From the NCBI GenBank assembly GCA_018823175.1, contig JAHJIY010000007.1:32725-96724 (forward strand): a DNA stretch of 64,000 bases, written 5' to 3'. Positions 1 through 64,000 of the stretch are shown piece after piece; the stretch's first letter is position 1; every line of letters starts with the position of its first letter. Below the pieces are notes generated by a model. That model had not been told where the DNA came from, made no database searches, and saw nothing but the letters and a program-made list of their open reading frames with translations. The translations under genes were made by a program, and so were the position numbers. The DNA comes from Pseudomonadota bacterium (GTDB lineage Bacteria; Desulfobacterota; Desulfobulbia; Desulfobulbales; JAHJIY01).

Positions 1-1
1 T

Positions 2-1120
2 AAGAACTTCACGGTTAATATCTACGAGAAACACCGGATGATGTGGGACGTGCGGCAGCGGTTCGCTACCTTTATCTCGCCCAAGGATCCGATGATCCTC
101 GAGTTTGTGCGGTCGATCGTTACTCAGTACGGCGAGGCGGCCGAGATCATGCAGCAGGCGGCCGTGATCTTTGATGCCTTGGGGGTAATGGGGGTGACCT
201 ATATGCAGGATCCCAGTAACCCCTATCAGATAACCTCCGGCAACACCGATTTTGTTGATTATATCCAGTATCCCAGAGAAACCCTGCAACGGCGTTCCGG
301 GGATTGTGATGATCTGGTCGCCCTTTATGCCGCTTCCCTTGAGAGTCTCGGGATCAGGACCAAGGTCCTTGAGGTGCCGGGCCATATGTTGATGATGTTT
401 TCCACCGGCATCAAGTCTGCGCCGGATGGCGATACCCTGGAAGGACTTTACGTTATCCATGAAGGTGAGTTGTGGGTGCCGGTTGAAACCACCCTGGTCG
501 GCAGCTCCTTTGTCAAGGCCTGGGAGAAGGGGAGTGTTACTTATTACGAGTGGGTTACGATCGGGCAACTTTCCATGTTTGAAATACGCGAGGCCTGGGG
601 GAAATATAAACCGGCCAGTCTGCCCCATTCCGCCTGGCGGCCGCCGAGCATCACCCGGGACAAGATCGAAGAAAAGTTCCACGAAGAATTTAGTACTTTA
701 AAGAAGATAAGCCTGCGTTTCAAAAATCGTAATTTCTTTAATATCCTGAAGAAAGATCCTGATAATGTCGAGGTGCGGATCTATCTCGGTATTGTTTATG
801 CCAAGGCCAATGAGTTGGCGGAAGCGGCCAAATTATTCAAGAAGGTTCTTGATATTGATCGTGAAAATGTCGGGGCCTTTAATAATCTGGGCAATATTCG
901 TTTCATGGAAGGAAATTATAAAGAAGCCCGGGTTTCTTACGAGAAGGCGGCCGAACTTGACCCAGCCGACCCGTTGGTCACGGTTAATCTGGCTCGTTGC
1001 TATCAGAGGCTTGATCTGATCGACAAGGCCAAGGCGACCTTTAAAAAAGGATACGAGTTGGACCCGGCAATTGCCAAAGAGTATCGGGCGTTGGCCTTGG
1101 AGTTGCTTGGTTCTTTGTAG
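2..1120 (+). CDS. Transglutaminase-like cysteine protease domain protein with C-terminal TPR repeats (5' partial, frame open to window edge)
   Basis: No stop in this frame from nt 2. Transglutaminase-like core RRSGDCDDLVALYAASLESLGI ... VPGHMLMMF. C-terminal TPR-like repeats (AKANELAEAAKLFKKVLDID, GNIRFMEGNYKEARVSYEKAAELDP). Confidence 0.7.
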   Translation, partial: KNFTVNIYEKHRMMWDVRQRFATFISPKDPMILEFVRSIVTQYGEAAEIMQQAAVIFDALGVMGVTYMQDPSNPYQITSGNTDFVDYIQYPRETLQRRSGDCDDLVALYAASLESLGIRTKVLEVPGHMLMMFSTGIKSAPDGDTLEGLYVIHEGELWVPVETTLVGSSFVKAWEKGSVTYYEWVTIGQLSMFEIREAWGKYKPASLPHSAWRPPSITRDKIEEKFHEEFSTLKKISLRFKNRNFFNILKKDPDNVEVRIYLGIVYAKANELAEAAKLFKKVLDIDRENVGAFNNLGNIRFMEGNYKEARVSYEKAAELDPADPLVTVNLARCYQRLDLIDKAKATFKKGYELDPAIAKEYRALALELLGSL

Positions 1121-1179
1121 ATCGAAAAATGTCGGGTAATAATGTACGCCAATCATAAAAAATGAATAGAGGTGACCTG

Positions 1180-1692
1180 ATGAAAAGAATAATCGTTGTG
1201 GCCTTAACAGTATTGTTGATGGCTTCTTCCGTCGCTCTGGCAGAAGAGAATAGCGGCGAGGAGAAAAAAGACAGTCTGTGGGAGATGATCAGAAATAAAA
1301 TCGAGCAGGTCACTCCGAATAAAAAACTGGTGGTGACGACGGCGGTCGGAGGAGTGCGCGGGGCCAGGAGTGAGGCCGGCACCGATCTTTACTGGCGGGG
1401 CGAGGACTTGCAGATCAAGAACGAACAGGAGATGGCTAAATTCGAGAGCGCTTTGCAGGCCGCGGAAAAGGGTGAAACGGCGCAGGCCCTTTCCTTCTTT
1501 GAAGGATTTAAGGCGGAATATCCGGAAAGCGATTTGCAGGAGTACGCAAATCAGGCGATTGCTGAATTAAACAGTTTGATTGCGGTTGAGGAAAAGAAAG
1601 GCAATATGGCACAAGAAGCAACTGGAGGGAGTAGTGCGGTTGGCAAACCGGTTGTCCAGGAATTCATGCCGGGCTCAACGGCCACGCCTTGA
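1180..1692 (+). CDS. Secreted hypothetical protein (signal peptide, Glu/Lys-rich)
   Basis: ATG at 1180 preceded by AGAGGTGA. N-terminus MKRIIVVALTVLLMASSVALA looks like a signal peptide. No family recognised. Confidence 0.5.
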   Translation: MKRIIVVALTVLLMASSVALAEENSGEEKKDSLWEMIRNKIEQVTPNKKLVVTTAVGGVRGARSEAGTDLYWRGEDLQIKNEQEMAKFESALQAAEKGETAQALSFFEGFKAEYPESDLQEYANQAIAELNSLIAVEEKKGNMAQEATGGSSAVGKPVVQEFMPGSTATP

Positions 1693-1836
1693 TCAGATGA
1701 ATTAAATCAAGTCTCTGCCAATGAGAATAACGAAGGATGAAAGTGACGAGTAACAAGCAGAAACCTGTTACTTGTCATTTGCATCTAAAGTTTTGGCGTG
1801 CCGGTCAATGTCTGTTCAAAAAAGTCCGGCGGCAAA

Positions 1837-3660
1837 TTACCCCGGTAATTGGGTTGCCGGAATAAAAATGGTGAAAACCGAACCATGACCGACTTCACTT
1901 TCCACCTCCACTCTGCCCTGATGGGCCTGCACAATGTGTTTGACAATGGCCAGCCCCAGACCGGTGCCGCCGAGCTTTCTGCTGCGGTCCTTGTCGCTGC
2001 GGTAAAATCGGTCAAAAAGAAAGGGTAGATGTTCCTGACCAATGCCCACTCCGTAGTCCTGGACGCTGATTTCGACCATTTCCCCATGGTTTTTGGCGGT
2101 CCGCAGTCCCACTCTGATTTCAACCTTACTTGATGGATTTGAGTATTTGATCGCATTGACCAGCAGGTTCACGATGGCCTGCTCCATGAGCTGGCCATCC
2201 ATCGGCGCCATAAGTTCGGTCGGGCAATTGAGCCGGATGGTCATCTCTTTTTCGGCGGCTTTGAGGCTGCAGACCTGGAGGGCCTCGTCGAGTATGCTCC
2301 TCACCCTGGTTGGCACAGGATGAATTTCATTGTATTCAATCTCTTTTTCGATGCGGGAAAGTTCCAGCAGGTCGTTGACAATGGCCTGCAGCCGGTTGGA
2401 CTGGCGGAGGATAATTTCCAGAAATTTTCTGGTCTGTTCCCGGTCGTTAGGATCGGTGTCCAGAATCGTCTCGGTATAGCCCTTGATCGAAGTCAGCGGG
2501 GTCATTAATTCGTGGGAAACATTGGCGACGAATTCCCGGCGCACATTTTCCAGGCGGCGGATATGGGTAACGTCATTCAAAACAACCACTGCCCCAAATT
2601 GATGCCCGTTGCTATCCAGAAGTCGAACGCCACTGTATTGCAGGAAGATCTTTTTTGCCCCCTTGACCATTGAAATTTCTTCCGCCACTGCTTCGGGGCC
2701 GGCCAGGGTCGTGTCGACCAATCTTTCAATATCTATATTGCGCAGTATTGCCTGGGTACTTCGGCCGATCGCTTTTTCCGCCGGTATTTTCAGGAGCCGA
2801 CAAGCGGAAGCGTTTATCGTGGTGACATGTTTGTCATTGTCAATGACCATGATGGCTTCCGCCATTGAGGCCAATATGGTCTGTAGTTCATTGCGCTGAT
2901 TGACAATCGTGTCGATCCTTTCCTGAAGTTTGAAGGCCATGCTGTTCATCGCGTTGACCAGGGTTCCCACCTCCAGGGAGCAGTCGCTGGTCACGGCGAG
3001 TGGCGAGCTGAAGTTTTCCCGGGCAAACTGTTCCGCTCTTCGGGTCATTTCTTCCAGGGGCTTGCTGATTCTTTTTGAGATGATGATGGCGGCCAGCATC
3101 GCCAGGAGCGCTACGATGATGCCGGATATCGCGACTTTGACCCGCAGATCCCGTAAAGTCTGTTCAATGGCCGAGGCGGGCATTGAGACCCGCAGCACGT
3201 GGAATTTCTCATTTTTGTCTGCCGCCGATGGGCCGGGAAGTGGAATTGCCACATAAAGCATCTTGACGCCCAAAGATGAGCTGAAGCGAAGATTGGTCCC
3301 GATTTTTCCTGAGATGGCGCTTTTGATTTCCGGCCGGTTGCTGTGGTCGCCTAATTTTTCCGGGTTTTCGTCCGAGTCGGCGATTACGGTACCGGAGGGA
3401 TTAATTACCGTAATCCGGGTCGAGGATTTCCGGCCGATTCGCCGGCAGAAGGTATTGAGTTCTTTCTTCCGGTCCTTGGCTACCAGAAGGGCGATCTGCT
3501 CTTCGATCAGGTAGGCCCGGTTTTGCAGGGCCGTTTCCGTCCACTTGCTGTGGAACTGATCAAGGGCGGTTGAGCTGTACCATAAGATGGCGAGCAGTGA
3601 GCAAAGTGTGACCGCAAGATTGGCCGGGAAAATATGCCAGACAAGTTTTTTCAATTGCAT
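1837..3660 (-). CDS. phoR: PhoR-type sensor histidine kinase (TM-HAMP-PAS-HisKA-HATPase)
   Basis: H-box SHELMTPLTSIKGY, N-box LLVNAIKYS, G-boxes DYGVGI and GGTGLGLAIVKHIV. Lies 3 nt downstream of phoB and next to phoU-pstCAB. Confidence 0.8.
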   Translation of the reverse strand: MQLKKLVWHIFPANLAVTLCSLLAILWYSSTALDQFHSKWTETALQNRAYLIEEQIALLVAKDRKKELNTFCRRIGRKSSTRITVINPSGTVIADSDENPEKLGDHSNRPEIKSAISGKIGTNLRFSSSLGVKMLYVAIPLPGPSAADKNEKFHVLRVSMPASAIEQTLRDLRVKVAISGIIVALLAMLAAIIISKRISKPLEEMTRRAEQFARENFSSPLAVTSDCSLEVGTLVNAMNSMAFKLQERIDTIVNQRNELQTILASMAEAIMVIDNDKHVTTINASACRLLKIPAEKAIGRSTQAILRNIDIERLVDTTLAGPEAVAEEISMVKGAKKIFLQYSGVRLLDSNGHQFGAVVVLNDVTHIRRLENVRREFVANVSHELMTPLTSIKGYTETILDTDPNDREQTRKFLEIILRQSNRLQAIVNDLLELSRIEKEIEYNEIHPVPTRVRSILDEALQVCSLKAAEKEMTIRLNCPTELMAPMDGQLMEQAIVNLLVNAIKYSNPSSKVEIRVGLRTAKNHGEMVEISVQDYGVGIGQEHLPFLFDRFYRSDKDRSRKLGGTGLGLAIVKHIVQAHQGRVEVESEVGHGSVFTIFIPATQLPG

Positions 3661-3663
3661 TTT

Positions 3664-4359
3664 TCAGTCCTTGAGCCGATAGCCGATTCCTCTGACCGTT
3701 TCGATGTTTTTCCCTGCCGCGCCCATTTTTTTCCGGAGGTTGAAAACCTGGACATCGATCATTCTGGGAGTCACCATATAATCATAACCGCGCACTGCAT
3801 CGATGATCTGCTGGCGGCTGAAGGCCCAACCCGGCCTGTTTGCCAATAGGGCGATGATGGCAAATTCGGTGATGGTCAGGGCTATTTTCTGGTCGTCGAC
3901 AAAAATCTCATGTCGTCCCGGAAAAATTTGCAGACCCTTGACCGAGATGGATTTTTCGGATTCCAGGTCGCTTGTGCTGCTCTTTTCGGTGCGGCGCAGC
4001 GCCGCCTTTACCCGGGCGACCAGCACCTTGGGGCTGAAGGGTTTGGTGATATAATCATCGGCGCCATGCTCGAGTCCGGCAATGATTTCGGCTTCTTCCC
4101 GCTTGGCGGTCAGCATGATAACCGGCATTGAGGAAAATGCTTCGCTCGCCCTGATCTGCCGGCATATTTCCAGGCCGTTTTTGCCGGGCAGCATCAGGTC
4201 AAGAAGGACGGCGTCGATTTTTTCTTTTTCCAGAAGCCGCAAACCATCTTCCCCATTGTTGACGCAGGAAACGTGGAAACCGGCTTTGATGAGATTGAAG
4301 CTGACCAGCTGCTGGATATCTTCATCATCTTCGACGATAAGTATATGGTATTTGCTCAT
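3664..4359 (-). CDS. phoB: OmpR/PhoB-family response regulator
   Basis: Receiver ILIVEDDEDI ... LLDLMLPG ... ITKPF. Winged-helix C-terminus VETVRGIGYRLK. Divergent from phoU-pst. Confidence 0.85.
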   Translation of the reverse strand: MSKYHILIVEDDEDIQQLVSFNLIKAGFHVSCVNNGEDGLRLLEKEKIDAVLLDLMLPGKNGLEICRQIRASEAFSSMPVIMLTAKREEAEIIAGLEHGADDYITKPFSPKVLVARVKAALRRTEKSSTSDLESEKSISVKGLQIFPGRHEIFVDDQKIALTITEFAIIALLANRPGWAFSRQQIIDAVRGYDYMVTPRMIDVQVFNLRKKMGAAGKNIETVRGIGYRLKD

Positions 4360-4464
4360 GGGGTCCTATTTTCCGGAGGTGTGAAGTCTATTATGTTAAA
4401 AGATAGTGTGGCCGCAGAAAACATGCAATTAAATAGCAGGATCATAACCGGATATTAATTTTTT

Positions 4465-4481
4465 CTTAACACGATCTTAAT
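4465..4481 (+). promoter_or_regulatory. Candidate Pho box (direct hexamers CTTAAC / CTTAAT with 11-bp register)
   Basis: CTTAAC at 4465-4470 and CTTAAT at 4476-4481 in the phoBR / phoU-pst divergent intergenic region. A related GATCTTAAT-N5-ATTAAT occurs upstream of pstS. Confidence 0.3.
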
Positions 4482-4591
4482 ATTGGCCGGTTAAAGGTAA
4501 AGGAATTGTCCCATATTTTTTTTAAGATGCGGTAGTGAGATAACTGGATTGAATCTACCTTGATAATAGATGTTTTTGCCGGGAGAAAATA

Positions 4592-5248
4592 ATGCACCAT
4601 AACTATCAGAAGCAAATTGACAAACTCCGGGAAAATTTTCTGACCCTGGGCAGCCTGGTCGAAGATCGGGTCAGAAAGGCCTGTTCTGCCTTTAACAGTA
4701 GTGATCAGGCCGACCTCGATATGGTAATCCGCTCCGATTATGAGATTGATGAGATGGAGGTTGAGATCGAAGAAGAATGTCTGAAGATCCTGGCCCTTTA
4801 TCAGCCGGTCGCCAAAGATTTACGCTATATCATCGCCTTGATCAAGATTAACAGTGAGGTTGAGCGAATCGGTGATTATGCGGTGAAAATCGCCATGCGG
4901 GTCAAGTTTATCTCCGAGCACGGCAATCAGGTCTTCCCGATGGATTATCGACCGATGGCCGAAAAGGTCATTGCCATGTTGAAGATGAGTCTTGACGCCC
5001 TGGTTGATAAGGACGCCGAACTTGCCCATCAGATATTTCTGCTTGACGATGAGGTGGATACCATGCGTGATCAGGCCTATGACATTATCAAGGCGCAGCT
5101 GAGGAAACAGCCCGACCATGCCGGCTCTCTGCTCAATGGTTACCTGGTCGCCCGTCACCTTGAAAGGATCGCCGACCGGGCCACCAACATCGCCGAGGAA
5201 GTTATCTATATGGTGCATGGTGATATCGTCCGTGGCGAGCACAACTGA
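4592..5248 (+). CDS. phoU: Phosphate signalling complex protein PhoU
   Basis: Two PhoU repeats with ERIGDYAVKIA and ERIADRATNIAEEV motifs; 218 aa. Confidence 0.9.
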   Translation: MHHNYQKQIDKLRENFLTLGSLVEDRVRKACSAFNSSDQADLDMVIRSDYEIDEMEVEIEEECLKILALYQPVAKDLRYIIALIKINSEVERIGDYAVKIAMRVKFISEHGNQVFPMDYRPMAEKVIAMLKMSLDALVDKDAELAHQIFLLDDEVDTMRDQAYDIIKAQLRKQPDHAGSLLNGYLVARHLERIADRATNIAEEVIYMVHGDIVRGEHN

Positions 5249-5269
5249 TTCCGGGAAAAAGGAACTTTT

Positions 5270-6658
5270 ATGTCTTCCTCATTGTTGCTTATTGTTCTTC
5301 TGGGTTTGTCGGCGGTCGCTTTTCATTTAGGGCGCCGTCGGGCCATTGCGCTGGGGCGGGCCAGCGGCTCGTCCCGCAGCCTCCATTCCCGTCCGGTCTA
5401 CTATGGGACGTTGACTGCTCTCTGGTGCGGGTTGCCGGCCCTGTTTATCTTTGCGCTCTGGCAGGCCCTGGAATCAAATATCATGGTCCGGCTGACGATC
5501 AGTACTCTGCCTGAGCAAATCCGCTCGTTGCCGGCCGCCGGTCTTGGTCTGGTTATTAATGATATAAAAAACCTGGCCGCCGGCAGTTCATTTGGCGGCA
5601 TCCCCGATCCGGTTATCGAAGCGGCTGCCGACTATTATCGGCATCTTCAGGAACTAGGCGGTTTGCTCAAGGGCGGGACGTTAACTGTTCTTTCTCTGGT
5701 GGCCATGGTTTTTGGTTTAAGCCGGTTGACCCCAAAATTACGGGCCCGAAATCAGGTTGAGGCCCTGGTCAAGGTGTTGTTGATTATCTGTTCAACTATG
5801 GCGATCCTTACCACCATCGGCATTGTCCTGTCGGTTCTTTTCGAGGCCCTCCGTTTTTTTCAGAAGGTGCCGCTGACCGATTTCCTTTTTGGTCTGGAGT
5901 GGAGTCCGCAAACGGCGATCCGCACTGATCAGGTCGGTTCCTCCGGGGCATTTGGCGCGGTACCCGTTTTTGCCGGCACCCTGATGATTTCGGCCCTGGC
6001 CATGCTGGTGGCAGTGCCCATCGGCCTGATGTCGGCCATTTATCTGGCGGAATACGCCGGCAAGAAGGTCCGGGCCGTGGCCAAGCCGCTGATCGAGATC
6101 CTGGCCGGCGTGCCGACTGTGGTCTATGGATTTTTTGCCGCTCTGGTCGTTGCTCCTTTTATCCGTGATCTGGGCGCTCATCTCGGGATCTCGGTTTCCT
6201 CCGAGAGCGCCCTGGCCGCCGGCCTGATCATGGGGATTATGATTATCCCTTTTATTATGTCCATTTCAGACGATGTGATTAATGCAGTGCCGCAGACCTT
6301 GCGGGATGGTTCCTATGCCTTGGGGGCCACCAAGAATGAGACGGTCCGTCGGGTCCTTTTGCCGGCAGCGCTGCCCGGTATTGTCGGAGGCGTCCTGCTT
6401 GCCGTTTCCCGGGCGATTGGCGAGACGATGATTGTGGTCATGGCGGCAGGCCTTTCGGCCAAATTGACCGCCAATCCCCTGCAGGCGGTGACCACGGTTA
6501 CCGTCCAGATTGTGACCCTGTTGGTCGGGGACCAGGAGTTTGACAGCCCCAAGACCCTGGCCGCCTTCGCTCTTGGCCTGCTGCTTTTTCTGATCACCCT
6601 GCTGCTTAATGTGACCGCTCTTTATATCGTCCGAAAATATCGTGAACAATATGAATAG
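5270..6658 (+). CDS. pstC: Phosphate ABC transporter permease PstC (long form)
   Basis: Multi-TM protein with permease motif SRAIGETMIVVMAAG; sits between phoU and pstA. Confidence 0.9.
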   Translation: MSSSLLLIVLLGLSAVAFHLGRRRAIALGRASGSSRSLHSRPVYYGTLTALWCGLPALFIFALWQALESNIMVRLTISTLPEQIRSLPAAGLGLVINDIKNLAAGSSFGGIPDPVIEAAADYYRHLQELGGLLKGGTLTVLSLVAMVFGLSRLTPKLRARNQVEALVKVLLIICSTMAILTTIGIVLSVLFEALRFFQKVPLTDFLFGLEWSPQTAIRTDQVGSSGAFGAVPVFAGTLMISALAMLVAVPIGLMSAIYLAEYAGKKVRAVAKPLIEILAGVPTVVYGFFAALVVAPFIRDLGAHLGISVSSESALAAGLIMGIMIIPFIMSISDDVINAVPQTLRDGSYALGATKNETVRRVLLPAALPGIVGGVLLAVSRAIGETMIVVMAAGLSAKLTANPLQAVTTVTVQIVTLLVGDQEFDSPKTLAAFALGLLLFLITLLLNVTALYIVRKYREQYE

Positions 6659-6746
6659 AGCGGAGCGTAAAAAGGTCTTGATCTTAGGTAGAGATTTATT
6701 CCCTGGTTGTTTCGGGCCAGGTCTTAACTTTTAAAAAAAGGGCATC

Positions 6747-8018
6747 ATGTCACAACAAAAAATATCAACCATTGAACTGGTGAACAAGGGGCTGGCCAAA
6801 CGATACCGGGCTGAAAAACGTTTCAGGCTTATCGGCCTGGGTGCCATTGTGCTTAGCCTTACTTTTCTGGCCATTCTGTTTGCCACGATCACGTTTAACG
6901 GGTACACGGCTTTCCAGCAGACCTGGCTGGAGCTGACGATCTTTTTTGATCCGCAGATGCTTGATGCCAAAAATCTGCGGCAGGCCGATTACGACGGTCT
7001 GGTCAAGAAAAGTCTGCGGGATAATTTCCCGGAGGTCAGCGGCCGGAGTCAGAAGAAAGATTTGTATACGCTGGTCAGCAGCGGGGCCGCTTATAAACTG
7101 CAGGACATGGTGGTGGCGGACACCGGGATTATCGGCACGACCCGGCAGGTGTGGGTCCCGGCCTCGGATGACGTTGATATGTTGATCAAAGGCAATATTG
7201 ATCGCAGTCAGCCGGAAAGCGATCGTCAGCTCAAAGATATTCAACTCGCCTGGATTGATCAGCTGGTCAAGGAGGGTCGTTTGGCCAAGCGCTTCAATCT
7301 TGCTTTCTTTACGGCCGGGGATTCACGGGAGCCTGAGCTTGCCGGGATATTCGGGGCGACAATCGGTTCGGCTTATATGCTGCTCATCACCCTGCTGCTA
7401 TCTTTCCCGGTGGGTGTGGCCACCGCGGTTTATCTGGAAGAGTTTGCCAAAAGGAACCGTTGGACCGACCTGGTCGAGGTCAATATCAATAACCTGGCCG
7501 CCGTCCCCTCCATTGTTTTTGGTCTGCTGGGTCTGGCGGTCTTTCTTAATTTCTTCGGTCTGCCGAGGTCATCACCCCTGGTTGGAGGTCTGGTCATGAC
7601 CCTGATGACCTTGCCGACGATTATTATTGCCAGTCGCATTGCCTTGCAGTCAGTGCCGCCGTCGATCCGGGAGGCGGCCCTCGGGATCGGTGCCTCCAAG
7701 ATGCAGACCGTGATCCATCATGTCTTGCCGCTGGCCTTGCCGGGGATGTTGACCGGCACGATTATCGGTATGGGGCGCGCTTTAGGGGAAAGCGCCCCGC
7801 TACTGATGATTGGTATGGTGGCCTTTATTGTCGATATTCCGGGCAGTCTGACCGACTCAGCCACGGCCCTGCCGGTCCAGATCTATTTGTGGGCGGATTG
7901 CCCCGAGCAAGCCTTTATGGAGAGGACCTCGGCCGCCATTATGGTCCTGCTGGCCTTCCTTGTTTTGATGAACGGCACTGCGGTCCTCTTGCGAAATCGG
8001 TTTGAGCGCCGCTGGTAA
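6747..8018 (+). CDS. pstA: Phosphate ABC transporter permease PstA (long form)
   Basis: Permease motif GRALGESAPLLMIGM; multi-TM; followed by pstB. Confidence 0.9.
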   Translation: MSQQKISTIELVNKGLAKRYRAEKRFRLIGLGAIVLSLTFLAILFATITFNGYTAFQQTWLELTIFFDPQMLDAKNLRQADYDGLVKKSLRDNFPEVSGRSQKKDLYTLVSSGAAYKLQDMVVADTGIIGTTRQVWVPASDDVDMLIKGNIDRSQPESDRQLKDIQLAWIDQLVKEGRLAKRFNLAFFTAGDSREPELAGIFGATIGSAYMLLITLLLSFPVGVATAVYLEEFAKRNRWTDLVEVNINNLAAVPSIVFGLLGLAVFLNFFGLPRSSPLVGGLVMTLMTLPTIIIASRIALQSVPPSIREAALGIGASKMQTVIHHVLPLALPGMLTGTIIGMGRALGESAPLLMIGMVAFIVDIPGSLTDSATALPVQIYLWADCPEQAFMERTSAAIMVLLAFLVLMNGTAVLLRNRFERRW

Positions 8019-8106
8019 GCAGATAGGATTATAAAATTAAATATGGTTGTAAACATCAAGGTCCGGATGGTTTCTGTCCGGGCCTTATTTCCGGAGTTTT
8101 ATAATT

Positions 8107-8931
8107 ATGGTTGAAAAAAAGAGTCAGCTGATCAGTGTGGATGATCGAAAAACGGTCGGTCAGCAATTTGTCGAAAATCCTCGGATGACCTGTCGTGATG
8201 TGAATGTCTATTATGGCGACAAGCATGCCGTTCATGACGTGTCGATTGATATTGCCCGAAATGAGGTCCTGGCGATGATCGGGCCGTCCGGCTGCGGCAA
8301 ATCAACTTTTTTGCGCTGTCTCAACCGGATGAACGATACCATTGATATCTGCCGGGTGACCGGCGAGATTACCCTGGACGACAATGATATTTATGCCAAA
8401 AATATTGATATTGTCTCGTTGCGGGCCCTGGTCGGGATGGTCTTTCAAAAACCTAATCCTTTCCCCAAGTCGATCTACGATAATGTGGCTTACGGTCCGA
8501 CGATTCACGGACTGACCGAGAGCAAATCAGATCTTGACGGGATTGTCGAGAATTCTCTGGTTAAAGCCGGTCTGTGGGATGAGGTGAAGGATCGCCTGGA
8601 CCAACCGGGCACAGGGCTGTCCGGCGGGCAGCAGCAGCGGTTATGTATTGCCCGGGCAATCGCGGTGGAACCTGAGCTCATTTTGATGGATGAACCATGT
8701 TCCGCCCTTGATCCTATCGCCACCGCCAAAATTGAGGAGCTGATCGCCGAACTGCGCGAGCAGTACACCATTGTGATTGTCACCCACAACATGCAGCAGG
8801 CGGCAAGGGTCTCCCAGCGCACCGCTTATTTTCACCTGGGTGATTTGATTGAAGTCGGTTATACTGATCGACTGTTTACTACCCCCAGGCATCAATTGAC
8901 CGAGGATTATATCACCGGCCGTTTCGGCTGA
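8107..8931 (+). CDS. pstB: Phosphate ABC transporter ATP-binding protein PstB
   Basis: Walker [10 protein letters not shown], signature LSGGQQQRL, Walker B ILMDEP, and the typical PstB C-terminus YITGRFG. Confidence 0.95.
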
Positions 8932-9007
8932 TTTTGTCGGGGTAAACCATATATTATTATGCCGGTCCTGATTACACAGGATCGATCTCCCGATCAGCGA
9001 ACTATAC

Positions 9008-11026
9008 ATGATGAAGAGATTTCAGAAACTTTTCGCGGCTTCCCCCCAAGGGATTATCTTCTCTAACAGCCGGGATGAAATAACCCATTGGAACCCCATG
9101 GCGGAAACCATCTTCGGTTGGAGCAGCAGTGAGGCGATCGGTCGCAATCTGACCGAGATGATCATTAATCAGGTCCCGGATATTGCCCAGCGCTGGGGCA
9201 GCCATAATCGCAACGATCTTTCCCTGCAGGCCAAGCTGGTCAGTACCAGCGGGGAAATTCATCTGGTTGAATTTCTGATCACCGCCGGGGAGGTGGATGA
9301 GCAGGATGAGCCATATCGTATTGTCATAGCCAATGATATATCACATCAGTGGTTGCGAGAAGAGCAGTTGCAGCGCTCCGTGCGTCTGCAGGTGGTGATG
9401 AACACCATTCTGCATGTCGCCATGCTCGACGAGCCTGTTCTCAAACAGTTGCAGATGCTTCTTGACCTGATTCTGGCTATTCCCACTCTGAATATTCTGC
9501 CCATGGGCGCCATTCTGGTTACCGAGGGCAACCCTCCGCAACTGGTTCTCAAGGTCCATAAGGGGTTGACCAGGGAGCATGTTTCCACCTGCAGTATTGT
9601 CCCCAAGGGTCGTTGTTATTGCGGGCAGGCGGTTGAGGAAGAGATGGTTGTCCATGATGGTAACTGTATTCTTGCTCAGGAATGGGAGGAAGCGCCATGC
9701 CGGACGAACTATCCTGAGGCGGTTCATTACTCGATTCCGATCATGGCCGAGGAGCGAACCCTGGGGGTTCTGGTACTTTTTCTGGAACGGCCGGTGGGAG
9801 GTCCCCATTCTGAGATTGAGACCATGCTGGCGGTGGCTAATGTTCTGGCCGCAGTGTTGGAAAGGGAGGATTTGCGCCGGGAGCAGGATGAACTTATTTC
9901 TCACCTCAAGTTATCCAATAAGAGTATGCAGGAGGAAAAGAAATTTTCCGAATCAATCATCGCCAGTCTTCTCAACGGCCTGCTGATTCTCGATAATGAC
10001 GGGCAGGTGGTGGCCTGTAATCCCGAAGGGAAAAAACTGCTCGACCATTTTTTCCCCGGCGAGTTGGTGGGACGGAAGCTCTCTGAGATTGTCGGGGAGG
10101 AGATGGCGAAGCTCTTGCTGGCTGATTCCACTGATGCCGAACAATTTGCCGGAATACGGAAGAAAATGAAGTTTACCAGTATTTCGGGCGCGGCCAGATT
10201 AATCGAGTATAACAACTTTCCCCGGGTCAATATCGATGGCGAGAGGGAGGGCAGTATTCTCAGTTTTTCCGATATTACCGAGGCCGACCGTCTGGTCCGC
10301 AAGTTGGAGAAGATGAACCGTTTCAGCACCATCGCCGAAATTGCCTCGGCGGTGGCCCATGAGGTGCGTAATCCTCTGGCCGGGATCAAGGCCATCTCTC
10401 AGGGGGTTGAATCAACCTTGGAACCGGATGATCGAAATCGGAAAAGTCTGCAGCGGATCACTAATCAGGTTGATCGGCTCAATGTTATCCTGACTGATTT
10501 TTTTACCTATGCCCGGCCGCCTAAACCCCAGAAAAAGATGACGGATCTCGGCGAAATTGTCGGCAAGGTTATTCCTCTGCTGCAGTCGCGGGCCCAAAAA
10601 AGTTCCATTGTCATCAACAATCGTCTGGGAAAAAATCTTTCCCTGATCGTGGTTGATCCAAATCAGATGCAGCAGGTTTTTCTCAATCTTTTCTTGAATG
10701 CGCTTGATGCCATTCCGGTGCATGGGTGGATCGAGGTTAGTGCCGAGGATATCGGTTTGGACCGTAGTGTCTTTGATGAGCGCCGGTTTGCCGGTCTGCC
10801 CCGCGACAAGCCTTATCTCGTGGTGCGAATCAAAGACTCCGGCGCCGGGATGAGCAGTGAGGTTCTGGAAAAACTTTTTGAGCCGTTTTTCTCGACCAAG
10901 ACCACGGGTACCGGTCTGGGGCTGGCGATTGTCATGCGAATCATGAAAGAACATAATGCCCTCATCTATGCGGAATCTGTTGTCCAGCAGGGGACTGAAT
11001 TTTTTCTCTTTTTCCGGAAAGATTGA
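9008..11026 (+). CDS. Cytoplasmic PAS/GAF/PAS sensor histidine kinase
   Basis: H-box AHEVRNPLAGIKA, N-box FLNALDA, G-boxes DSGAGM and GTGLGLAIVMRIM. PAS-like N-terminus (FGWSSSEAIGRNL). No TM segments seen. Confidence 0.8.
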   Translation: MMKRFQKLFAASPQGIIFSNSRDEITHWNPMAETIFGWSSSEAIGRNLTEMIINQVPDIAQRWGSHNRNDLSLQAKLVSTSGEIHLVEFLITAGEVDEQDEPYRIVIANDISHQWLREEQLQRSVRLQVVMNTILHVAMLDEPVLKQLQMLLDLILAIPTLNILPMGAILVTEGNPPQLVLKVHKGLTREHVSTCSIVPKGRCYCGQAVEEEMVVHDGNCILAQEWEEAPCRTNYPEAVHYSIPIMAEERTLGVLVLFLERPVGGPHSEIETMLAVANVLAAVLEREDLRREQDELISHLKLSNKSMQEEKKFSESIIASLLNGLLILDNDGQVVACNPEGKKLLDHFFPGELVGRKLSEIVGEEMAKLLLADSTDAEQFAGIRKKMKFTSISGAARLIEYNNFPRVNIDGEREGSILSFSDITEADRLVRKLEKMNRFSTIAEIASAVAHEVRNPLAGIKAISQGVESTLEPDDRNRKSLQRITNQVDRLNVILTDFFTYARPPKPQKKMTDLGEIVGKVIPLLQSRAQKSSIVINNRLGKNLSLIVVDPNQMQQVFLNLFLNALDAIPVHGWIEVSAEDIGLDRSVFDERRFAGLPRDKPYLVVRIKDSGAGMSSEVLEKLFEPFFSTKTTGTGLGLAIVMRIMKEHNALIYAESVVQQGTEFFLFFRKD

Positions 11027-11069
11027 TTCCTGCCCGATAAGATCACGGAAATTTTTAAGGAAGGCACTC

Positions 11070-12257
11070 ATGGCTAAAAAAAAGGCGTTAAAAAAAATCT
11101 TGGTGGTGGACGACGAGGAAGATATCATCTGGTCCTTGAAGGAATTTCTGGTTAACAAGGAATTGCAGGCCGAGGTGTTCACGGCCTCCTCCGGGGAAGA
11201 GGCGCTGGAAAAACTCGCCCAGGAGCGGATTGATCTGGTCATAACCGACATCAAGATGCCGGGAATGAGTGGTCTGGACTTGCTGGTTGAGATTAAAAAT
11301 CGTTTTCCTTACATCGTGGTCATCATCATGACGGCTTTTCCCTCCTCTGATTTTAAACGAGAATCTCTGCTCAAGGGTGGCCTCTATTTTATCGAAAAAC
11401 CCTTTGATATCAAAATGGTGCGGGAAAAGGTTATCGAGGCCTTGCGGGAAACCGGGCAGTTCAAGGGGGTGCTGACCGGCATTAACCTGGGGGTCGTGAT
11501 CCAGATTAAGTGCATGTCTGAGTCCACCGAGGCTTTGCGGGTAACCGAAGGCAGTCGGCAGGGCATCATCTTTTTTCAAAGAGGTGAAATCATTCATGCT
11601 ATTTGCGATGAGCTGGAGGGGGAGGAGGCCTTTTATGAGATTATGTCTTTTCCTAATGGTCATCTCGACTCAGTCAATATTATTGAACTGCCGGAGAGGA
11701 CTATCTCCAAGCCTTATGTTGCCCTGCTGATGGAAGGGGTACGGCGCCAGGATGAGCAGGAGGTCGGGGACGTCGCTGAAAGTGCAGAGCCGGCTGGCAA
11801 AAAAAGCGATGGGCTGGGTGGCGAGGCTAAAGAGATCAGTTCCGACCAAGCCGCCGGGGCGGTTTCGCCGGGGCCCCCCCCGGTGGAGATGAGTGAACAA
11901 CTGGCGGGTTTCAAGACGATCAACGGCTACCTGGCCGCGGCGATTATGCGGGCCTCCGGGGAGATTGTCGCTCAGGATGATAATAATTGTCCAATTGACC
12001 TGGATCTGGTTTGTCAGGTGGCGCACGATTTTTTCCGTCAGGCCCGTCAGGCCTCCGGTCTGAGTGACTTCGGGGCATGTGATGAAGCATTGCTTGGGAC
12101 GGGGAGTGAGGCGTTGATCATGGGTTGCAATCCTGATGAGAGCGGGCAGGGCGCGGTCCCTCTGGTTCTGGCCGTGTTTTCAGCCAGTGGCAATAAGGCT
12201 ATGGGGTTCCGGGAGATCCGGAAAGTCGTGGCGCGACTTGCGGCCGCCGCGGTTTGA
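11070..12257 (+). CDS. Response regulator: REC + PATAN (DUF4388) + Roadblock/LC7-like C-terminal domain
   Basis: Start moved to ATG 11070 (MAKKKALKKILVVDDEEDI), which avoids overlap with the kinase. REC motifs DLVITDIKMPGMSG and IEKPF. PATAN-like GVLTGINLGVVIQIKCMSESTEALRVTEGSRQGIIFFQRGEIIHA. The C-terminal pattern INGYLAAAIMRASGEIVAQ ... LVLAVFSASGN resembles Roadblock/MglB (tentative). Confidence 0.7.
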   Translation: MAKKKALKKILVVDDEEDIIWSLKEFLVNKELQAEVFTASSGEEALEKLAQERIDLVITDIKMPGMSGLDLLVEIKNRFPYIVVIIMTAFPSSDFKRESLLKGGLYFIEKPFDIKMVREKVIEALRETGQFKGVLTGINLGVVIQIKCMSESTEALRVTEGSRQGIIFFQRGEIIHAICDELEGEEAFYEIMSFPNGHLDSVNIIELPERTISKPYVALLMEGVRRQDEQEVGDVAESAEPAGKKSDGLGGEAKEISSDQAAGAVSPGPPPVEMSEQLAGFKTINGYLAAAIMRASGEIVAQDDNNCPIDLDLVCQVAHDFFRQARQASGLSDFGACDEALLGTGSEALIMGCNPDESGQGAVPLVLAVFSASGNKAMGFREIRKVVARLAAAAV

Positions 12258-12337
12258 ATCGACCCATGACCTGTTCAATTTTCCTGAAAGTCATTTTTTG
12301 TCGTCCCACCAAAATCCGAACACAAAAATAATCTGAT

Positions 12338-12354
12338 CTTAATCATTGATTAAT
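12338..12354 (+). promoter_or_regulatory. Candidate Pho box upstream of pstS (CTTAAT-N5-ATTAAT, 11-bp register)
   Basis: CTTAAT at 12338-12343 and ATTAAT at 12349-12354, about 90 nt upstream of the pstS ATG. Shares GATCTTAAT with the phoU-proximal site. Confidence 0.3.
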
Positions 12355-12445
12355 AATTGGGCAGTATCATATCCAAAGTTCAAGGTGATGGTTTGCATGG
12401 GAGTAAATTTGATTTTGCCTTGTAAAAATTATTAAGGAGAAAGTT

Positions 12446-13510
12446 ATGAATGAAATCTTCAGAAAAATTGTCTTGACCGGCGCCGCTACGCTCTTGTTGG
12501 GTGCCGGTCTCAGTCCCGCCGCCTTTGCCGCCAGCCGCGATTCGATCAGTATCGTCGGCTCGTCAACCGTTTATCCTTTTGCGACGGTGGTTGCCGAAAA
12601 ATTCGGCAAGACCAGCCGCTTTAAAACCCCTAAAATAGAATCAACCGGGACCGGTGGCGGCATGAAACTATTTTGTGCCGGGATCGGGGTGCAACATCCC
12701 GATATCACCAATGCCTCACGCCGGATTAAAAAGTCCGAGTTTGATCAATGCCGGGAAAACGGAGTGCAAGATATCATTGAGGTCAAGATCGGTTATGATG
12801 GAATTGTTCTGGCCAACTCAAAAAAATCGCCGGTGATGGAAATCAGTAGAAAAGAGATTTTTCTGGCCCTGGCTAAAGAGGTGCCTGACCCGGGCGGGGC
12901 TGAAAAAGTTGTTCCCAATCCCTATAAAACCTGGCAGGAAATTAATCCCGCGCTGCCGGCTGTTAAAATCGAGGTCCTCGGGCCACCACCGACTTCCGGT
13001 ACGCGTGACGCCTTTACCGAGCTGGCCATGGAAGGCGGGGCTAAAACCTTTCCCTGGATCAAGGCCCTGGAGAAAAAGGACAAGAATGAATATAAAAAAA
13101 TCTGTAATACCGTTCGGGAAGATGGCGGATATGTCGAGGCCGGTGAAAATGACAACCTGATTATCCAGAAACTTGAGGCCAACCCCAGGGCCTTTGGGGT
13201 TTTCGGATTCAGTTACCTTGATCAGAACATTGATAAAATTCAGGGCTCGGTGGTGGACGGCAAACAACCAACCTTTGAGGCCATTGCCGATGGCGAATAT
13301 AAGTTGGCCAGGCCGTTGTATTTTTATGTCAAAAAAGATCACGTCAGCGTGATCCCCGGGATGACTGAATTCTTGAGCGCCTTCAGCAGTGAGGGTGCCT
13401 GGGGACCGGATGGATATCTGGCCGATAAAGGTTTGATTCCCATGCCGACCGCGGAACGGAAGGCCTTTGCCGCTGATGTGCAGAATCTCAATATCCTGAA
13501 GGGGTTATAA
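12446..13510 (+). CDS. pstS: Phosphate ABC transporter substrate-binding protein (PstS family)
   Basis: Signal peptide; SISIVGSSTVYPF, TGTGGGMK and SGTRDAF motifs typical of PstS/PBP; good RBS AAGGAGA. Confidence 0.85.
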   Translation: MNEIFRKIVLTGAATLLLGAGLSPAAFAASRDSISIVGSSTVYPFATVVAEKFGKTSRFKTPKIESTGTGGGMKLFCAGIGVQHPDITNASRRIKKSEFDQCRENGVQDIIEVKIGYDGIVLANSKKSPVMEISRKEIFLALAKEVPDPGGAEKVVPNPYKTWQEINPALPAVKIEVLGPPPTSGTRDAFTELAMEGGAKTFPWIKALEKKDKNEYKKICNTVREDGGYVEAGENDNLIIQKLEANPRAFGVFGFSYLDQNIDKIQGSVVDGKQPTFEAIADGEYKLARPLYFYVKKDHVSVIPGMTEFLSAFSSEGAWGPDGYLADKGLIPMPTAERKAFAADVQNLNILKGL

Positions 13511-13551
13511 TTTCAGGTAGTTATTCACTGCAAACGGCAAGATTTAAAGTG

Positions 13552-13587
13552 AGGCGGGGTGTCGGATGACATGCCGCCTGCTTTTTA
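13552..13587 (+). terminator. Rho-independent terminator after pstS
   Basis: Stem AGGCGG (13552-13557) pairs with CCGCCT (13574-13579), followed by GCTTTTT. Confidence 0.6.
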
Positions 13588-13718
13588 TGTGTAAAAACTC
13601 ACGTCTGACCAGCCATTTTTAAAGCCTCGGTTTCAATCAAAACCGACAGTCGTTAAATTGATGCTTTTGAGTAACAATCTTAAATCTGGCCAGACTTATG
13701 ATGTTGGCAGGACATAAT

Positions 13719-13760
13719 AAAAAAAGGTGCCACCTCGATTAAGAAGCAGCACCTAAAAAA
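13719..13760. terminator. Possible bidirectional terminator hairpin
   Basis: GGTGC (13726-13730) pairs with GCACC (13749-13753), flanked by A7 and A6 runs. On the minus strand this reads as a hairpin plus T-run downstream of the OMP gene. Confidence 0.45.
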
Positions 13761-13933
13761 GCATTATTATGTGAAAAGTTGCTCTCTACCAATATACTGC
13801 AAAATACGGTGACTTGCCCCAATCATTGTAGAAGTTATTAAGGGGCAAGTCATACCTAATGTCAGAGTTTGCTTTATCGTCTTTTCTCTGTTCCCATGTA
13901 TAGATTTCACGACTATCAACCTCACCATCACCC

Positions 13934-14584
13934 CTACCAGTTGCCACCTATAATAAAATGGTAATGCATGCCGCCGATCTTGACCGGCGGTCCGATAGTC
14001 ATATCTGCTTTGGCCTCAGATCTCCTAACTTCAAAGGCGATATTAAGACTTTCGTTAAAGACCAGATTAGCTCCGAGCCCTGCCCAAAGGCCGAAGGCCG
14101 TCCCGTTGTTGGAGTAAATATTCTCGGTCTGGGTCATTTCTCCCTCGGCACCGATTAGGGATAGGCCACCGTTAAGATAGGGCCTGACTGTTTCAAAGTC
14201 TCGCCAGATCTTTTTTACCCCTAGGTCGATCTCCCAGGTCCTAATATTCAGATCAATATGCGTGTAGGGAGCAATAGTGAATCCCCCGAAACCGTCTGAG
14301 GCCTGGAAACTTGTTTCGCCGGAGAAGATAAGGGTCTCAGTTTTAGAATAGAACATATCGAGACTTAAGGCCAGCGGCCAGGAGTTTTTTTCTATGCTGC
14401 CCATAATTGCGACTTCGCCGGTGGTGGGTCTGGGTCCCCATTGGTCCTGGTCTAAGACCTTGAAACCCAAGGCGGCGTTAACACTGGTCAGCCATTCTCC
14501 GGCTTCTGCTGGGGATGGAGAGAGTTGGATGAGGAGGGGTAGAAGTAGGATGAATAGTCTACCTATGCTGAAATCAGAATTCAT
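13934..14584 (-). CDS. Outer-membrane beta-barrel protein (hypothetical)
   Basis: Signal peptide ending PAEA; alternating hydrophobic pattern; C-terminal aromatic residue (…IIGGNW); 11-nt overlap with the upstream gene. Confidence 0.55.
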   Translation of the reverse strand: MNSDFSIGRLFILLLPLLIQLSPSPAEAGEWLTSVNAALGFKVLDQDQWGPRPTTGEVAIMGSIEKNSWPLALSLDMFYSKTETLIFSGETSFQASDGFGGFTIAPYTHIDLNIRTWEIDLGVKKIWRDFETVRPYLNGGLSLIGAEGEMTQTENIYSNNGTAFGLWAGLGANLVFNESLNIAFEVRRSEAKADMTIGPPVKIGGMHYHFIIGGNW

Positions 14585-15302
14585 GCCTCAACCCCAGACC
14601 AACGAAATTAGAGCCATCTGAAACCCCATTGATTAGACCGTAGTCCCCGGAACGGTGATGAATTCGATAAAAGACCCCGGTGTTTGGGTAAGCGGGCAGG
14701 GCAAAGTTCAGTTCAAACATCAGGTAATTAAGCCATTGGGAGGTGTTATGGGTCAGGCCGTGATTGATGGCGTGTTGGCTTTGTTCGATGGGCGGAATCT
14801 TAGTCGCGTATGAGATGCCCTCTCCGATGGCTAATTCGGTCTTAAGGTAGTGGTTCCACGGGAATTTAAGCCAGCGTAGGACCAGGACCAGATTGAATTC
14901 ATAATGGCGTTGGGTGCCGATCTTCTGGGATTTTTCATAGGATTGACCCTCTGCCCAGTGGTAGCCGTTAACGCTACAGGACTCACAATCACAGGGGTAT
15001 TTATCCTGACCCTCATGGCGAATGGCCTGACCTTCTACCTCCAGCCGCAGTTTCTCCTTTTTCTTGAGGAGTTTTACTCCGCCAGCAATGGCTATGATAT
15101 GCGAGTTGCTAAATTGTGGGTTAAAGACAACCTCAGAGAGATTAGAGTCGGAGATCTGCCCGCCGTAGGTGGACATGAAGTAATCGCTACTCTTAGACTC
15201 GGCGCAGAGGACCGAAAGCGGGGTAATACTTATGACCATAAAGGTGAGAATTATCTTAAGGTAGATCGAGGTGAACATGCACCTATTTTTAATTATACAC
15301 AT
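14574..15302 (-). CDS. Outer-membrane beta-barrel protein, possibly PagL/acyloxyacyl-hydrolase-like
   Basis: Signal peptide; C-terminal …GLGLRHEF. The motif RIHHRSGDYG…NG…GSNF resembles the His/Ser region of lipid A 3-O-deacylase family proteins (tentative). Confidence 0.5.
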   Translation of the reverse strand: MCIIKNRCMFTSIYLKIILTFMVISITPLSVLCAESKSSDYFMSTYGGQISDSNLSEVVFNPQFSNSHIIAIAGGVKLLKKKEKLRLEVEGQAIRHEGQDKYPCDCESCSVNGYHWAEGQSYEKSQKIGTQRHYEFNLVLVLRWLKFPWNHYLKTELAIGEGISYATKIPPIEQSQHAINHGLTHNTSQWLNYLMFELNFALPAYPNTGVFYRIHHRSGDYGLINGVSDGSNFVGLGLRHEF

Positions 15303-15532
15303 AACCTAGCTCCAGAGCAGTTTGCCCCAGCTTTTTATCTTATTCAGGAGAAAAAATATAGCAAATTATAAGTTGGATGGGATCGGTAGATCTGCTTAAC
15401 CAGCATTTCGATGCATTGCCCTACCGATAAATCTTCTTCAGATGTTTTTCAAGCAGCTGTTTATTTATAACCATATTTAAATCTTCCATCCGAACATCAT
15501 AAGAAATCAACCAACAACAAAACCGTTGATGG

Positions 15533-15714
15533 TGCTGTTTATCAATAATTGCACTGTCGGGTGAGGTTCAACCCTGATTTAGAAAATTGTCAGATCAAGT
15601 CTGGATTTCCAGATTTTATGGGTATTTTGCCTGCACCCGTAAATTTGGCAGAACTTGACCCCAACCGCATAAAACCTGTAGAATTTTCTATAGTTGATTA
15701 TTTAAATTTTATGG
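15533..15714 (+). repeat. 182-bp direct repeat, copy A (left boundary of accessory segment)
   Basis: 175/182 identical to 32784-32965, same orientation, no indels. Confidence 0.9.
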
Positions 15715-15810
15715 ATGTCCCCGGAACTGGATGTCCAGGGGCCAGCAAGAATTCATGTCCCAAAGGGCTTTTTCTACAGGCTCGTTAACCTCCAGAATAT
15801 ATTTCTACTC

Positions 15811-15855
15811 TTGACATACAATCCCTCCCGAACTATAATCTAGACAGACTAGACA
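15811..15855 (+). promoter_or_regulatory. Consensus sigma70-type promoter plus direct-repeat operator for the toxin-antitoxin operon
   Basis: TTGACA (15811-15816), 17-nt spacer, TATAAT (15834-15839). This is followed immediately by CTAGACA-GA-CTAGACA (15840-15855), and the RBS AGGAGG is at 15868. Confidence 0.6.
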
Positions 15856-15880
15856 TAATAAAACATTAGGAGGTATGATT

Positions 15881-16132
15881 ATGGGGAATGTATGGCAACT
15901 TCAGGAAGCCAAAAACAAATTTAGCAACTTGGTTGACAAAGCCCACCATGAAGGCCCTCAAGTTGTTACAAAGCATGGCAAAGAATCTGTCGTAATTATA
16001 GCTATTGAAGACTACCAAAAACTTAATAAACCAAAATCAGACTTAATATCTTTCTTTAATAAATCCCCTCTCTCGGGCATAAATCTCGACCTCACAAGAG
16101 ACAAAAGCTCTTCAAGGGACATCGAATTATGA
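15881..16132 (+). CDS. Type II antitoxin, Phd/YefM family
   Basis: WQLQEAKNKFSNLVDKAHHEGPQVVTKHGKESVVIIAIEDYQKL is typical of Phd/YefM. ATG 15881 has better RBS spacing than 15875. Its stop overlaps the vapC start (ATGA). Confidence 0.8.
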   Translation: MGNVWQLQEAKNKFSNLVDKAHHEGPQVVTKHGKESVVIIAIEDYQKLNKPKSDLISFFNKSPLSGINLDLTRDKSSSRDIEL

Positions 16133-16548
16133 AGTACTTATTGGACACCTGCGTGATTTCAGAAATCATACGCCCTAAACCATCCATAAAAGTCACCGGA
16201 TGGATCAAAAAAGAAGATGAGAATAATTTCTTCATCAGTGTTTTGACAATTGGCGAACTCCACAAAGGCATTGAAAAGCTTGATGAATCGAAAAGAAAGA
16301 AAGAATTGCACAATTGGGTAGAGAATGACCTTAAAGAAAGATTTTGGACCAGAATCATCGACATTGATCTGCAAACTGCGATGGTTTGGGGGAAAGTGCA
16401 AGGCATGACAGAACGTATTGGCAAACCAATACCCGCAATAGATTCTCTCATTGCCGCAACAGGAATTACTCATCATTTGACAGTTGTAACCCGTAATATC
16501 TCAGACATGAAGGAAAGTGGAGTGGCATTACTTAACCCATGGGAATGA
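16129..16548 (+). CDS. vapC: PIN-domain toxin VapC
   Basis: MKYLLDTCVISE (first acidic PIN residue), later IAATGITHHLTVVTRNISDM; 139 aa. Confidence 0.85.
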   Translation: MKYLLDTCVISEIIRPKPSIKVTGWIKKEDENNFFISVLTIGELHKGIEKLDESKRKKELHNWVENDLKERFWTRIIDIDLQTAMVWGKVQGMTERIGKPIPAIDSLIAATGITHHLTVVTRNISDMKESGVALLNPWE

Positions 16549-16945
16549 TAAGAAAAAAGGTTAAACAGACACTATCTTTAGGCAAAGTTAGTCAAGCCTT
16601 TCCTTTAAAAAAACAAAAGTGCAGTGGTGCCGAAGCCTAAATGCAGTAATCCTGCACCAAAGGGAGTCGAAGCGGTCCCCTGCTAATTTTCGACAGGCAA
16701 CTCCTTCAAATCCGGCTCATCCATTCCACGATTGCCAATCCTACCAAATGGTCAAATGGGGTCAGGTCAAATGTGGTCACAGAGGACTACAAACAATACC
16801 CGGTATTGGCAAAATCATATAGCTTACCATCAGGAAGCTTCGATCACTGCTTAGGAGAGGTCTGCACATTACCTTACCAAGATGGGAAAAATTGGTTTTC
16901 CATCACAAGGAAGAACTTTATCTCAGACAAGGGCCTTTTAATGGA

Positions 16946-17037
16946 TGATCCTGATCCACACATGATCCTGACCCACATGATCCTGACCCATGTGATCCTG
17001 ACCCATGTGATCCTGACCCATGTGATCCTGACCCACT
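16946..17037. repeat. 15-bp tandem repeat, about 6 units (TGATCCTGACCCAYR)
   Basis: TGATCCTGA recurs at 16946, 16963, 16978, 16993, 17008 and 17023. It translates as the artefactual MILTH/VILTH repeat in ORF 16773..17039. Confidence 0.9.
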
Positions 17038-17080
17038 GACCGTGCACGGTTGATGAGGGGGATTGAGGAGGATCTCTTAA

Positions 17081-17329
17081 TCAGTTCTCTACTCTACCGG
17101 GCAGGTGTAAGGCGCGCTCGGCAATCTCAACATGACAGTCGAGACAACGGGTAATGTTTCCACCTGTTCTTTGGGTCATTTCCATATATTTCATCGGCGA
17201 CTTGAATTTCATTTCCTCAGCATGTTTCTGGATATGGGCCTGCTCTTCTACAGTGGCGGCAAACAAGCTGTCGCCAACCAGGATCAACCATAAGCCGCAG
17301 AGAAGTGACACTAATAATCTGTTTCCCAT
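17081..17329 (-). CDS. Small secreted monoheme cytochrome c
   Basis: Signal peptide; single CLDCH heme motif; 17 nt downstream of the octaheme gene on the same strand. Confidence 0.65.
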   Translation of the reverse strand: MGNRLLVSLLCGLWLILVGDSLFAATVEEQAHIQKHAEEMKFKSPMKYMEMTQRTGGNITRCLDCHVEIAERALHLPGRVEN

Positions 17330-17346
17330 TCTTAACCCTCATTACA

Positions 17347-18591
17347 TTAAAAAGAAAGATAGGTGACGCTATTGACCGTTGCGCTGCTACCATGGTAATG
17401 GCAGCTGATACAGTCGGTATAGCCCCCACTCGGATGACAGATGATACAACTGGCCCCGCCCTGAATTGCGCTGTGGGAAGCCATCACCGTGCCGCCATCT
17501 CCGTGGCATCGTTCGCAAAGCGAGGCCATTTGTGTGCCCCCGGTATCAGGGGCGAGACCGGTGGCGGAAACCTGGCCGTTGTTTACTTCCTGTCTGATTA
17601 AGAAGACATTCGGTGAGCCGTGCGGCTCATGACAATCAGTACAGGCCAGGACGTAGGAGACGCCACTGGTGTAGGGCGCTATCAGTGTGGCGGAGAGGCT
17701 TGACGGCAGGCCATGCCGATCTTGTCCCCAATTGATTTTTATCAAGTTCCTGCTTAGTAGGGAGCTGTATATCGTATTTGTACTGTTGTGGCAGTCTATG
17801 CAAAAGGTGTTGAAGTCTGTAAGATTGGAACCATCCTCGACCGAGGTGCCATCCGGCTCAAAAACACCACCACCCCATCGCAGAAGGGCCTGATATGAAC
17901 TGGAGTAGCTGCTCATTCTTTCGCCGACGTCATCCCCCCATAAACCCCAAGGGGCGCTACCGTGCTGGCTTGGCAGGGAAAGCATCCAACCTCTTGCCAG
18001 GTCGTTTTTGGGGGTGAATCCGTCGTGGGTCGGATCACCCTGGACGGCATGGGGATCGTGACAGGCCACGCAGGGATTCGCCTTACTGGTATATTTCCAT
18101 GACGACTGGGCGCCGGCGCTGATAAAAGTTCTAATATCCGCCAGATTGTGCGAACTGGAGGAGGGGTAGGTCAAGGAGGTAGTAAAAGCAAAGGCCTCTG
18201 CAATATCATTGAGTGTGTCGGCAGTCCAGGCGCCGGCCCGATAACTATATGATCGATTCACGATGCCGCCGTCGGTCTGAACCGCAGCTACATCCGTGTG
18301 ACATTTCATACACGCCCCGTCGGTCTGACTGACATGATTATCGTAAAAAAGGAGGGCGGCCGATGGCCCATCGCTTGGAGCCGGCTCGCTTCCTTCGATG
18401 GAGGCGTGCTGTTCGTGGCAGTGCGCGCAATTGGCCCGCGCATAGCCTAAAGAGCTAATGCTTGAACGATTGACCCCATAGGTGGAATTACCATGCGCCG
18501 AGTCCAAGTAGATACCGGCCATCGCCTCGCCCGGCCGGCAAAGAAAAACTATGACTATAACACCAAAGAAGATCCAGAAGATATGCTTCAT
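17347..18591 (-). CDS. Secreted octaheme c-type cytochrome
   Basis: Signal peptide MKHIFWIFFGVIVIVFL. Eight CxxCH motifs: CAHCH, CMKCH, CVACH, CIDCH, CTDCH, CERCH, CIICH, CISCH. Confidence 0.85.
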   Translation of the reverse strand: MKHIFWIFFGVIVIVFLCRPGEAMAGIYLDSAHGNSTYGVNRSSISSLGYARANCAHCHEQHASIEGSEPAPSDGPSAALLFYDNHVSQTDGACMKCHTDVAAVQTDGGIVNRSYSYRAGAWTADTLNDIAEAFAFTTSLTYPSSSSHNLADIRTFISAGAQSSWKYTSKANPCVACHDPHAVQGDPTHDGFTPKNDLARGWMLSLPSQHGSAPWGLWGDDVGERMSSYSSSYQALLRWGGGVFEPDGTSVEDGSNLTDFNTFCIDCHNSTNTIYSSLLSRNLIKINWGQDRHGLPSSLSATLIAPYTSGVSYVLACTDCHEPHGSPNVFLIRQEVNNGQVSATGLAPDTGGTQMASLCERCHGDGGTVMASHSAIQGGASCIICHPSGGYTDCISCHYHGSSATVNSVTYLSF

Positions 18592-19160
18592 GCTTACCTT
18601 GTTTGTTTAATCTGAACTCATCTAATAACTGGCCTCGGGCCAGGGGATTTACGTTCAGAGAAGAGCAAAGTCCATGTGGTTGTGCGGCGGCCCGACTCAT
18701 CGCCTGATGGATCCATCATCTTGTTGTGCAAGATGTGAACATATTTTTTGGGCAGAGTGTCGTCTGATTTTTGAATAAAAAGAAATATTATTCATGAATA
18801 GTAGCTATTATTATGAAAACCAATTTAGTTGTCAAGTATAATATGACTGTATTTAGAGTAGGTTCCAGAATTATTTTTTTCAGCAACCCGGCCATGATCG
18901 TCAACAACCCTTATATTAAAAATGCAGTTTCTCCTCTTCCAGAGAAGGACCTCTCGCTTGACCCCTCGCCTTCTAGGACGCCAGGGATTCCGTGGTGATC
19001 TTAACCTCAAAACTGCAGTTTCATGATTATATCAATTATTAACGCCTTCTTAATACTTTCCAAACAATCATTGCTTATTATCAAGGAAGTGGACCCGGTT
19101 GATAGCAGTTCAACCCGGTCTGAGAGTCCGGTGGTTAATTCATCTATGGGGAGGATCATA

Positions 19161-19385
19161 ATGGATCAGGCGAAGCAACTCGATGATGAGAATCCTGCAT
19201 TGGAAAATGCGGCCAAGTACATCTGTAATCTCAAATGCGGTCTTTGTCCCATGGTGGTGGAGGGATTTCACTGTGAATTTGAGTGCAGTCTGGAAACGGC
19301 GCCATGGAAGTGCTGGAGGTATTACTTCAGGCAGATAGCGCTGAAGGATTCAAAAAAAGATGTATCAGGCAAGGAGGCGGGGTGA
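19161..19385 (+). CDS. Small Cys-rich hypothetical protein (74 aa)
   Basis: ATG 19161 preceded by GGGGAGG. Six Cys arranged CNLKCGLC-x9-CEFEC-x9-C. No family recognised. Confidence 0.4.
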   Translation: MDQAKQLDDENPALENAAKYICNLKCGLCPMVVEGFHCEFECSLETAPWKCWRYYFRQIALKDSKKDVSGKEAG

Positions 19386-19518
19386 AGAGATTGGCCAAGC
19401 TTAAGTCTTTTCGTTCGATAACAATAACTTTTTTTTTAGGCATTAGGTTTGCAGATACAGAAAGGTTGAGCAACAGGCATGACCGTAAAAAAGACCAAAC
19501 CAGAGAGAACATTTGGCA

Positions 19519-20250
19519 ATGCTAAACTCCCTTAAATCAGCCGGCTTTGCTGGAAATACCAGGGGCGATGGCTTCAGTCCGACATCGCAGACTGGGACGG
19601 TGCTGATCGCGGAAGACGAAGATGACATCAGGGAATTACTGGCATATCAACTCCGGAAGGAGGGATATTCGGCAATTCTGGCCGCAAACGGCAGAACAGC
19701 CTATGAAATGGCAGCAGAATATACTCCCGACCTGATCGTCCTTGATATTATGATGCCGGAAATTAACGGCATCGAGCTTTGTGAAATGATCCGAAAAGAC
19801 TCAGCCCTTGAAGAAATCCCGATTATCTTTGTGACGGCCAATACCGATGATGAAGTTCTGGCCCGGGCCTTTCAGGTCGGGGGAAATGATTATATTCGTA
19901 AGCCGTTCAATAAAATCGAATTGCTGACGAGAATTAGGGCTGTTCTGACCCACAAGGAGTTGATCGAAGCAAAAAGAGTAGAACAGAAATTGACCGGCGT
20001 TATGGAATTGGCCGGGGCCGTTGCCCATGAATTGGGGCAGCCTCTCCAGACTATTCTGACCTGTTCAGAATTGCTGGTTCTGGGAAGTGATCAAGGAGAG
20101 AGGACCCGGGAACTGGTGAAAATTATTTCCGAGCAGTGTCGAAGAATGGCTGATATCAGCAAAAAAGTTCGGAAAATCACCACCTACTCGACCAAAAAAT
20201 ATATCGGCAGCACCAACATAATCGATATCGATAAAGCTACTGCTGAATAA
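19519..20250 (+). CDS. Response regulator with C-terminal HisKA/DHp-like domain but no ATPase domain
   Basis: REC motifs VLIAEDEDDI, LIVLDIMMPEING, IRKPF. H-box-like AVAHELGQPLQTIL. The protein ends about 65 aa later with no N/G boxes. Confidence 0.75.
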   Translation: MLNSLKSAGFAGNTRGDGFSPTSQTGTVLIAEDEDDIRELLAYQLRKEGYSAILAANGRTAYEMAAEYTPDLIVLDIMMPEINGIELCEMIRKDSALEEIPIIFVTANTDDEVLARAFQVGGNDYIRKPFNKIELLTRIRAVLTHKELIEAKRVEQKLTGVMELAGAVAHELGQPLQTILTCSELLVLGSDQGERTRELVKIISEQCRRMADISKKVRKITTYSTKKYIGSTNIIDIDKATAE

Positions 20251-20366
20251 CCCTAAAATCCTGCGGCTAGAAGGCTTTATTGCTGCCGACCCGGACAAAA
20301 CATGGACCAGAAAGAGCTTTTGGCAATGCTAAACTCCATAAACCAGCCGCCTTTACCGGGAATTCC

Positions 20367-21506
20367 ATGAACGAGAGCCTTAATCCGACTAAGCAGGCGG
20401 GTACGGTGTTGATCGCGGAAGACGAAGATGACATCAGGGAATTACTGGCCTATCAACTCCGGAAGGAGGGATATTCGGCAATCCTGGCCGCCAACGGCAG
20501 AATAGCCTATGAAATGGTAGAAAGAAATAATCCAGACCTGATCATTCTCGATATTATGATGCCCGAGATGGACGGCTGGGAGGTGTGCCGGAGAATTCGT
20601 GGTCACCATAATCCTCTTGTTTCGACGGTACCCGTAATAATGCTGACGGCGTTAGGTGATCACCAGGATAAGCACCTGGGGCTTGATCTTGGGGCAGATG
20701 CCTTTGTCAGTAAAATGTGCCCGATCAAAGAAGTGCTTCTTTACTGCCGGAATTTTATAAGACTAAGGCACAATTACTTGGCGCTGCTTAAGCAAAAGGA
20801 CTACGACGCCAATATTCCTTTTAATGATATCCATCGACTTCTTATTCATGAGCTGAAAAACCATCTTTTCATTATCGGCGGGATGTCAAACTTATTAGCC
20901 AAAGCAAATGAATTGGCCGGGGAAGAGCGAAATTTAATCAATCATATTGCCAATAGTAGCGAATATCTGGGCATGATCGCCAACGACCTGAAAATGCTTG
21001 AGGAGATAAAAGATGATGGGCGCCATGTCCCTGCGACACGCTTCGATCTGAATGAATTAATAGAAAATGTTGTGGCGCTGCAAAGGTTATTTGCCGAAAA
21101 TCGGACAATTAATGTCCGTCGCCGCTTCTTTGCTGATCCCTGTCCGGTCCAGCTCAATAAAACGGTGGTGAAGATTGTCGTATCAATGATATTGGAAAAT
21201 GCCCTTAAGTATTGTCATCCCGGGGCGGAAGTACATATTTGCAGTCTGCGTGAAGACAACATGATTAAAATAAAAATTACAGATAATGGCCCTGGTATCG
21301 ATGCCTCAGAGCAGGAACTGATCTTTGAAAAAGAATATCGGGCTAAATCTGTAAGGCAAAAAATATCGGGTACCGGTTTAGGCCTCTATTTGGCCAAAAC
21401 ATTAACGAAAATGTTAGATGGTAAAATCACTGTTGAAAGCAATCCCGGTCAAGGGAGCACGTTCACAATCTCTTTTCGGGAACAGGCCACCTCTCATTCT
21501 CAATGA
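20367..21506 (+). CDS. Hybrid REC-histidine kinase (REC + HisKA + HATPase)
   Basis: REC nearly identical to the upstream paralog (VLIAEDEDDIRELLAYQLRKEGYSAILAANGR). H-box IHELKNHLFII, N-box LENALKY, G-boxes DNGPGI and GTGLGLYLAKTL. ATG 20367 is the first in-frame ATG in the ORF. Confidence 0.8.
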   Translation: MNESLNPTKQAGTVLIAEDEDDIRELLAYQLRKEGYSAILAANGRIAYEMVERNNPDLIILDIMMPEMDGWEVCRRIRGHHNPLVSTVPVIMLTALGDHQDKHLGLDLGADAFVSKMCPIKEVLLYCRNFIRLRHNYLALLKQKDYDANIPFNDIHRLLIHELKNHLFIIGGMSNLLAKANELAGEERNLINHIANSSEYLGMIANDLKMLEEIKDDGRHVPATRFDLNELIENVVALQRLFAENRTINVRRRFFADPCPVQLNKTVVKIVVSMILENALKYCHPGAEVHICSLREDNMIKIKITDNGPGIDASEQELIFEKEYRAKSVRQKISGTGLGLYLAKTLTKMLDGKITVESNPGQGSTFTISFREQATSHSQ

Positions 21507-21943
21507 AGGGCATAGTAACTATCTCTCCACAAAGCAATTCTTCAATAAATTGTTCAAGAAACTGTTCTCCCAAAAGTTTACCGACATAATCAACAAAATA
21601 TCGACAACTTCCCGGCGACTTATACCTACTGGCCTGTCTGGTCTTTATCTTATTAACCTTTCCTTCCATATAAATTCGATCTAATTACGAAACTGCTCTA
21701 TGGCGGTCCGAAGGCCGGACATTGGGACGCCCTGACATTTTTGCAAGGAATGGTCCCTTCGCGCCAAATCCATAGAGCCGACAACCGGGCAAAAAACGTA
21801 ATTTAACCGAAATTTAATAAGAACATAACCTTAACCAAACATAGCGTTGATAAGTTTGGATTCAACCTTGAGGGATATCGTTTCTCTCTGACCAACATAG
21901 GTGGATTGTTGATCTTTATTAATTTTCAATAGGAGAATTGAAG

Positions 21944-24061
21944 ATGGCTACTAAGAGTAGAACGGTCCTTATTGCATTGAATGCATTAATGGCGCTTTCT
22001 TTAACGGCATGCGGCGGTGGAGGTGGCGGCGGTAGTGCTGCCACCAACGACACGAACACAGGCACTACACTTTCAACATTGGCAGGAGATATTACGACAG
22101 ACACTACTCTCACTGCCGATACAGTATGGGAGCTTGATGGCCTGGTTGCGGTCAAAGGCGCGACCTTAACCATTGAACCAGGCACCACCATCATCGGCAA
22201 AAGCGGCACCGGCGCCAACACCAGTTACCTGGTGATCGACAAGGACGCCGACATCATAGCCGAAGGCACCGCAGCCGAACCGATCATCTTTACCTCTAAA
22301 ACTGCCTACGATGGCGGCGCCGAGGCCCCCGGCCAGTGGGGCGGTCTGACCATCATCGGCAATGCCGCCGATGTCGGCTCCGCCACACCCCAGGTTGAGC
22401 CCTATGAAGTAGACACCCAGTTTGTTGCCGGCACCACTGATGCGGCCGACAGCTCCGGTATTCTCAGATATGTCGAGATCCTTAACTCCGGGATCACCAT
22501 GGAGCAGGATAAGGAGATCAATGGCCTCTCCATGGTTGGCGTCGGCAGCGGCACCATCGTCGATCACGTAACGGTCAAAAGAAGCGACGACGACTGTATC
22601 GAGATCTGGGGCGGCACCGTCAATGTTTCTAACGCCACGGTCGAATACTGTACCGATGACCAGTTCGATATCGACGACGGCTACTCCGGCACCGTCACCA
22701 ACCTGACGATCAACCAGCATACCGACGGCAACGCCGGTATCGAGATGTCCGGCTCAACCGCCGCAACCTTCATCGGCCTGAACCTTACCCAGAATTACTC
22801 GGATAAGGAAGGTGCCATCTACTTCAAGAAGGACGGTATCGGTGGTCATTTTGAGAACTGCCAGATCATCGACAACGTCGATGACGGCCTGACCATCTAT
22901 TCGACCGGAAATGCCGATGAGGCCAATATCTCGTTTACCGACGTCACCTTATCCAGTCCCACTATTTCAACAAACTTCGTTGACGATCCCAATGGCGGCA
23001 GCGCCGCTGAGATCGAAGCAGCTTTCGATGCAGGTTTAGGAAATTCAGAAGCCTTGAGCGGGGCAGCTCTCCAAGTTTCAACCCTGGCAGGAGATATTAC
23101 GACAGACACTACCCTCACTGCCGATACAGTTTGGGAGCTTGACGGTCTGGTTGCGGTCAAAGGCGCGACCTTAACCATTGAACCAGGCACCACCATCATC
23201 GGCAAAAGCGGCACCGGCGCCAACACCAGTTACCTGGTGATCGACAAGGACGCCGACATCATAGCCGAAGGCACCGTAGCCGAACCGATCATCTTTACCT
23301 CTAAAACTGCCTACGATGGGGGCGCCGAGGCCCCCGGCCAGTGGGGTGGTCTGACCATCATCGGCAATGCCGCCGATGTCGGTTCCGCCACACCCCAGGT
23401 TGAGCCCTATGAAGTAGACACCCAGTTTGTTGCCGGCTCCACTGATGCGGCCGACAGCTCCGGTATTCTCAGATATGTCGAGATCCTTAACTCCGGGATC
23501 ACCATGGAGCAGGATAAGGAGATCAACGGTCTCTCTATGGTTGGCGTCGGCAGCGGCACTATCGTCGACCACGTAACGGTCAAAAGAAGCGATGACGACT
23601 GTATCGAGATCTGGGGCGGCACCGTCAATGTTTCTTATGCCACGGTCGAGTACTGCACCGATGACCAGTTCGATATCGACGACGGCTACTCCGGCACCGT
23701 CACCAACCTGACGATCAACCAGCATACCGACGGCAACGCCGGTATCGAGATGTCCGGCTCAACCGCCGCAACCTTCATCGGCCTGACCCTTACCCAGAAT
23801 TACTCGGATAAGGAAGGAGCCATCTACTTCAAGAAGGACGGTATTGGGGGTCATTTTGAGAATTGCCGGATCATCGACAACGTCGATGACGGTCAGACCA
23901 TCTATTCGACCGGTAATGCCGATGAAGCCAGGATCTCTTTTGCCAATGTGACCATTACCAGCCCGGATCCTTCGACGAATTTCGTTGACGACCCCAATGG
24001 CGGTACCGCCGCCGAGATCGAAACGGTATTCGATGCCGGAACCGGGAACAGCGAAAATTAG
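21944..24061 (+). CDS. Large lipoprotein made of two near-identical 335-aa modules (beta-helix-like, function unknown)
   Basis: RBS AGGAGA 7 nt before ATG 21944; lipobox LSLTAC followed by a Gly7 linker. Each module starts STLAGDITTDTTLTADTVWELDGLVAVKGATLTIEPGTTIIGK…PIIFTS, a pattern reminiscent of right-handed beta-helix proteins. Confidence 0.8.
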   Translation: MATKSRTVLIALNALMALSLTACGGGGGGGSAATNDTNTGTTLSTLAGDITTDTTLTADTVWELDGLVAVKGATLTIEPGTTIIGKSGTGANTSYLVIDKDADIIAEGTAAEPIIFTSKTAYDGGAEAPGQWGGLTIIGNAADVGSATPQVEPYEVDTQFVAGTTDAADSSGILRYVEILNSGITMEQDKEINGLSMVGVGSGTIVDHVTVKRSDDDCIEIWGGTVNVSNATVEYCTDDQFDIDDGYSGTVTNLTINQHTDGNAGIEMSGSTAATFIGLNLTQNYSDKEGAIYFKKDGIGGHFENCQIIDNVDDGLTIYSTGNADEANISFTDVTLSSPTISTNFVDDPNGGSAAEIEAAFDAGLGNSEALSGAALQVSTLAGDITTDTTLTADTVWELDGLVAVKGATLTIEPGTTIIGKSGTGANTSYLVIDKDADIIAEGTVAEPIIFTSKTAYDGGAEAPGQWGGLTIIGNAADVGSATPQVEPYEVDTQFVAGSTDAADSSGILRYVEILNSGITMEQDKEINGLSMVGVGSGTIVDHVTVKRSDDDCIEIWGGTVNVSYATVEYCTDDQFDIDDGYSGTVTNLTINQHTDGNAGIEMSGSTAATFIGLTLTQNYSDKEGAIYFKKDGIGGHFENCRIIDNVDDGQTIYSTGNADEARISFANVTITSPDPSTNFVDDPNGGTAAEIETVFDAGTGNSEN
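22070..24058 (+). repeat. In-frame tandem duplication, period 1005 bp (2 copies) inside the lipoprotein gene
   Basis: GGCAGGAGATATTACGACAGACACT occurs at 22081 and 23086, an offset of exactly 1005 bp. The copies are nearly identical over the first ~800 bp and more diverged in the last ~150 bp. Confidence 0.9.
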
Positions 24062-24113
24062 TGCTGTAAATCGCCAAGCCGTAAACAGACCAGTAATAAA
24101 TATCCAAACAGCT

Positions 24114-24142
24114 GGTTGTCGGTGGTCTCCCCACCGATAACC
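24114..24142 (+). other. Strong 12-bp stem-loop between lipoprotein gene and TonB2 genes
   Basis: GGTTGTCGGTGG (24114-24125) pairs with CCACCGATAACC (24131-24142) with one G-U pair. Loop TCTCC; no T-run follows. Confidence 0.5.
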
Positions 24143-24182
24143 GGCTAAGTATCTATAACAATGACGATTTTACGGAGAAAAG

Positions 24183-25004
24183 ATGTTTGCGAAATATCAA
24201 AACTTTGACCGATTGAAAGAAGTAGAGGATCGGATCGTAAGATTCTGCTTATTCTTGTTCTTCGGGCTATTGATCCTCCTCCCATCCGGTCCGGCCCGAG
24301 CAGGAACCGACGATGAGATGATCAGCTCGATCATGGCGTTGCGAAGCTCCATTGAAACTCTTTATTCCAGGGTTGATGTCAACCGGGAAAACTACAAGGC
24401 GGAAATGAAGTCGCTTTCCCTGCAGATAGCCGATGCCGAGGCCCAGATCAATCGCAAGAATACAGCGATCAAACTGGCTGAAGTCGAGTTGGGAAAGGTT
24501 AAGAATATAATCGCTGAGGCATCATCGAAGAGCATGGATCTGGCTCCGCTTCTTGACGAGGTCTTTTCCCTTCAGATAACAACCATTGAGGGAGGAATTC
24601 CCTTCAAGATTGCAGAACGGCGGGCCGCACTCGATGAAATCCGTTCCGATCTGCGGGAGAAACTTATCACCCCCGAGCGGGCCCTGGCTCTGCTATGGGC
24701 GTCTTTTGAAGACAATGTGCGATTGACCCGGGAAATCGGTCTTTTCAAACAAAAAATTGAGATCAATGGAACCGAAATGCTTGCTGATGTGGCTAAAATC
24801 GGGACCGTCATGCTCTTTTTCTCGACCCCGGATAAACTGGTCGGCCATGTGGTGCAAGACAAACACGGTTATACCTACCAAGTCATTAACCATAAACAGC
24901 AACAGGAAGAGATTGCCATGCTTTTTGATGCCTTGAACAAACAGATCAGAACCGGATATTTCACTCTGCCCAATGGGCTTGTCCTTCAGGGAGGCCGGTC
25001 ATGA
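24183..25004 (+). CDS. Periplasmic coiled-coil protein, TtpB/DUF3450-like
   Basis: Signal/TM segment, then long coiled-coil-like segments. Sits immediately upstream of, and overlapping (ATGA), the long MotA/ExbB gene, as in TonB2 clusters. Family assignment is by position and composition only. Confidence 0.55.
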   Translation: MFAKYQNFDRLKEVEDRIVRFCLFLFFGLLILLPSGPARAGTDDEMISSIMALRSSIETLYSRVDVNRENYKAEMKSLSLQIADAEAQINRKNTAIKLAEVELGKVKNIIAEASSKSMDLAPLLDEVFSLQITTIEGGIPFKIAERRAALDEIRSDLREKLITPERALALLWASFEDNVRLTREIGLFKQKIEINGTEMLADVAKIGTVMLFFSTPDKLVGHVVQDKHGYTYQVINHKQQQEEIAMLFDALNKQIRTGYFTLPNGLVLQGGRS

Positions 25005-26335
25005 AGCAGGGGGTCATCGTAATGTTCGCGCTATTGGCAATATTGCCGGGACTCTGGCCGGAAACGATTCGGGCCGACGAGTTGACCGAAACCTACCGCA
25101 AGGAATATGCCTTCCTGAAAGCTCAGAAGGATGAACTGACCGGACAGCTGGCTGCGGAAGAAAAACGGCAGAGTGAGGAACTTTCTCGGGTTAGGGAAAA
25201 GGTGACCCGTCTCCAGGATGAAACCGTCCTGCTTTCCGAACGATTGAATCGGATTGAGGGCGATACCGAAAAGGCCCGACGGGAACTGGGAGAGGCCACC
25301 GGTAACAAGGAGATCGTTGCCAATGTCGTCACTCAAGCCAAATCCGTTCTTGAAGGATACGGAATTTCCGTGGAAAATGAATCGGCATCCCTGGTCGACA
25401 ATATGTCCAGGGCATTCCGGAAGGCCGCCGATCTTTATGGAGATCTTTCGTCGTTGAAGGTCGAAAAGGGGAGCTTCTTTCTGCCGGACGGAAGCTCGGT
25501 ATCCGGCGAGATTGTCCGGATCGGCAATATAGCCGCATATGGAGTCTCTTCCAAGGCAGCCGGGGCGCTGGTCCCAGCCGGCAACGGCGCATTCAGGCTC
25601 TGGGATAAACCAGGCAGTGCAGATGATGCCCGGTCTTTTGTTGTCCGAAAACAACCGGGAAGTCTTGACATCTTTCTCTATGACAACCTCGATAGAGCAG
25701 TGGAGATCCACAAGGAAAAAACCCTGCAAGATATCATCAAGGGGGGTGGAATAATCGGTTACATCATCCTGGGACTCGGGGTATTCGGCATTCTGCTTCT
25801 TCTGGGGCGTTTTTTCTTTCTCTTGAAGGCCGGCAGTAATGTGACGGCGATCACCGGCATCGTTTACGAAAAGCTTGAAAATGGCAATGAAAATGAAGCC
25901 TACTCCGCGATCAAGCATTTCAAAGGCTCCATTGCCCGGGTGATTCGCGCTACCCTTCGGAACATCAACCGTGACCGTGAGCATATCGAAGACATCATCA
26001 CCGAAAATATCTTGAACGAAAACCGCTCCCTGGATCGCTTCGGCAACTTCATCCTGGTTATCGCCGCCGTGGCTCCCTTGTTGGGCTTGCTGGGGACCGT
26101 CACCGGGATGATCTCCACCTTTGACGTGATAACCGTCCACGGAACCGGAGACCCGAAACTTTTGAGCGGCGGTATCTCCGAGGCGCTGATCACCACCATG
26201 TTCGGTTTGCTGGTCGCCATTCCCCTCCTGCTCTTGGGCAATCTCTCCCGCGGCTGGGCGGAAAATATCAAGGATTCCATGGAACAGAGTGCCCTTCACG
26301 TGGTGAACCTTTTTGAAAAGTACAACGCCAAATGA
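25001..26335 (+). CDS. Long MotA/TolQ/ExbB-family proton channel protein (TtpC-like)
   Basis: N-terminal ~230-aa periplasmic coiled-coil extension, then three TM segments with the conserved LLGLLGTVTGMISTFDVI motif; 444 aa. Confidence 0.8.
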   Translation: MKQGVIVMFALLAILPGLWPETIRADELTETYRKEYAFLKAQKDELTGQLAAEEKRQSEELSRVREKVTRLQDETVLLSERLNRIEGDTEKARRELGEATGNKEIVANVVTQAKSVLEGYGISVENESASLVDNMSRAFRKAADLYGDLSSLKVEKGSFFLPDGSSVSGEIVRIGNIAAYGVSSKAAGALVPAGNGAFRLWDKPGSADDARSFVVRKQPGSLDIFLYDNLDRAVEIHKEKTLQDIIKGGGIIGYIILGLGVFGILLLLGRFFFLLKAGSNVTAITGIVYEKLENGNENEAYSAIKHFKGSIARVIRATLRNINRDREHIEDIITENILNENRSLDRFGNFILVIAAVAPLLGLLGTVTGMISTFDVITVHGTGDPKLLSGGISEALITTMFGLLVAIPLLLLGNLSRGWAENIKDSMEQSALHVVNLFEKYNAK

Positions 26336-26952
26336 ACATCGACTTTTTAAGCGCAAAGCTTGATATCTTTATCTCCTTTATGAACAGCGGCGGTTTGGCC
26401 ATGTGGATTCTGTTCGTATTAAACCTTCTCCTTTGGTTCGGCCTGGGACAACGGCGTTTGATCCTGCGACGCGGTACCAATCACAACATCAGACGGCTGG
26501 TTGAAAAACATGTCAGAGAGGAAGGTCGAAAGCCCAGGGGAATTCTTGATCAGGCGATTATCGATGGGCTGGAGGCAGCTGCGGAGGCCCACCAGATCGG
26601 GGCCAAAACGCGAATCTTCATTGATGAAGCCCTCTTCCCATATTTTTCCGCCATCAAGAAACACTCTATCCTGATCAAAACCATTGTGGTGATCGCGCCC
26701 CTGATCGGCCTGCTTGGTACGGTCTCCGGGATGATCGAAACATTCGATGCCTTGCAGACCAGCGCCATGTTTTCACAGGGAGCAAGTATCTCCGGAGGCA
26801 TCTCCAAGGCTCTTTTTACCACCGAGCTCGGTCTGGTGGTGGCTGTGCCCGGCCTGATCATTGGCCGGGTCCTCGACCGCAAGGAATATCGTTTCGCGAT
26901 GGAATTTGATCAGCTGACCAATATCATCTGCACAAAGGAAAACAAGGCATGA
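26332..26952 (+). CDS. exbB: ExbB/TolQ-family proton channel protein
   Basis: IAPLIGLLGTVSGMIETFDAL and GGISKALFTTELGLVVAVPG motifs; start overlaps the upstream stop. Confidence 0.85.
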   Translation: MNIDFLSAKLDIFISFMNSGGLAMWILFVLNLLLWFGLGQRRLILRRGTNHNIRRLVEKHVREEGRKPRGILDQAIIDGLEAAAEAHQIGAKTRIFIDEALFPYFSAIKKHSILIKTIVVIAPLIGLLGTVSGMIETFDALQTSAMFSQGASISGGISKALFTTELGLVVAVPGLIIGRVLDRKEYRFAMEFDQLTNIICTKENKA

Positions 26953-27353
26953 AATTCAGAAGAAAAGATCCACATGTTGAAAATATTGATGTTTCCCCGC
27001 TGATTGACATGGTCTTCATCCTGTTGATTTTTTTCATGGTGTCGACAACCTTTGTCAAGGACCTGAAACTCGACCTGGACCGGCCCAGCGCGGCTTCCGC
27101 CTCTCTGGTCAAAGACAAGGTGATCCGGGTCCATATCGACAAAAACCGGGATATATTCATAGATAATCAAGCAGTCAAAATCTGGGCCATCCAGGCTAAG
27201 CTGCGCGAAATGCTGCGGCATTCGGTGAAAAAATCGGTCCTGGTCATCACCGATACCGCTATTCCGGTGGAAGCGCTCATCGACCTGGTCGACGAGTGCC
27301 GAATGAGCGGGGCCGATGATGTGGCGGTGGCAACCAATAAAGAGCTGGGGTGA
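26949..27353 (+). CDS. exbD: ExbD/TolR-family protein
   Basis: DVSPLIDMVFILLIFFMV N-terminal TM motif; 134 aa; overlaps the exbB stop. Confidence 0.85.
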   Translation: MKFRRKDPHVENIDVSPLIDMVFILLIFFMVSTTFVKDLKLDLDRPSAASASLVKDKVIRVHIDKNRDIFIDNQAVKIWAIQAKLREMLRHSVKKSVLVITDTAIPVEALIDLVDECRMSGADDVAVATNKELG

Positions 27354-27357
27354 GTAT

Positions 27358-28002
27358 ATGTCAACAATGAGATTACATAGACCGATTATGCATGGTTTGG
27401 GAGGCTTTCTGGCCATGCTGATCGGCGGCGGTCTTATGGTGATACTGGTGGTGGCGTTTCAGAAGGGGATAACCAAACAAAAAGTAGTGGTAAGGGAAGA
27501 AACCAGAATCGTCACGACAAAATCGAAACCGAAACAAATGGTTCGCGAGTCCAGACCCCTACAGGCCCAACAAACCAGAAAAATTGATGCCCAGATCCCT
27601 GCTCCGGATCTGGGATTGATAATTGGTGGGATCGCCATGAATATCCCCGAATTCACCCCGGCACCGTTGGTCACCGAAGCAACTGATCTGCTTGACGATA
27701 TTGGCGATAATACGGTGATGACTGAAGATACTGTGGACAGCAAGCCACGAATTACCAACCGGCCGCCGATGGAGTTCCCGAAAAGCGCCGCAAAGGAGGG
27801 CACTACCGGATTTGTCGTCGTCAATCTCCTCATCGGTGAGGATGGAAACGTCGAACTGGTCCGGATCGTCGATTCCCAGCCCCAAGGGGTTTTCGACAAT
27901 ATCGTGATGACCGGAATTCGTAACTGGAACTTTTCCCCCGCAACCTACAAGGGGAAGCCAGTGAAGGTTTGGGCAAAACAAAAAGTGACATTTAAAAGCT
28001 GA
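27358..28002 (+). CDS. tonB: TonB-family energy transducer
   Basis: N-terminal TM and a charged linker. C-terminal TonB domain PEFPKSAAKEGTTGFVVVNLLIGEDGNV…YKGKPVKVW. ATG 27358 lies just after the exbD stop. Confidence 0.8.
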   Translation: MSTMRLHRPIMHGLGGFLAMLIGGGLMVILVVAFQKGITKQKVVVREETRIVTTKSKPKQMVRESRPLQAQQTRKIDAQIPAPDLGLIIGGIAMNIPEFTPAPLVTEATDLLDDIGDNTVMTEDTVDSKPRITNRPPMEFPKSAAKEGTTGFVVVNLLIGEDGNVELVRIVDSQPQGVFDNIVMTGIRNWNFSPATYKGKPVKVWAKQKVTFKS

Positions 28003-28113
28003 CGGTTGTTCACCGTTCTTGTCACCGGTTTTTTCCATCTTTTGAGGCGTTATTCTCCGGCAAAAACTACCGATGTATCATTTTCCGATCGAACTCTGCT
28101 GGTAAAGTTTTTT

Positions 28114-29397
28114 ATGAAAACAGTAATCATCTCGTTCATGATTTGTGCCGCCTTGGGCAGCTCCCTCTATGCCCAGACATCCACCCCGGAGGACCAGATG
28201 GATCATCTTGCCCTGGCTACGCTCATGATTCATGATGGCAGTTATGACAAGGCTTCTTATGAATTGGCCCGGGTCGATCCGGATGAGCCCCGTTTCGACG
28301 GGGCGCGTTACAACACCCTTAAAGGGGTGATCGCCGCCAAAACCGGACATTACCGTCAGGCCATTGATCACTATACAAAAGCGGTCGAAGCGACCAGAAT
28401 CAAGGATTTCAGCCCGCCGAAAATCGAGCGGGAACGGCAGTACCTTTTCTCCATTGGCCAAAGTGATAAACCTGCAAAAGAAGCGGCAATTCCCTCCGGT
28501 TTCAACCCTGAAGCGGTGCGGCGTGAAAAACTGGAAAAACTCTTTCTCTCCCTTGCCCAGGCCTACTATCGGGTTGAAGATTATGCCCGCGCGGCCGAGG
28601 CCCTCGATTTGGCCGGAAGCCGGGGACGGGAGAGGGCAGAACTGTTCAGTCTCAGAGCCGACTGTTACTGGAAATTGCAGGATTATCACCGGGCTATTAG
28701 GGCCCTGAACCGGGGGATTGAACTCTTTCCCGCCAATAGCAGCCTTCTGAAAGGAAAATACACCTATTATTCCGAACTCAATCTTTACAACGCCGCCGGC
28801 GAATTTGCCAAAAAATATCTGGCAACGATCGAACCGGAGGCTAACGACTACCTCAATCTGGCCCATCTCTATAACCTGGCTGAGCGTCTTGATGAGGCTA
28901 TTGCCCTCCTTGAACAGGTAAGGTGGGTTTTTCCCGACAATGCCAAAATCCCCATGCTTCTCGGCCGGTTCTATATGAAAAGCAATATGGATCATGCGGC
29001 GGCCGCACTTTTTCGCAGCGCGGCGGAGATCGACTCAAAGTATTTATCCGATGCCGTTGAGATGTTGCGGCGGATCAAATCCTATCCCCAGGCAATTTAT
29101 TTGAACTCCCAATTGAGCGATACGGCTGAGAAGCTGAAACTAAAGGTGGCGATTCACCTGGACCGGGGTGAATTCGAAAAGGTGATTGGTCTTGGGGACA
29201 GCCTGGAACGGTACAGTATGTTGGACGATGACAACATGCGTTACGCATTTGCCTATGCCTCTTACATGGCCAAGGATTATGACGGCGCCGAGGAGCAGAT
29301 CAGCCGTATCAATGACCGGGAGTTGTACATGAAGGGCATGGTATTGCGAAACAATATCGAAAAATGCCGGAAGGAGAGTACCGAATGCGATCAATGA
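28114..29397 (+). CDS. Periplasmic TPR-repeat protein (TtpD-like position)
   Basis: Signal peptide MKTVIISFMICAALGSSLYA at ATG 28114; TPR-like helical repeats; last gene of the TonB2-type cluster order. Confidence 0.65.
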   Translation: MKTVIISFMICAALGSSLYAQTSTPEDQMDHLALATLMIHDGSYDKASYELARVDPDEPRFDGARYNTLKGVIAAKTGHYRQAIDHYTKAVEATRIKDFSPPKIERERQYLFSIGQSDKPAKEAAIPSGFNPEAVRREKLEKLFLSLAQAYYRVEDYARAAEALDLAGSRGRERAELFSLRADCYWKLQDYHRAIRALNRGIELFPANSSLLKGKYTYYSELNLYNAAGEFAKKYLATIEPEANDYLNLAHLYNLAERLDEAIALLEQVRWVFPDNAKIPMLLGRFYMKSNMDHAAAALFRSAAEIDSKYLSDAVEMLRRIKSYPQAIYLNSQLSDTAEKLKLKVAIHLDRGEFEKVIGLGDSLERYSMLDDDNMRYAFAYASYMAKDYDGAEEQISRINDRELYMKGMVLRNNIEKCRKESTECDQ

Positions 29398-32300
29398 GCA
29401 TGGAACTCTTTATCCCTGCATGGCGTTTATCGTGGAACTGGAGACGGGTGGTTCGACTCGGTTTGCTGAGTGTCTTTCTATGCCTTATGGTTCTCCCTTC
29501 CACCTTGCTTGCCGATGAGATGGGCAGCATCACCGTACTGGTTTTTGAGGGCGGCAAACCCTTGGCCGGGGCCGAGGTGATGGCCAAGGGCGGTATTTCG
29601 GCCCGGACCGATGGAGACGGCGGCGTGAAATTGGAGATGGCCGCAGGTAGCCACCAGCTATTGATCATCGGCAGAGATCCTTTCGGCCGGAACCTGGGTT
29701 ACTTCAGGAGGCAGGTTGAGGTGAGAAAAGGCAAGGATACCATGGTGCTTGCCACCTTTCGTTCCGATAATGACGATCTTATCGAGATCGACACCCCGCT
29801 AGAGGGTAAAAAAGAGCAAAAAATCAAATCGTTTGGGACGGGAACTTTGCAGGGGGCCGTTCTTGACGCCGAAACGGGACTTCCCATCGACAACGCCCGA
29901 ATCTTCATCAAGGGTAGCGCTATCGAGGGCCGAACCGACGAAAACGGTTTATATCGGATCGAAGTTCCCTCCGGCGTTGTCTTTACCGTGTCAATCATCC
30001 ATCCGGAATACTCGGGGCGGACAGTCGATATTCTTGAGGTGGCACAGGGCCAGGAATTTTCCCGGGAGGTTTTGCTCTCTCCCGCCGGTGTGGAACTTGA
30101 AGAGTTTGTTGTCCTGGCCCCAAAGGTGCAGGGTAGTATCACCAGTATAGTCCGGGAAGAGAGAACGACCGTATCCATTGCAAACATCCTCGGTTCCGAA
30201 GAGATGGGTAAAAAAGGAGACAGCTCCGCGGCCGGTGCCCTGAAGAGAGTTACCGGCGTTACCCTGGTCGATGGAGATAATGTCTATGTCCGTGGTCTGG
30301 GTGATCGTTACTCCAATATTGAAATGAACTCCATGCCTCTGCCCTCCCCCAACCCGCTAAAAAGAGTAGTCCCCCTCGATATCTTCCCGGCCGGGGCCAT
30401 CAGCTTAATGAAAGTTCAAAAAAGCGCCACCGCGGACATCCCTTCCAGTTTCGGCGGCGGCTACATCGATATCCACACGAAAGATTCGTCCCGGGAAAAC
30501 TTTCTTAAGGTTTCTCTTGGGGTCGGCGGGAACAGCAATACCGGCGAGAAGGTCTTCTCTTATAAGGGAAGCGATTCGGACGTTTCCGGTTTTGACGATG
30601 GCTACCGGGAGATATCTCCAAATATTTTAAATAATTCCAGTGTGGTTGTCGGTGAAAGAATCACCGGCCTGACTACCGATAATTTCAGTAAAGCGGAGCT
30701 GTCTCAATTTACCCGGGAATACGTCGAAAGGAGTTATGAGGTCGAAAAGGAGAAACAACCCATTGGTTTTGATCTGGGAATCGAAGGCGCCGAAAATTTC
30801 AGCTGGGCCGAAAAGCACGAAGTTGCGCTCTTCGGCTTCTATACCTACGAGACTGACTCCACCTCCAAAATGGAGACTTATAATAAATATGACATGGAAA
30901 AAGCGACCGGCCGGTTGTATCCAGATCCATCCCAGTGGGGGTTAATCGATACGGCAGCAACCGAGTACATCCACAATGGTATGTTGAATATCGGTTATAA
31001 CTACACCGATATTCTCAGAATGAAATACACCAAGCTTTTTACCCATAATGGTGAGAAAACCACCATTGTCGCCGACGGGATTATGGGCTCGAACAATGAG
31101 GACATGACCAAGTATTATTTGAACTGGGAAGAACGCACCATGAATGTCGACCAGTTCAACGGCACCTTCGACTACGAACTGTACGGCAACGAAACCAATT
31201 TCAGGTTCGGGTTGGAAAAAGCAAGCTCTGAACTATACCAGCCGAACAATTACCACTATACCTTCAGAAATGAGGGGGCGCCGTTTCTGGATAACAAGGT
31301 TTCCAACAATATCGCCAATAGACTTGAATCGGATGACAACCTGCTGGCGTTCTATCTGAAAAACAAATTCCACTTCGACCTGTTCAGTCCAGAGGACTTT
31401 ATAGATGTAGGGTTAGCCGTCAGTTCAAAAGAACGGGAGTCGCGTCAAAGCAAATTCTTTCTCAAGAAGCAAGGGGCCGGGTCAATAGTGGACGATCATG
31501 AAATGACCGGAACCATCGAGGAGATATATAACACCTTTGTCCGGCCAGACATCCCTTACGATGAGCGAAGTCTGGTGGTAGGTCAGCTTTTTAAACCCGC
31601 CGACTATTACGATGCCGAGGTTGACGAGACAGCCTTCTACCTAAACTCCTTCTGCAAACCGGAGGAAGATGTGGAGGTTCTTTTCGGCGCCAGGTTCGTC
31701 GATTTCTCCCAGGTTGTCTATCAGTATGTCGAGGACCGGAACAATCCGGACATGTCAAAGCGACGGCTGATCGCCAGGGTCCCCGAAGAACTGACGGTCA
31801 GTGAGGTGTATCCGAGCCTGGGAGTGAAATATAGCTACAATCCCAAGAATATATTCGATCTGGCCCTGTCACAAACCTATATCGCTCCCGATCTAAGGGA
31901 GTTCACCAGCGGTGAATATTTTCATCCCTATGAGGTCGCCACCATTATCGGTAATCCGGACCTGGTTAACACCGATATCTTCAGCTTCGATCTGAAGTAC
32001 GGCCATTATTTTTCCGACATCCAGTACATCAAATTAGGCTTGTTCTATAAATATCTCGATAAGCCGATCGAAGATGTCATGGTCCCCTCGTCATCATTAC
32101 CGATATACTCCTTCGATAATGCCGACAAGGCTACCATGTACGGCCTGGAGATTGACGGCAGGAAAAATCTATCCTTTATCTCCGAATGGCTGGAAAACTA
32201 TTATCTGGCCGGAAACCTGTCGTTTATCGAATCGGAGGTGACCTTGAGGAAGGAGCAGGAAAGCATTTACAGCACCAATAACCGGGAACTCCAAGGGCTT

Positions 32301-32621
32301 TCGCCGATCGTGGTCAACCTTACCTTGGGTTTTGATCGTAGAGACAGAAGCATAACCCTTTCCTACAACAAGATGGGAGAAAGGATCAGGAAAGTCGGTA
32401 TGATTGATGACGGTGACTCCTACCCGGACCAATACGAGGCCCCACCCGCAATCCTTGACTTTGTCTGGATTGAAAAGTTCGGCCACGGACTGAGTCTAAA
32501 GGGCAAGATCGGAAATATTCTGCGTGATGACACGGTCTGGACCCAGGGTAACAGGGTCACCACAAGCTATAAGGATCCGATAAAATTCAGCCTGGAAATC
32601 TCCTTTTCTGCCGGACTTTAG
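29385..32621 (+). CDS. TonB-dependent outer-membrane receptor with two N-terminal carboxypeptidase-regulatory-like domains (Oar-like)
   Basis: Signal peptide. Two beta-sandwich-like modules (GSITVLVFEGGKPLAGAEV…; GTLQGAVLDAETGLPIDNARIFIKGS…TDENGLYRIEVP). Plug region GDSSAAGALKRVTGVTLVDGDNVYVRGLGDRYSNIEMN, then a long barrel. The start is uncertain (ATG 29364, 29385, 29394 or 29400). Confidence 0.8.
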   Translation: MRSMSMELFIPAWRLSWNWRRVVRLGLLSVFLCLMVLPSTLLADEMGSITVLVFEGGKPLAGAEVMAKGGISARTDGDGGVKLEMAAGSHQLLIIGRDPFGRNLGYFRRQVEVRKGKDTMVLATFRSDNDDLIEIDTPLEGKKEQKIKSFGTGTLQGAVLDAETGLPIDNARIFIKGSAIEGRTDENGLYRIEVPSGVVFTVSIIHPEYSGRTVDILEVAQGQEFSREVLLSPAGVELEEFVVLAPKVQGSITSIVREERTTVSIANILGSEEMGKKGDSSAAGALKRVTGVTLVDGDNVYVRGLGDRYSNIEMNSMPLPSPNPLKRVVPLDIFPAGAISLMKVQKSATADIPSSFGGGYIDIHTKDSSRENFLKVSLGVGGNSNTGEKVFSYKGSDSDVSGFDDGYREISPNILNNSSVVVGERITGLTTDNFSKAELSQFTREYVERSYEVEKEKQPIGFDLGIEGAENFSWAEKHEVALFGFYTYETDSTSKMETYNKYDMEKATGRLYPDPSQWGLIDTAATEYIHNGMLNIGYNYTDILRMKYTKLFTHNGEKTTIVADGIMGSNNEDMTKYYLNWEERTMNVDQFNGTFDYELYGNETNFRFGLEKASSELYQPNNYHYTFRNEGAPFLDNKVSNNIANRLESDDNLLAFYLKNKFHFDLFSPEDFIDVGLAVSSKERESRQSKFFLKKQGAGSIVDDHEMTGTIEEIYNTFVRPDIPYDERSLVVGQLFKPADYYDAEVDETAFYLNSFCKPEEDVEVLFGARFVDFSQVVYQYVEDRNNPDMSKRRLIARVPEELTVSEVYPSLGVKYSYNPKNIFDLALSQTYIAPDLREFTSGEYFHPYEVATIIGNPDLVNTDIFSFDLKYGHYFSDIQYIKLGLFYKYLDKPIEDVMVPSSSLPIYSFDNADKATMYGLEIDGRKNLSFISEWLENYYLAGNLSFIESEVTLRKEQESIYSTNNRELQGLSPIVVNLTLGFDRRDRSITLSYNKMGERIRKVGMIDDGDSYPDQYEAPPAILDFVWIEKFGHGLSLKGKIGNILRDDTVWTQGNRVTTSYKDPIKFSLEISFSAGL

Positions 32622-32783
32622 GCCTGGTTCGCCCTCGTATCAAAAACCTCCAATGGAGTTTCGTGAGTTCCGGAACTTCCGGGAACTTCCCGATGTGGAA
32701 TGTTCACTGGCGCCACCATTGATCACCGACGTTAACCTTTCTTGTCAATATCATGAAAAGCTACTCTCAAAATTCATACTTCC

Positions 32784-32965
32784 TGCTGTCTATCAACAAT
32801 TGCACTGTCGGGTGAGGTTTAACCCTGATTTAGAAAATTGTCAGATCAAGTCTGAATTTCCAGATTTTATGGGTATTTTGCCGGCACCCGAAAATTCGGC
32901 AGAACTTGACCCCAACCGCATAAAACCTGTAGAATTTTCTATAGTTGATTATTTAAATTTTATGG
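32784..32965 (+). repeat. 182-bp direct repeat, copy B (right boundary of accessory segment)
   Basis: 175/182 identical to 15533-15714, same orientation. Confidence 0.9.
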
Positions 32966-33026
32966 GGCCACGGTCTTTTCTGGTTAACTAGCTGAAATAG
33001 TTGGTCTTGTCCGGCACGGGGTGAGG

Positions 33027-34496
33027 ATGGAACAGGTGGCGCAAAAGAGACATTTTCTGGTGTTCGAGGTTGCGCCGTACCATTTTTGTGGCCCGGTAGA
33101 TCAAGTTCTGGGGGTCATTATGCCTCCCCGTCTGACTAAAATGCCGCTGGCGCCTTTCCATGTCGCGGGGTCATTTTTGTTCCGGGACCAAGTTGCTTTG
33201 GCCATTGATCTGCGGCGGCTATTCGGGCTTGAGAAATTTACAGAAAATGCCGGGCTGTTTATTGTTTTGCAGTTGGCCTCGGGGATCGTCGGATTCCGGG
33301 TGGACAAGGTGACCGATGTTGTTGCGTCTTCGGAATTTTCACCCTGTGATCTTGGTTTGCCGGGACTCTATCAATTATTTGAAAAGTTTGTCTTTTTTAA
33401 GCAAAAGATCTTACTACAGACTGATTTTGAACTGCTTTTTACGGCAGATAAAGTGGCCGATTTTCTGCCTGGTCTGGAGGCCGGTCTCAGATCAGCCCAG
33501 GGTGAAGAGCCGGAAGATTTGCCGGAAGATCAATCGTTGCTGGCCGGGGGGCAGGCGGAGAAAGGACCTTTCATGATTGGCCGGGATGTCCCGGATAAAT
33601 TGTGGTCTGGGTCTGAATCGGCGGAAAGTAAGGCGGTAGTTGCCACTGGGACCGAGGAAGAAAAAAAATCGGTAAGAATAAAGGTCCCGGCTGATTCCCG
33701 CTCAAGTCCGCCGGTGTTGGAAACAGAGCTGAAAAAAGTATCTGTTCGCCGTGAAAAGAAAGCAGAATCTGCTGCGCCTTTTTCGCAAAGGGCAAGCGGC
33801 CGGGGTGTTTTTGCTCCTTCTTGTGCCTCGCAGATCAGGCCGGGCGAATTAGATCATGATTATTTTTCGGCTCAGGGCAGTGAAAGAAGCGGGGATGAAG
33901 GTTCAGGGGGAGGCTGGTGGCGATTGGGCCTGGCTGGGTTGGGTCTTGTTCTGTTGGTTCTGGTTGTTATGTTTATGTGGCCGGATGAGGTGCGGCAGGG
34001 CTCAAAATCTTATAAAAGAAAGCAGGTGGTTCAGGAGGTCGCGGTTCCGGTCAAGCGGGACATTCCGGTGAAGGTTGAGGATAAAGTGTTGGAGGGTAGG
34101 CCAGAGGTTTCGGTCACTAAGGTGATGGTAGCCCCGATGGTTGAAACCCCGCCGGAACCTGTTCTGAAAGGTTCATCTGAAATGTTGCGGGTTGAGACCA
34201 CTGATTTTACCCTGACCATCGAACGACCGCCGACCAGTAAACGACCAGCGCCCATCGAACGGCAGGCCGTCCCGGCCTTAGTGCAAATAGTAGCGCCGGA
34301 AAAAGGCGTGGACCATGAAGTAGGGATTACCCATCTCGTGGTCAAGAACGATACGCTCTGGGACATTGCCGATAAATACCTGGGAAACCCCCTTAAATAC
34401 GCGGAGCTTGCCAGATTGAGCCGGATCAAGGACCCGCATTGGATTTACCCTGGGGATATTATCCGGATCATTAAAAAAAACGTGAGTAATGAATAA
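33027..34496 (+). CDS. Membrane protein: N-terminal CheW-like domain, one TM, Pro-rich linker, C-terminal LysM
   Basis: CheW-like HFLVFEVAPYHFCGPVDQVLGVI…GIVGFRVDKV. TM WWRLGLAGLGLVLLVLVVMFMW. LysM HLVVKNDTLWDIADKYLGNPLKYAELARLSRIKDPHWIYPGDIIRI. Confidence 0.65.
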   Translation: MEQVAQKRHFLVFEVAPYHFCGPVDQVLGVIMPPRLTKMPLAPFHVAGSFLFRDQVALAIDLRRLFGLEKFTENAGLFIVLQLASGIVGFRVDKVTDVVASSEFSPCDLGLPGLYQLFEKFVFFKQKILLQTDFELLFTADKVADFLPGLEAGLRSAQGEEPEDLPEDQSLLAGGQAEKGPFMIGRDVPDKLWSGSESAESKAVVATGTEEEKKSVRIKVPADSRSSPPVLETELKKVSVRREKKAESAAPFSQRASGRGVFAPSCASQIRPGELDHDYFSAQGSERSGDEGSGGGWWRLGLAGLGLVLLVLVVMFMWPDEVRQGSKSYKRKQVVQEVAVPVKRDIPVKVEDKVLEGRPEVSVTKVMVAPMVETPPEPVLKGSSEMLRVETTDFTLTIERPPTSKRPAPIERQAVPALVQIVAPEKGVDHEVGITHLVVKNDTLWDIADKYLGNPLKYAELARLSRIKDPHWIYPGDIIRIIKKNVSNE

Positions 34497-34499
34497 ATT

Positions 34500-35261
34500 T
34501 CATTTCCCGATAAAAGAATCGAAAATCTCAAATGCCTTTTTTACGACCGGGCTATCGGCCGCCAGTTCCAGGTAAGATTTACCGCTTAGTTCCTGGTTGA
34601 CCAGGTCGTTGCTGGCCGGGATCAGACCGCCCAGTGGCAGGTTGCTTTCGGTGACCGCTTCGTTGATTTTGGCCAGCAGTTCCGGCGAGGCCGGTTCCGG
34701 CACCCGGTTGACGATCAGACATTTTTGCTTTACTTCGATCTTGAGTGGTCCGGTAAGTTCGGAGATTCGTCGGGCGGTTAGGATGCCGCGGGCTGATGGG
34801 TCGGAGGTCACGATCAGATGATCAATCACCCGCAGGTTCATCCGGCTCAGATGCTCCATGCCCGCTTCGTTGTCGACGATAATATATTTGTAATTGCCGG
34901 CCAGATGGTCCATGGTCATCGCCAGGTGTTGGTTGGCGGCGCAGTAGCAGCCGGGGCCGTCGGGTTGGCCCATGGCCATCAGGTCAAAGCCGGTCGCCTC
35001 CACCAGGGACTGGTGCACCTTCATTTCCATAAATTGGTCCCTGGTCATGTTCGGCGGCATGTCGCCTTTGAGCTCTTTTCTGATTTGACCGATGGTCATA
35101 TCGACCTTCAGGTCGAGCAGTTCGTTGAGGTTGGCGTTGGAGTCGGCGTCAACCGCCAGGACCGGGGTCAGATTTTTTTCGGTCAGGTATTTGATCAGCA
35201 GGGCCGAGATGGTGGTTTTGCCGGTACCGCCCTTGCCGGCCATGGCTATGATTTTGGTCAT
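34500..35261 (-). CDS. CooC/AcsF-type MinD-family ATPase (Ni-insertion accessory-like), orphan
   Basis: MTKIIAMAGKGGTGKTTISALL (deviant Walker A), VLAVDADSNANLNELL and GPGCYCAAN motifs. ATG 35261 has RBS GGAGA; the longer ORF to 35474 reads through heptamer repeats. Confidence 0.75.
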   Translation of the reverse strand: MTKIIAMAGKGGTGKTTISALLIKYLTEKNLTPVLAVDADSNANLNELLDLKVDMTIGQIRKELKGDMPPNMTRDQFMEMKVHQSLVEATGFDLMAMGQPDGPGCYCAANQHLAMTMDHLAGNYKYIIVDNEAGMEHLSRMNLRVIDHLIVTSDPSARGILTARRISELTGPLKIEVKQKCLIVNRVPEPASPELLAKINEAVTESNLPLGGLIPASNDLVNQELSGKSYLELAADSPVVKKAFEIFDSFIGK

Positions 35262-35344
35262 TTTATTCTCCTGATTGGTAAGCAGATTGAAAAACAAAAC
35301 TATAGGGAACCCGGGGAGTGATGTCAATGATTGAACAGAGGGAG

Positions 35345-35414
35345 AAGGTTGAAGGTTGAAGGCTGAAGGTATAAGGTCGAAGGCTGAAGGCTGAAGGTAT
35401 AAGGTCGAAGGTTT
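35345..35414. repeat. Heptanucleotide tandem array, 10 x GAAGGYN
   Basis: The units are GAAGGTT GAAGGTT GAAGGCT GAAGGTA TAAGGTC GAAGGCT GAAGGCT GAAGGTA TAAGGTC GAAGGTT, which also shows a 28-bp higher-order periodicity. Confidence 0.9.
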
Positions 35415-35460
35415 TTTCCCGGGGCAGATGAATGATCTTATTCCCACTTGATATCTTTTA

Positions 35461-35537
35461 CCTCCATCTTCCATCTTCCACCTTCCTCCTTCCAGCTTAT
35501 ACCTTAAACCTTCAACCTAATCCCTTTCTCCTTAATC
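35461..35537. repeat. Degenerate heptanucleotide array in inverse orientation (NCTTCNN x ~11)
   Basis: The units are ACCTCCA TCTTCCA TCTTCCA CCTTCCT CCTTCCA GCTTATA CCTTAAA CCTTCAA …. This is the reverse-complement sense of the 35345 array, about 46 bp away. Confidence 0.8.
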
Positions 35538-35645
35538 TTCTGCTTGAAATTCCAATCTTTTCACAGAATTATTGATATTTTACCAGGATTCTGTTATCAA
35601 AATCAGTTTCTGAAAATATATAATCGGCCGCATATTTTCCGCGGC

Positions 35646-35709
35646 TAAAGCTGAGTTGAGTTCCGCCGTGGCAGGGCTCAAACGATACTTATGCCCCTTG
35701 CGGTATAAT
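35646..35709 (+). repeat. Interspersed hairpin/TATAAT element, sense copy upstream of ileS
   Basis: TAAAGCTGAGTTGAG…CTCAAACGATACTTATGCCCCTTGCGGTATAAT ends 14 nt before the ileS ATG (RBS AAGGAG lies between). Related copies at 44107, 47404 (-), 61517 and 61611 (-). Confidence 0.8.
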
Positions 35710-35723
35710 CAAGGAGTTTCTAA

Positions 35724-38516
35724 ATGGACTATCGGGCGACACTGAATCTGCCCCAGACAGCATTCAAGATGAAGGCCAATCTGGCGCAGAAGGAACCTGA
35801 ACTGATCAAAAAATGGGACAAGGAGGATTTGTACGGCAAGGTGCAGGCGGCCACGGCCGATCGACCCTCTTATGTCCTGCATGACGGCCCTCCGTACGCC
35901 AACGGTCATATTCATATGGGCCATGCCCTGAACAAGATTTTAAAGGACATCATCCTGCGTTCCAAGCGGATGAGTGGCTTTCATTGCTCCTATGTGCCGG
36001 GTTGGGATTGCCATGGTCTGCCGATTGAACATAATGTCGACAAGGAATTGGGGGCCAAGAAGCGGGAGATCAGCAAGCTTGCCTTTCGCAACGCCTGCCG
36101 CAAGTATGCCGGCAAGTGGATCAAGGCCCAGAAAGATGAGTTCAAGCGGCTCGGGATTCTGGGGGATTGGGACAATCCTTACCTGACGATTAATTATTCC
36201 TATGAAGCGGCCACCGCCCGGGAGTTTAATCGTTTTCTGTCCTCCGGCGCCGTGGTCCGCAGCAAGAAACCGGTTTACTGGTGTACTTCCTGCGGCACGG
36301 CTCTGGCCGAGGCCGAGGTCGAATACGCCGATCATGGCTCGTTGTCGGTATACGTTAAGTTCCCGTTGCCGGATGATCTGGGTGAAGTCAATCCCGTCCT
36401 GGCCGGGATCAAAAATCTGTCGGTGGTCATCTGGACCACTACCCCCTGGACCTTGCCGGCTAATCTGGCCGTGGCTCTGCATCCTGATTTTACTTATGCC
36501 GCGGTCCGGGTGAAAAATGAAACCTTGATTATGGCCGAAGGATTGGTTGAAAAGGCCTGCGCCGCATTCGGCATCGCGGAGTACGAGATCATTGCCACCT
36601 TTGGTTCGGCCGGGCTTGAGGGGCGAAAATGCCGGCATCCTTTTATGGACCGGGATTCGCTTATTGTGCTGGCTGATTATGTGACCCTGGAAACCGGCAC
36701 CGGTTGTGTTCATACCGCCCCCGGCCATGGCCGCGAAGACTATATCACCGGTCTGCGTTATAATCTGGAGGTCCTTTCGCCGGTTGACGGCGAAGGAGTA
36801 TTTACTGATGAGGCCGGGCCTTATAAAGGAATGATGATCAAAGAGGCCAACCCGGTTATCTGCGATGATCTGGGTAAAAACGGTTTTCTTTTGGCCCGGA
36901 AAGAGATGTCCCACAGCTATCCCCATTGCTGGCGATGCAAGAAACCGGTCATCTTCCGGGCCACCGAGCAATGGTTTATCTCGATGGAGAACAATGATCT
37001 CAGGGGAAAGGCCCTGGCCGCGATTAAAGAAGTGGCCTGGACCCCGGTTTGGGGAATGGAACGGATTTACGGGATGGTTGAGGGTCGGCCTGACTGGTGT
37101 CTTTCCAGGCAACGGGCGTGGGGGGTGCCGATCACCGCGATTATGTGCGGGGATTGCGGCGAGATCCAGAACAACGAGCAGATTAACGGCAAGATCAATG
37201 AGCTCTTCTTAAAAGAAGGGGCTGATGCCTGGTTTTCCCATGAGGTCGGCGATTTTATGCCGGAGGGCGCGGCCTGTGCCAAGTGCGGATCGGGCCGGTT
37301 TGAAAAGGAAGAGGACATTCTCGATGTGTGGTTTGATTCCGGTACCAGTTACGCCGCTGTTTTGGAAGAGCGGGCTGACCTTTCCGCTCCGGCTGATCTT
37401 TATCTGGAGGGCAGTGATCAGCACCGCGGCTGGTTTCAGAGTTCGTTGCTGGCTTCGGTCGGGACCCGCGGCGTGCCGCCCTATAAGGGCGTGTTGACCC
37501 ATGGCTTTGTGGTGGATAAGAATGGTCGCAAGATGTCCAAGAGTGTGGGTAATGTTATTGCGCCGGAGGAGATCATCAAACAATACGGAGCCGAGATTTT
37601 GCGACTATGGGTGGCTTCCGAGGATTACCGGGACGATATCAAGATTTCAGATAATATTTTAAAGCAGCTTTCGGATGCCTATCGGAAGATCAGAAATACC
37701 ATCCGCTATCTGCTGGGCAATATCAGTGATTTCAATCCGGCGACAGATCGGGTGGCATACGATCAGATGCCGGAGATTGACCAATGGGCCCTGTCGCAAC
37801 TTGAGCAATTAAAAGAAAGACTGGTCAGCGCTTATGATTTATTTGAGTTTCATCAGATGTATCATCGGTTGCTTAATTTTTGCACCGTGACCATGAGTTC
37901 TTTCTATCTCGATATTATCAAGGACCGATTGTATACCGCAGCCCCTGATTCAGTCGACCGCCGATCGGCCCAGACCGTTCTTTATGATCTGACCGACGGC
38001 ATCCTGCGGTTGATGGCACCGGTCTTGACCTTTACCGCCACCGAGATCTGGGAGCATTTGCCGGCTGATCCAAGCCGTGAGTCCGATCTTGCCCTCGCCA
38101 GCTTCCCGACTCTTAATTCCTCTTATTTAAGGAAGGATCTTGATCAGGACTGGGAAAGGTTGATCAAGGTGCGGGGCGAGTTTACCAAGGCCCTGGAAAT
38201 TGCCCGGCAGGAGAAGGTCATTGGTCATCCCCTGGAGGCGCAGCTGTTGATTGCAGTTACCGGCGAGTTGGGGGATTTCATGCAAAAAAGGTGGAACAGT
38301 CTGAAGACCATTGCAATCGTTTCGGGTCTGGAGCTGGTGGCTGAACTTAAGGGTGATTTCTTTCAGAGTGAAGAGCTTCCAGGGTTGTCCATTCAGGTCA
38401 GACCCGCCGCCGGCGAAAAGTGTGAACGGTGCTGGATTCGGTCGGAAAGCGTCGGGCTGGAACCGGCCCATCCCGAAATTTGCGGGCGTTGTGTCTCGGT
38501 GGTGAATTCGTTATGA
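35724..38516 (+). CDS. ileS: Isoleucine--tRNA ligase
   Basis: HIGH motif PYANGHIHMGH, KMSKS motif GRKMSKSVGN, C-terminal Zn-finger CERCW…CGRC; 930 aa. Confidence 0.97.
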   Translation: MDYRATLNLPQTAFKMKANLAQKEPELIKKWDKEDLYGKVQAATADRPSYVLHDGPPYANGHIHMGHALNKILKDIILRSKRMSGFHCSYVPGWDCHGLPIEHNVDKELGAKKREISKLAFRNACRKYAGKWIKAQKDEFKRLGILGDWDNPYLTINYSYEAATAREFNRFLSSGAVVRSKKPVYWCTSCGTALAEAEVEYADHGSLSVYVKFPLPDDLGEVNPVLAGIKNLSVVIWTTTPWTLPANLAVALHPDFTYAAVRVKNETLIMAEGLVEKACAAFGIAEYEIIATFGSAGLEGRKCRHPFMDRDSLIVLADYVTLETGTGCVHTAPGHGREDYITGLRYNLEVLSPVDGEGVFTDEAGPYKGMMIKEANPVICDDLGKNGFLLARKEMSHSYPHCWRCKKPVIFRATEQWFISMENNDLRGKALAAIKEVAWTPVWGMERIYGMVEGRPDWCLSRQRAWGVPITAIMCGDCGEIQNNEQINGKINELFLKEGADAWFSHEVGDFMPEGAACAKCGSGRFEKEEDILDVWFDSGTSYAAVLEERADLSAPADLYLEGSDQHRGWFQSSLLASVGTRGVPPYKGVLTHGFVVDKNGRKMSKSVGNVIAPEEIIKQYGAEILRLWVASEDYRDDIKISDNILKQLSDAYRKIRNTIRYLLGNISDFNPATDRVAYDQMPEIDQWALSQLEQLKERLVSAYDLFEFHQMYHRLLNFCTVTMSSFYLDIIKDRLYTAAPDSVDRRSAQTVLYDLTDGILRLMAPVLTFTATEIWEHLPADPSRESDLALASFPTLNSSYLRKDLDQDWERLIKVRGEFTKALEIARQEKVIGHPLEAQLLIAVTGELGDFMQKRWNSLKTIAIVSGLELVAELKGDFFQSEELPGLSIQVRPAAGEKCERCWIRSESVGLEPAHPEICGRCVSVVNSL

Positions 38517-39025
38517 GGGCCAATAAACAGATGACGCCGCTATTATTTGCTCTGGCCGTGGTGCTGGCTGATCAGTTGACCAAATGGTGGGTGATGGAAA
38601 GTTTCATGCCCCATGAAAGCAAAGTGATTATTGCCGGTTTTTTTGATCTCACCTTTATTACCAATACCGGGGCGGCCTTCGGCCTGTTTGCCGGTGAGCA
38701 GACCATGGGCCGGCAGATTTTTTTCGTGGCGGTGGGGGTGGTTGCCTTGATCGCCCTGGCCTTGATTTTCAGACAACAGAAGAACCAGAGCTGTTTTTTC
38801 TCGTGGGCGATTGGTCTGGTTGCCGGTGGTGCGTTGGGGAATATGATTGATCGGCTGCGTTTCGGATCCGTGGTTGATTTTCTTGATTTTTACGTGAGCA
38901 ATTATCATTGGCCGGCCTTTAATGTGGCGGATTCGGCGATTACAGTTGGCGTTGGGTTTTTCCTGCTGGATGCCTTTTTGACCAGAAATCACGGCAAGAC
39001 AAGGAATAAAGAGGAGATAGTGTAA
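38513..39025 (+). CDS. lspA: Lipoprotein signal peptidase II
   Basis: ATG 38513 overlaps the ileS stop (ATGA). Motifs NTGAAFG and PAFNVADSAI; four TM segments. Confidence 0.9.
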   Translation: MRANKQMTPLLFALAVVLADQLTKWWVMESFMPHESKVIIAGFFDLTFITNTGAAFGLFAGEQTMGRQIFFVAVGVVALIALALIFRQQKNQSCFFSWAIGLVAGGALGNMIDRLRFGSVVDFLDFYVSNYHWPAFNVADSAITVGVGFFLLDAFLTRNHGKTRNKEEIV

Positions 39026-39028
39026 AAA

Positions 39029-39973
39029 ATGACGAACGGTAAAAAAATAGCCTTTATTTTTCCCGGGCAGGGTTCGCAATATGTCGGCATGGGCCAGGAG
39101 TTTCTGGCGACCGATCCCGGCGCTGGTGCCTTGATTGACCAGGCTGAAAAGATAAGCGGCATGCCGATAAGAAAATTATGTCTGGAAGGACCGATGGAGG
39201 AGTTGACCCGGACCGCCTGTTTGCAGCCGGCGATGACGGTCATGAATCTTATCAGCTGGCAGTCCTTGCAGAAGGCCGGAGTTTCTGCCGATTATATGGT
39301 CGGTCATAGTCTGGGCGAATATGCTGCCCTGTGCGCTTCCGGTATTTTATCCGTCGAGGATACCCTGGCCCTGGTTACGGAAAGAGGGCGGCTGATGGAA
39401 AGGGAAGCGGCAAAAAATCCCGGCGGGATGCACGCCATTTTGGGACTGGTTATGGCCGAGGTGCAGGAAATAATTTCAGGCCTTTCCGGAGGTGGCAAAA
39501 TAACGGCCGCCAATCATAATTCGGAAAAGCAGATTGTAATCTCAGGCGAACAGTCGGCCCTTGAAGCAGCGGCGGCAGTGGTGACCGAAAAAGGCGGTAA
39601 GTCCATCCCCCTTAAAGTAAGCGGCGCCTGGCACAGTGAGCTGGTTAAGGACGCGGTGCCTGATTTTACCGAGGCAATGGCTAAGGTTTCCTTCAATCGG
39701 CCGCTGGTTCCGGTTCTGTTTAACGTGACGGCGGCGGTTGAGACTGACCCGGCTGAGATTAGGCGGATCATGGCCCGCCAGATTGCCTCCACGGTCCGCT
39801 GGTTCGAGATTATCAATTTTTTAATCGAACAGAAGGTTGATACCTTTATTGAAGTAGGGCCGAAGACCGTGTTGACCGGGCTGATGAAAAAAATTGTCCC
39901 TAAAGGTTACGAGTATAATGCATTTCAGGTTGATTCTCCTGCCACACTGGAGAAATGTCTGGAAAATATATAA
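39029..39973 (+). CDS. fabD: Malonyl CoA-ACP transacylase
   Basis: FPGQGSQYVGMG and the active-site GHSLGEYAAL. Confidence 0.92.
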   Translation: MTNGKKIAFIFPGQGSQYVGMGQEFLATDPGAGALIDQAEKISGMPIRKLCLEGPMEELTRTACLQPAMTVMNLISWQSLQKAGVSADYMVGHSLGEYAALCASGILSVEDTLALVTERGRLMEREAAKNPGGMHAILGLVMAEVQEIISGLSGGGKITAANHNSEKQIVISGEQSALEAAAAVVTEKGGKSIPLKVSGAWHSELVKDAVPDFTEAMAKVSFNRPLVPVLFNVTAAVETDPAEIRRIMARQIASTVRWFEIINFLIEQKVDTFIEVGPKTVLTGLMKKIVPKGYEYNAFQVDSPATLEKCLENI

Positions 39974-40148
39974 CATGGTGTGGCGCAATATATCGATGAG
40001 TTCGGGCTTTTTTCGTGCCGCCGGACATCTTTGATATTGACATTTTGTCTTAAGTCTTTATATTTGTCGGATTTCCCTGTGGTCTTTACGTATTGTATCC
40101 GGCTGACATATAGCCGGTTTTATTATTTTATGGCTATGTATAATTTAC

Positions 40149-41510
40149 ATGTTTGATAATCTTTCCGACCGTTTACATAGTACTTTCAAGAAGCTGCGCG
40201 GCCATGGTACGCTTACCGAAGATAATATCCAGGAAGCCTTGCGCGAAGTGCGGGTGGCGCTTCTTGATGCGGATGTACATTTACAGGTCGTAAAGGATTT
40301 CGTTGCCACGGTCGCCGAAAAAGCGGTGGGCAAGGAGGTCATGACCAGTTTGGCCCCGGGTCAGCAGGTCATCAAGATTGTAAGTGAAGAGCTGGTCACA
40401 GTCCTTGGCGGGACTACCGAGCCGTTGCGTCTGGGTGGAAAATCGCCTGCGGTCATCATGCTGACCGGTCTGCAGGGGTCTGGTAAAACGACCTCGACCG
40501 GCAAGCTTGCTAAAATGTTGCAAGGCCAGGGGCGCAAGCCCTATCTGGTGCCGGCTGATGTTTATCGACCAGCCGCTATCGAGCAGCTCCAGATTCTGGG
40601 ACAAAAACTTGATTTGCCGGTCTATCCGACTACTGTTGATCAGGACCCGGTTGCCATTTGCCGTCAGGCGTTGCAGGCAGCAAAGCTAAGTAACTGTGAC
40701 ACCCTGATTATCGATACGGCGGGGCGACTCCATATTGATCAGGAGTTGATGGCGGAGTTGAGGCGGATCAAGGAAGCGCTTGTTCCGGCCGAGATCCTCT
40801 TTGTCGCTGATGCGATGACCGGGCAGGATGCGGTTAACGTTGCTGATAAGTTTAATCAGGATCTGACTATTACCGGTGTTGTTTTGACCAAGATGGATGG
40901 TGATGCCCGTGGTGGCGCCGCCCTTTCCATTAAAAAGGTCACCGGTTGTAATATAAAGTTTGTCGGCATGGGTGAAGACCTTGATGCTCTGGAGGTTTTT
41001 CATCCTGATCGTCTGGCCTCTCGTATTCTCGGGATGGGTGATGTTCTTACCCTGATTGAGAAGGCGGAAAAGGTTGTTGATAAAAAGCAGGCCGAAGATC
41101 TTGCCCGGAAGTTCCGGCGGGATATTTTTTCCCTGGAAGATTTCAGGGACCAGATTCGGCAGATCAAGAAGATGGGTAATCTCGAACAGATCATGGGCAT
41201 GATTCCGGGTCTGAGTAGAATGAAGCAGATGCAGAATATGCCGAAGCCCGATGAGAAAGAACTTGGCAGAGTGGAGGCGATTATCAACTCGATGACTGCC
41301 GCTGAACGCCGCAAGTATCAGATCATCAATACCAGTCGCCGTCAACGGATCGCCAACGGTAGCGGCACCACGGTCAATGATGTTAATAAGGTTATCAAGA
41401 GCTATACCGACATGCTCAAGATGATGAAGAAGATGAAGGGCAAGATGGGTGGTGGGATGGCTGTCGGTGGCCAGAAAAGACGCAAAAGACCGAAAGGGCT
41501 TTTTAAATAA
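40149..41510 (+). CDS. ffh: Signal recognition particle protein Ffh
   Basis: GLQGSGKTT, DTAGR and TKMDGDARGG GTPase motifs; Met-rich M domain. Confidence 0.95.
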   Translation: MFDNLSDRLHSTFKKLRGHGTLTEDNIQEALREVRVALLDADVHLQVVKDFVATVAEKAVGKEVMTSLAPGQQVIKIVSEELVTVLGGTTEPLRLGGKSPAVIMLTGLQGSGKTTSTGKLAKMLQGQGRKPYLVPADVYRPAAIEQLQILGQKLDLPVYPTTVDQDPVAICRQALQAAKLSNCDTLIIDTAGRLHIDQELMAELRRIKEALVPAEILFVADAMTGQDAVNVADKFNQDLTITGVVLTKMDGDARGGAALSIKKVTGCNIKFVGMGEDLDALEVFHPDRLASRILGMGDVLTLIEKAEKVVDKKQAEDLARKFRRDIFSLEDFRDQIRQIKKMGNLEQIMGMIPGLSRMKQMQNMPKPDEKELGRVEAIINSMTAAERRKYQIINTSRRQRIANGSGTTVNDVNKVIKSYTDMLKMMKKMKGKMGGGMAVGGQKRRKRPKGLFK

Positions 41511-41586
41511 CACGAAACTTACACCCTTGTGGTGTAAACAAATTGAAAGCTAGCTGGATTATTAATAGTCAGAAGGAGTGTAAATA

Positions 41587-41835
41587 ATGGCAGTACGGAT
41601 ACGTCTGACAAGACTTGGCAAGAAGAAAAAACCTTTTTATCGCATTGTGGTTCAGGATTCCGAATCAGCTCGTGACGGTAAATTCCTGGAAGTGGTTGGA
41701 AGCTATGATCCCATGCAGGAGCCGGCCCTGGTTGATATTAAACAGGACAAGCTTCAGGCTTGGCTTGATCGGGGCGCCAAACCCACTGATACGGTAAGGT
41801 CTTTGATCGCCAAAAATAGTGTTGTCGCGGAATAA
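41587..41835 (+). CDS. rpsP: 30S ribosomal protein S16
   Basis: [22 protein letters not shown]. Confidence 0.95.
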
Positions 41836-41841
41836 TTTGCT

Positions 41842-42072
41842 ATGAAAGAATTGGTGGAGTTTATAGCATCTTCATTGGTTGATGAGCCGGCGACTGTCCA
41901 GGTGACTGAGTCCGAGCGTGATGATCTTACCGTGTTCGAATTGCGGGTGGCCAAAGAGGATCTTGGCAAGGTGATCGGCAAGCAGGGGCGAACGGCTCGC
42001 GCCATCAGGTCTTTGTTGACGGCTTCGGCCAGTCAACTCGACAAAAAGGCCCGCTTGGAGATTCTGGAATAA
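41842..42072 (+). CDS. KH-domain RNA-binding protein (YlqC family)
   Basis: [24 protein letters not shown] (GxxG KH motif); conserved position between rpsP and rimM. Confidence 0.85.
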
Positions 42073-42112
42073 TTCTCCGGATATTCTTTGTTGTATACTA
42101 AGGAGTGAAACC

Positions 42113-42658
42113 TTGATTGCCTCTGTCAGCAGCCCGGATTCTGATAATTTTGTGCGGGTTGGAAAGGTGGTTAAGGTACATGGCATCAAGGGCGAGTTAA
42201 AGGTTCTGCCCTATGGTGATCCTGATTACTTCAAGTTGTATAAGCAGCTTGTCCTGGATCTTGATGAAGATGGTTCGGCCAAAGTTTATGACTTGGTGCG
42301 AGCTAGACCGCAGGCCAGCGTCGTGATTATTCAGCTTGCCGGGCTCGATGACAGAAATAACGCCGAGTTACTCCGTGGAGCCGAGGTCTGGACGGAGAAA
42401 AAGTTTTTGCCTGAACCTGCGGCGGAAGAAATTTATTGGCGGGAGATGGTCGGTCTTGAGGTAGTGACCGATGACGGGCAGCAACTCGGCAAGGTAAAGG
42501 CCTTACTTGAGACCGGGGGAACGGACGTTCTGGTTATAAGAGGGAACGGGCAAGAGTATCTGGTCCCGGCCCGGAAAGAATTTGTTGTTGATCTTAACAA
42601 TCAGGATGGCTGTTTGGTAATTTCGGTTCCACCAGGACTGCTTGAGATCAACTCGTGA
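42113..42658 (+). CDS. rimM: 16S rRNA processing protein RimM
   Basis: TTG start 7 nt after AAGGAG; VGKVVKVHGIKGELKV N-terminus; PRC-barrel C-terminus; synteny rpsP-rimM-trmD. Confidence 0.85.
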   Translation: MIASVSSPDSDNFVRVGKVVKVHGIKGELKVLPYGDPDYFKLYKQLVLDLDEDGSAKVYDLVRARPQASVVIIQLAGLDDRNNAELLRGAEVWTEKKFLPEPAAEEIYWREMVGLEVVTDDGQQLGKVKALLETGGTDVLVIRGNGQEYLVPARKEFVVDLNNQDGCLVISVPPGLLEINS

Positions 42659-42679
42659 AAGACCACGGCGTAATCAGGC

Positions 42680-43444
42680 ATGATATTTGATATCCTCACT
42701 ATCTTTCCTGATTTGTTGGAATCTCCCCTTAATGAGGGCATAATCCGGCGGGCCATAAAAGATGGCAAGATCGCAGTAAATATTCATAATATCAGGGATT
42801 TTGCCACGGATAAACATGCGATGACCGATGATCGTCCCTTTGGTGGGGGCGAGGGGATGGTCATGAAGCCTGAGCCGATTTTGGCCGCCTTAAATCAGGT
42901 GAAGCAACAGCAGGGAGTTGGTCTGGTTGTGATGCTTAGTCCGCAGGGTCGGCCTTATAACCAGGCCGTGGCTGAAGAGTTGGCCGGGCATGACCATCTG
43001 ATTATGATCTGCGGCCGCTATGAAGGGGTTGATGAGCGGATATTGACCCGGGTGGTTGATGATGAGATCTCCATTGGTGATTATATCCTGACCGGTGGTG
43101 AGTTGGCGGCCATGGTTCTGGTTGACTCCATAACCCGTTTGTTGCCCGGGGTATTGGGTTGTGCCGAGTCCGCGACCCAGGACACCTTCAGCCGTGGGTT
43201 ATTGAAACACCCGCAGTACACCAGGCCTCGTATTTTTGAAGGAGACGAGGTGCCTGATGTTTTGCTGTCAGGTGATCACGCGGCGGTTGACGAATGGCGG
43301 TTTCTGGCGGCAGTCAGGCAAACCCTGAAAAAAAGACCGGAATTAATCGGTAAGGTTGATTTTTCCGGGCAAGAGTTGATCACTCTGGAAAAACATGGTT
43401 TGGCGGCTGAAATTAACACATTGCAAAAGTTGGCTCGGCAGTGA
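42680..43444 (+). CDS. trmD: tRNA (guanine37-N1)-methyltransferase
   Basis: [19 protein letters not shown] and [13 protein letters not shown] motifs. Confidence 0.92.
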
Positions 43445-44034
43445 GTGAGGCCGAAAAGATATATGGCGACAAGGTCCGGGGGAATGTTGACTTGGCTTTG
43501 GTCCATTACCCGGTGTCAAATAAGAATAGTGAGACTATCGGGTCGGCGGTTACTAACCTGGATCTGCATGATATTGCCAGGGCAGGCCGCACTTACGGGA
43601 TTAACCGATTTTATGTGGTTACCCCTTATCAGGACCAGCAAAATCTGGTTCGGGAGATCGTAGATCACTGGTTGACCGGATACGGGGCCAGATATAACCC
43701 CAAGCGGAAGGAAGCGCTTGAAATTATCAGGATATGTGCTGATCTTGAATCGCTTTACGAGCAGCTGGTCGTAAAGTGGCAGACCAGACCAACCGTAATC
43801 GCTACCTCGGCCCGGGCCGGGGATAATCAGGTTTCTTACGACCTGGTTCGACAAAGAATAAAAGCCGGGGAGCGATTTCTGCTTCTTTTCGGAACCGGCT
43901 GGGGGTTGACCCCTGAGGTTATGGCTGGAGTAGATCGGGTCTTGCCGCCGATTTATGGTGGTGGTGATTACAATCACCTTTCGGTGCGGTCAGCGGCATC
44001 CGTTGTCCTTGACCGGCTGATGGGCGAGAGATGA
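43441..44034 (+). CDS. Putative SPOUT-like RNA methyltransferase (uncharacterised family between trmD and rplS)
   Basis: GTG start overlapping the trmD stop. [45 protein letters not shown] recalls the Methyltrn_RNA_4-type family, from memory only. Confidence 0.5.
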
Positions 44035-44106
44035 TCTGTTTTAAACAATTAAGTCCGCTTGTCTTTTTTTTGCAGGATTGAGCTTAAATTTTTAAATTTT
44101 ACCGGT

Positions 44107-44164
44107 TAAAGCTGAGTTGAGTTGCTCGTCGACTCAAACGAAACTTATGCCCTTGTGGTATAAG
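44107..44164 (+). repeat. Interspersed hairpin/TATAAT element, sense copy upstream of rplS
   Basis: TAAAGCTGAGTTGAGTtgctcgtcgACTCAAACGAAACTTATGCCCTTGTGGTATAAG, 50 nt before the rplS ATG. Confidence 0.8.
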
Positions 44165-44214
44165 ATTTATATCTTTGGTGCCTGGCGCATCATCGGAAAC
44201 ATGGAGAGAAGGCT

Positions 44215-44565
44215 ATGAGTATTATTATTGATCAGATTGAAAAAGAGAATATGCGGCAAGATATGCCCGATTTTCGTTCGGGCGATACGGTTAAGGTTCA
44301 TATCCGTATTATTGAAGGCGCAAAAGAAAGGGTCCAGATTTTCCAGGGCGTGGTTATTCGTCGGAAAAGAGGCAACATAAGTGCAAACTACACCGTCCGG
44401 AAGATTTCGCACGGGGTTGGGGTCGAAAAGACCTTCCCTCTGCATTCTCCCAGGATTGAGAAAGTCGAGGTGGTTACCCGCGGAAAAGTTCGTCGTTCCC
44501 GCTTGTATTATCTTCGCGATCTGCGTGGAAAAGCTGCCAGAATTAAAGAGAAAAGCTTTATCTAA
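44215..44565 (+). CDS. rplS: 50S ribosomal protein L19
   Basis: [19 protein letters not shown]…RRSRLYYLR. Confidence 0.95.
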
Positions 44566-44735
44566 TCTTTTCCGTTTTTGGGAAGAACCGCAGTTGATCC
44601 CATTCTCAGGAAGAACAATTTTCCGGAATTTTTCTTTTTTCCGGCGATTTTAATTTACAAGACACAGGCAGTCGGCTGAGATGGCTGCTTGTGTTTTGTT
44701 ATTTTCGGTTGGACTACCCAAGTCCTTCTTTTTTT

Positions 44736-45371
44736 ATGAGGCATGATTTCTTAGAAACAGACACCTTTTCTTTCGAGCGTGAGCTGATTAAGCATGGCTA
44801 TGCCGTGGTCGCCGGCACGGATGAGGCCGGACGCGGACCATTGGCCGGTCCGGTGGTGGCTGCCAGTGTTATTTTGTCGGACGACTGTGATTTCCAGAAA
44901 TTCAAAGACTCAAAAAAATTATCCCCCTCTGTCCGTTGTCGTCTTTATCGGGAACTGAGAGATTCCGGAGCAATGATCGGAATCGGCATGTGCAGTGTCG
45001 ATGAGATCAACCAATTAAACATCTTGCATGCCTCTTTGCTGGCGATGAAAAAGTCGGTGGAAAAGCTGCCGATTTTTCCTGATTTTCTTCTGGTCGATGG
45101 CAAATTTGCGGTGCCGATCATTCTGCCGCAGGAATCTTTGATTAAAGGTGAGTCCCGCAGCGCCTCTATTGCCGCGGCTTCTATTGTGGCTAAAGAGGTC
45201 CGGGATGAAATCATGAAAGAGTATCACGCGCAATTCCCCGAATATAATTTTTTAAAGCATAAAGGATATCCCACGGCTGAACACCGGCAGCTTATTGCCA
45301 AGTATGGCCCTTGCGAGATTCATCGCCGGACCTTTAAAGGGGTGCGGGAGCATGTGGGACGGATTTTCTGA
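44736..45371 (+). CDS. rnhB: Ribonuclease HII
   Basis: VAGTDEAGRGPLAGPVVAA and KDSKKLS motifs; start set at ATG 44736. Confidence 0.9.
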   Translation: MRHDFLETDTFSFERELIKHGYAVVAGTDEAGRGPLAGPVVAASVILSDDCDFQKFKDSKKLSPSVRCRLYRELRDSGAMIGIGMCSVDEINQLNILHASLLAMKKSVEKLPIFPDFLLVDGKFAVPIILPQESLIKGESRSASIAAASIVAKEVRDEIMKEYHAQFPEYNFLKHKGYPTAEHRQLIAKYGPCEIHRRTFKGVREHVGRIF

Positions 45372-45739
45372 TGACCAGAGAGCGTTTGTCTTTAGGACGC
45401 AGGGGTGAGGAACTGGCCTGCGCTTATCTGCAAAGTTGCGGTTATAAGATAATTGAGCGGAATTACCGGTCCAGACTTGGCGAAATTGATCTTATTGCGG
45501 AAGAAGCAGGCGTCTTGGTTTTTGTAGAGGTTAAAACCAGGAGTAATCTGAATTTCGGACATCCCCTGGAGGGAATCGGCCCTTTGAAAAGACGCAAGAT
45601 CGTTGTGGTTGCCCAGGAATATCTTGCTTCAACAAACCGGGTTGATATTAATTGCAGGTTTGACGCAGTATCTGTTCTGGTCGAAAAAGGGAAAGATCCG
45701 GAAATTGAAATTGTGGTAAACGCCTTTGAACTTAAATGA
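45371..45739 (+). CDS. yraN: YraN-family (UPF0102) endonuclease
   Basis: GEELACAYLQSCGYKIIERNYRSRLGEIDLIA…VFVEVKTR. Confidence 0.8.
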   Translation: MTRERLSLGRRGEELACAYLQSCGYKIIERNYRSRLGEIDLIAEEAGVLVFVEVKTRSNLNFGHPLEGIGPLKRRKIVVVAQEYLASTNRVDINCRFDAVSVLVEKGKDPEIEIVVNAFELK

Positions 45740-46743
45740 TTTGCCGTGACCCGCAGAAAAATATAGCTATTACTATGGGTTGTCCGGTGGGAATCGGGCC
45801 GGAGATAATTTTGCGTTTTATGGCCGATCCGGCGATGAAAAGTGATTACCGGCCGGTGGTCATCGGTGACCCTGGGGTTTTGGCGCGTTGTGCTTCCGAT
45901 TTGGGCATTGATCTTGATATTTGTCTTTGGCAACCGGGTCAAGTTCCAAAGGACGGTTGTCTTAATGTTTTTTCGGGGTCCGACCTTGCTGGAAACCATC
46001 AGTGGGGACAACCTGGCCTGCATACTGGGCGAGCGATGGGCGAATATATAGAGCAGGCGGTTAAACTGATCTTTGCCGGAGAAATGGCCGGACTGGTTAC
46101 CTGTCCTATTACCAAGTCGGCATTAAATAAGGCTGGGTACATTTATCCCGGTCACACCGAGATGTTGGCTTTTCTGTGTGATGCGCCTGATTATGCCATG
46201 ATGATGGCCGGCAATAAATTGCGGGTTACTTTGGTCACCATTCATGAAGGGATGGCGGCGGTGCCCCGGTTGATTGATCGGGCCGGGGTTCTGCGGATGA
46301 TTAAGATAACCGGTCGTGCCTTGCGGGTTGATTTTGGTATTTCTCACCCACGGATAGCGGTGGCCGGGCTTAATCCCCATGCCGGGGAAGCCGGCATGTT
46401 TGGCGATGAGGAGATATCCGAGATTTCTCCGGCCATAGCGGAGGCGGTGGCCCAGGGCTGGGACGTACAGGGCCCTTTTCCGCCGGACACGGTCTTTAAC
46501 AAGGCGGTGGCCGGACAATTTGACGCGGTCGTCTGCATGTATCACGATCAGGGTTTGATCCCGTTTAAGCTGTTGCATTTTGAAGACGGGGTTAACGTGA
46601 CTCTGGGGCTGCCGATTGTGCGGACTTCGGTGGATCATGGCACGGCTTATGATATTGCCGGGCAGGGGATTGCCAATCCGGCAAGTTTGGCCGCAGCTTT
46701 TCGGCTGGCCGGGGAGATTGTCCAAAACAGGAAGCGGCGGTAG
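45736..46743 (+). CDS. pdxA: 4-hydroxythreonine-4-phosphate dehydrogenase
   Basis: GCPVGIGPEI, YPGHTEMLA, NPHAGE, MYHDQGLIPFK and SVDHGTAYDIAG motifs. Confidence 0.9.
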   Translation: MICRDPQKNIAITMGCPVGIGPEIILRFMADPAMKSDYRPVVIGDPGVLARCASDLGIDLDICLWQPGQVPKDGCLNVFSGSDLAGNHQWGQPGLHTGRAMGEYIEQAVKLIFAGEMAGLVTCPITKSALNKAGYIYPGHTEMLAFLCDAPDYAMMMAGNKLRVTLVTIHEGMAAVPRLIDRAGVLRMIKITGRALRVDFGISHPRIAVAGLNPHAGEAGMFGDEEISEISPAIAEAVAQGWDVQGPFPPDTVFNKAVAGQFDAVVCMYHDQGLIPFKLLHFEDGVNVTLGLPIVRTSVDHGTAYDIAGQGIANPASLAAAFRLAGEIVQNRKRR

Positions 46744-46813
46744 ATGGGCAAATCAGATCTTAATAAGGGAATAAAACAAAGAAATCCCAGGGGAATTGCT
46801 GGTGAAAAATAAG

Positions 46814-47455
46814 ATGCAGCGCGGATTGCTTATCGCCTTTGAGGGGATTGACGGGACCGGGAAAACCACTCAGATCAAGATGCTGGCCTCCGCTCTTAAC
46901 GATATGGGTTTGCAAACGGTAGTCACTCGTGAGCCGACTGACGGCCCTTATGGTAAAAGGATTAGAGAACTTTATGTAAGCCGGGAGGGAGTCTCCGCTG
47001 CCGAGGAACTGGCTCTTTTTATCGATGATCGCCGGCAGCACGTTCGGGAATTGATTGAGCCATCTTTGGTGGCCGGCAAGGTGGTGCTTACCGATCGTTA
47101 CTATCTGTCAACCGCTGCTTATCAGGGAGTTGCCGGTCATGATCCTGAGGTAATTATTGCGCAGAATGAACTTTTTGCGCCAATTCCTGATCTGGTGTTT
47201 CTTTTAAAAGTGCCGCCCGCTCTGGGTGTGCATCGAATTTTAGATTTGCGGGGGGAGGCGCTTAATGATTTTGAACAGGAAGCAGGCCTGCAAAAGGTGG
47301 ATCAGATTTTTGATCAAATTAATCGGCCCTACATCAAGAGGATCGATGCCACCAGAACCGTGCCGGAGGTCCACGCTGATGTCATGTCTCATATCCAGAT
47401 ATTATTATACCGCAAGGGTACTTCCTGTGGGCGCATAAGTCTCGATGTCTCGTAA
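46814..47455 (+). CDS. tmk: Thymidylate kinase (C-terminal ~17 codons lie inside a repeat element)
   Basis: IAFEGIDGTGKTTQ P-loop and LTDRYYLST. The ATG at 46814 is preferred to the TTG at 46796. The last codons (…ILLYRKGTSCGRISLDVS) are encoded by repeat 47404-47500. Confidence 0.88.
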   Translation: MQRGLLIAFEGIDGTGKTTQIKMLASALNDMGLQTVVTREPTDGPYGKRIRELYVSREGVSAAEELALFIDDRRQHVRELIEPSLVAGKVVLTDRYYLSTAAYQGVAGHDPEVIIAQNELFAPIPDLVFLLKVPPALGVHRILDLRGEALNDFEQEAGLQKVDQIFDQINRPYIKRIDATRTVPEVHADVMSHIQILLYRKGTSCGRISLDVS

Positions 47456-47500
47456 ACTCGCTTATCGGTTTGAGTCGATTAGCGACTCAACTCAGCTTTA
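47404..47500 (-). repeat. Interspersed hairpin/TATAAT element, long form, antisense to flanking genes
   Basis: The minus strand reads TAAAGCTGAGTTGAGTCGctaatCGACTCAAACCGATAAGCGAGTTTACGAGACATCGAGACTTATGCGCCCACAGGAAGTACCCTTGCGGTATAAT. It overlaps the tmk stop. Confidence 0.8.
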
Positions 47501-47595
47501 TTGGAAAAAGGGCTGGCTGTATAAGGGACATTCCTGTAATATTTAAGGTTTTAAAGGATTGTCAGCATACTTTTTGTAATGGAAGGAACTTTTTG

Positions 47596-49305
47596 ATGAA
47601 AAAAATATTATGGTTTTTACTCTTTCTGGCCTGCTTTTGTGTCTCTTGTTCTGTGGGGGCTGGTACCAAGGTTAAGCTCGCTGAGGGTTTAGATCCATCG
47701 GTTGAGGCGGTCGACCAGGAGTGCGCGGTCTTTTATTTTCTGTGGGGACAATCAGCCGAGCTTGAAGGTCTTTACGAGGAGTCTCGGGAGGCCTATGAGA
47801 AGGCGCTGGTTTGTGATCCGACCGGGGAATATATCATGCGGAAACTGGCGATGCTCCTGATCAATATGGACAAGAGACGAGAAGCCGCCGCCTGGATGAA
47901 TCGCCTGATCGAAAGAAATCCAAAGGATGAAGATGCCCGGTCGTTACTGGTTAATTTGTATGCCTCGATGGGGGAGGTGGACCGGGCAGCGGAAATTTAT
48001 CTGGAGATGCTCAAGGTTGATCCGAACAATTATAATGTGATGTTGTTATTGGGAGCCCTCTATGCCAGGAACCAGGATTTTGTCAAGGCCAGGACAATTA
48101 TGGAGGACCTGGTCAAAAAAGATGAAAAGTCCTTTGTCGGCTATCATTATCTGGCAAAAATTTATCGTGATTTACAACTGTATAGCAAGGCTGGAAAAGC
48201 CTATGAGAAGGCCCTGGAACTTAATTGGTCCGTAATGCTGGCATTTGAGGCGGCTGATTTTCTGGAAGAACAGAAAATATACGAGCCGGCGATTGATCTT
48301 TATAAAAAAATCCTGCAGGAGGATGAGACCGACGAGAAGGCCAGAGGCCGGTTGGCCAGACTTTACCTGAAAATGGACAAGGTTGATCTGGCGCTGACTG
48401 AGTTGAAGGAGTTGCGACTTTATGTCGAAGATGAGTTGCCGGTAGATCTTGCGGTAAGCCGGATCCTGATGGAGGAAAAGAGATTTGATCAAGCAATTGA
48501 GCTGTTGCTCACAGTTTTAAAGAAGGACCCGGAATTCGTAGAGGCTCGGGCCCTCCTGGCCTTGATTTATTATGAAACAGGGGACAATGATAAGGCCATG
48601 AAATTGCTGCATCAGGCGAAGCCGGGGTCTGCCAATTATGAAGAGTCCGTGCTTTTCCTGGCCCGGATATTACAAGAATCAAAGGATTTTGAGGGGGCGG
48701 CGCAATTACTGGAAAACAAGATTGCCGATAAGTTGACCCGCAAAAAGAGTTTTTATGTGATGCTTGCGACGATCTATATGGAGCAAAAGAAACCGGCCCA
48801 GGCTGAGCAGGTATTTTTGCGGGCCATGGATGTCTTCCCGCAGGACGCCAAGCTTATTTTTGAATATGCCTTGTTCCTGGAGGAAAAAGGGGACCAGAAA
48901 AAGGCGATAGAATATATGGCGAAGGTCCTGGAGATTAATCCCCGGGATCCCTATGCTTTAAATTATCTGGGTTATGTCTGGGCTGAGAACGGAGAGAATC
49001 TTGAGCAGGCGTTGGAATATATCAAGGCGGCCATTGCCATCAGGTCGGAGGATGGTTTTGTCAGAGACAGTCTGGGCTGGGTTTATTTTAAGCTTGGCAA
49101 GATCGAGCAGGCCATTGTCGAATTGCAGAAGGCCAGGGAAATGGAACCTGAAGATCCTACCATTAATGAACATCTGGGTGACGCTTTTGTTAAAGCGGGG
49201 CAGTATAAAAAAGCGCTTGTTGCCTATGAGAAGGCATTGAGTTTAGCGGGGAATAAAACAGATCGGGCCAAGATAAAAAGTAAAATTGAGGCCCTGAACA
49301 AGTAA
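47596..49305 (+). CDS. Secreted TPR-repeat protein
   Basis: ATG 47596 gives signal peptide MKKILWFLLFLACFCVSC. More than 10 TPR-like repeats run through the protein. Confidence 0.75.
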   Translation: MKKILWFLLFLACFCVSCSVGAGTKVKLAEGLDPSVEAVDQECAVFYFLWGQSAELEGLYEESREAYEKALVCDPTGEYIMRKLAMLLINMDKRREAAAWMNRLIERNPKDEDARSLLVNLYASMGEVDRAAEIYLEMLKVDPNNYNVMLLLGALYARNQDFVKARTIMEDLVKKDEKSFVGYHYLAKIYRDLQLYSKAGKAYEKALELNWSVMLAFEAADFLEEQKIYEPAIDLYKKILQEDETDEKARGRLARLYLKMDKVDLALTELKELRLYVEDELPVDLAVSRILMEEKRFDQAIELLLTVLKKDPEFVEARALLALIYYETGDNDKAMKLLHQAKPGSANYEESVLFLARILQESKDFEGAAQLLENKIADKLTRKKSFYVMLATIYMEQKKPAQAEQVFLRAMDVFPQDAKLIFEYALFLEEKGDQKKAIEYMAKVLEINPRDPYALNYLGYVWAENGENLEQALEYIKAAIAIRSEDGFVRDSLGWVYFKLGKIEQAIVELQKAREMEPEDPTINEHLGDAFVKAGQYKKALVAYEKALSLAGNKTDRAKIKSKIEALNK

Positions 49306-50123
49306 TGCCCCGAGCAACTTCTGTTGTTTTCAACCACCTGATATTTCTGGGTTTTTTCCTGTCTTTTTGTCTTGTCGGTTGCGTGTCCCTGCCGAATCTG
49401 GTTTCGGTGACCAAGCCTGAAGGGCTTGAGGTGAAGGCTGCTTTTAAGGAAATGGTTCGCCGGCAGAAGGAATGTCGTTGCGGGGTGGATGCCAGGGCCA
49501 GCGTTACCTTGAAAAATCTTGTTTTTGCCGGCACCATTGACGGCTATCTGCAGGCCATGGCGCCTTCTTCGCTGAAGTTCGTCGGGGTTAATCCTTTTGG
49601 TCAGCCTCTGCTGGCCCTGACCACTGATGGCGAAAATTTCCGGTATCTGGATTTCACCGAAACAAAAAGTATCGAAGGCAGTGTGGCCAGCGATTTATTC
49701 CAGAAATATCTGCCTTCGGGATTTGCGGCGGATTTCGGATTTTATTGGATCATTGGTCGATTGCCGCCCGGTTTGGTCAAAATATTGTCGGTGGCCCGGG
49801 ACAAGACGGAAGATGGATACTGGCTGGAGTTGGAGCGCGGCAAGGATTTATTTAATAGTATGGTCTTTTTTAATCCGGACCTCGGAGTATTAAAAAGACA
49901 TCTGTTGCGGAATGAAAAAGGAGATATCTTGCTTGACATTCAATATGACAATTATCAGAGCGACTCGGTCTGTCCTTTGCCCGGCGAGGTGATTTTGTTG
50001 TCCGGAAATCATAGCGGCTCCCTGCATATCAAGCTGGCCGACTGGGATAAGACCGGCGTCTTTTCCGCGGCGGATTTTGTGGTCGAAATACCACCAGGTT
50101 TTAAGCAGGTCAGGATCAAATGA
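49305..50123 (+). CDS. Outer-membrane lipoprotein, LolB/DUF4292-like (tentative)
   Basis: Lipobox FCLVGC. About 270 aa with a beta-rich pattern. Start overlaps the TPR gene stop by 1 nt. Family assignment is tentative. Confidence 0.55.
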   Translation: MPRATSVVFNHLIFLGFFLSFCLVGCVSLPNLVSVTKPEGLEVKAAFKEMVRRQKECRCGVDARASVTLKNLVFAGTIDGYLQAMAPSSLKFVGVNPFGQPLLALTTDGENFRYLDFTETKSIEGSVASDLFQKYLPSGFAADFGFYWIIGRLPPGLVKILSVARDKTEDGYWLELERGKDLFNSMVFFNPDLGVLKRHLLRNEKGDILLDIQYDNYQSDSVCPLPGEVILLSGNHSGSLHIKLADWDKTGVFSAADFVVEIPPGFKQVRIK

Positions 50124-52630
50124 CGATTGAAGAACTGATTTCCAGGGTAAAAAAACCCAGCCGGTATTGCGGTAACGAATTTAACGTCACTAAAAAGGTT
50201 TGGGACCAGGTTTCCTTGCGCATAGCTTTGATCTTCCCGGACCTTTATGAGATCGGCATGTCCCATCAGGGACTGCAGATTCTTTATCATATCATAAACA
50301 ATCAGGCGAATTTGCTGGCTGAACGGGCCTATGCCCCTGACCTTGACATGGAGGCCCTTTTGCGGAGCAGGGGGGAGGAGCTGTTCTCCCTTGAATCTCA
50401 TCGTCCTCTCAAGGAATTTGATCTGCTTGGCATTACCTTGCCTTACGAACTCTGTTATTCAAATATTCTGACTGTTCTCGATCTGGCCGGTATTCCTTTT
50501 CGTTCTGTCGATCGGGATCAGAGCTATCCTCTAATCATTGGTGGCGGCCCCGGTGCTTTTCATCCCGAACCGGTGGCTGATTTTTTTGATGCAATTTTAC
50601 TGGGTGACGGCGAGGAAGCGATTATTGAAATAGCCCAAATTGTAATGCGGGCCAAGGAGCAGGCGGTTGATCGCCGGGAGACTCTGCAGCGTCTGGCCGC
50701 CTTGCCGGGCATCTATATTCCGTCCCTGTTTGAACCGGTCTATGACGAGGAAGGGGTTTTTCAGGATATAAAGCCGTTACAGGCAGATTATTCCAAGGTC
50801 AGGCGGCGAGTGTTGCCTGATATTGAGGATGGTGGCGGGGAACCGCCACTTGTGCCTTTGGCCCGGGTGGTCCATGATCGGCTGGGAATTGAGATTGCCC
50901 GGGGCTGTACCCGAGGCTGCCGTTTCTGCCAGGCCGGGGTTATCTACCGGCCGGTCCGGGAACGGTCCATGGAACGGGTGATCGAATTGGCCCGTAAGGG
51001 TATTGCGGAAGGCGGTTTTGATGAACTCGCTTTGTTGTCTTTGAGCACCGGGGATTACTCGTGTATTGCTCCCCTGCTCGGCAGGTTGATGGATGAATTC
51101 AGTAAAGCAAATGTGTCTGTTTCGATGCCGTCGATGCGGGTGGGAACCCTGACCCCGGAGATTATGTCTCAGATCAAGCGGGTCCGGAAAACCGGTTTTA
51201 CTCTGGCGCCGGAAGCCGGAACAGACAGATTGCGGCGGGTGATCAACAAGGGTATTACCGAGGATGATTTGCTCAGCAGCAGTAAGGCAGCCTTTGAGCT
51301 TGGCTGGAAGTTGTTGAAATTTTATTTTATGTTCGGTTTACCTACTGAAACCGAAGATGATCTGGCTGCAATTCCGGAGTTGGTGAAAAAAGCTCGACAG
51401 ACCGGCAAAGGCGGCGGCCATAAAATTAATGTTAGTGTCGGGACTTTTGTTCCTAAACCTCATACTCCGTTCCAGCGTGAGCCACAGCTGTCGATCGGCG
51501 AAGGGTTTACGCGGATTAATTTTTTGAAAGAGCGTTTGCGCGGCAATGGTTTTCAGCTTAAGTGGAATGATCCTCGGCAGAGTTTTCTGGAAGGGGTTTT
51601 ATCCCGTGGTGATCGCAAGCTCGCTCAGGTGATTGAGGCGGCCTGGCGTCTTGGCGCCCGGCTTGATGCCTGGTCTGATTATTACAAGCTCGATACCTGG
51701 CGTCAGGCCGCGGATGAGTGCGGGATTGATCTTGAATATTATCTGCGTCGCCGATTGCCCGAAGAAAATTTGCCCTGGCAGCATCTGGACGCGGGGTTGG
51801 ATGATGAGTTTTTTAAACAGGAATATGAGAAGGCCCTTAACGAAATATATACCCCGGATTGTCGGGTACACGGTTGTCAAAAATGCGGACTATGTGATTT
51901 TAAGACGGTGAAACCGATCGTTAATTCTTGTCCTCAATTCGAACCGACCGCAGAAAAAGAGATTGCGTCGGCAGAAAAAAAAGTAACTGCGGCCATTCAT
52001 TTTGTCTATCGATTCGACTATGCCAAGCTGAATGAGGCCAGATTTCTTGGACATCTGGAGGTAATTCAGATGTTTTTCAGGGTTTTTCGGAGGCTTGATC
52101 TGCCGATCAATTATTCACAAGGTTTCAGTCCGTCTCCCAAGGTTTCATTCAGTCCGGCTCTACCGCTGGGAACTGAAAGTATGGCTGAGTATTTTGTGGT
52201 TGATCTCTTTGAACCACTGCAGGATATCAATGGAATGTTAACCGCGATAAACAGGTTGCTGCCGGGCGGTTTTGAAATTATCGGGATTGCATATGACGGC
52301 AGTGATCTTGGTCAGAAGGGCCAGGCCTGCTACCGGATTACTCTTGGCAAAGAGTATCAGCAAGGCGATCTTGAAAAGTTTATGGCGGCGGCGACCTTTG
52401 ATATCCGGCTCAGTCGGAAAGGAAAGGAGCGAAAGATTGATGGACGATCAATGGTCACTGATCTTCGGATGAGCGAGGATAAGAAGATCGATCTGGTCTT
52501 AAATAGTGAAGTGGGCCAGGCCGGGATTAAACCTATGGAGTTGTTGGCGGCTGTCCTGGGGCTTTCCGATGAGGATGTTCTTGATTCCCGGGTGATTAAA
52601 TTGTGGTATCGGGAGGATGATGGCAAGTAA
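50120..52630 (+). CDS. Radical SAM protein (B12-binding-like N-terminus; TIGR03960-like) fused to DUF2344-like C-terminal domain
   Basis: The CTRGCRFCQAG cluster motif follows an N-terminal Rossmann-like region. The C-terminal ~230 aa (FVYRFDYAKLNEARFLGHLEVIQMFFRVFRRLDLPINYSQGFSP) matches my memory of DUF2344. Confidence 0.8.
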   Translation: MTIEELISRVKKPSRYCGNEFNVTKKVWDQVSLRIALIFPDLYEIGMSHQGLQILYHIINNQANLLAERAYAPDLDMEALLRSRGEELFSLESHRPLKEFDLLGITLPYELCYSNILTVLDLAGIPFRSVDRDQSYPLIIGGGPGAFHPEPVADFFDAILLGDGEEAIIEIAQIVMRAKEQAVDRRETLQRLAALPGIYIPSLFEPVYDEEGVFQDIKPLQADYSKVRRRVLPDIEDGGGEPPLVPLARVVHDRLGIEIARGCTRGCRFCQAGVIYRPVRERSMERVIELARKGIAEGGFDELALLSLSTGDYSCIAPLLGRLMDEFSKANVSVSMPSMRVGTLTPEIMSQIKRVRKTGFTLAPEAGTDRLRRVINKGITEDDLLSSSKAAFELGWKLLKFYFMFGLPTETEDDLAAIPELVKKARQTGKGGGHKINVSVGTFVPKPHTPFQREPQLSIGEGFTRINFLKERLRGNGFQLKWNDPRQSFLEGVLSRGDRKLAQVIEAAWRLGARLDAWSDYYKLDTWRQAADECGIDLEYYLRRRLPEENLPWQHLDAGLDDEFFKQEYEKALNEIYTPDCRVHGCQKCGLCDFKTVKPIVNSCPQFEPTAEKEIASAEKKVTAAIHFVYRFDYAKLNEARFLGHLEVIQMFFRVFRRLDLPINYSQGFSPSPKVSFSPALPLGTESMAEYFVVDLFEPLQDINGMLTAINRLLPGGFEIIGIAYDGSDLGQKGQACYRITLGKEYQQGDLEKFMAAATFDIRLSRKGKERKIDGRSMVTDLRMSEDKKIDLVLNSEVGQAGIKPMELLAAVLGLSDEDVLDSRVIKLWYREDDGK

Positions 52631-52804
52631 ACTGTTGGAACATGCAAAGTGGAATGTGCCCCATGGGCATTTCAGTCGGGGAGCTATTTGCATCGGTAGT
52701 TAGTGAGTATGATTTCAAGTTCTTTCATACTGCGGTAAATGATAGACTCCCGGGTGGCATAAAAAAAGTCCGGCTTTGCTGGATCAGGTAATAGAGGCGG
52801 GACA

Positions 52805-54343
52805 ATGGCTACAGATTTGATTATTAATGCGACTTCATTTGAAATTAGGGTCGCTCTGGTTGAGTACGGCAATTTAGTCGAATTCTACCTGGAAAGGCCG
52901 GCCGAAAAAGGGTTGGTCAGTAATATATATCATGGTCGGGTGAAAAGGGTTTTGCCCGGCATGCAAGCGGCTTTCGTCGATGTAGGATTGGAGCGCACCG
53001 GTTTTCTTTATGTTGATGATGTGTTTGTTAATCAGGTGGAAGGTGAGAGAAATATATTCCCTTGCGACCAGGACGAGGAAAACGGGAATTGTTGCGGGAC
53101 AGTATCAGATGCCCCGATTGATCGCCGCTCGCCGGGCATGAATATTGAGGACTTGCTGACCGAGGGGCAGGACATCCTGGTTCAGATCTGCAAGGATCCG
53201 ATTGGGACCAAGGGAGCCCGATTGACCTGCAATATAACTCTGCCTTGTCGTAATCTTGTTTTTATGCCGATGACCAATCATATCGGGATCTCTCGCAAGA
53301 TTGAGGATGAAGAGGTTCGGGATCGACTGCGTGAAGATATCGAGGATCTGCGTCCGGCCGGCACAGGATTTATTGTCAGAACGGTCGGTGAAAATGCTTC
53401 CAAGGAAGATCTTGAGGCAGATATGGAATTTCTTCTTCATCTGTGGGGGGAAATTCAGGATAAAACAAGGTCCGTGCCCAGTCTGGTTTACGAGGATCTG
53501 GATATAACCCTGCGGGCGGTGCGGGATATTATTTCTCCGTCGGTGGATCGTCTGGTCATAGATGACCGCAAGGTCTATGAACGGATTTTAAAATTTGTTG
53601 ATACCTTTGCCCCGCATCTGGCCCCCAAGATCCATCTTTATGATGAGGTGCCGCCGGTCTTTGATGTGTACGGCATTGAAATGGATGTTAACCGGGCCCT
53701 TGATAACAAGATCTGGTTGCGTTGCGGCGGCTATATCATTATCGATGCCACCGAGGCTTTGACGGTGGTTGATGTGAATACCGGCCGTTATGTCGGCAAG
53801 AATGATCTTGAGGAAACCATTTTCAAGACCAATATGGAGGCGGTCAAGGAGATCGCCTATCAGTTAAGACTCCGGAATATCGGCGGGATTATTATTATCG
53901 ATTTTATTGACATGGAAGTGGAATCCCATCGGGATGAGGTGTTTCGTGCCCTGAAGGAGGCGGTCAAAAAGGATAAAAGCCGGGTCAATATTCTGCGGAT
54001 TTCGGAATTTGGTTTGGTCCAGATGACCAGAAAAAGAAGCTCTGAAGATCTGTCTCATATGCTTTGTGAGCCTTGTCTTTATTGTCATGGCGATGGGATT
54101 TTGAAATCGCGCCGGACGGTGTGTTACGAAATTTTCAGAAAGATCAGCCGGAATGCCAGCAAGATTCCGGCCCGTAACGTTACAATCTCGGTCCACCCCC
54201 ATGTTGCCACAATGATGTTGAAGGAGGAGGCGGCGACCATCCATAATCTTGAGGAGGAGACGGGCAAGCGGATTACAATTGTGCCGATCAAGGACCTACA
54301 CCTGGAAAAATATGAGATAGTTTGGGGCGTCGGTATGAGCTGA
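52805..54343 (+). CDS. rng: Ribonuclease G/E-family endoribonuclease
   Basis: S1 domain NIYHGRVKRVLPGMQAAFVDVGLERTGFLYV; catalytic region GGYIIIDATEALTVVDVNTG and GIIIIDFIDM; 512 aa, so Rng-sized. Confidence 0.85.
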   Translation: MATDLIINATSFEIRVALVEYGNLVEFYLERPAEKGLVSNIYHGRVKRVLPGMQAAFVDVGLERTGFLYVDDVFVNQVEGERNIFPCDQDEENGNCCGTVSDAPIDRRSPGMNIEDLLTEGQDILVQICKDPIGTKGARLTCNITLPCRNLVFMPMTNHIGISRKIEDEEVRDRLREDIEDLRPAGTGFIVRTVGENASKEDLEADMEFLLHLWGEIQDKTRSVPSLVYEDLDITLRAVRDIISPSVDRLVIDDRKVYERILKFVDTFAPHLAPKIHLYDEVPPVFDVYGIEMDVNRALDNKIWLRCGGYIIIDATEALTVVDVNTGRYVGKNDLEETIFKTNMEAVKEIAYQLRLRNIGGIIIIDFIDMEVESHRDEVFRALKEAVKKDKSRVNILRISEFGLVQMTRKRSSEDLSHMLCEPCLYCHGDGILKSRRTVCYEIFRKISRNASKIPARNVTISVHPHVATMMLKEEAATIHNLEEETGKRITIVPIKDLHLEKYEIVWGVGMS

Positions 54344-54538
54344 TCTTGTTTTAGACTTACGATTTAAATTTTAAACTTTGCTCTATTGTCTTATTTGTAG
54401 CTTGACAATTTGGGGCATTATGGTATCTATGTCTGTTTCAATTTTAAGATGTATTTAAGTTAAGTATTTTCCTGCGGCTTGCAATTGCATTTGGGAGTTG
54501 ACTGGAATGATGAATATCAGTTTTTGGAGGAATACAGC

Positions 54539-54850
54539 ATGTACGCAATTATTCGTACCGGCGGCAAACAATATCAGGTAGAGTCGGGTGCCCGGCTTCG
54601 GATTGAAAAACTTGATGGCAATGTCGGCGATAAAGTTGAGTTGATCGACGTTTTGATGGTTACAGATGGTGAAGAGGTGAAGGTCGGCCAACCACTTCTG
54701 GCAGGCGCCAAAGTTACCGCTACTATTGTCGAGCAGGGTAAGGCTAAAAAGGTTGTGGTTTTCAAAAAGAAACGTCGCAAGGGTTATCGGGTTAAAAATG
54801 GACATCGTCAGATGTTCACCGGCCTGGAAATTAATGAGATTTCAGCATAA
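54539..54850 (+). CDS. rplU: 50S ribosomal protein L21
   Basis: MYAIIRTGGKQYQV at ATG 54539, preceded by GGAGGAA. Confidence 0.95.
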   Translation: MYAIIRTGGKQYQVESGARLRIEKLDGNVGDKVELIDVLMVTDGEEVKVGQPLLAGAKVTATIVEQGKAKKVVVFKKKRRKGYRVKNGHRQMFTGLEINEISA

Positions 54851-54887
54851 TCTTGTGTTAACGTTTGTAAAATAATGAGGTGTTATT

Positions 54888-55154
54888 ATGGCCCATAAAA
54901 AAGCGGGCGGTAGCTCAAGGAACGGACGCGACAGCTCCGGTCAGAGACGTGGAGTTAAGAGATTCGGCGGACAGGAAGTCACGGCAGGGAGCATTTTGGT
55001 TCGGCAGCTGGGAACCAAGATCCATCCCGGAACCAATGTCGGCCTTGGTCGTGATTATACTCTGTACGCTAAAGTTGATGGTGTAGTAACTTATGAGAAT
55101 TTTGGTCGGGATCGCAAGCGGGTAAGTGTCTATCCGATCGAAGCAACTTCCTGA
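54888..55154 (+). CDS. rpmA: 50S ribosomal protein L27
   Basis: [24 protein letters not shown]. Confidence 0.95.
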
Positions 55155-55170
55155 TTCAATTAGATCTTAA

Positions 55171-56237
<1,067 letters not shown>

Positions 56238-56238
<1 letters not shown>

Positions 56239-57392
56239 TGACTTATCAGATTTCAACAGAAGACGGGCTGCGTAACCGTAAGCTTTATCTGAAAAAAAGC
56301 AGACGGATCGTGGTCAAGGTCGGCAGCGCCGTGTTGACCGGGCAGAAGGGTCTGGACCGGCAGGTCATGGGAAATCTGGCTCGGCAGTTATCTGCCCTGC
56401 GTCATGCCGGGCGTGATATTATTCTGGTCAGTTCCGGGGCGGTGGCGGCCGGCAGGCGAAAACTTGATTTAGGTGACCGGAGCATTTCCCTTAAGGAAAA
56501 GCAGGCGGTTGCCGCTGTCGGTCAAAGCAACCTGATGCGCACCTATGAAGATATTTTTGATCAGTTTGATCAAAAGGTGGCGCAGGTACTTCTCACCCAT
56601 GATGATCTGTCTCATCGCGATCGATATCTAAATGTCCGTAATACCATCTTTACCCTGCTTGACTGGGGTCTGATTCCGATCATCAACGAAAACGATACCG
56701 TGTCGGTCCGGGAACTGCGGTTTGGTGATAACGATACTCTGGGGGCCATGATCACTAATTTGATTGAGGCGGATCTTTTTGTCTGCTTGACCGATGTTGA
56801 TGCCCTGTATACCGGCAATCCGTTAACCGATAAGAATGCCTTGAAACTTTCCACGGTGGCGAAGGTCACCAAGGAAGTGGAAGATATGGCCGGCAATGTG
56901 TTCAGTGCCCTGGGCAGCGGCGGGATGCGGAGTAAGATCCTGGCTGCTAAAATGGTGGCAGCCCGGGGCGGCGCTTCTTTTATTGGTCCCGGGCGTCTGC
57001 CCGATACTCTGGACAGATTGTTTGGCGGCGAGGAGGTCGGTACTTTTTTTCTGCCGAGTGATGAAAAAATGCATAGTCGTAAGCATTGGATCGCCTATAC
57101 TCTTCGGCCGCGAGGGTTTTTGGTCCTGGATCAGGGGGCTTGCCGCGCTCTGCTGAAGGGTGGAAAGAGTTTGTTGCCGATAGGTATTCGTGAGGTGCGG
57201 GGTAAATTCGGGGTTGGCGCCCCGGTCCAGTGTTTGGACGAGGAGAACCGGCCAATCGCCGCCGGACTGGTCAATTACCGATCTGGCGAAATAGAAAAGA
57301 TCTGTGGCTTGCAGACTTCACAGATCGCCGAGGTCTTGGGGTACAAGGACAGTGATGAGGTTGTCCATCGGGATAATCTGGTACTTTTATAG
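56238..57392 (+). CDS. proB: Glutamate 5-kinase (with PUA domain)
   Basis: RIVVKVGSAVLT, LVSSGAVAAG and INENDTV motifs; C-terminal PUA-like region. Confidence 0.92.
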
Positions 57393-57450
57393 ATCGAGCA
57401 GGTCGAAGGGTTTTTATTGGCATCATTGGCTGGTAATTGCCATGATTTAT

Positions 57451-57487
57451 CTTCAACCTTCAACCTTTAACCTTCAACCTTCAACCT
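57451..57487. repeat. Heptanucleotide tandem array, 5 x CTTCAAC (same family as 35.4 kb arrays)
   Basis: CTTCAAC CTTCAAC CTTTAAC CTTCAAC CTTCAAC CT, between proB and proA. Confidence 0.9.
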
Positions 57488-57526
57488 GAATTACTGATAT
57501 CCCTATAAATAGTACGGAGAGTGGTT

Positions 57527-58783
57527 ATGTCGTTGCAGGAAAAAATTAAATCGATGGCGATTGAGGCTAAAAAGGCATCTCGTCAACTGAGTTGTCTGTC
57601 AACCGATGTGAAAAATCGAATCCTTGCCCGGATGGCCGAGGGGTTGCACGAGAAACGTCTTCATATTCAACAGGAGAATGCCAGGGACCTGGAGACGGGG
57701 CGCGCCAAAGGACTCTCGGCGGCGATGCTTGACCGGCTCGAGTTATCGGACAAGGTCATTGATTCGATGATTGTTGGGTTAAAGGAAGTGGCGGTGCTGC
57801 CGGATCCGATCGGTGAGGTGACGGAAATGATTAAAAGGCCAAACGGGATTATGGTCGGCAGGATGCGAATTCCTTTGGGGGTCATCAGTATGATCTATGA
57901 GTCCCGGCCTAATGTAACGGTTGATGCCGCCGCCCTGTGTCTTAAGTCGGGGAATGCCGTCTTTTTGCGGGGCGGCTCTGAGGCCATCCATTCCAATCTC
58001 TTTCTGGCCAAGGTCCTGCAGGAGGCGTTGGCGTCCGAAGGGGTTAACCCGGCAGCGATTCAGGTGGTGCCGGTTACGGATCGGGAGGCGGTAAATATTT
58101 TGCTGACCCTTGAGGAATACATTGATCTGATCATTCCCCGGGGCGGCGAGAGTTTGATTCGATTTGTGGTTGAAAATTCCCGAATTCCGGTGCTCAAACA
58201 TTATAAAGGCGTATGCCATGTCTTTGTTGATCAGAGCGCAGACCTGAAAAAGGCCACGGCGATTGTGATAAACGGCAAAGTGCAACGTCCCGGCGTGTGT
58301 AACGCTTTGGAAGCTTTGCTTGTGCATCAGGATATCGCTTCTGCTTTTTTGCCGGTTATCGCGGCGGAATTGATGAAGGCCGGGGTTGAACTGCGGGGAT
58401 GCCCGCTGACTAAGGAAATCCTGCCCGGGATTAAGGCGGCGGTTCAATCCGATTGGGGCATGGAATTCCTGGATCTTATCCTGGCGGTTAAGGTAGTGGC
58501 TGATCTGGATGCGGCGATGGAACATATCGTCAATTTCGGCTCCCTGCACACCGAGGTAATTGTCACGGAAAATTATACTAATGCCCAGCGTTTTATCCGG
58601 GAGGTTGATGCCTCGGCGGTTATGGTTAACGCTTCAACCCGGTTTAGTGACGGCGGGCAGTTTGGGCTTGGGGCCGAGATTGGGATCAGCACCACTAAAC
58701 TGCATGCCTATGGCCCAATGGGGCTTAAAGAATTAACCTCCAAAAAGTTTATTGTTTATGGTGATGGACAAGTGCGAAACTGA
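57527..58783 (+). CDS. proA: Gamma-glutamyl phosphate reductase
   Basis: Aldehyde dehydrogenase-like protein with YESRPNVTVDAA, GGSEAI and VCNALEALLVH motifs. The ATG at 57527 follows GGAGAG. Confidence 0.92.
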   Translation: MSLQEKIKSMAIEAKKASRQLSCLSTDVKNRILARMAEGLHEKRLHIQQENARDLETGRAKGLSAAMLDRLELSDKVIDSMIVGLKEVAVLPDPIGEVTEMIKRPNGIMVGRMRIPLGVISMIYESRPNVTVDAAALCLKSGNAVFLRGGSEAIHSNLFLAKVLQEALASEGVNPAAIQVVPVTDREAVNILLTLEEYIDLIIPRGGESLIRFVVENSRIPVLKHYKGVCHVFVDQSADLKKATAIVINGKVQRPGVCNALEALLVHQDIASAFLPVIAAELMKAGVELRGCPLTKEILPGIKAAVQSDWGMEFLDLILAVKVVADLDAAMEHIVNFGSLHTEVIVTENYTNAQRFIREVDASAVMVNASTRFSDGGQFGLGAEIGISTTKLHAYGPMGLKELTSKKFIVYGDGQVRN

Positions 58784-59465
58784 GTTTTCTTTTGGGGGTG
58801 GCCTGGTAGGTATTTTGGGAGGAACTTTCGATCCCGTTCACCAGGGCCATTTGGCGGTTGCCGCTCGGGTAAAGGATTATTTTTCCTTAGATTCGGTAAT
58901 TTTTGTTCCGGCCTGGATGCCTCCTCATAAGCAGGAGGCTCCGGTTTCATCCTTTGCTCACCGGCTCGCCATGCTGAAATTGGCGGTTGCGGCCTGTCCC
59001 GGATTTAAGGTTTCTTCCCTTGAAGCTGAGAGATCTGGACCTTCATATACCATTGATACCCTTGTTGAATTGAAAAATCGTCTGGCTGATCAGGCCCGGA
59101 TTTATTTTATAATCGGGATAGATGCCTTTGTCGAGATTCCCAGCTGGAAGCAATATCAACGCCTGCCTGATCTGGCGAATTTTGTGGTAATTGAACGTGA
59201 AGGACTTAAGCTTGGGGACGATCCGGGAAGTGTGGTGGCTAATTTTTCCGGCTATTCATTTGATCGGGAAAGCAAGGCCTGGGTTGCTCTCGATCGGAAA
59301 GGTCGAATTTATCCTCTGGCGATGGAACCGGTAAATGTTTCTTCAACCATGGTTCGGCAAAGAATTGGAGAGGGAAAATCGATTTTCGGTCTGGTGCCTG
59401 GCGATATTGAAGATTATATAGCCCGGCATGGTCTTTATGGTGGGTTTGCTTCACTAATCTCTTAA
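58764..59465 (+). CDS. nadD: Nicotinate-nucleotide adenylyltransferase
   Basis: GILGGTFDPVHQGH motif and SSTMVRQRI. The start is uncertain (TTG 58752, ATG 58758 or ATG 58764) and overlaps the proA end. Confidence 0.85.
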   Translation: MDKCETEFSFGGGLVGILGGTFDPVHQGHLAVAARVKDYFSLDSVIFVPAWMPPHKQEAPVSSFAHRLAMLKLAVAACPGFKVSSLEAERSGPSYTIDTLVELKNRLADQARIYFIIGIDAFVEIPSWKQYQRLPDLANFVVIEREGLKLGDDPGSVVANFSGYSFDRESKAWVALDRKGRIYPLAMEPVNVSSTMVRQRIGEGKSIFGLVPGDIEDYIARHGLYGGFASLIS

Positions 59466-59484
59466 TTCAGTAAAGATCAATTTT

Positions 59485-59509
59485 TTGAGCTATTCCTCAA
59501 GGTTTTTTT
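59485..59509 (+). terminator. Weak rho-independent terminator after nadD
   Basis: TTGAG (59485-59489) pairs with CTCAA (59496-59500), followed by GGTTTTTTT. Confidence 0.35.
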
Positions 59510-59884
59510 GTCTGAAGCCCACTCGCATTCTATTACTTTCCCGATGGCTATATTTAATTACTGCCACAGCCGGGGTCTGAGTTATTTTGGTTGACCGGGC
59601 CATTTGCTGTTTGATGTTCATGGTAGTGAGTCTGAATATGTTACGTTAGGTCAGTTTGCCCTTGACATTCACCGTTGTCCTTTGTGATATATAGATTGTG
59701 CTTTTATTCATGCAATTAATCGCTTCACGGCAAAGGAACCTTAGTGTGGCGTGATTCTTTGTTTCTTTGGGGCTTATGGAAAGTTAAAATAACGAATTAT
59801 TTACTACAGTATGTTGGCGGAGTGATTTATTGGGCAAAGCCGGTAATATTTGGAAATATCTAATTTGGGTAACAGGAGAAAACT

Positions 59885-60691
59885 ATGAAGTTGCGCGCAA
59901 AATATTTAATGGCGTTTTTGAGTAGTACCGCCCTTACCTTTGCCGTGGCAGGCGTCTGTGTTTGGGGTTTTACCAATGTTGATAAAATTTCAAACAATAT
60001 ATTTGATGTAGATAGTGTGATTCTTGAGCAGGCCATCTTTTTCGATAAAGAATTGGCCCACTCACGGCGGTCGGAAAAAGAATTTTTTATCTTTCCCAAA
60101 GATCTGATTAAACAGACAGAATATGTTGATAAGTGGAAAACGAGTTACGAAAAGATGGGAGGACATCTGGTTGAGTTGGAAAGACAGTTTGGAGTGATTA
60201 ACAATCAGCCTATGATTGCTGCGGTTGGCAGGGCTAAAGAGATAATAGCGGAGAACAAAGTAACTTTTGAAATCGTGGTGGATAAATTTGAAAAGACTAA
60301 AAGCTACGATAAGGTAAACAAGGCGGAGTATGGTGATTTCAAGGCAAAAACCCATGAACTTGAGGAGATTGCCCTTCAGATATCCCAGGTGGGGATGGAG
60401 GGTGTGCGCCGAGGCAAAGGGGAGCTGGCACAGGCCCAGAATGAGGTTTTGCTGTTGATTAAGGCCGTCTCTCTGTTTGCCATTGCCTGGGGTCTTTTAC
60501 TGCCGATAATTTTTACCAGCCGAATTGTTTCGGTCATCAAGAATCTGGTTAAGATCAGCAATGAAATTAGTCAGGGAAAATTCAGCGAAATAAAAATTAA
60601 AAGAAATGATGAGTTGGGCGACCTGGTAACGGCTATCAAGCGGATGCAGAAGAGTGTCGCTATCTTAATGGATCGGGTGTCCAGCCGCTAG
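59885..60691 (+). CDS. Membrane sensor-like protein: TM, ~160-aa periplasmic helical domain, TM, HAMP, with no output domain
   Basis: TM1 AFLSSTALTFAVAGVCVWGF; TM2 AVSLFAIAWGLLLPIIFTS. HAMP-like RIVSVIKNLVKISNEISQGKFSEIKIKRNDELGDLVTAIKRMQ. The protein ends about 15 aa later. Confidence 0.6.
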   Translation: MKLRAKYLMAFLSSTALTFAVAGVCVWGFTNVDKISNNIFDVDSVILEQAIFFDKELAHSRRSEKEFFIFPKDLIKQTEYVDKWKTSYEKMGGHLVELERQFGVINNQPMIAAVGRAKEIIAENKVTFEIVVDKFEKTKSYDKVNKAEYGDFKAKTHELEEIALQISQVGMEGVRRGKGELAQAQNEVLLLIKAVSLFAIAWGLLLPIIFTSRIVSVIKNLVKISNEISQGKFSEIKIKRNDELGDLVTAIKRMQKSVAILMDRVSSR

Positions 60692-60703
60692 TGGTAGGAG
60701 TGG

Positions 60704-61477
60704 TTAGTAATATTTTGAAAAGTAAACGATAACCACGGCGATATTGTCTTTGCCGCCTTGTTTGTTGGCCTCCTGGACAAGAAGGTCGCAGGCTTTTCCC
60801 GGCACGGGTGTCGAGTTCATGATTGAGGTGATAACTTCATCCGAGAGCATGTTGCTCAATCCATCCGAGCATAGAAGCAGACGATCGCCTGACTTAAGAT
60901 TGAATTCTGCCAGGTCGACCTTGACCTCAGGTTGATGTCCCAGGGCCCTGGTAATCATATTTTTTGCTTTGGACAGCTCGGCTTCTTCTCTGGAAATTAA
61001 TCCCTGTCCTACCTGCTCTTCAACCACTGAATGGTCGCTGGTCAATTGCTTCAGACTTTCATCTCTCAGCAGATAAATTCGGCTGTCGCCAACGTGGGCG
61101 ATTACTACTTTCTTTTTTTTGGGGTAAGGTTTCCAGGCTGCCGCCAGAGTGGTGCCCATCCCTTTCCAGGCCGCTTTTTTTTGGGCGGCCTGATTAATGA
61201 TCTGGTTGGCGCGAGTTACGGCTACACCTAAACGGTTGGCCGGTTCCGATAATTTCGGGTTGTAGCCACTGATTGGTGGAGCCTCTTCTGTATTTTCAAG
61301 TTTGAGGTGTTCGATGGTCAGATCTACTGCCATATGGCTGGCGATTTCGCCGGCGGCATGTCCGCCCATGCCGTCGGCGACCACAAAAAATGAAAGGTCG
61401 TTATCGATGGCCAGATAGTCCTCATTGTTAGAGCGTACCCGCCCTTTATCGGTCTTGCCGCATGCTAGGTATTTCAC
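60704..61477 (-). CDS. PP2C-family Ser/Thr protein phosphatase
   Basis: RSNNEDY, ADGMGGHAAGEIAS, HVGDSRIY, LLLCSDGL and GGKDNIAVVIV motifs; GTG start. Confidence 0.88.
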   Translation of the reverse strand: MKYLACGKTDKGRVRSNNEDYLAIDNDLSFFVVADGMGGHAAGEIASHMAVDLTIEHLKLENTEEAPPISGYNPKLSEPANRLGVAVTRANQIINQAAQKKAAWKGMGTTLAAAWKPYPKKKKVVIAHVGDSRIYLLRDESLKQLTSDHSVVEEQVGQGLISREEAELSKAKNMITRALGHQPEVKVDLAEFNLKSGDRLLLCSDGLSNMLSDEVITSIMNSTPVPGKACDLLVQEANKQGGKDNIAVVIVYFSKYY

Positions 61478-61516
61478 TGGTCTTATTTCCTGAACACAAA
61501 AAATCGATAAATTGTT

Positions 61517-61695
61517 TTATCTGCCGCAAAAGTACTTCCTGCGGGCGCATAAGTTTCGATGTCTTGTAAACTCGCTTATCGGTTTGCGCCGGGGAGCGGC
61601 TCAACTCAGCTATATACCGCAAGGGTACCCCAAGGGCACTTCCTCCGGGGCGCATAAGTTTCATTTGTGCCGGCGAGCGGCACAACTCAGCTATA
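61517..61695 (-). repeat. Two tandem copies of the interspersed hairpin/TATAAT element (61517-61613 and 61611-61695)
   Basis: On the minus strand both copies read …AGCTGAGTTG-hairpin-…ACTTATGCGCCC…CCTTGCGGTATA…. They lie between the kinase stop (61691) and the PP2C start (61477), in sense with those genes. Confidence 0.8.
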
Positions 61696-64000
61696 TCTCA
61701 TCTATGCATTTTTGGGTCGCAATGACGACTGCTCCGGCCGTCTGAAATCTTTGGGTTACAACCTTGTTTAGCAATTTGTCTAAAATCTCGATACAGCACG
61801 GCGGGGTATTGGGTGCTATTTCGATAATCGGCGTGTACTTTGCATTGGAAATATTGTGCATCAGGGCGCCGATATTGTCACTCTTGAATGGTTTTTCACC
61901 GGAAAGCAATTCATAGAAAACTGCGCCGAGTGAAAACAAGTCTGATCTGCCGTCTACTTTTTTGCCCAAAACCTGTTCCGGAGACATATAGTTGGGAGTT
62001 CCCAGGATGACACCGGTCTGGGTCTGTGAGGCGGTGGTCAAACGGGCGATGCCGAAATCGGTCACCTTGATGTTGCCTTTGCCGGTCAGCATGATGTTGG
62101 CCGGTTTGATGTCGCGATGGACCACGTGATGTTTGTGCGCATAGTCAAGGGCGTATGCCACCCTGGCGATGACGTTTAACGCCATTTTTGGTTGCAAAAG
62201 GTTATCTTTACGGCAATAGCGACTCAGATCAAAGCCGTCCAGGAGTTCCATGGCCATGTAAGTTATGTCGTAATCTTCTCCGGCATCGTAAATCGTAACT
62301 ATATTAGGATGACTGAGACGACCGGCTGCTTCCGCTTCGCGGAAAAATCGCTCTTTAATCTCGGCAAGTTGGGCGGGATCTACTTCGTCGTAACGCAGGG
62401 TCTTTATTGCCACCTTACGATTGATCTTGGGGTCGCGACCAAGGTAAACGGTGCCGACCGCACCCTGGCCAATCTCTTTGATAATCTCATAGCGACCCAG
62501 GGTAGGCCGAGTTCCCGTGCTGCTGTTCATGAGGTTTTTTTCTGATCTCGGTCCGATATTTGACCCCAAAAGGGAGTTGTCATCGGCTTTTTTAAGGCGT
62601 CTTATCCTGACGGCACTATCTTTAAAGTGGCCGCCCTTAAGGATGTATTCGTATACCGAGATTGCTTTGTTGAACATCCTTTTTCTTTCAAAATCGAGTC
62701 CAAGATTGTAGAGCGTTTCTTTGACCGAAGGGTCAACCAGGGAGCACTTCATAAAGCTGTTAAAGGCCATGTCCAGAAGGCCCTGACTCTGGAAGGAGAG
62801 TCCGAGTATTTTATTGACCTCGGTATTTTCATCTTTTTTCTTGGTGGGTGCGGTCATTATTTTATTGACCATGACAAATAACAGGCCCAGAACCGCAAGG
62901 ATGGTATGGGGGGCGACTTTAAACCATATCCCGTTGTTGATAAAAAGAAAGCCGGCGACCCCGTACCAGGTCAGCAGAAAAATTGACATAATCAGGCTGC
63001 CCAAACGAAGGCTGAGTTTGGTGGTGACGATCAGTAGAAACAGGCCAAAGTATAAAATCAGGATGATTTCGAGCAGCCAGGCCCAGCTTGGCCGGACCAG
63101 ATACGCGTTATTCAAGATATTTTCGATGACGTTGGCGGTGATCTCGGTTTCAGAGATGGTTGTATTGACCGGGCTCTGTCGGGTGGGGCTAATCTTTTCT
63201 GCCGTCAGCCCGATGAGGACAAGTTTGTCTTTCAGGACTCCGGCCGGGATCCGGTTCTTGATGACGTCAACAAAACTATAGCGATTGATCTCTTCCCGTT
63301 TTACATTAAAATCAATCAGCATTCGATAGCTGCTGCTGACTGGTATTTCATAATCCTTAAACTGGATTGTTCCGGTTTGGCCCAGTTCTTTGATCTCCTC
63401 CAGATTCTGCAAGTTATAGCCGGAGTACGTCATGGCGAGCCGCAGGGCAAAGGAAGGGAACAATCTGTTCTGAAAACTGATTAACAGTGGATGACTTCGC
63501 ACAATACCATCGGAATCGGGCATGTAATTTATGTGACCATGGGCCCCGGCCCCGGATGCCAGTTTGGTGTAGGTCGGGATTATGGTTCTGGCGACCGGAA
63601 TGGTGTTTTCGAGAACGGTTATTGGGTTTTTGAATTTTAAAAGAAGCTGGAATTGGGAGACTATTCGGTATTTCTCCGGGATCGAATGTTTTTCCAGCCA
63701 TTGAGGCATGGTTGACTGGGTTTCCAGAGAAGTTTTCTCAAAAGAGAATAGAAATGGCATTACAATATTTTGGACCGGCGTGATGGACGCAAGAAGCATC
63801 GCATCATGGTCAAGCCGCATTTCCGCCTGTTTCAGGCTTTTGTCAATTTTGTCGTAGGCGCTGTTTTTTGAGAAGTCAGGTTCGCGTTTCAGCTTACTTC
63901 TGATCTTGTCAATTTCCTGCAGGCCGGGATTGTTCTCAGGATTGGGGAATAGTAGATGAATACCGGTGGCTTTAACCCCTTGGCTGGAGATGATTTCAAT
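61691..64000 (-). CDS. CHASE2-like sensor / TM / TPR / Ser/Thr protein kinase (5' end beyond window)
   Basis: Hanks kinase motifs GQGAVGTVYLG, VAIK, HRDIKPANIML, DFGIA and GTPNYMSPE sit at the C-terminus. Upstream are four TM segments and a periplasmic-type domain. The reading frame stays open from 63820 to nt 64000 (…KATGIHLLFPNPENNPGLQEID…), so the annotated M at 63820 is not the true start. Confidence 0.85.
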   Translation of the reverse strand: MEIISSQGVKATGIHLLFPNPENNPGLQEIDKIRSKLKREPDFSKNSAYDKIDKSLKQAEMRLDHDAMLLASITPVQNIVMPFLFSFEKTSLETQSTMPQWLEKHSIPEKYRIVSQFQLLLKFKNPITVLENTIPVARTIIPTYTKLASGAGAHGHINYMPDSDGIVRSHPLLISFQNRLFPSFALRLAMTYSGYNLQNLEEIKELGQTGTIQFKDYEIPVSSSYRMLIDFNVKREEINRYSFVDVIKNRIPAGVLKDKLVLIGLTAEKISPTRQSPVNTTISETEITANVIENILNNAYLVRPSWAWLLEIILILYFGLFLLIVTTKLSLRLGSLIMSIFLLTWYGVAGFLFINNGIWFKVAPHTILAVLGLLFVMVNKIMTAPTKKKDENTEVNKILGLSFQSQGLLDMAFNSFMKCSLVDPSVKETLYNLGLDFERKRMFNKAISVYEYILKGGHFKDSAVRIRRLKKADDNSLLGSNIGPRSEKNLMNSSTGTRPTLGRYEIIKEIGQGAVGTVYLGRDPKINRKVAIKTLRYDEVDPAQLAEIKERFFREAEAAGRLSHPNIVTIYDAGEDYDITYMAMELLDGFDLSRYCRKDNLLQPKMALNVIARVAYALDYAHKHHVVHRDIKPANIMLTGKGNIKVTDFGIARLTTASQTQTGVILGTPNYMSPEQVLGKKVDGRSDLFSLGAVFYELLSGEKPFKSDNIGALMHNISNAKYTPIIEIAPNTPPCCIEILDKLLNKVVTQRFQTAGAVVIATQKCIDEI

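Follow-up and report, generated by a model that had tools for sequence, protein, structure and literature searches.

The 182-bp direct repeats bracketing a 17-kb segment of a Desulfobulbales genome as possible copies of a cheW-lysM promoter region

Two direct repeats of 182 bp bracket a 17-kb segment in the 64-kb window, that is, the whole stretch of DNA analysed here, to which all positions refer unless a relative is named. According to our analysis, these repeats appear to be two copies of the promoter region of cheW-lysM and do not clearly mark the limits of a foreign island; they would thus represent a fairly ordinary local duplication. In the explanation that we prefer, and to which we give about an even chance, copy B lies at the native position upstream of cheW-lysM and copy A is a displaced duplicate produced by short dispersed duplication. 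Feature coordinates are listed in Table 1.

Repeat pair and predicted promoter

The repeats described in an earlier note on this DNA are real. They are identical at 175 of 182 positions, co-oriented and free of indels (E=1.6e-80 in a self-BLAST of the window), with a period of 17,251 bp. The mismatches fall at unit positions 7, 14, 37, 72, 100, 108 and 114, position 14 being the previously noticed difference between TAA in copy A and CAA in copy B. All seven lie within positions 1-114 and none in 115-182, where the predicted promoter sits (chance of all seven falling in 1-114: (114/182)^7 = 0.04), and the longest stretch of perfect identity is 68 bp. The borders of the unit are sharp: in flanks of 60-300 nt the similarity is no higher than in shuffled controls on both sides, and the right end of copy A (15714/15715) adjoins unrelated AT-rich DNA. 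Direct reading of the sequence at the borders revealed neither inverted terminal repeats nor a target-site duplication, and a repeat scan of the window listed no inverted-repeat pair in which the unit takes part. The sole junction feature is a 4-nt microhomology, ATGG, apart from which no mechanism signature for a 182-bp dispersed duplication was found at the junctions. Self-BLAST (E<=1e-3) detected no third copy or fragment in the 64-kb window.

The final third of the unit carries in both copies a predicted promoter of sigma-70 type, CTTGACCC-N14-CTGTAGAAT, as defined by -35 and -10 hexamers with a spacer of 16-18 nt. The hexamers are TTGACC and TAGAAT with 18 nt between them (10/12 matches in each copy), and within the window the motif is found in the two copies only, even when three mismatches are allowed. 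In three distant relatives (L002, L003 and L045) it recurs, its spacing unchanged, as CTTGACCC-N14-CTGTA[G/A]A[A/G]T and lies about 95-125 nt 5' of genes for CheW-LysM homologues, which share 43-52% identity with the CheW-LysM protein of the window. Among 45 loci the motif is absent elsewhere, save for two loci that were obtained by scanning for a stricter pattern. T1, A2, A4 and T6 of the -10 hexamer are invariant across the relatives, while positions 3 and 5 vary. Unlike this promoter-like block, positions 1-120 of the unit show no conservation in the relatives. Since motif and spacing recur 5' of CheW-LysM homologues, we regard copy B as the proper cheW-lysM promoter site. Its left flank may tentatively be considered native as well, given a 29-nt element that matches L002; a score as high was reached by 0 of 1000 shuffles and by 3 of 2000 random window segments. 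The similarity between the leaders of copy B and L002 is marginal (42/1000 shuffles score as high).

Copy B would be the working copy, consisting of about 120 nt of upstream DNA, the core promoter and about 25 nt of transcript start. Downstream of it come a leader of about 85 untranslated nt and the cheW-lysM gene. Copy A would be a recent secondary copy, about 4% diverged and 17.25 kb upstream of copy B, bordering an AT-rich patch with a Phd/PIN toxin-antitoxin (TA) operon. As no predicted terminator separates copy A from phd, copy A probably drives the TA operon as a second promoter. Promoter activity of both copies is predicted from their sequence. We infer that copying ran from B to A, mainly from the one 29-nt match to a single distant relative. 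Candidate origins of copy A are a short dispersed duplication and the scar of a recombinational insertion. The former is most likely, and may have involved templated insertion or illegitimate recombination linked to the arrival of the TA patch, while site-specific integration of a foreign island is a less likely source.

Table 1. Features of the repeat pair, the enclosed segment and the matching sites in relatives (window positions unless a relative is named)
Feature	Position	Strand	Remarks
Copy A of the 182-bp unit	15533..15714	+	putative displaced duplicate of the cheW-lysM promoter region
Promoter core, copy A	15654..15684	+	predicted; CTTGACCC-N14-CTGTAGAAT
Promoter-like site of the TA operon itself	15811..15839	+	perfect consensus, TTGACA-17-TATAAT
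Phd/YefM-type antitoxin	15875..16132	+	alternative start 15881, as called in Logan contig L039
PIN-domain (VapC-like) toxin	16129..16548	+	4-nt overlap with antitoxin gene
15-bp minisatellite	16945..17036		6 copies
c-type cytochromes	17081..18591	-	1-haem (82 aa) and 8-haem (414 aa, MtrC/MtrF-like domain; 17347-18591)
Adjacent receiver-domain genes	19513..21506	+	REC-HisKA and REC-HATPase; receiver domain duplicated, 84% DNA identity
Eight-gene module	21938..32621	+	beta-helix, DUF3450, TtpC-like MotA/ExbB, ExbB, ExbD, TonB, TPR, CarboxypepD_reg TonB-dependent receptor
29-nt element, left flank of copy B	32649..32677	+	23/29 against L002 9764-9793, colinear with conserved promoter
Copy B of the 182-bp unit	32784..32965	+	putative native cheW-lysM promoter position; about 60-70 nt 5' of cheW-lysM start
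Promoter core, copy B	32905..32935	+	predicted; motif and spacing kept 5' of CheW-LysM homologues in L002, L003 and L045
CheW-LysM gene	33021..34496	+	database gene call starts at 33036 (486 aa); predicted target of copy B promoter
Conserved promoter motif in relatives	L002 9851-9880; L003 9872-9901; L045 2532-2561

The enclosed segment and its possible origin as an island

Most of the gene content assigned to the segment by the earlier note was recovered. The pair just inside the left repeat is a type II TA system with a Phd/YefM antitoxin (PF02604, E=5.7e-16) and a PIN/VapC toxin (PF01850, E=1.3e-11). The minisatellite, the two cytochromes, the paralogous regulators (two receiver-domain kinase fragments) and a TonB2 module with its TonB-dependent receptor are likewise present, the first of the two MotA/ExbB-family genes of this module being called TtpC here. 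Outside the repeats lie Pho/Pst genes and outer-membrane proteins on the left and CheW-LysM, a ParA-like gene and ileS on the right. Two assignments did not hold: the supposed duplicated lipoprotein is a single beta-helix ORF of 707 aa within which about 1 kb is duplicated in tandem, and the possible IS110 remnant amounts to the motif LQTIPGIGKII, without Pfam support even at E<=10. The drops into AT-rich composition were seen at 15.25-16.97 kb and at 18.7-18.9 kb; beyond the former they are short intergenic patches only, and the bulk composition of the segment does not appear anomalous. Another short dispersed repeat family exists in this genome.

The eight-gene module makes up about 60% of the DNA enclosed by the repeats and is intact in four relatives. 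In the nearest relative, L040, it also adjoins pho/pst genes, and its genes share 54-76% identity with those of the window; the pst genes and PhoB span 62-79%, and PhoU has 38%. An apparent GC3-skew anomaly of the segment is intrinsic to the module genes. The module is also found in Campylobacterota at 50-55% identity and its neighbourhoods differ between genomes, which means that it moves over long timescales. No close relative was found in the collections searched (best identities 62-70% for ileS and 43% for CheW-LysM), and synteny is limited to the ParA-like gene and ileS.

These comparisons weaken the earlier proposal of an old, immobilised island, in that the module is conserved in relatives, lies beside pst genes in the nearest one and falls in an identity range like that of the pst genes. 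What stands is that the repeats do bracket the block. According to this explanation, which we consider unlikely, the cheW-lysM promoter region was also present on a circular DNA, which underwent site-specific or Campbell-type homologous recombination with the chromosome at that region, and the recombinase was later lost. The insertion would have placed 17 kb between hyp242 and cheW-lysM, turned the unit into attL/attR-like repeats and restored the cheW-lysM promoter. Co-oriented, sharp-bordered repeats (182 bp, 96% identical) at both ends of the block are consistent with such a scar, as are the long-term relocation of the module and the AT-rich left inner end with its TA pair, minisatellite and non-coding debris. 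Loss of the DNA between the repeats would, moreover, leave a functional locus. However, no integrase, recombinase or transposase domain was found inside the segment (Pfam, all likely genes, taken as ORFs of at least 82 aa), nor within 16540-17350 (Pfam, plus-strand three-frame translation). The window contains no tRNA or tmRNA as a target, and the repeat is an intergenic promoter region, not a conserved gene end. The element-borne copy would be 96% identical over 120 nt that are unconserved in relatives and must then stem from the same lineage. The intrinsic nature of the GC3-skew anomaly also weighs against an island, and the left flank of copy B, which would be insert DNA if an island had integrated, resembles the region upstream of cheW-lysM in L002.

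Recombination between the repeats and other readings of the unit

The earlier suggestion that the segment is poised for deletion stands as an inference from repeat geometry alone. Between two copies in the same orientation, RecA-dependent unequal crossing-over could remove the 17 kb or amplify it in tandem, and in either case cheW-lysM would keep an intact promoter. Loss or amplification of the segment by homologous recombination is hence a plausible consequence of the repeats, and the TA pair just inside copy A may have a stabilising role, as it would tend to penalise deletion. It is improbable, in our estimation, that the segment is a recombination-switched cassette or an integrase-less element mobilised in trans with the promoter mimic as attachment site. 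If it were such a cassette, the phosphate-linked TonB2 module, the cytochromes and the regulators would be subject to reversible excision, deletion or amplification, so that cells of one population would differ in the presence or dosage of these genes; loss would be disfavoured by the TA pair at the inner edge, and every form would keep cheW-lysM expressed.

The unit might also belong to a dispersed mobile repeat family of MITE or REP type that carries a promoter and has more copies elsewhere, in which case the bracketing would be coincidental. Its discrete, sharp borders would suit such a family, and so would the other dispersed repeat family of this genome and the Logan contigs, which end precisely at the unit, as is expected for a repeat of any kind. 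We nevertheless judge this very unlikely. Only two copies occur in 64 kb, and terminal inverted repeats and a target-site duplication are missing. The unit has no match in the genome, metagenome, viral, plasmid and phage collections searched. In the database, the gene-called ORF of copy B is the sole member of its cluster and lacks homologues, although extra copies would probably have yielded some, and relatives keep the promoter part of the unit at the orthologous cheW-lysM locus.

The idea that the repeats are copies of a structured or regulatory RNA survives in its regulatory part, through the promoter conserved in three relatives, while DNA is favoured over RNA as the level at which the unit acts. 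If the unit were a gene for a small or cis-acting structured RNA, present twice and with a 3' hairpin and U-rich tail as terminator, this would explain why it ends just past a 7-bp hairpin and a U-rich stretch, and why its plus strand folds so stably (z=-2.94; 0/200 shuffles as stable), a stability that the promoter reading does not account for. Yet no Rfam family reached its gathering score (best matches 14-16 bits against cut-offs of 42-75, one of them 14 bits against 65), and no promoter common to both copies lies 5' of the unit. It is positions 1-120 that are unconserved in relatives and the promoter-like block that is conserved, and the AU-rich hairpin overlaps the -10 element. Two copies are too few for covariation, and to invoke the substitution-free paired positions of the consensus fold is a circular argument. 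Overall, an RNA gene is highly improbable.

Least credible of all is the reading in which a small protein-coding gene was duplicated and survives as a remnant. The two units do share an open frame (112 aa long and annotated by a gene caller in copy B, TAA-interrupted in copy A), but neither Pfam nor NCBIfam matches it, and searches of 5.8 billion clustered proteins and 1.84 billion representatives returned no homologue. Its seven substitutions comprise four non-synonymous, one nonsense and two synonymous changes, and its GC3 of 0.40 is far below that of adjacent genes, in line with the dismissal of the ORFs in the earlier note. A composite transposon was also considered and rejected, the flanking unit being 182 bp long, with an ORF that has no homologue or family, and not a transposase-encoding IS.

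Implications and comparison with known systems

The overall finding is modest. If the repeats are indeed a native promoter region and its duplicate, an apparent island border is explained without an island, which cautions against island calls based on flanking direct repeats alone. The analysis further provides an uncharacterised CheW-LysM gene family of Desulfobacterota with a promoter motif that has phylogenetic support, and it marks a 17-kb block open to recombinational deletion or amplification in a deep-subsurface Desulfobulbales population.

Like the attL/attR sites of integrative islands and prophages, the repeats are co-oriented, enclose a multi-gene block with a TA module and AT-rich DNA at one inner end, and include one copy that keeps the flanking gene functional. 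Unlike such sites, they appear to be a 182-bp lineage-specific promoter region, they come without an integrase and do not lie in a tRNA, a tmRNA or a gene end, and the main cargo is as similar to the nearest relative as the adjacent pst genes are. Repeats such as IS or rrn copies undergo RecA-dependent unequal crossing-over, leading to duplication-amplification or deletion. Our window resembles these amplifiable or deletable units in its geometry, with about 17 kb between homologous stretches of the same orientation and 68 bp as the longest run of perfect identity; it differs in that the repeats are short and are neither IS nor rRNA genes, and in that deleted or amplified forms are predicted here, not observed. 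The Correia elements of Neisseria are promoter-carrying dispersed repeats. In a similar way, a short non-coding repeat brings a predicted sigma-70-type promoter to a second location here, but it has no terminal inverted repeats or target duplication, and of the two copies seen in the window one appears to be the native promoter at its orthologous site.

The conserved beta-helix/TonB2/receptor module beside the phosphate-acquisition genes may be biologically more interesting than the repeat. The genes of the Vibrio-type TonB2 system are named TtpB-TtpC-ExbB2-ExbD2-TonB2-TtpD, and the cargo at 24183-29397 has the same domain order, with DUF3450, a long MotA/ExbB, ExbB, ExbD, TonB and TPR. In contrast to the Vibrio system, the module described here comes in fixed association with a beta-helix repeat protein and a CarboxypepD_reg TonB-dependent receptor and is found recurrently beside phosphate genes.

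The repeat pair as a probable promoter fragment

The two 182-bp direct repeats described in the earlier note are real and were well described. Copies A and B match without gaps at 175 of 182 positions (E=1.6e-80 in a self-BLAST of the window), and no third copy or fragment of the unit was found in the window at E<=1e-3. The identity ends sharply at either border: comparison of 60-300 nt of flanking sequence gave scores no higher than for shuffled sequence, and neither same-side nor cross-flank comparisons revealed homology extending past the unit. Two Logan contigs, L001 (corresponding to 32936-36332) and L039 (from 15685), are 100% identical to the window and derive from a rock-biofilm metagenome of the Aspo Hard Rock Laboratory (run SRR2540949; PMC5364579). 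In each, exactly the last 30 nt of a unit form the start of the contig, as a k=31 assembly graph does at a repeat.

The 3' third of the unit contains a sigma-70-type match, TTGACC-18-TAGAAT. When the unit was compared with the loci retrieved for CheW-LysM homologues, the only meaningful matches beyond these two contigs fell on unit positions 122-155, in two loci of relatives (L002 and L003), 100-150 nt upstream of genes for proteins only 43% identical to the CheW-LysM protein of the window. The same block is found in a fourth locus, L045. It reads CTTGACCC CAACCGCATAAAAC CTGTAGAAT in the window, CTTGACCC CAACAGGGTTAAAA CTGTAGAGT in L002, CTTGACCC GGTCAGAATGAAAG CTGTAGAGT in L003 and CTTGACCC GGATCAGACGAAAA CTGTAAAAT in L045, with the same spacing in all four. 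Within the -10 hexamer T1, A2, A4 and T6 are kept, while positions 3 and 5 vary. Among 45 loci the pattern occurred only in L002, L003 and L045, plus two eukaryote-like loci retrieved via a stricter pattern; in the window, allowing three mismatches still confined it to the two units. A degenerate version returned two eukaryote-like chance matches from metagenomes and nothing from viral contigs. These matches (L042, 1153-1182; L043, 4845-4874) both stem from one sample, as copies of the same eukaryote-like repeat, and have no relation to the locus.

According to our analysis, the conserved block is a phylogenetic footprint of the cheW-lysM promoter, whose activity we infer from sequence conservation. 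Since the footprint lies upstream of CheW-LysM homologues, copy B occupies the proper place of that promoter. Transcription is predicted to start near 32942, leaving a leader of about 85-95 nt to the start codon at 33027/33036. All seven differences between the copies (unit positions 7, 14, 37, 72, 100, 108 and 114) fall before the final 68 nt, where the promoter lies (p about 0.04), a distribution compatible with constraint on both copies or with chance. The identity of the unit as a promoter is considerably more certain than our overall explanation.

Other readings of the unit found little favour. No Rfam family reached its gathering score in the unit or elsewhere in the window, a permissive scan of copy A was also negative (best matches 12-16 bits against cut-offs of 42-75), and a tRNA/tmRNA scan of the window found neither. 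Of the options in the earlier note, the "regulatory" one comes closest, the repeat being on our reading a duplicated promoter fragment and no known RNA. The fold of the unit is more stable than that of shuffles on the plus strand (z=-2.94), but not on the minus strand (z=-1.5); with two copies covariation is not assessable, and a comparison of substitutions with pairing is circular and uninformative. An open reading frame runs through both copies of the unit in the same frame (it spans 112 aa in B and meets a TAA at position 14 in A), with four non-synonymous, one nonsense and two synonymous substitutions. It matches no Pfam or NCBIfam family, and has no homologue in an indexed protein search or in an exhaustive search of 1.84 billion representatives, the one match of 21 residues being spurious, in agreement with the doubt already cast on its coding capacity. 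The borders lack the terminal inverted repeats and target-site duplication of a typical mobile repeat. Exact 24- to 35-mers of the unit are absent from genome, metagenome and viral contig collections, and BLAST found neither unit nor flanks in plasmid and phage collections. As a possible recombinase arm site close to the two inner ends, CCGGAACT is unconvincing, with six matches against 2.2 expected, a count that 4/100 shuffles reach. No convincing E. coli-type Pho box was found in the unit or in the upstream regions of pst and the module.

In the window, cheW-lysM is convergent with a gene for a ParA/MinD-like ATPase (33021-35474). In the relative L044 (6001-8776) the CheW-LysM homologue is the last gene of a complete che operon, and the conserved promoter is missing there. 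The gene context is a hint that the protein might position chemotaxis arrays at the cell wall or anchor them there. The stretch from the ParA-like gene to ileS contains arrays of the heptanucleotide GAAGGTT (about 10 copies) and its complement, which together make up an imperfect inverted repeat of 58 nt. A separate family of short dispersed hairpin repeats (…GTTTGAGTCGnnGAGCGaCTCAACTCAGCTTTAT), present in both orientations and mostly intergenic, is unrelated to the 182-bp unit.

Gene content and relatives of the 17-kb block

The gene inventory drawn up previously was mostly borne out, from the toxin-antitoxin (TA) pair, minisatellite, cytochromes and regulators to the TonB2 module, receptor and flanks, and no integrase, recombinase or transposase domain was found in the likely genes (ORFs of 82 aa or more) between the repeats. 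The supposed IS110 remnant reduces to the motif LQTIPGIGKII, which lacks Pfam support; this candidate was rejected together with the bridge-RNA idea, all three plus-strand frames of 16540-17350 being Pfam-negative. What had been taken for a duplicated lipoprotein is a single ORF in which about 1 kb is duplicated in tandem. The receiver domains of the two kinase fragments are 84% identical in DNA, and the pair has the look of a split or partly duplicated hybrid histidine kinase.

Coordinates and composition of features in the window and in loci of relatives
Feature	Location	Details
Copy A of the unit	15533-15714	
Copy B of the unit	32784-32965	
Sigma-70-type match	15655-15684; 32906-32935	one per copy
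Left flank		PhoR/B, PhoU, PstCAB, PstS, two small outer-membrane-protein-like genes
Predicted promoter of TA pair	15811-15839	its own, perfect consensus
Phd/YefM antitoxin and PIN toxin	15875/15881-16548	
Minisatellite	16945-17036	15-bp
Cytochromes		1-haem and 8-haem, minus strand
Receiver-domain kinase fragments	19513-21506	REC-HisKA (245 aa) and REC-HATPase (408 aa), adjacent
Eight-gene module, window	21938-32621	707-aa beta-helix, DUF3450, TtpC-like MotA/ExbB, ExbB, ExbD, TonB, TPR, 1085-aa CarboxypepD_reg TonB-dependent receptor
Module, L040	3456-13165	
Module, L041	2508-13174	
Module, L046	2519-13165	
Module, L047	616-13195	
Beta-helix repeats, window	22071-24039	
Beta-helix repeats, L041	2508-4673	
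Beta-helix repeats, L047	616-4758	
Right flank		CheW-LysM, ParA-like ATPase, ileS, fabD, ffh, rimM, trmD
GAAGGTT arrays and complement	35344-35413 / 35468-35533	related array 57440-57487
Dispersed hairpin family	35634-35708, 44096-44163, 47410-47501, 61524-61615, 61664-61696	

Four relatives (L040, L041, L046 and L047) carry the whole eight-gene module with its gene order unchanged. In L040, the nearest of them, it directly adjoins PhoB-PhoU-PstB-PstS-PstA-PstC. Compared with the window, the module proteins there are 54-76% identical, the pst products and PhoB 62-79%, and PhoU 38%. The module recurs beside phosphate genes, with an alkaline phosphatase as neighbour in L047 and a PAP2 phosphatase in L046. 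Its receptor is 76% identical to a protein in a metagenome-assembled Desulfobulbales genome and 65-68% in many others, so that its relatives are much closer than those of CheW-LysM. The module is native-looking to the same degree as the pst genes and is tied functionally or ancestrally to phosphate genes; it is a candidate for a Pho-linked TonB-dependent uptake system. Its conservation in relatives, pst-range identity and phosphate neighbours therefore make the largest part of the block native-looking. Homologues about 50-55% identical occur in Sulfurimonas and Sulfurovum.

Compositional signs of recent arrival or inversion were rejected. GC3 skew is negative in the plus-strand module genes versus positive in every gene to the right, and the orthologues in L040 and L041 share this negative coding-strand skew; it is therefore intrinsic to the genes and the acquisition argument fails. 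Tetranucleotide distance rises only mildly, partly from the internal repeat of the beta-helix gene. The AT-rich drop reported earlier holds for 15.25-16.97 kb (35-45% GC, the TA patch) and for short intergenic stretches, to which the atypical DNA is confined. On the minus strand, 13934-18591 holds the 8-haem and 1-haem cytochromes and two small outer-membrane beta-barrel-like genes, interrupted solely by the AT-rich stretch 15303-17080 with copy A and the TA pair; this array may be one operon split by insertion.

Origin of the second copy

Copy B is directly followed by the cheW-lysM leader and gene, and copy A by unrelated sequence, so that 15714/15715 is a breakpoint. The leader of copy B bears a marginal likeness to that of L002 (42/1000 shuffles score as high). 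Its left flank at 32649-32677 matches L002 9764-9793 at 23/29 positions, colinear with the promoter, a score reached by 0/1000 shuffles and 3/2000 random window segments. If this match to a single relative is real, the left flank of B is native; copy A would therefore be derived and the insertion model contradicted. At the junctions of copy A the sole feature is 4 nt of microhomology: both the left flank and the unit end in ATGG. We posit that a short dispersed duplication carried the cheW-lysM promoter fragment from B to A, tied to the AT-rich TA patch, which may have split the minus-strand cytochrome and outer-membrane-protein gene array. We give this overall explanation an even chance.

An integration scar, in which the 17-kb block is an inserted element bordered by the repeats, appears less likely. 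The repeats are co-oriented and sharply bordered, as an integration scar would have them, but the island reading of the earlier note is weakened by a module that is native-looking and intact in four relatives. An insertion would also make the left flank of B part of the insert, yet this flank resembles L002, if the match is real. The collections searched contain no genome of a relative near enough to be compared for an empty site. The best ileS matches are 62-70% identical (metagenome-assembled Desulfocapsa and Desulfobulbaceae), synteny around ileS keeps only the ParA-like gene, and the CheW-LysM neighbourhoods of relatives have no neighbouring genes in common with the window.

Predicted promoter activity and possible recombination between the copies

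As a duplicated promoter fragment, copy B would drive cheW-lysM. Copy A, if active, would read toward phd-PIN, since no terminator is predicted between copy A and phd. The copies are 96% identical overall, with a longest perfectly identical stretch of 68 bp, which suffices for rare RecA-dependent unequal exchange. Such exchange would delete 17,251 bp or amplify them in tandem, and cheW-lysM would keep a promoter in every recombination product. A chromosomal TA pair within a deletable block is expected to disfavour loss of the block.

The approximately 1-kb repeats of the beta-helix gene are 94% identical in DNA in the window and 85% in L041, whereas the orthologues share only 79% protein identity. 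These identities suggest that homologous exchange operates in this region. The number of repeats of about 335 aa varies, with about one in L040, two in the window, L041 and L046, and about four in L047, a pattern suggestive of concerted evolution or recurrent duplication. A duplicated promoter fragment is an ordinary kind of feature; its consequence here is the possible recombinational loss or gain of 17 kb.
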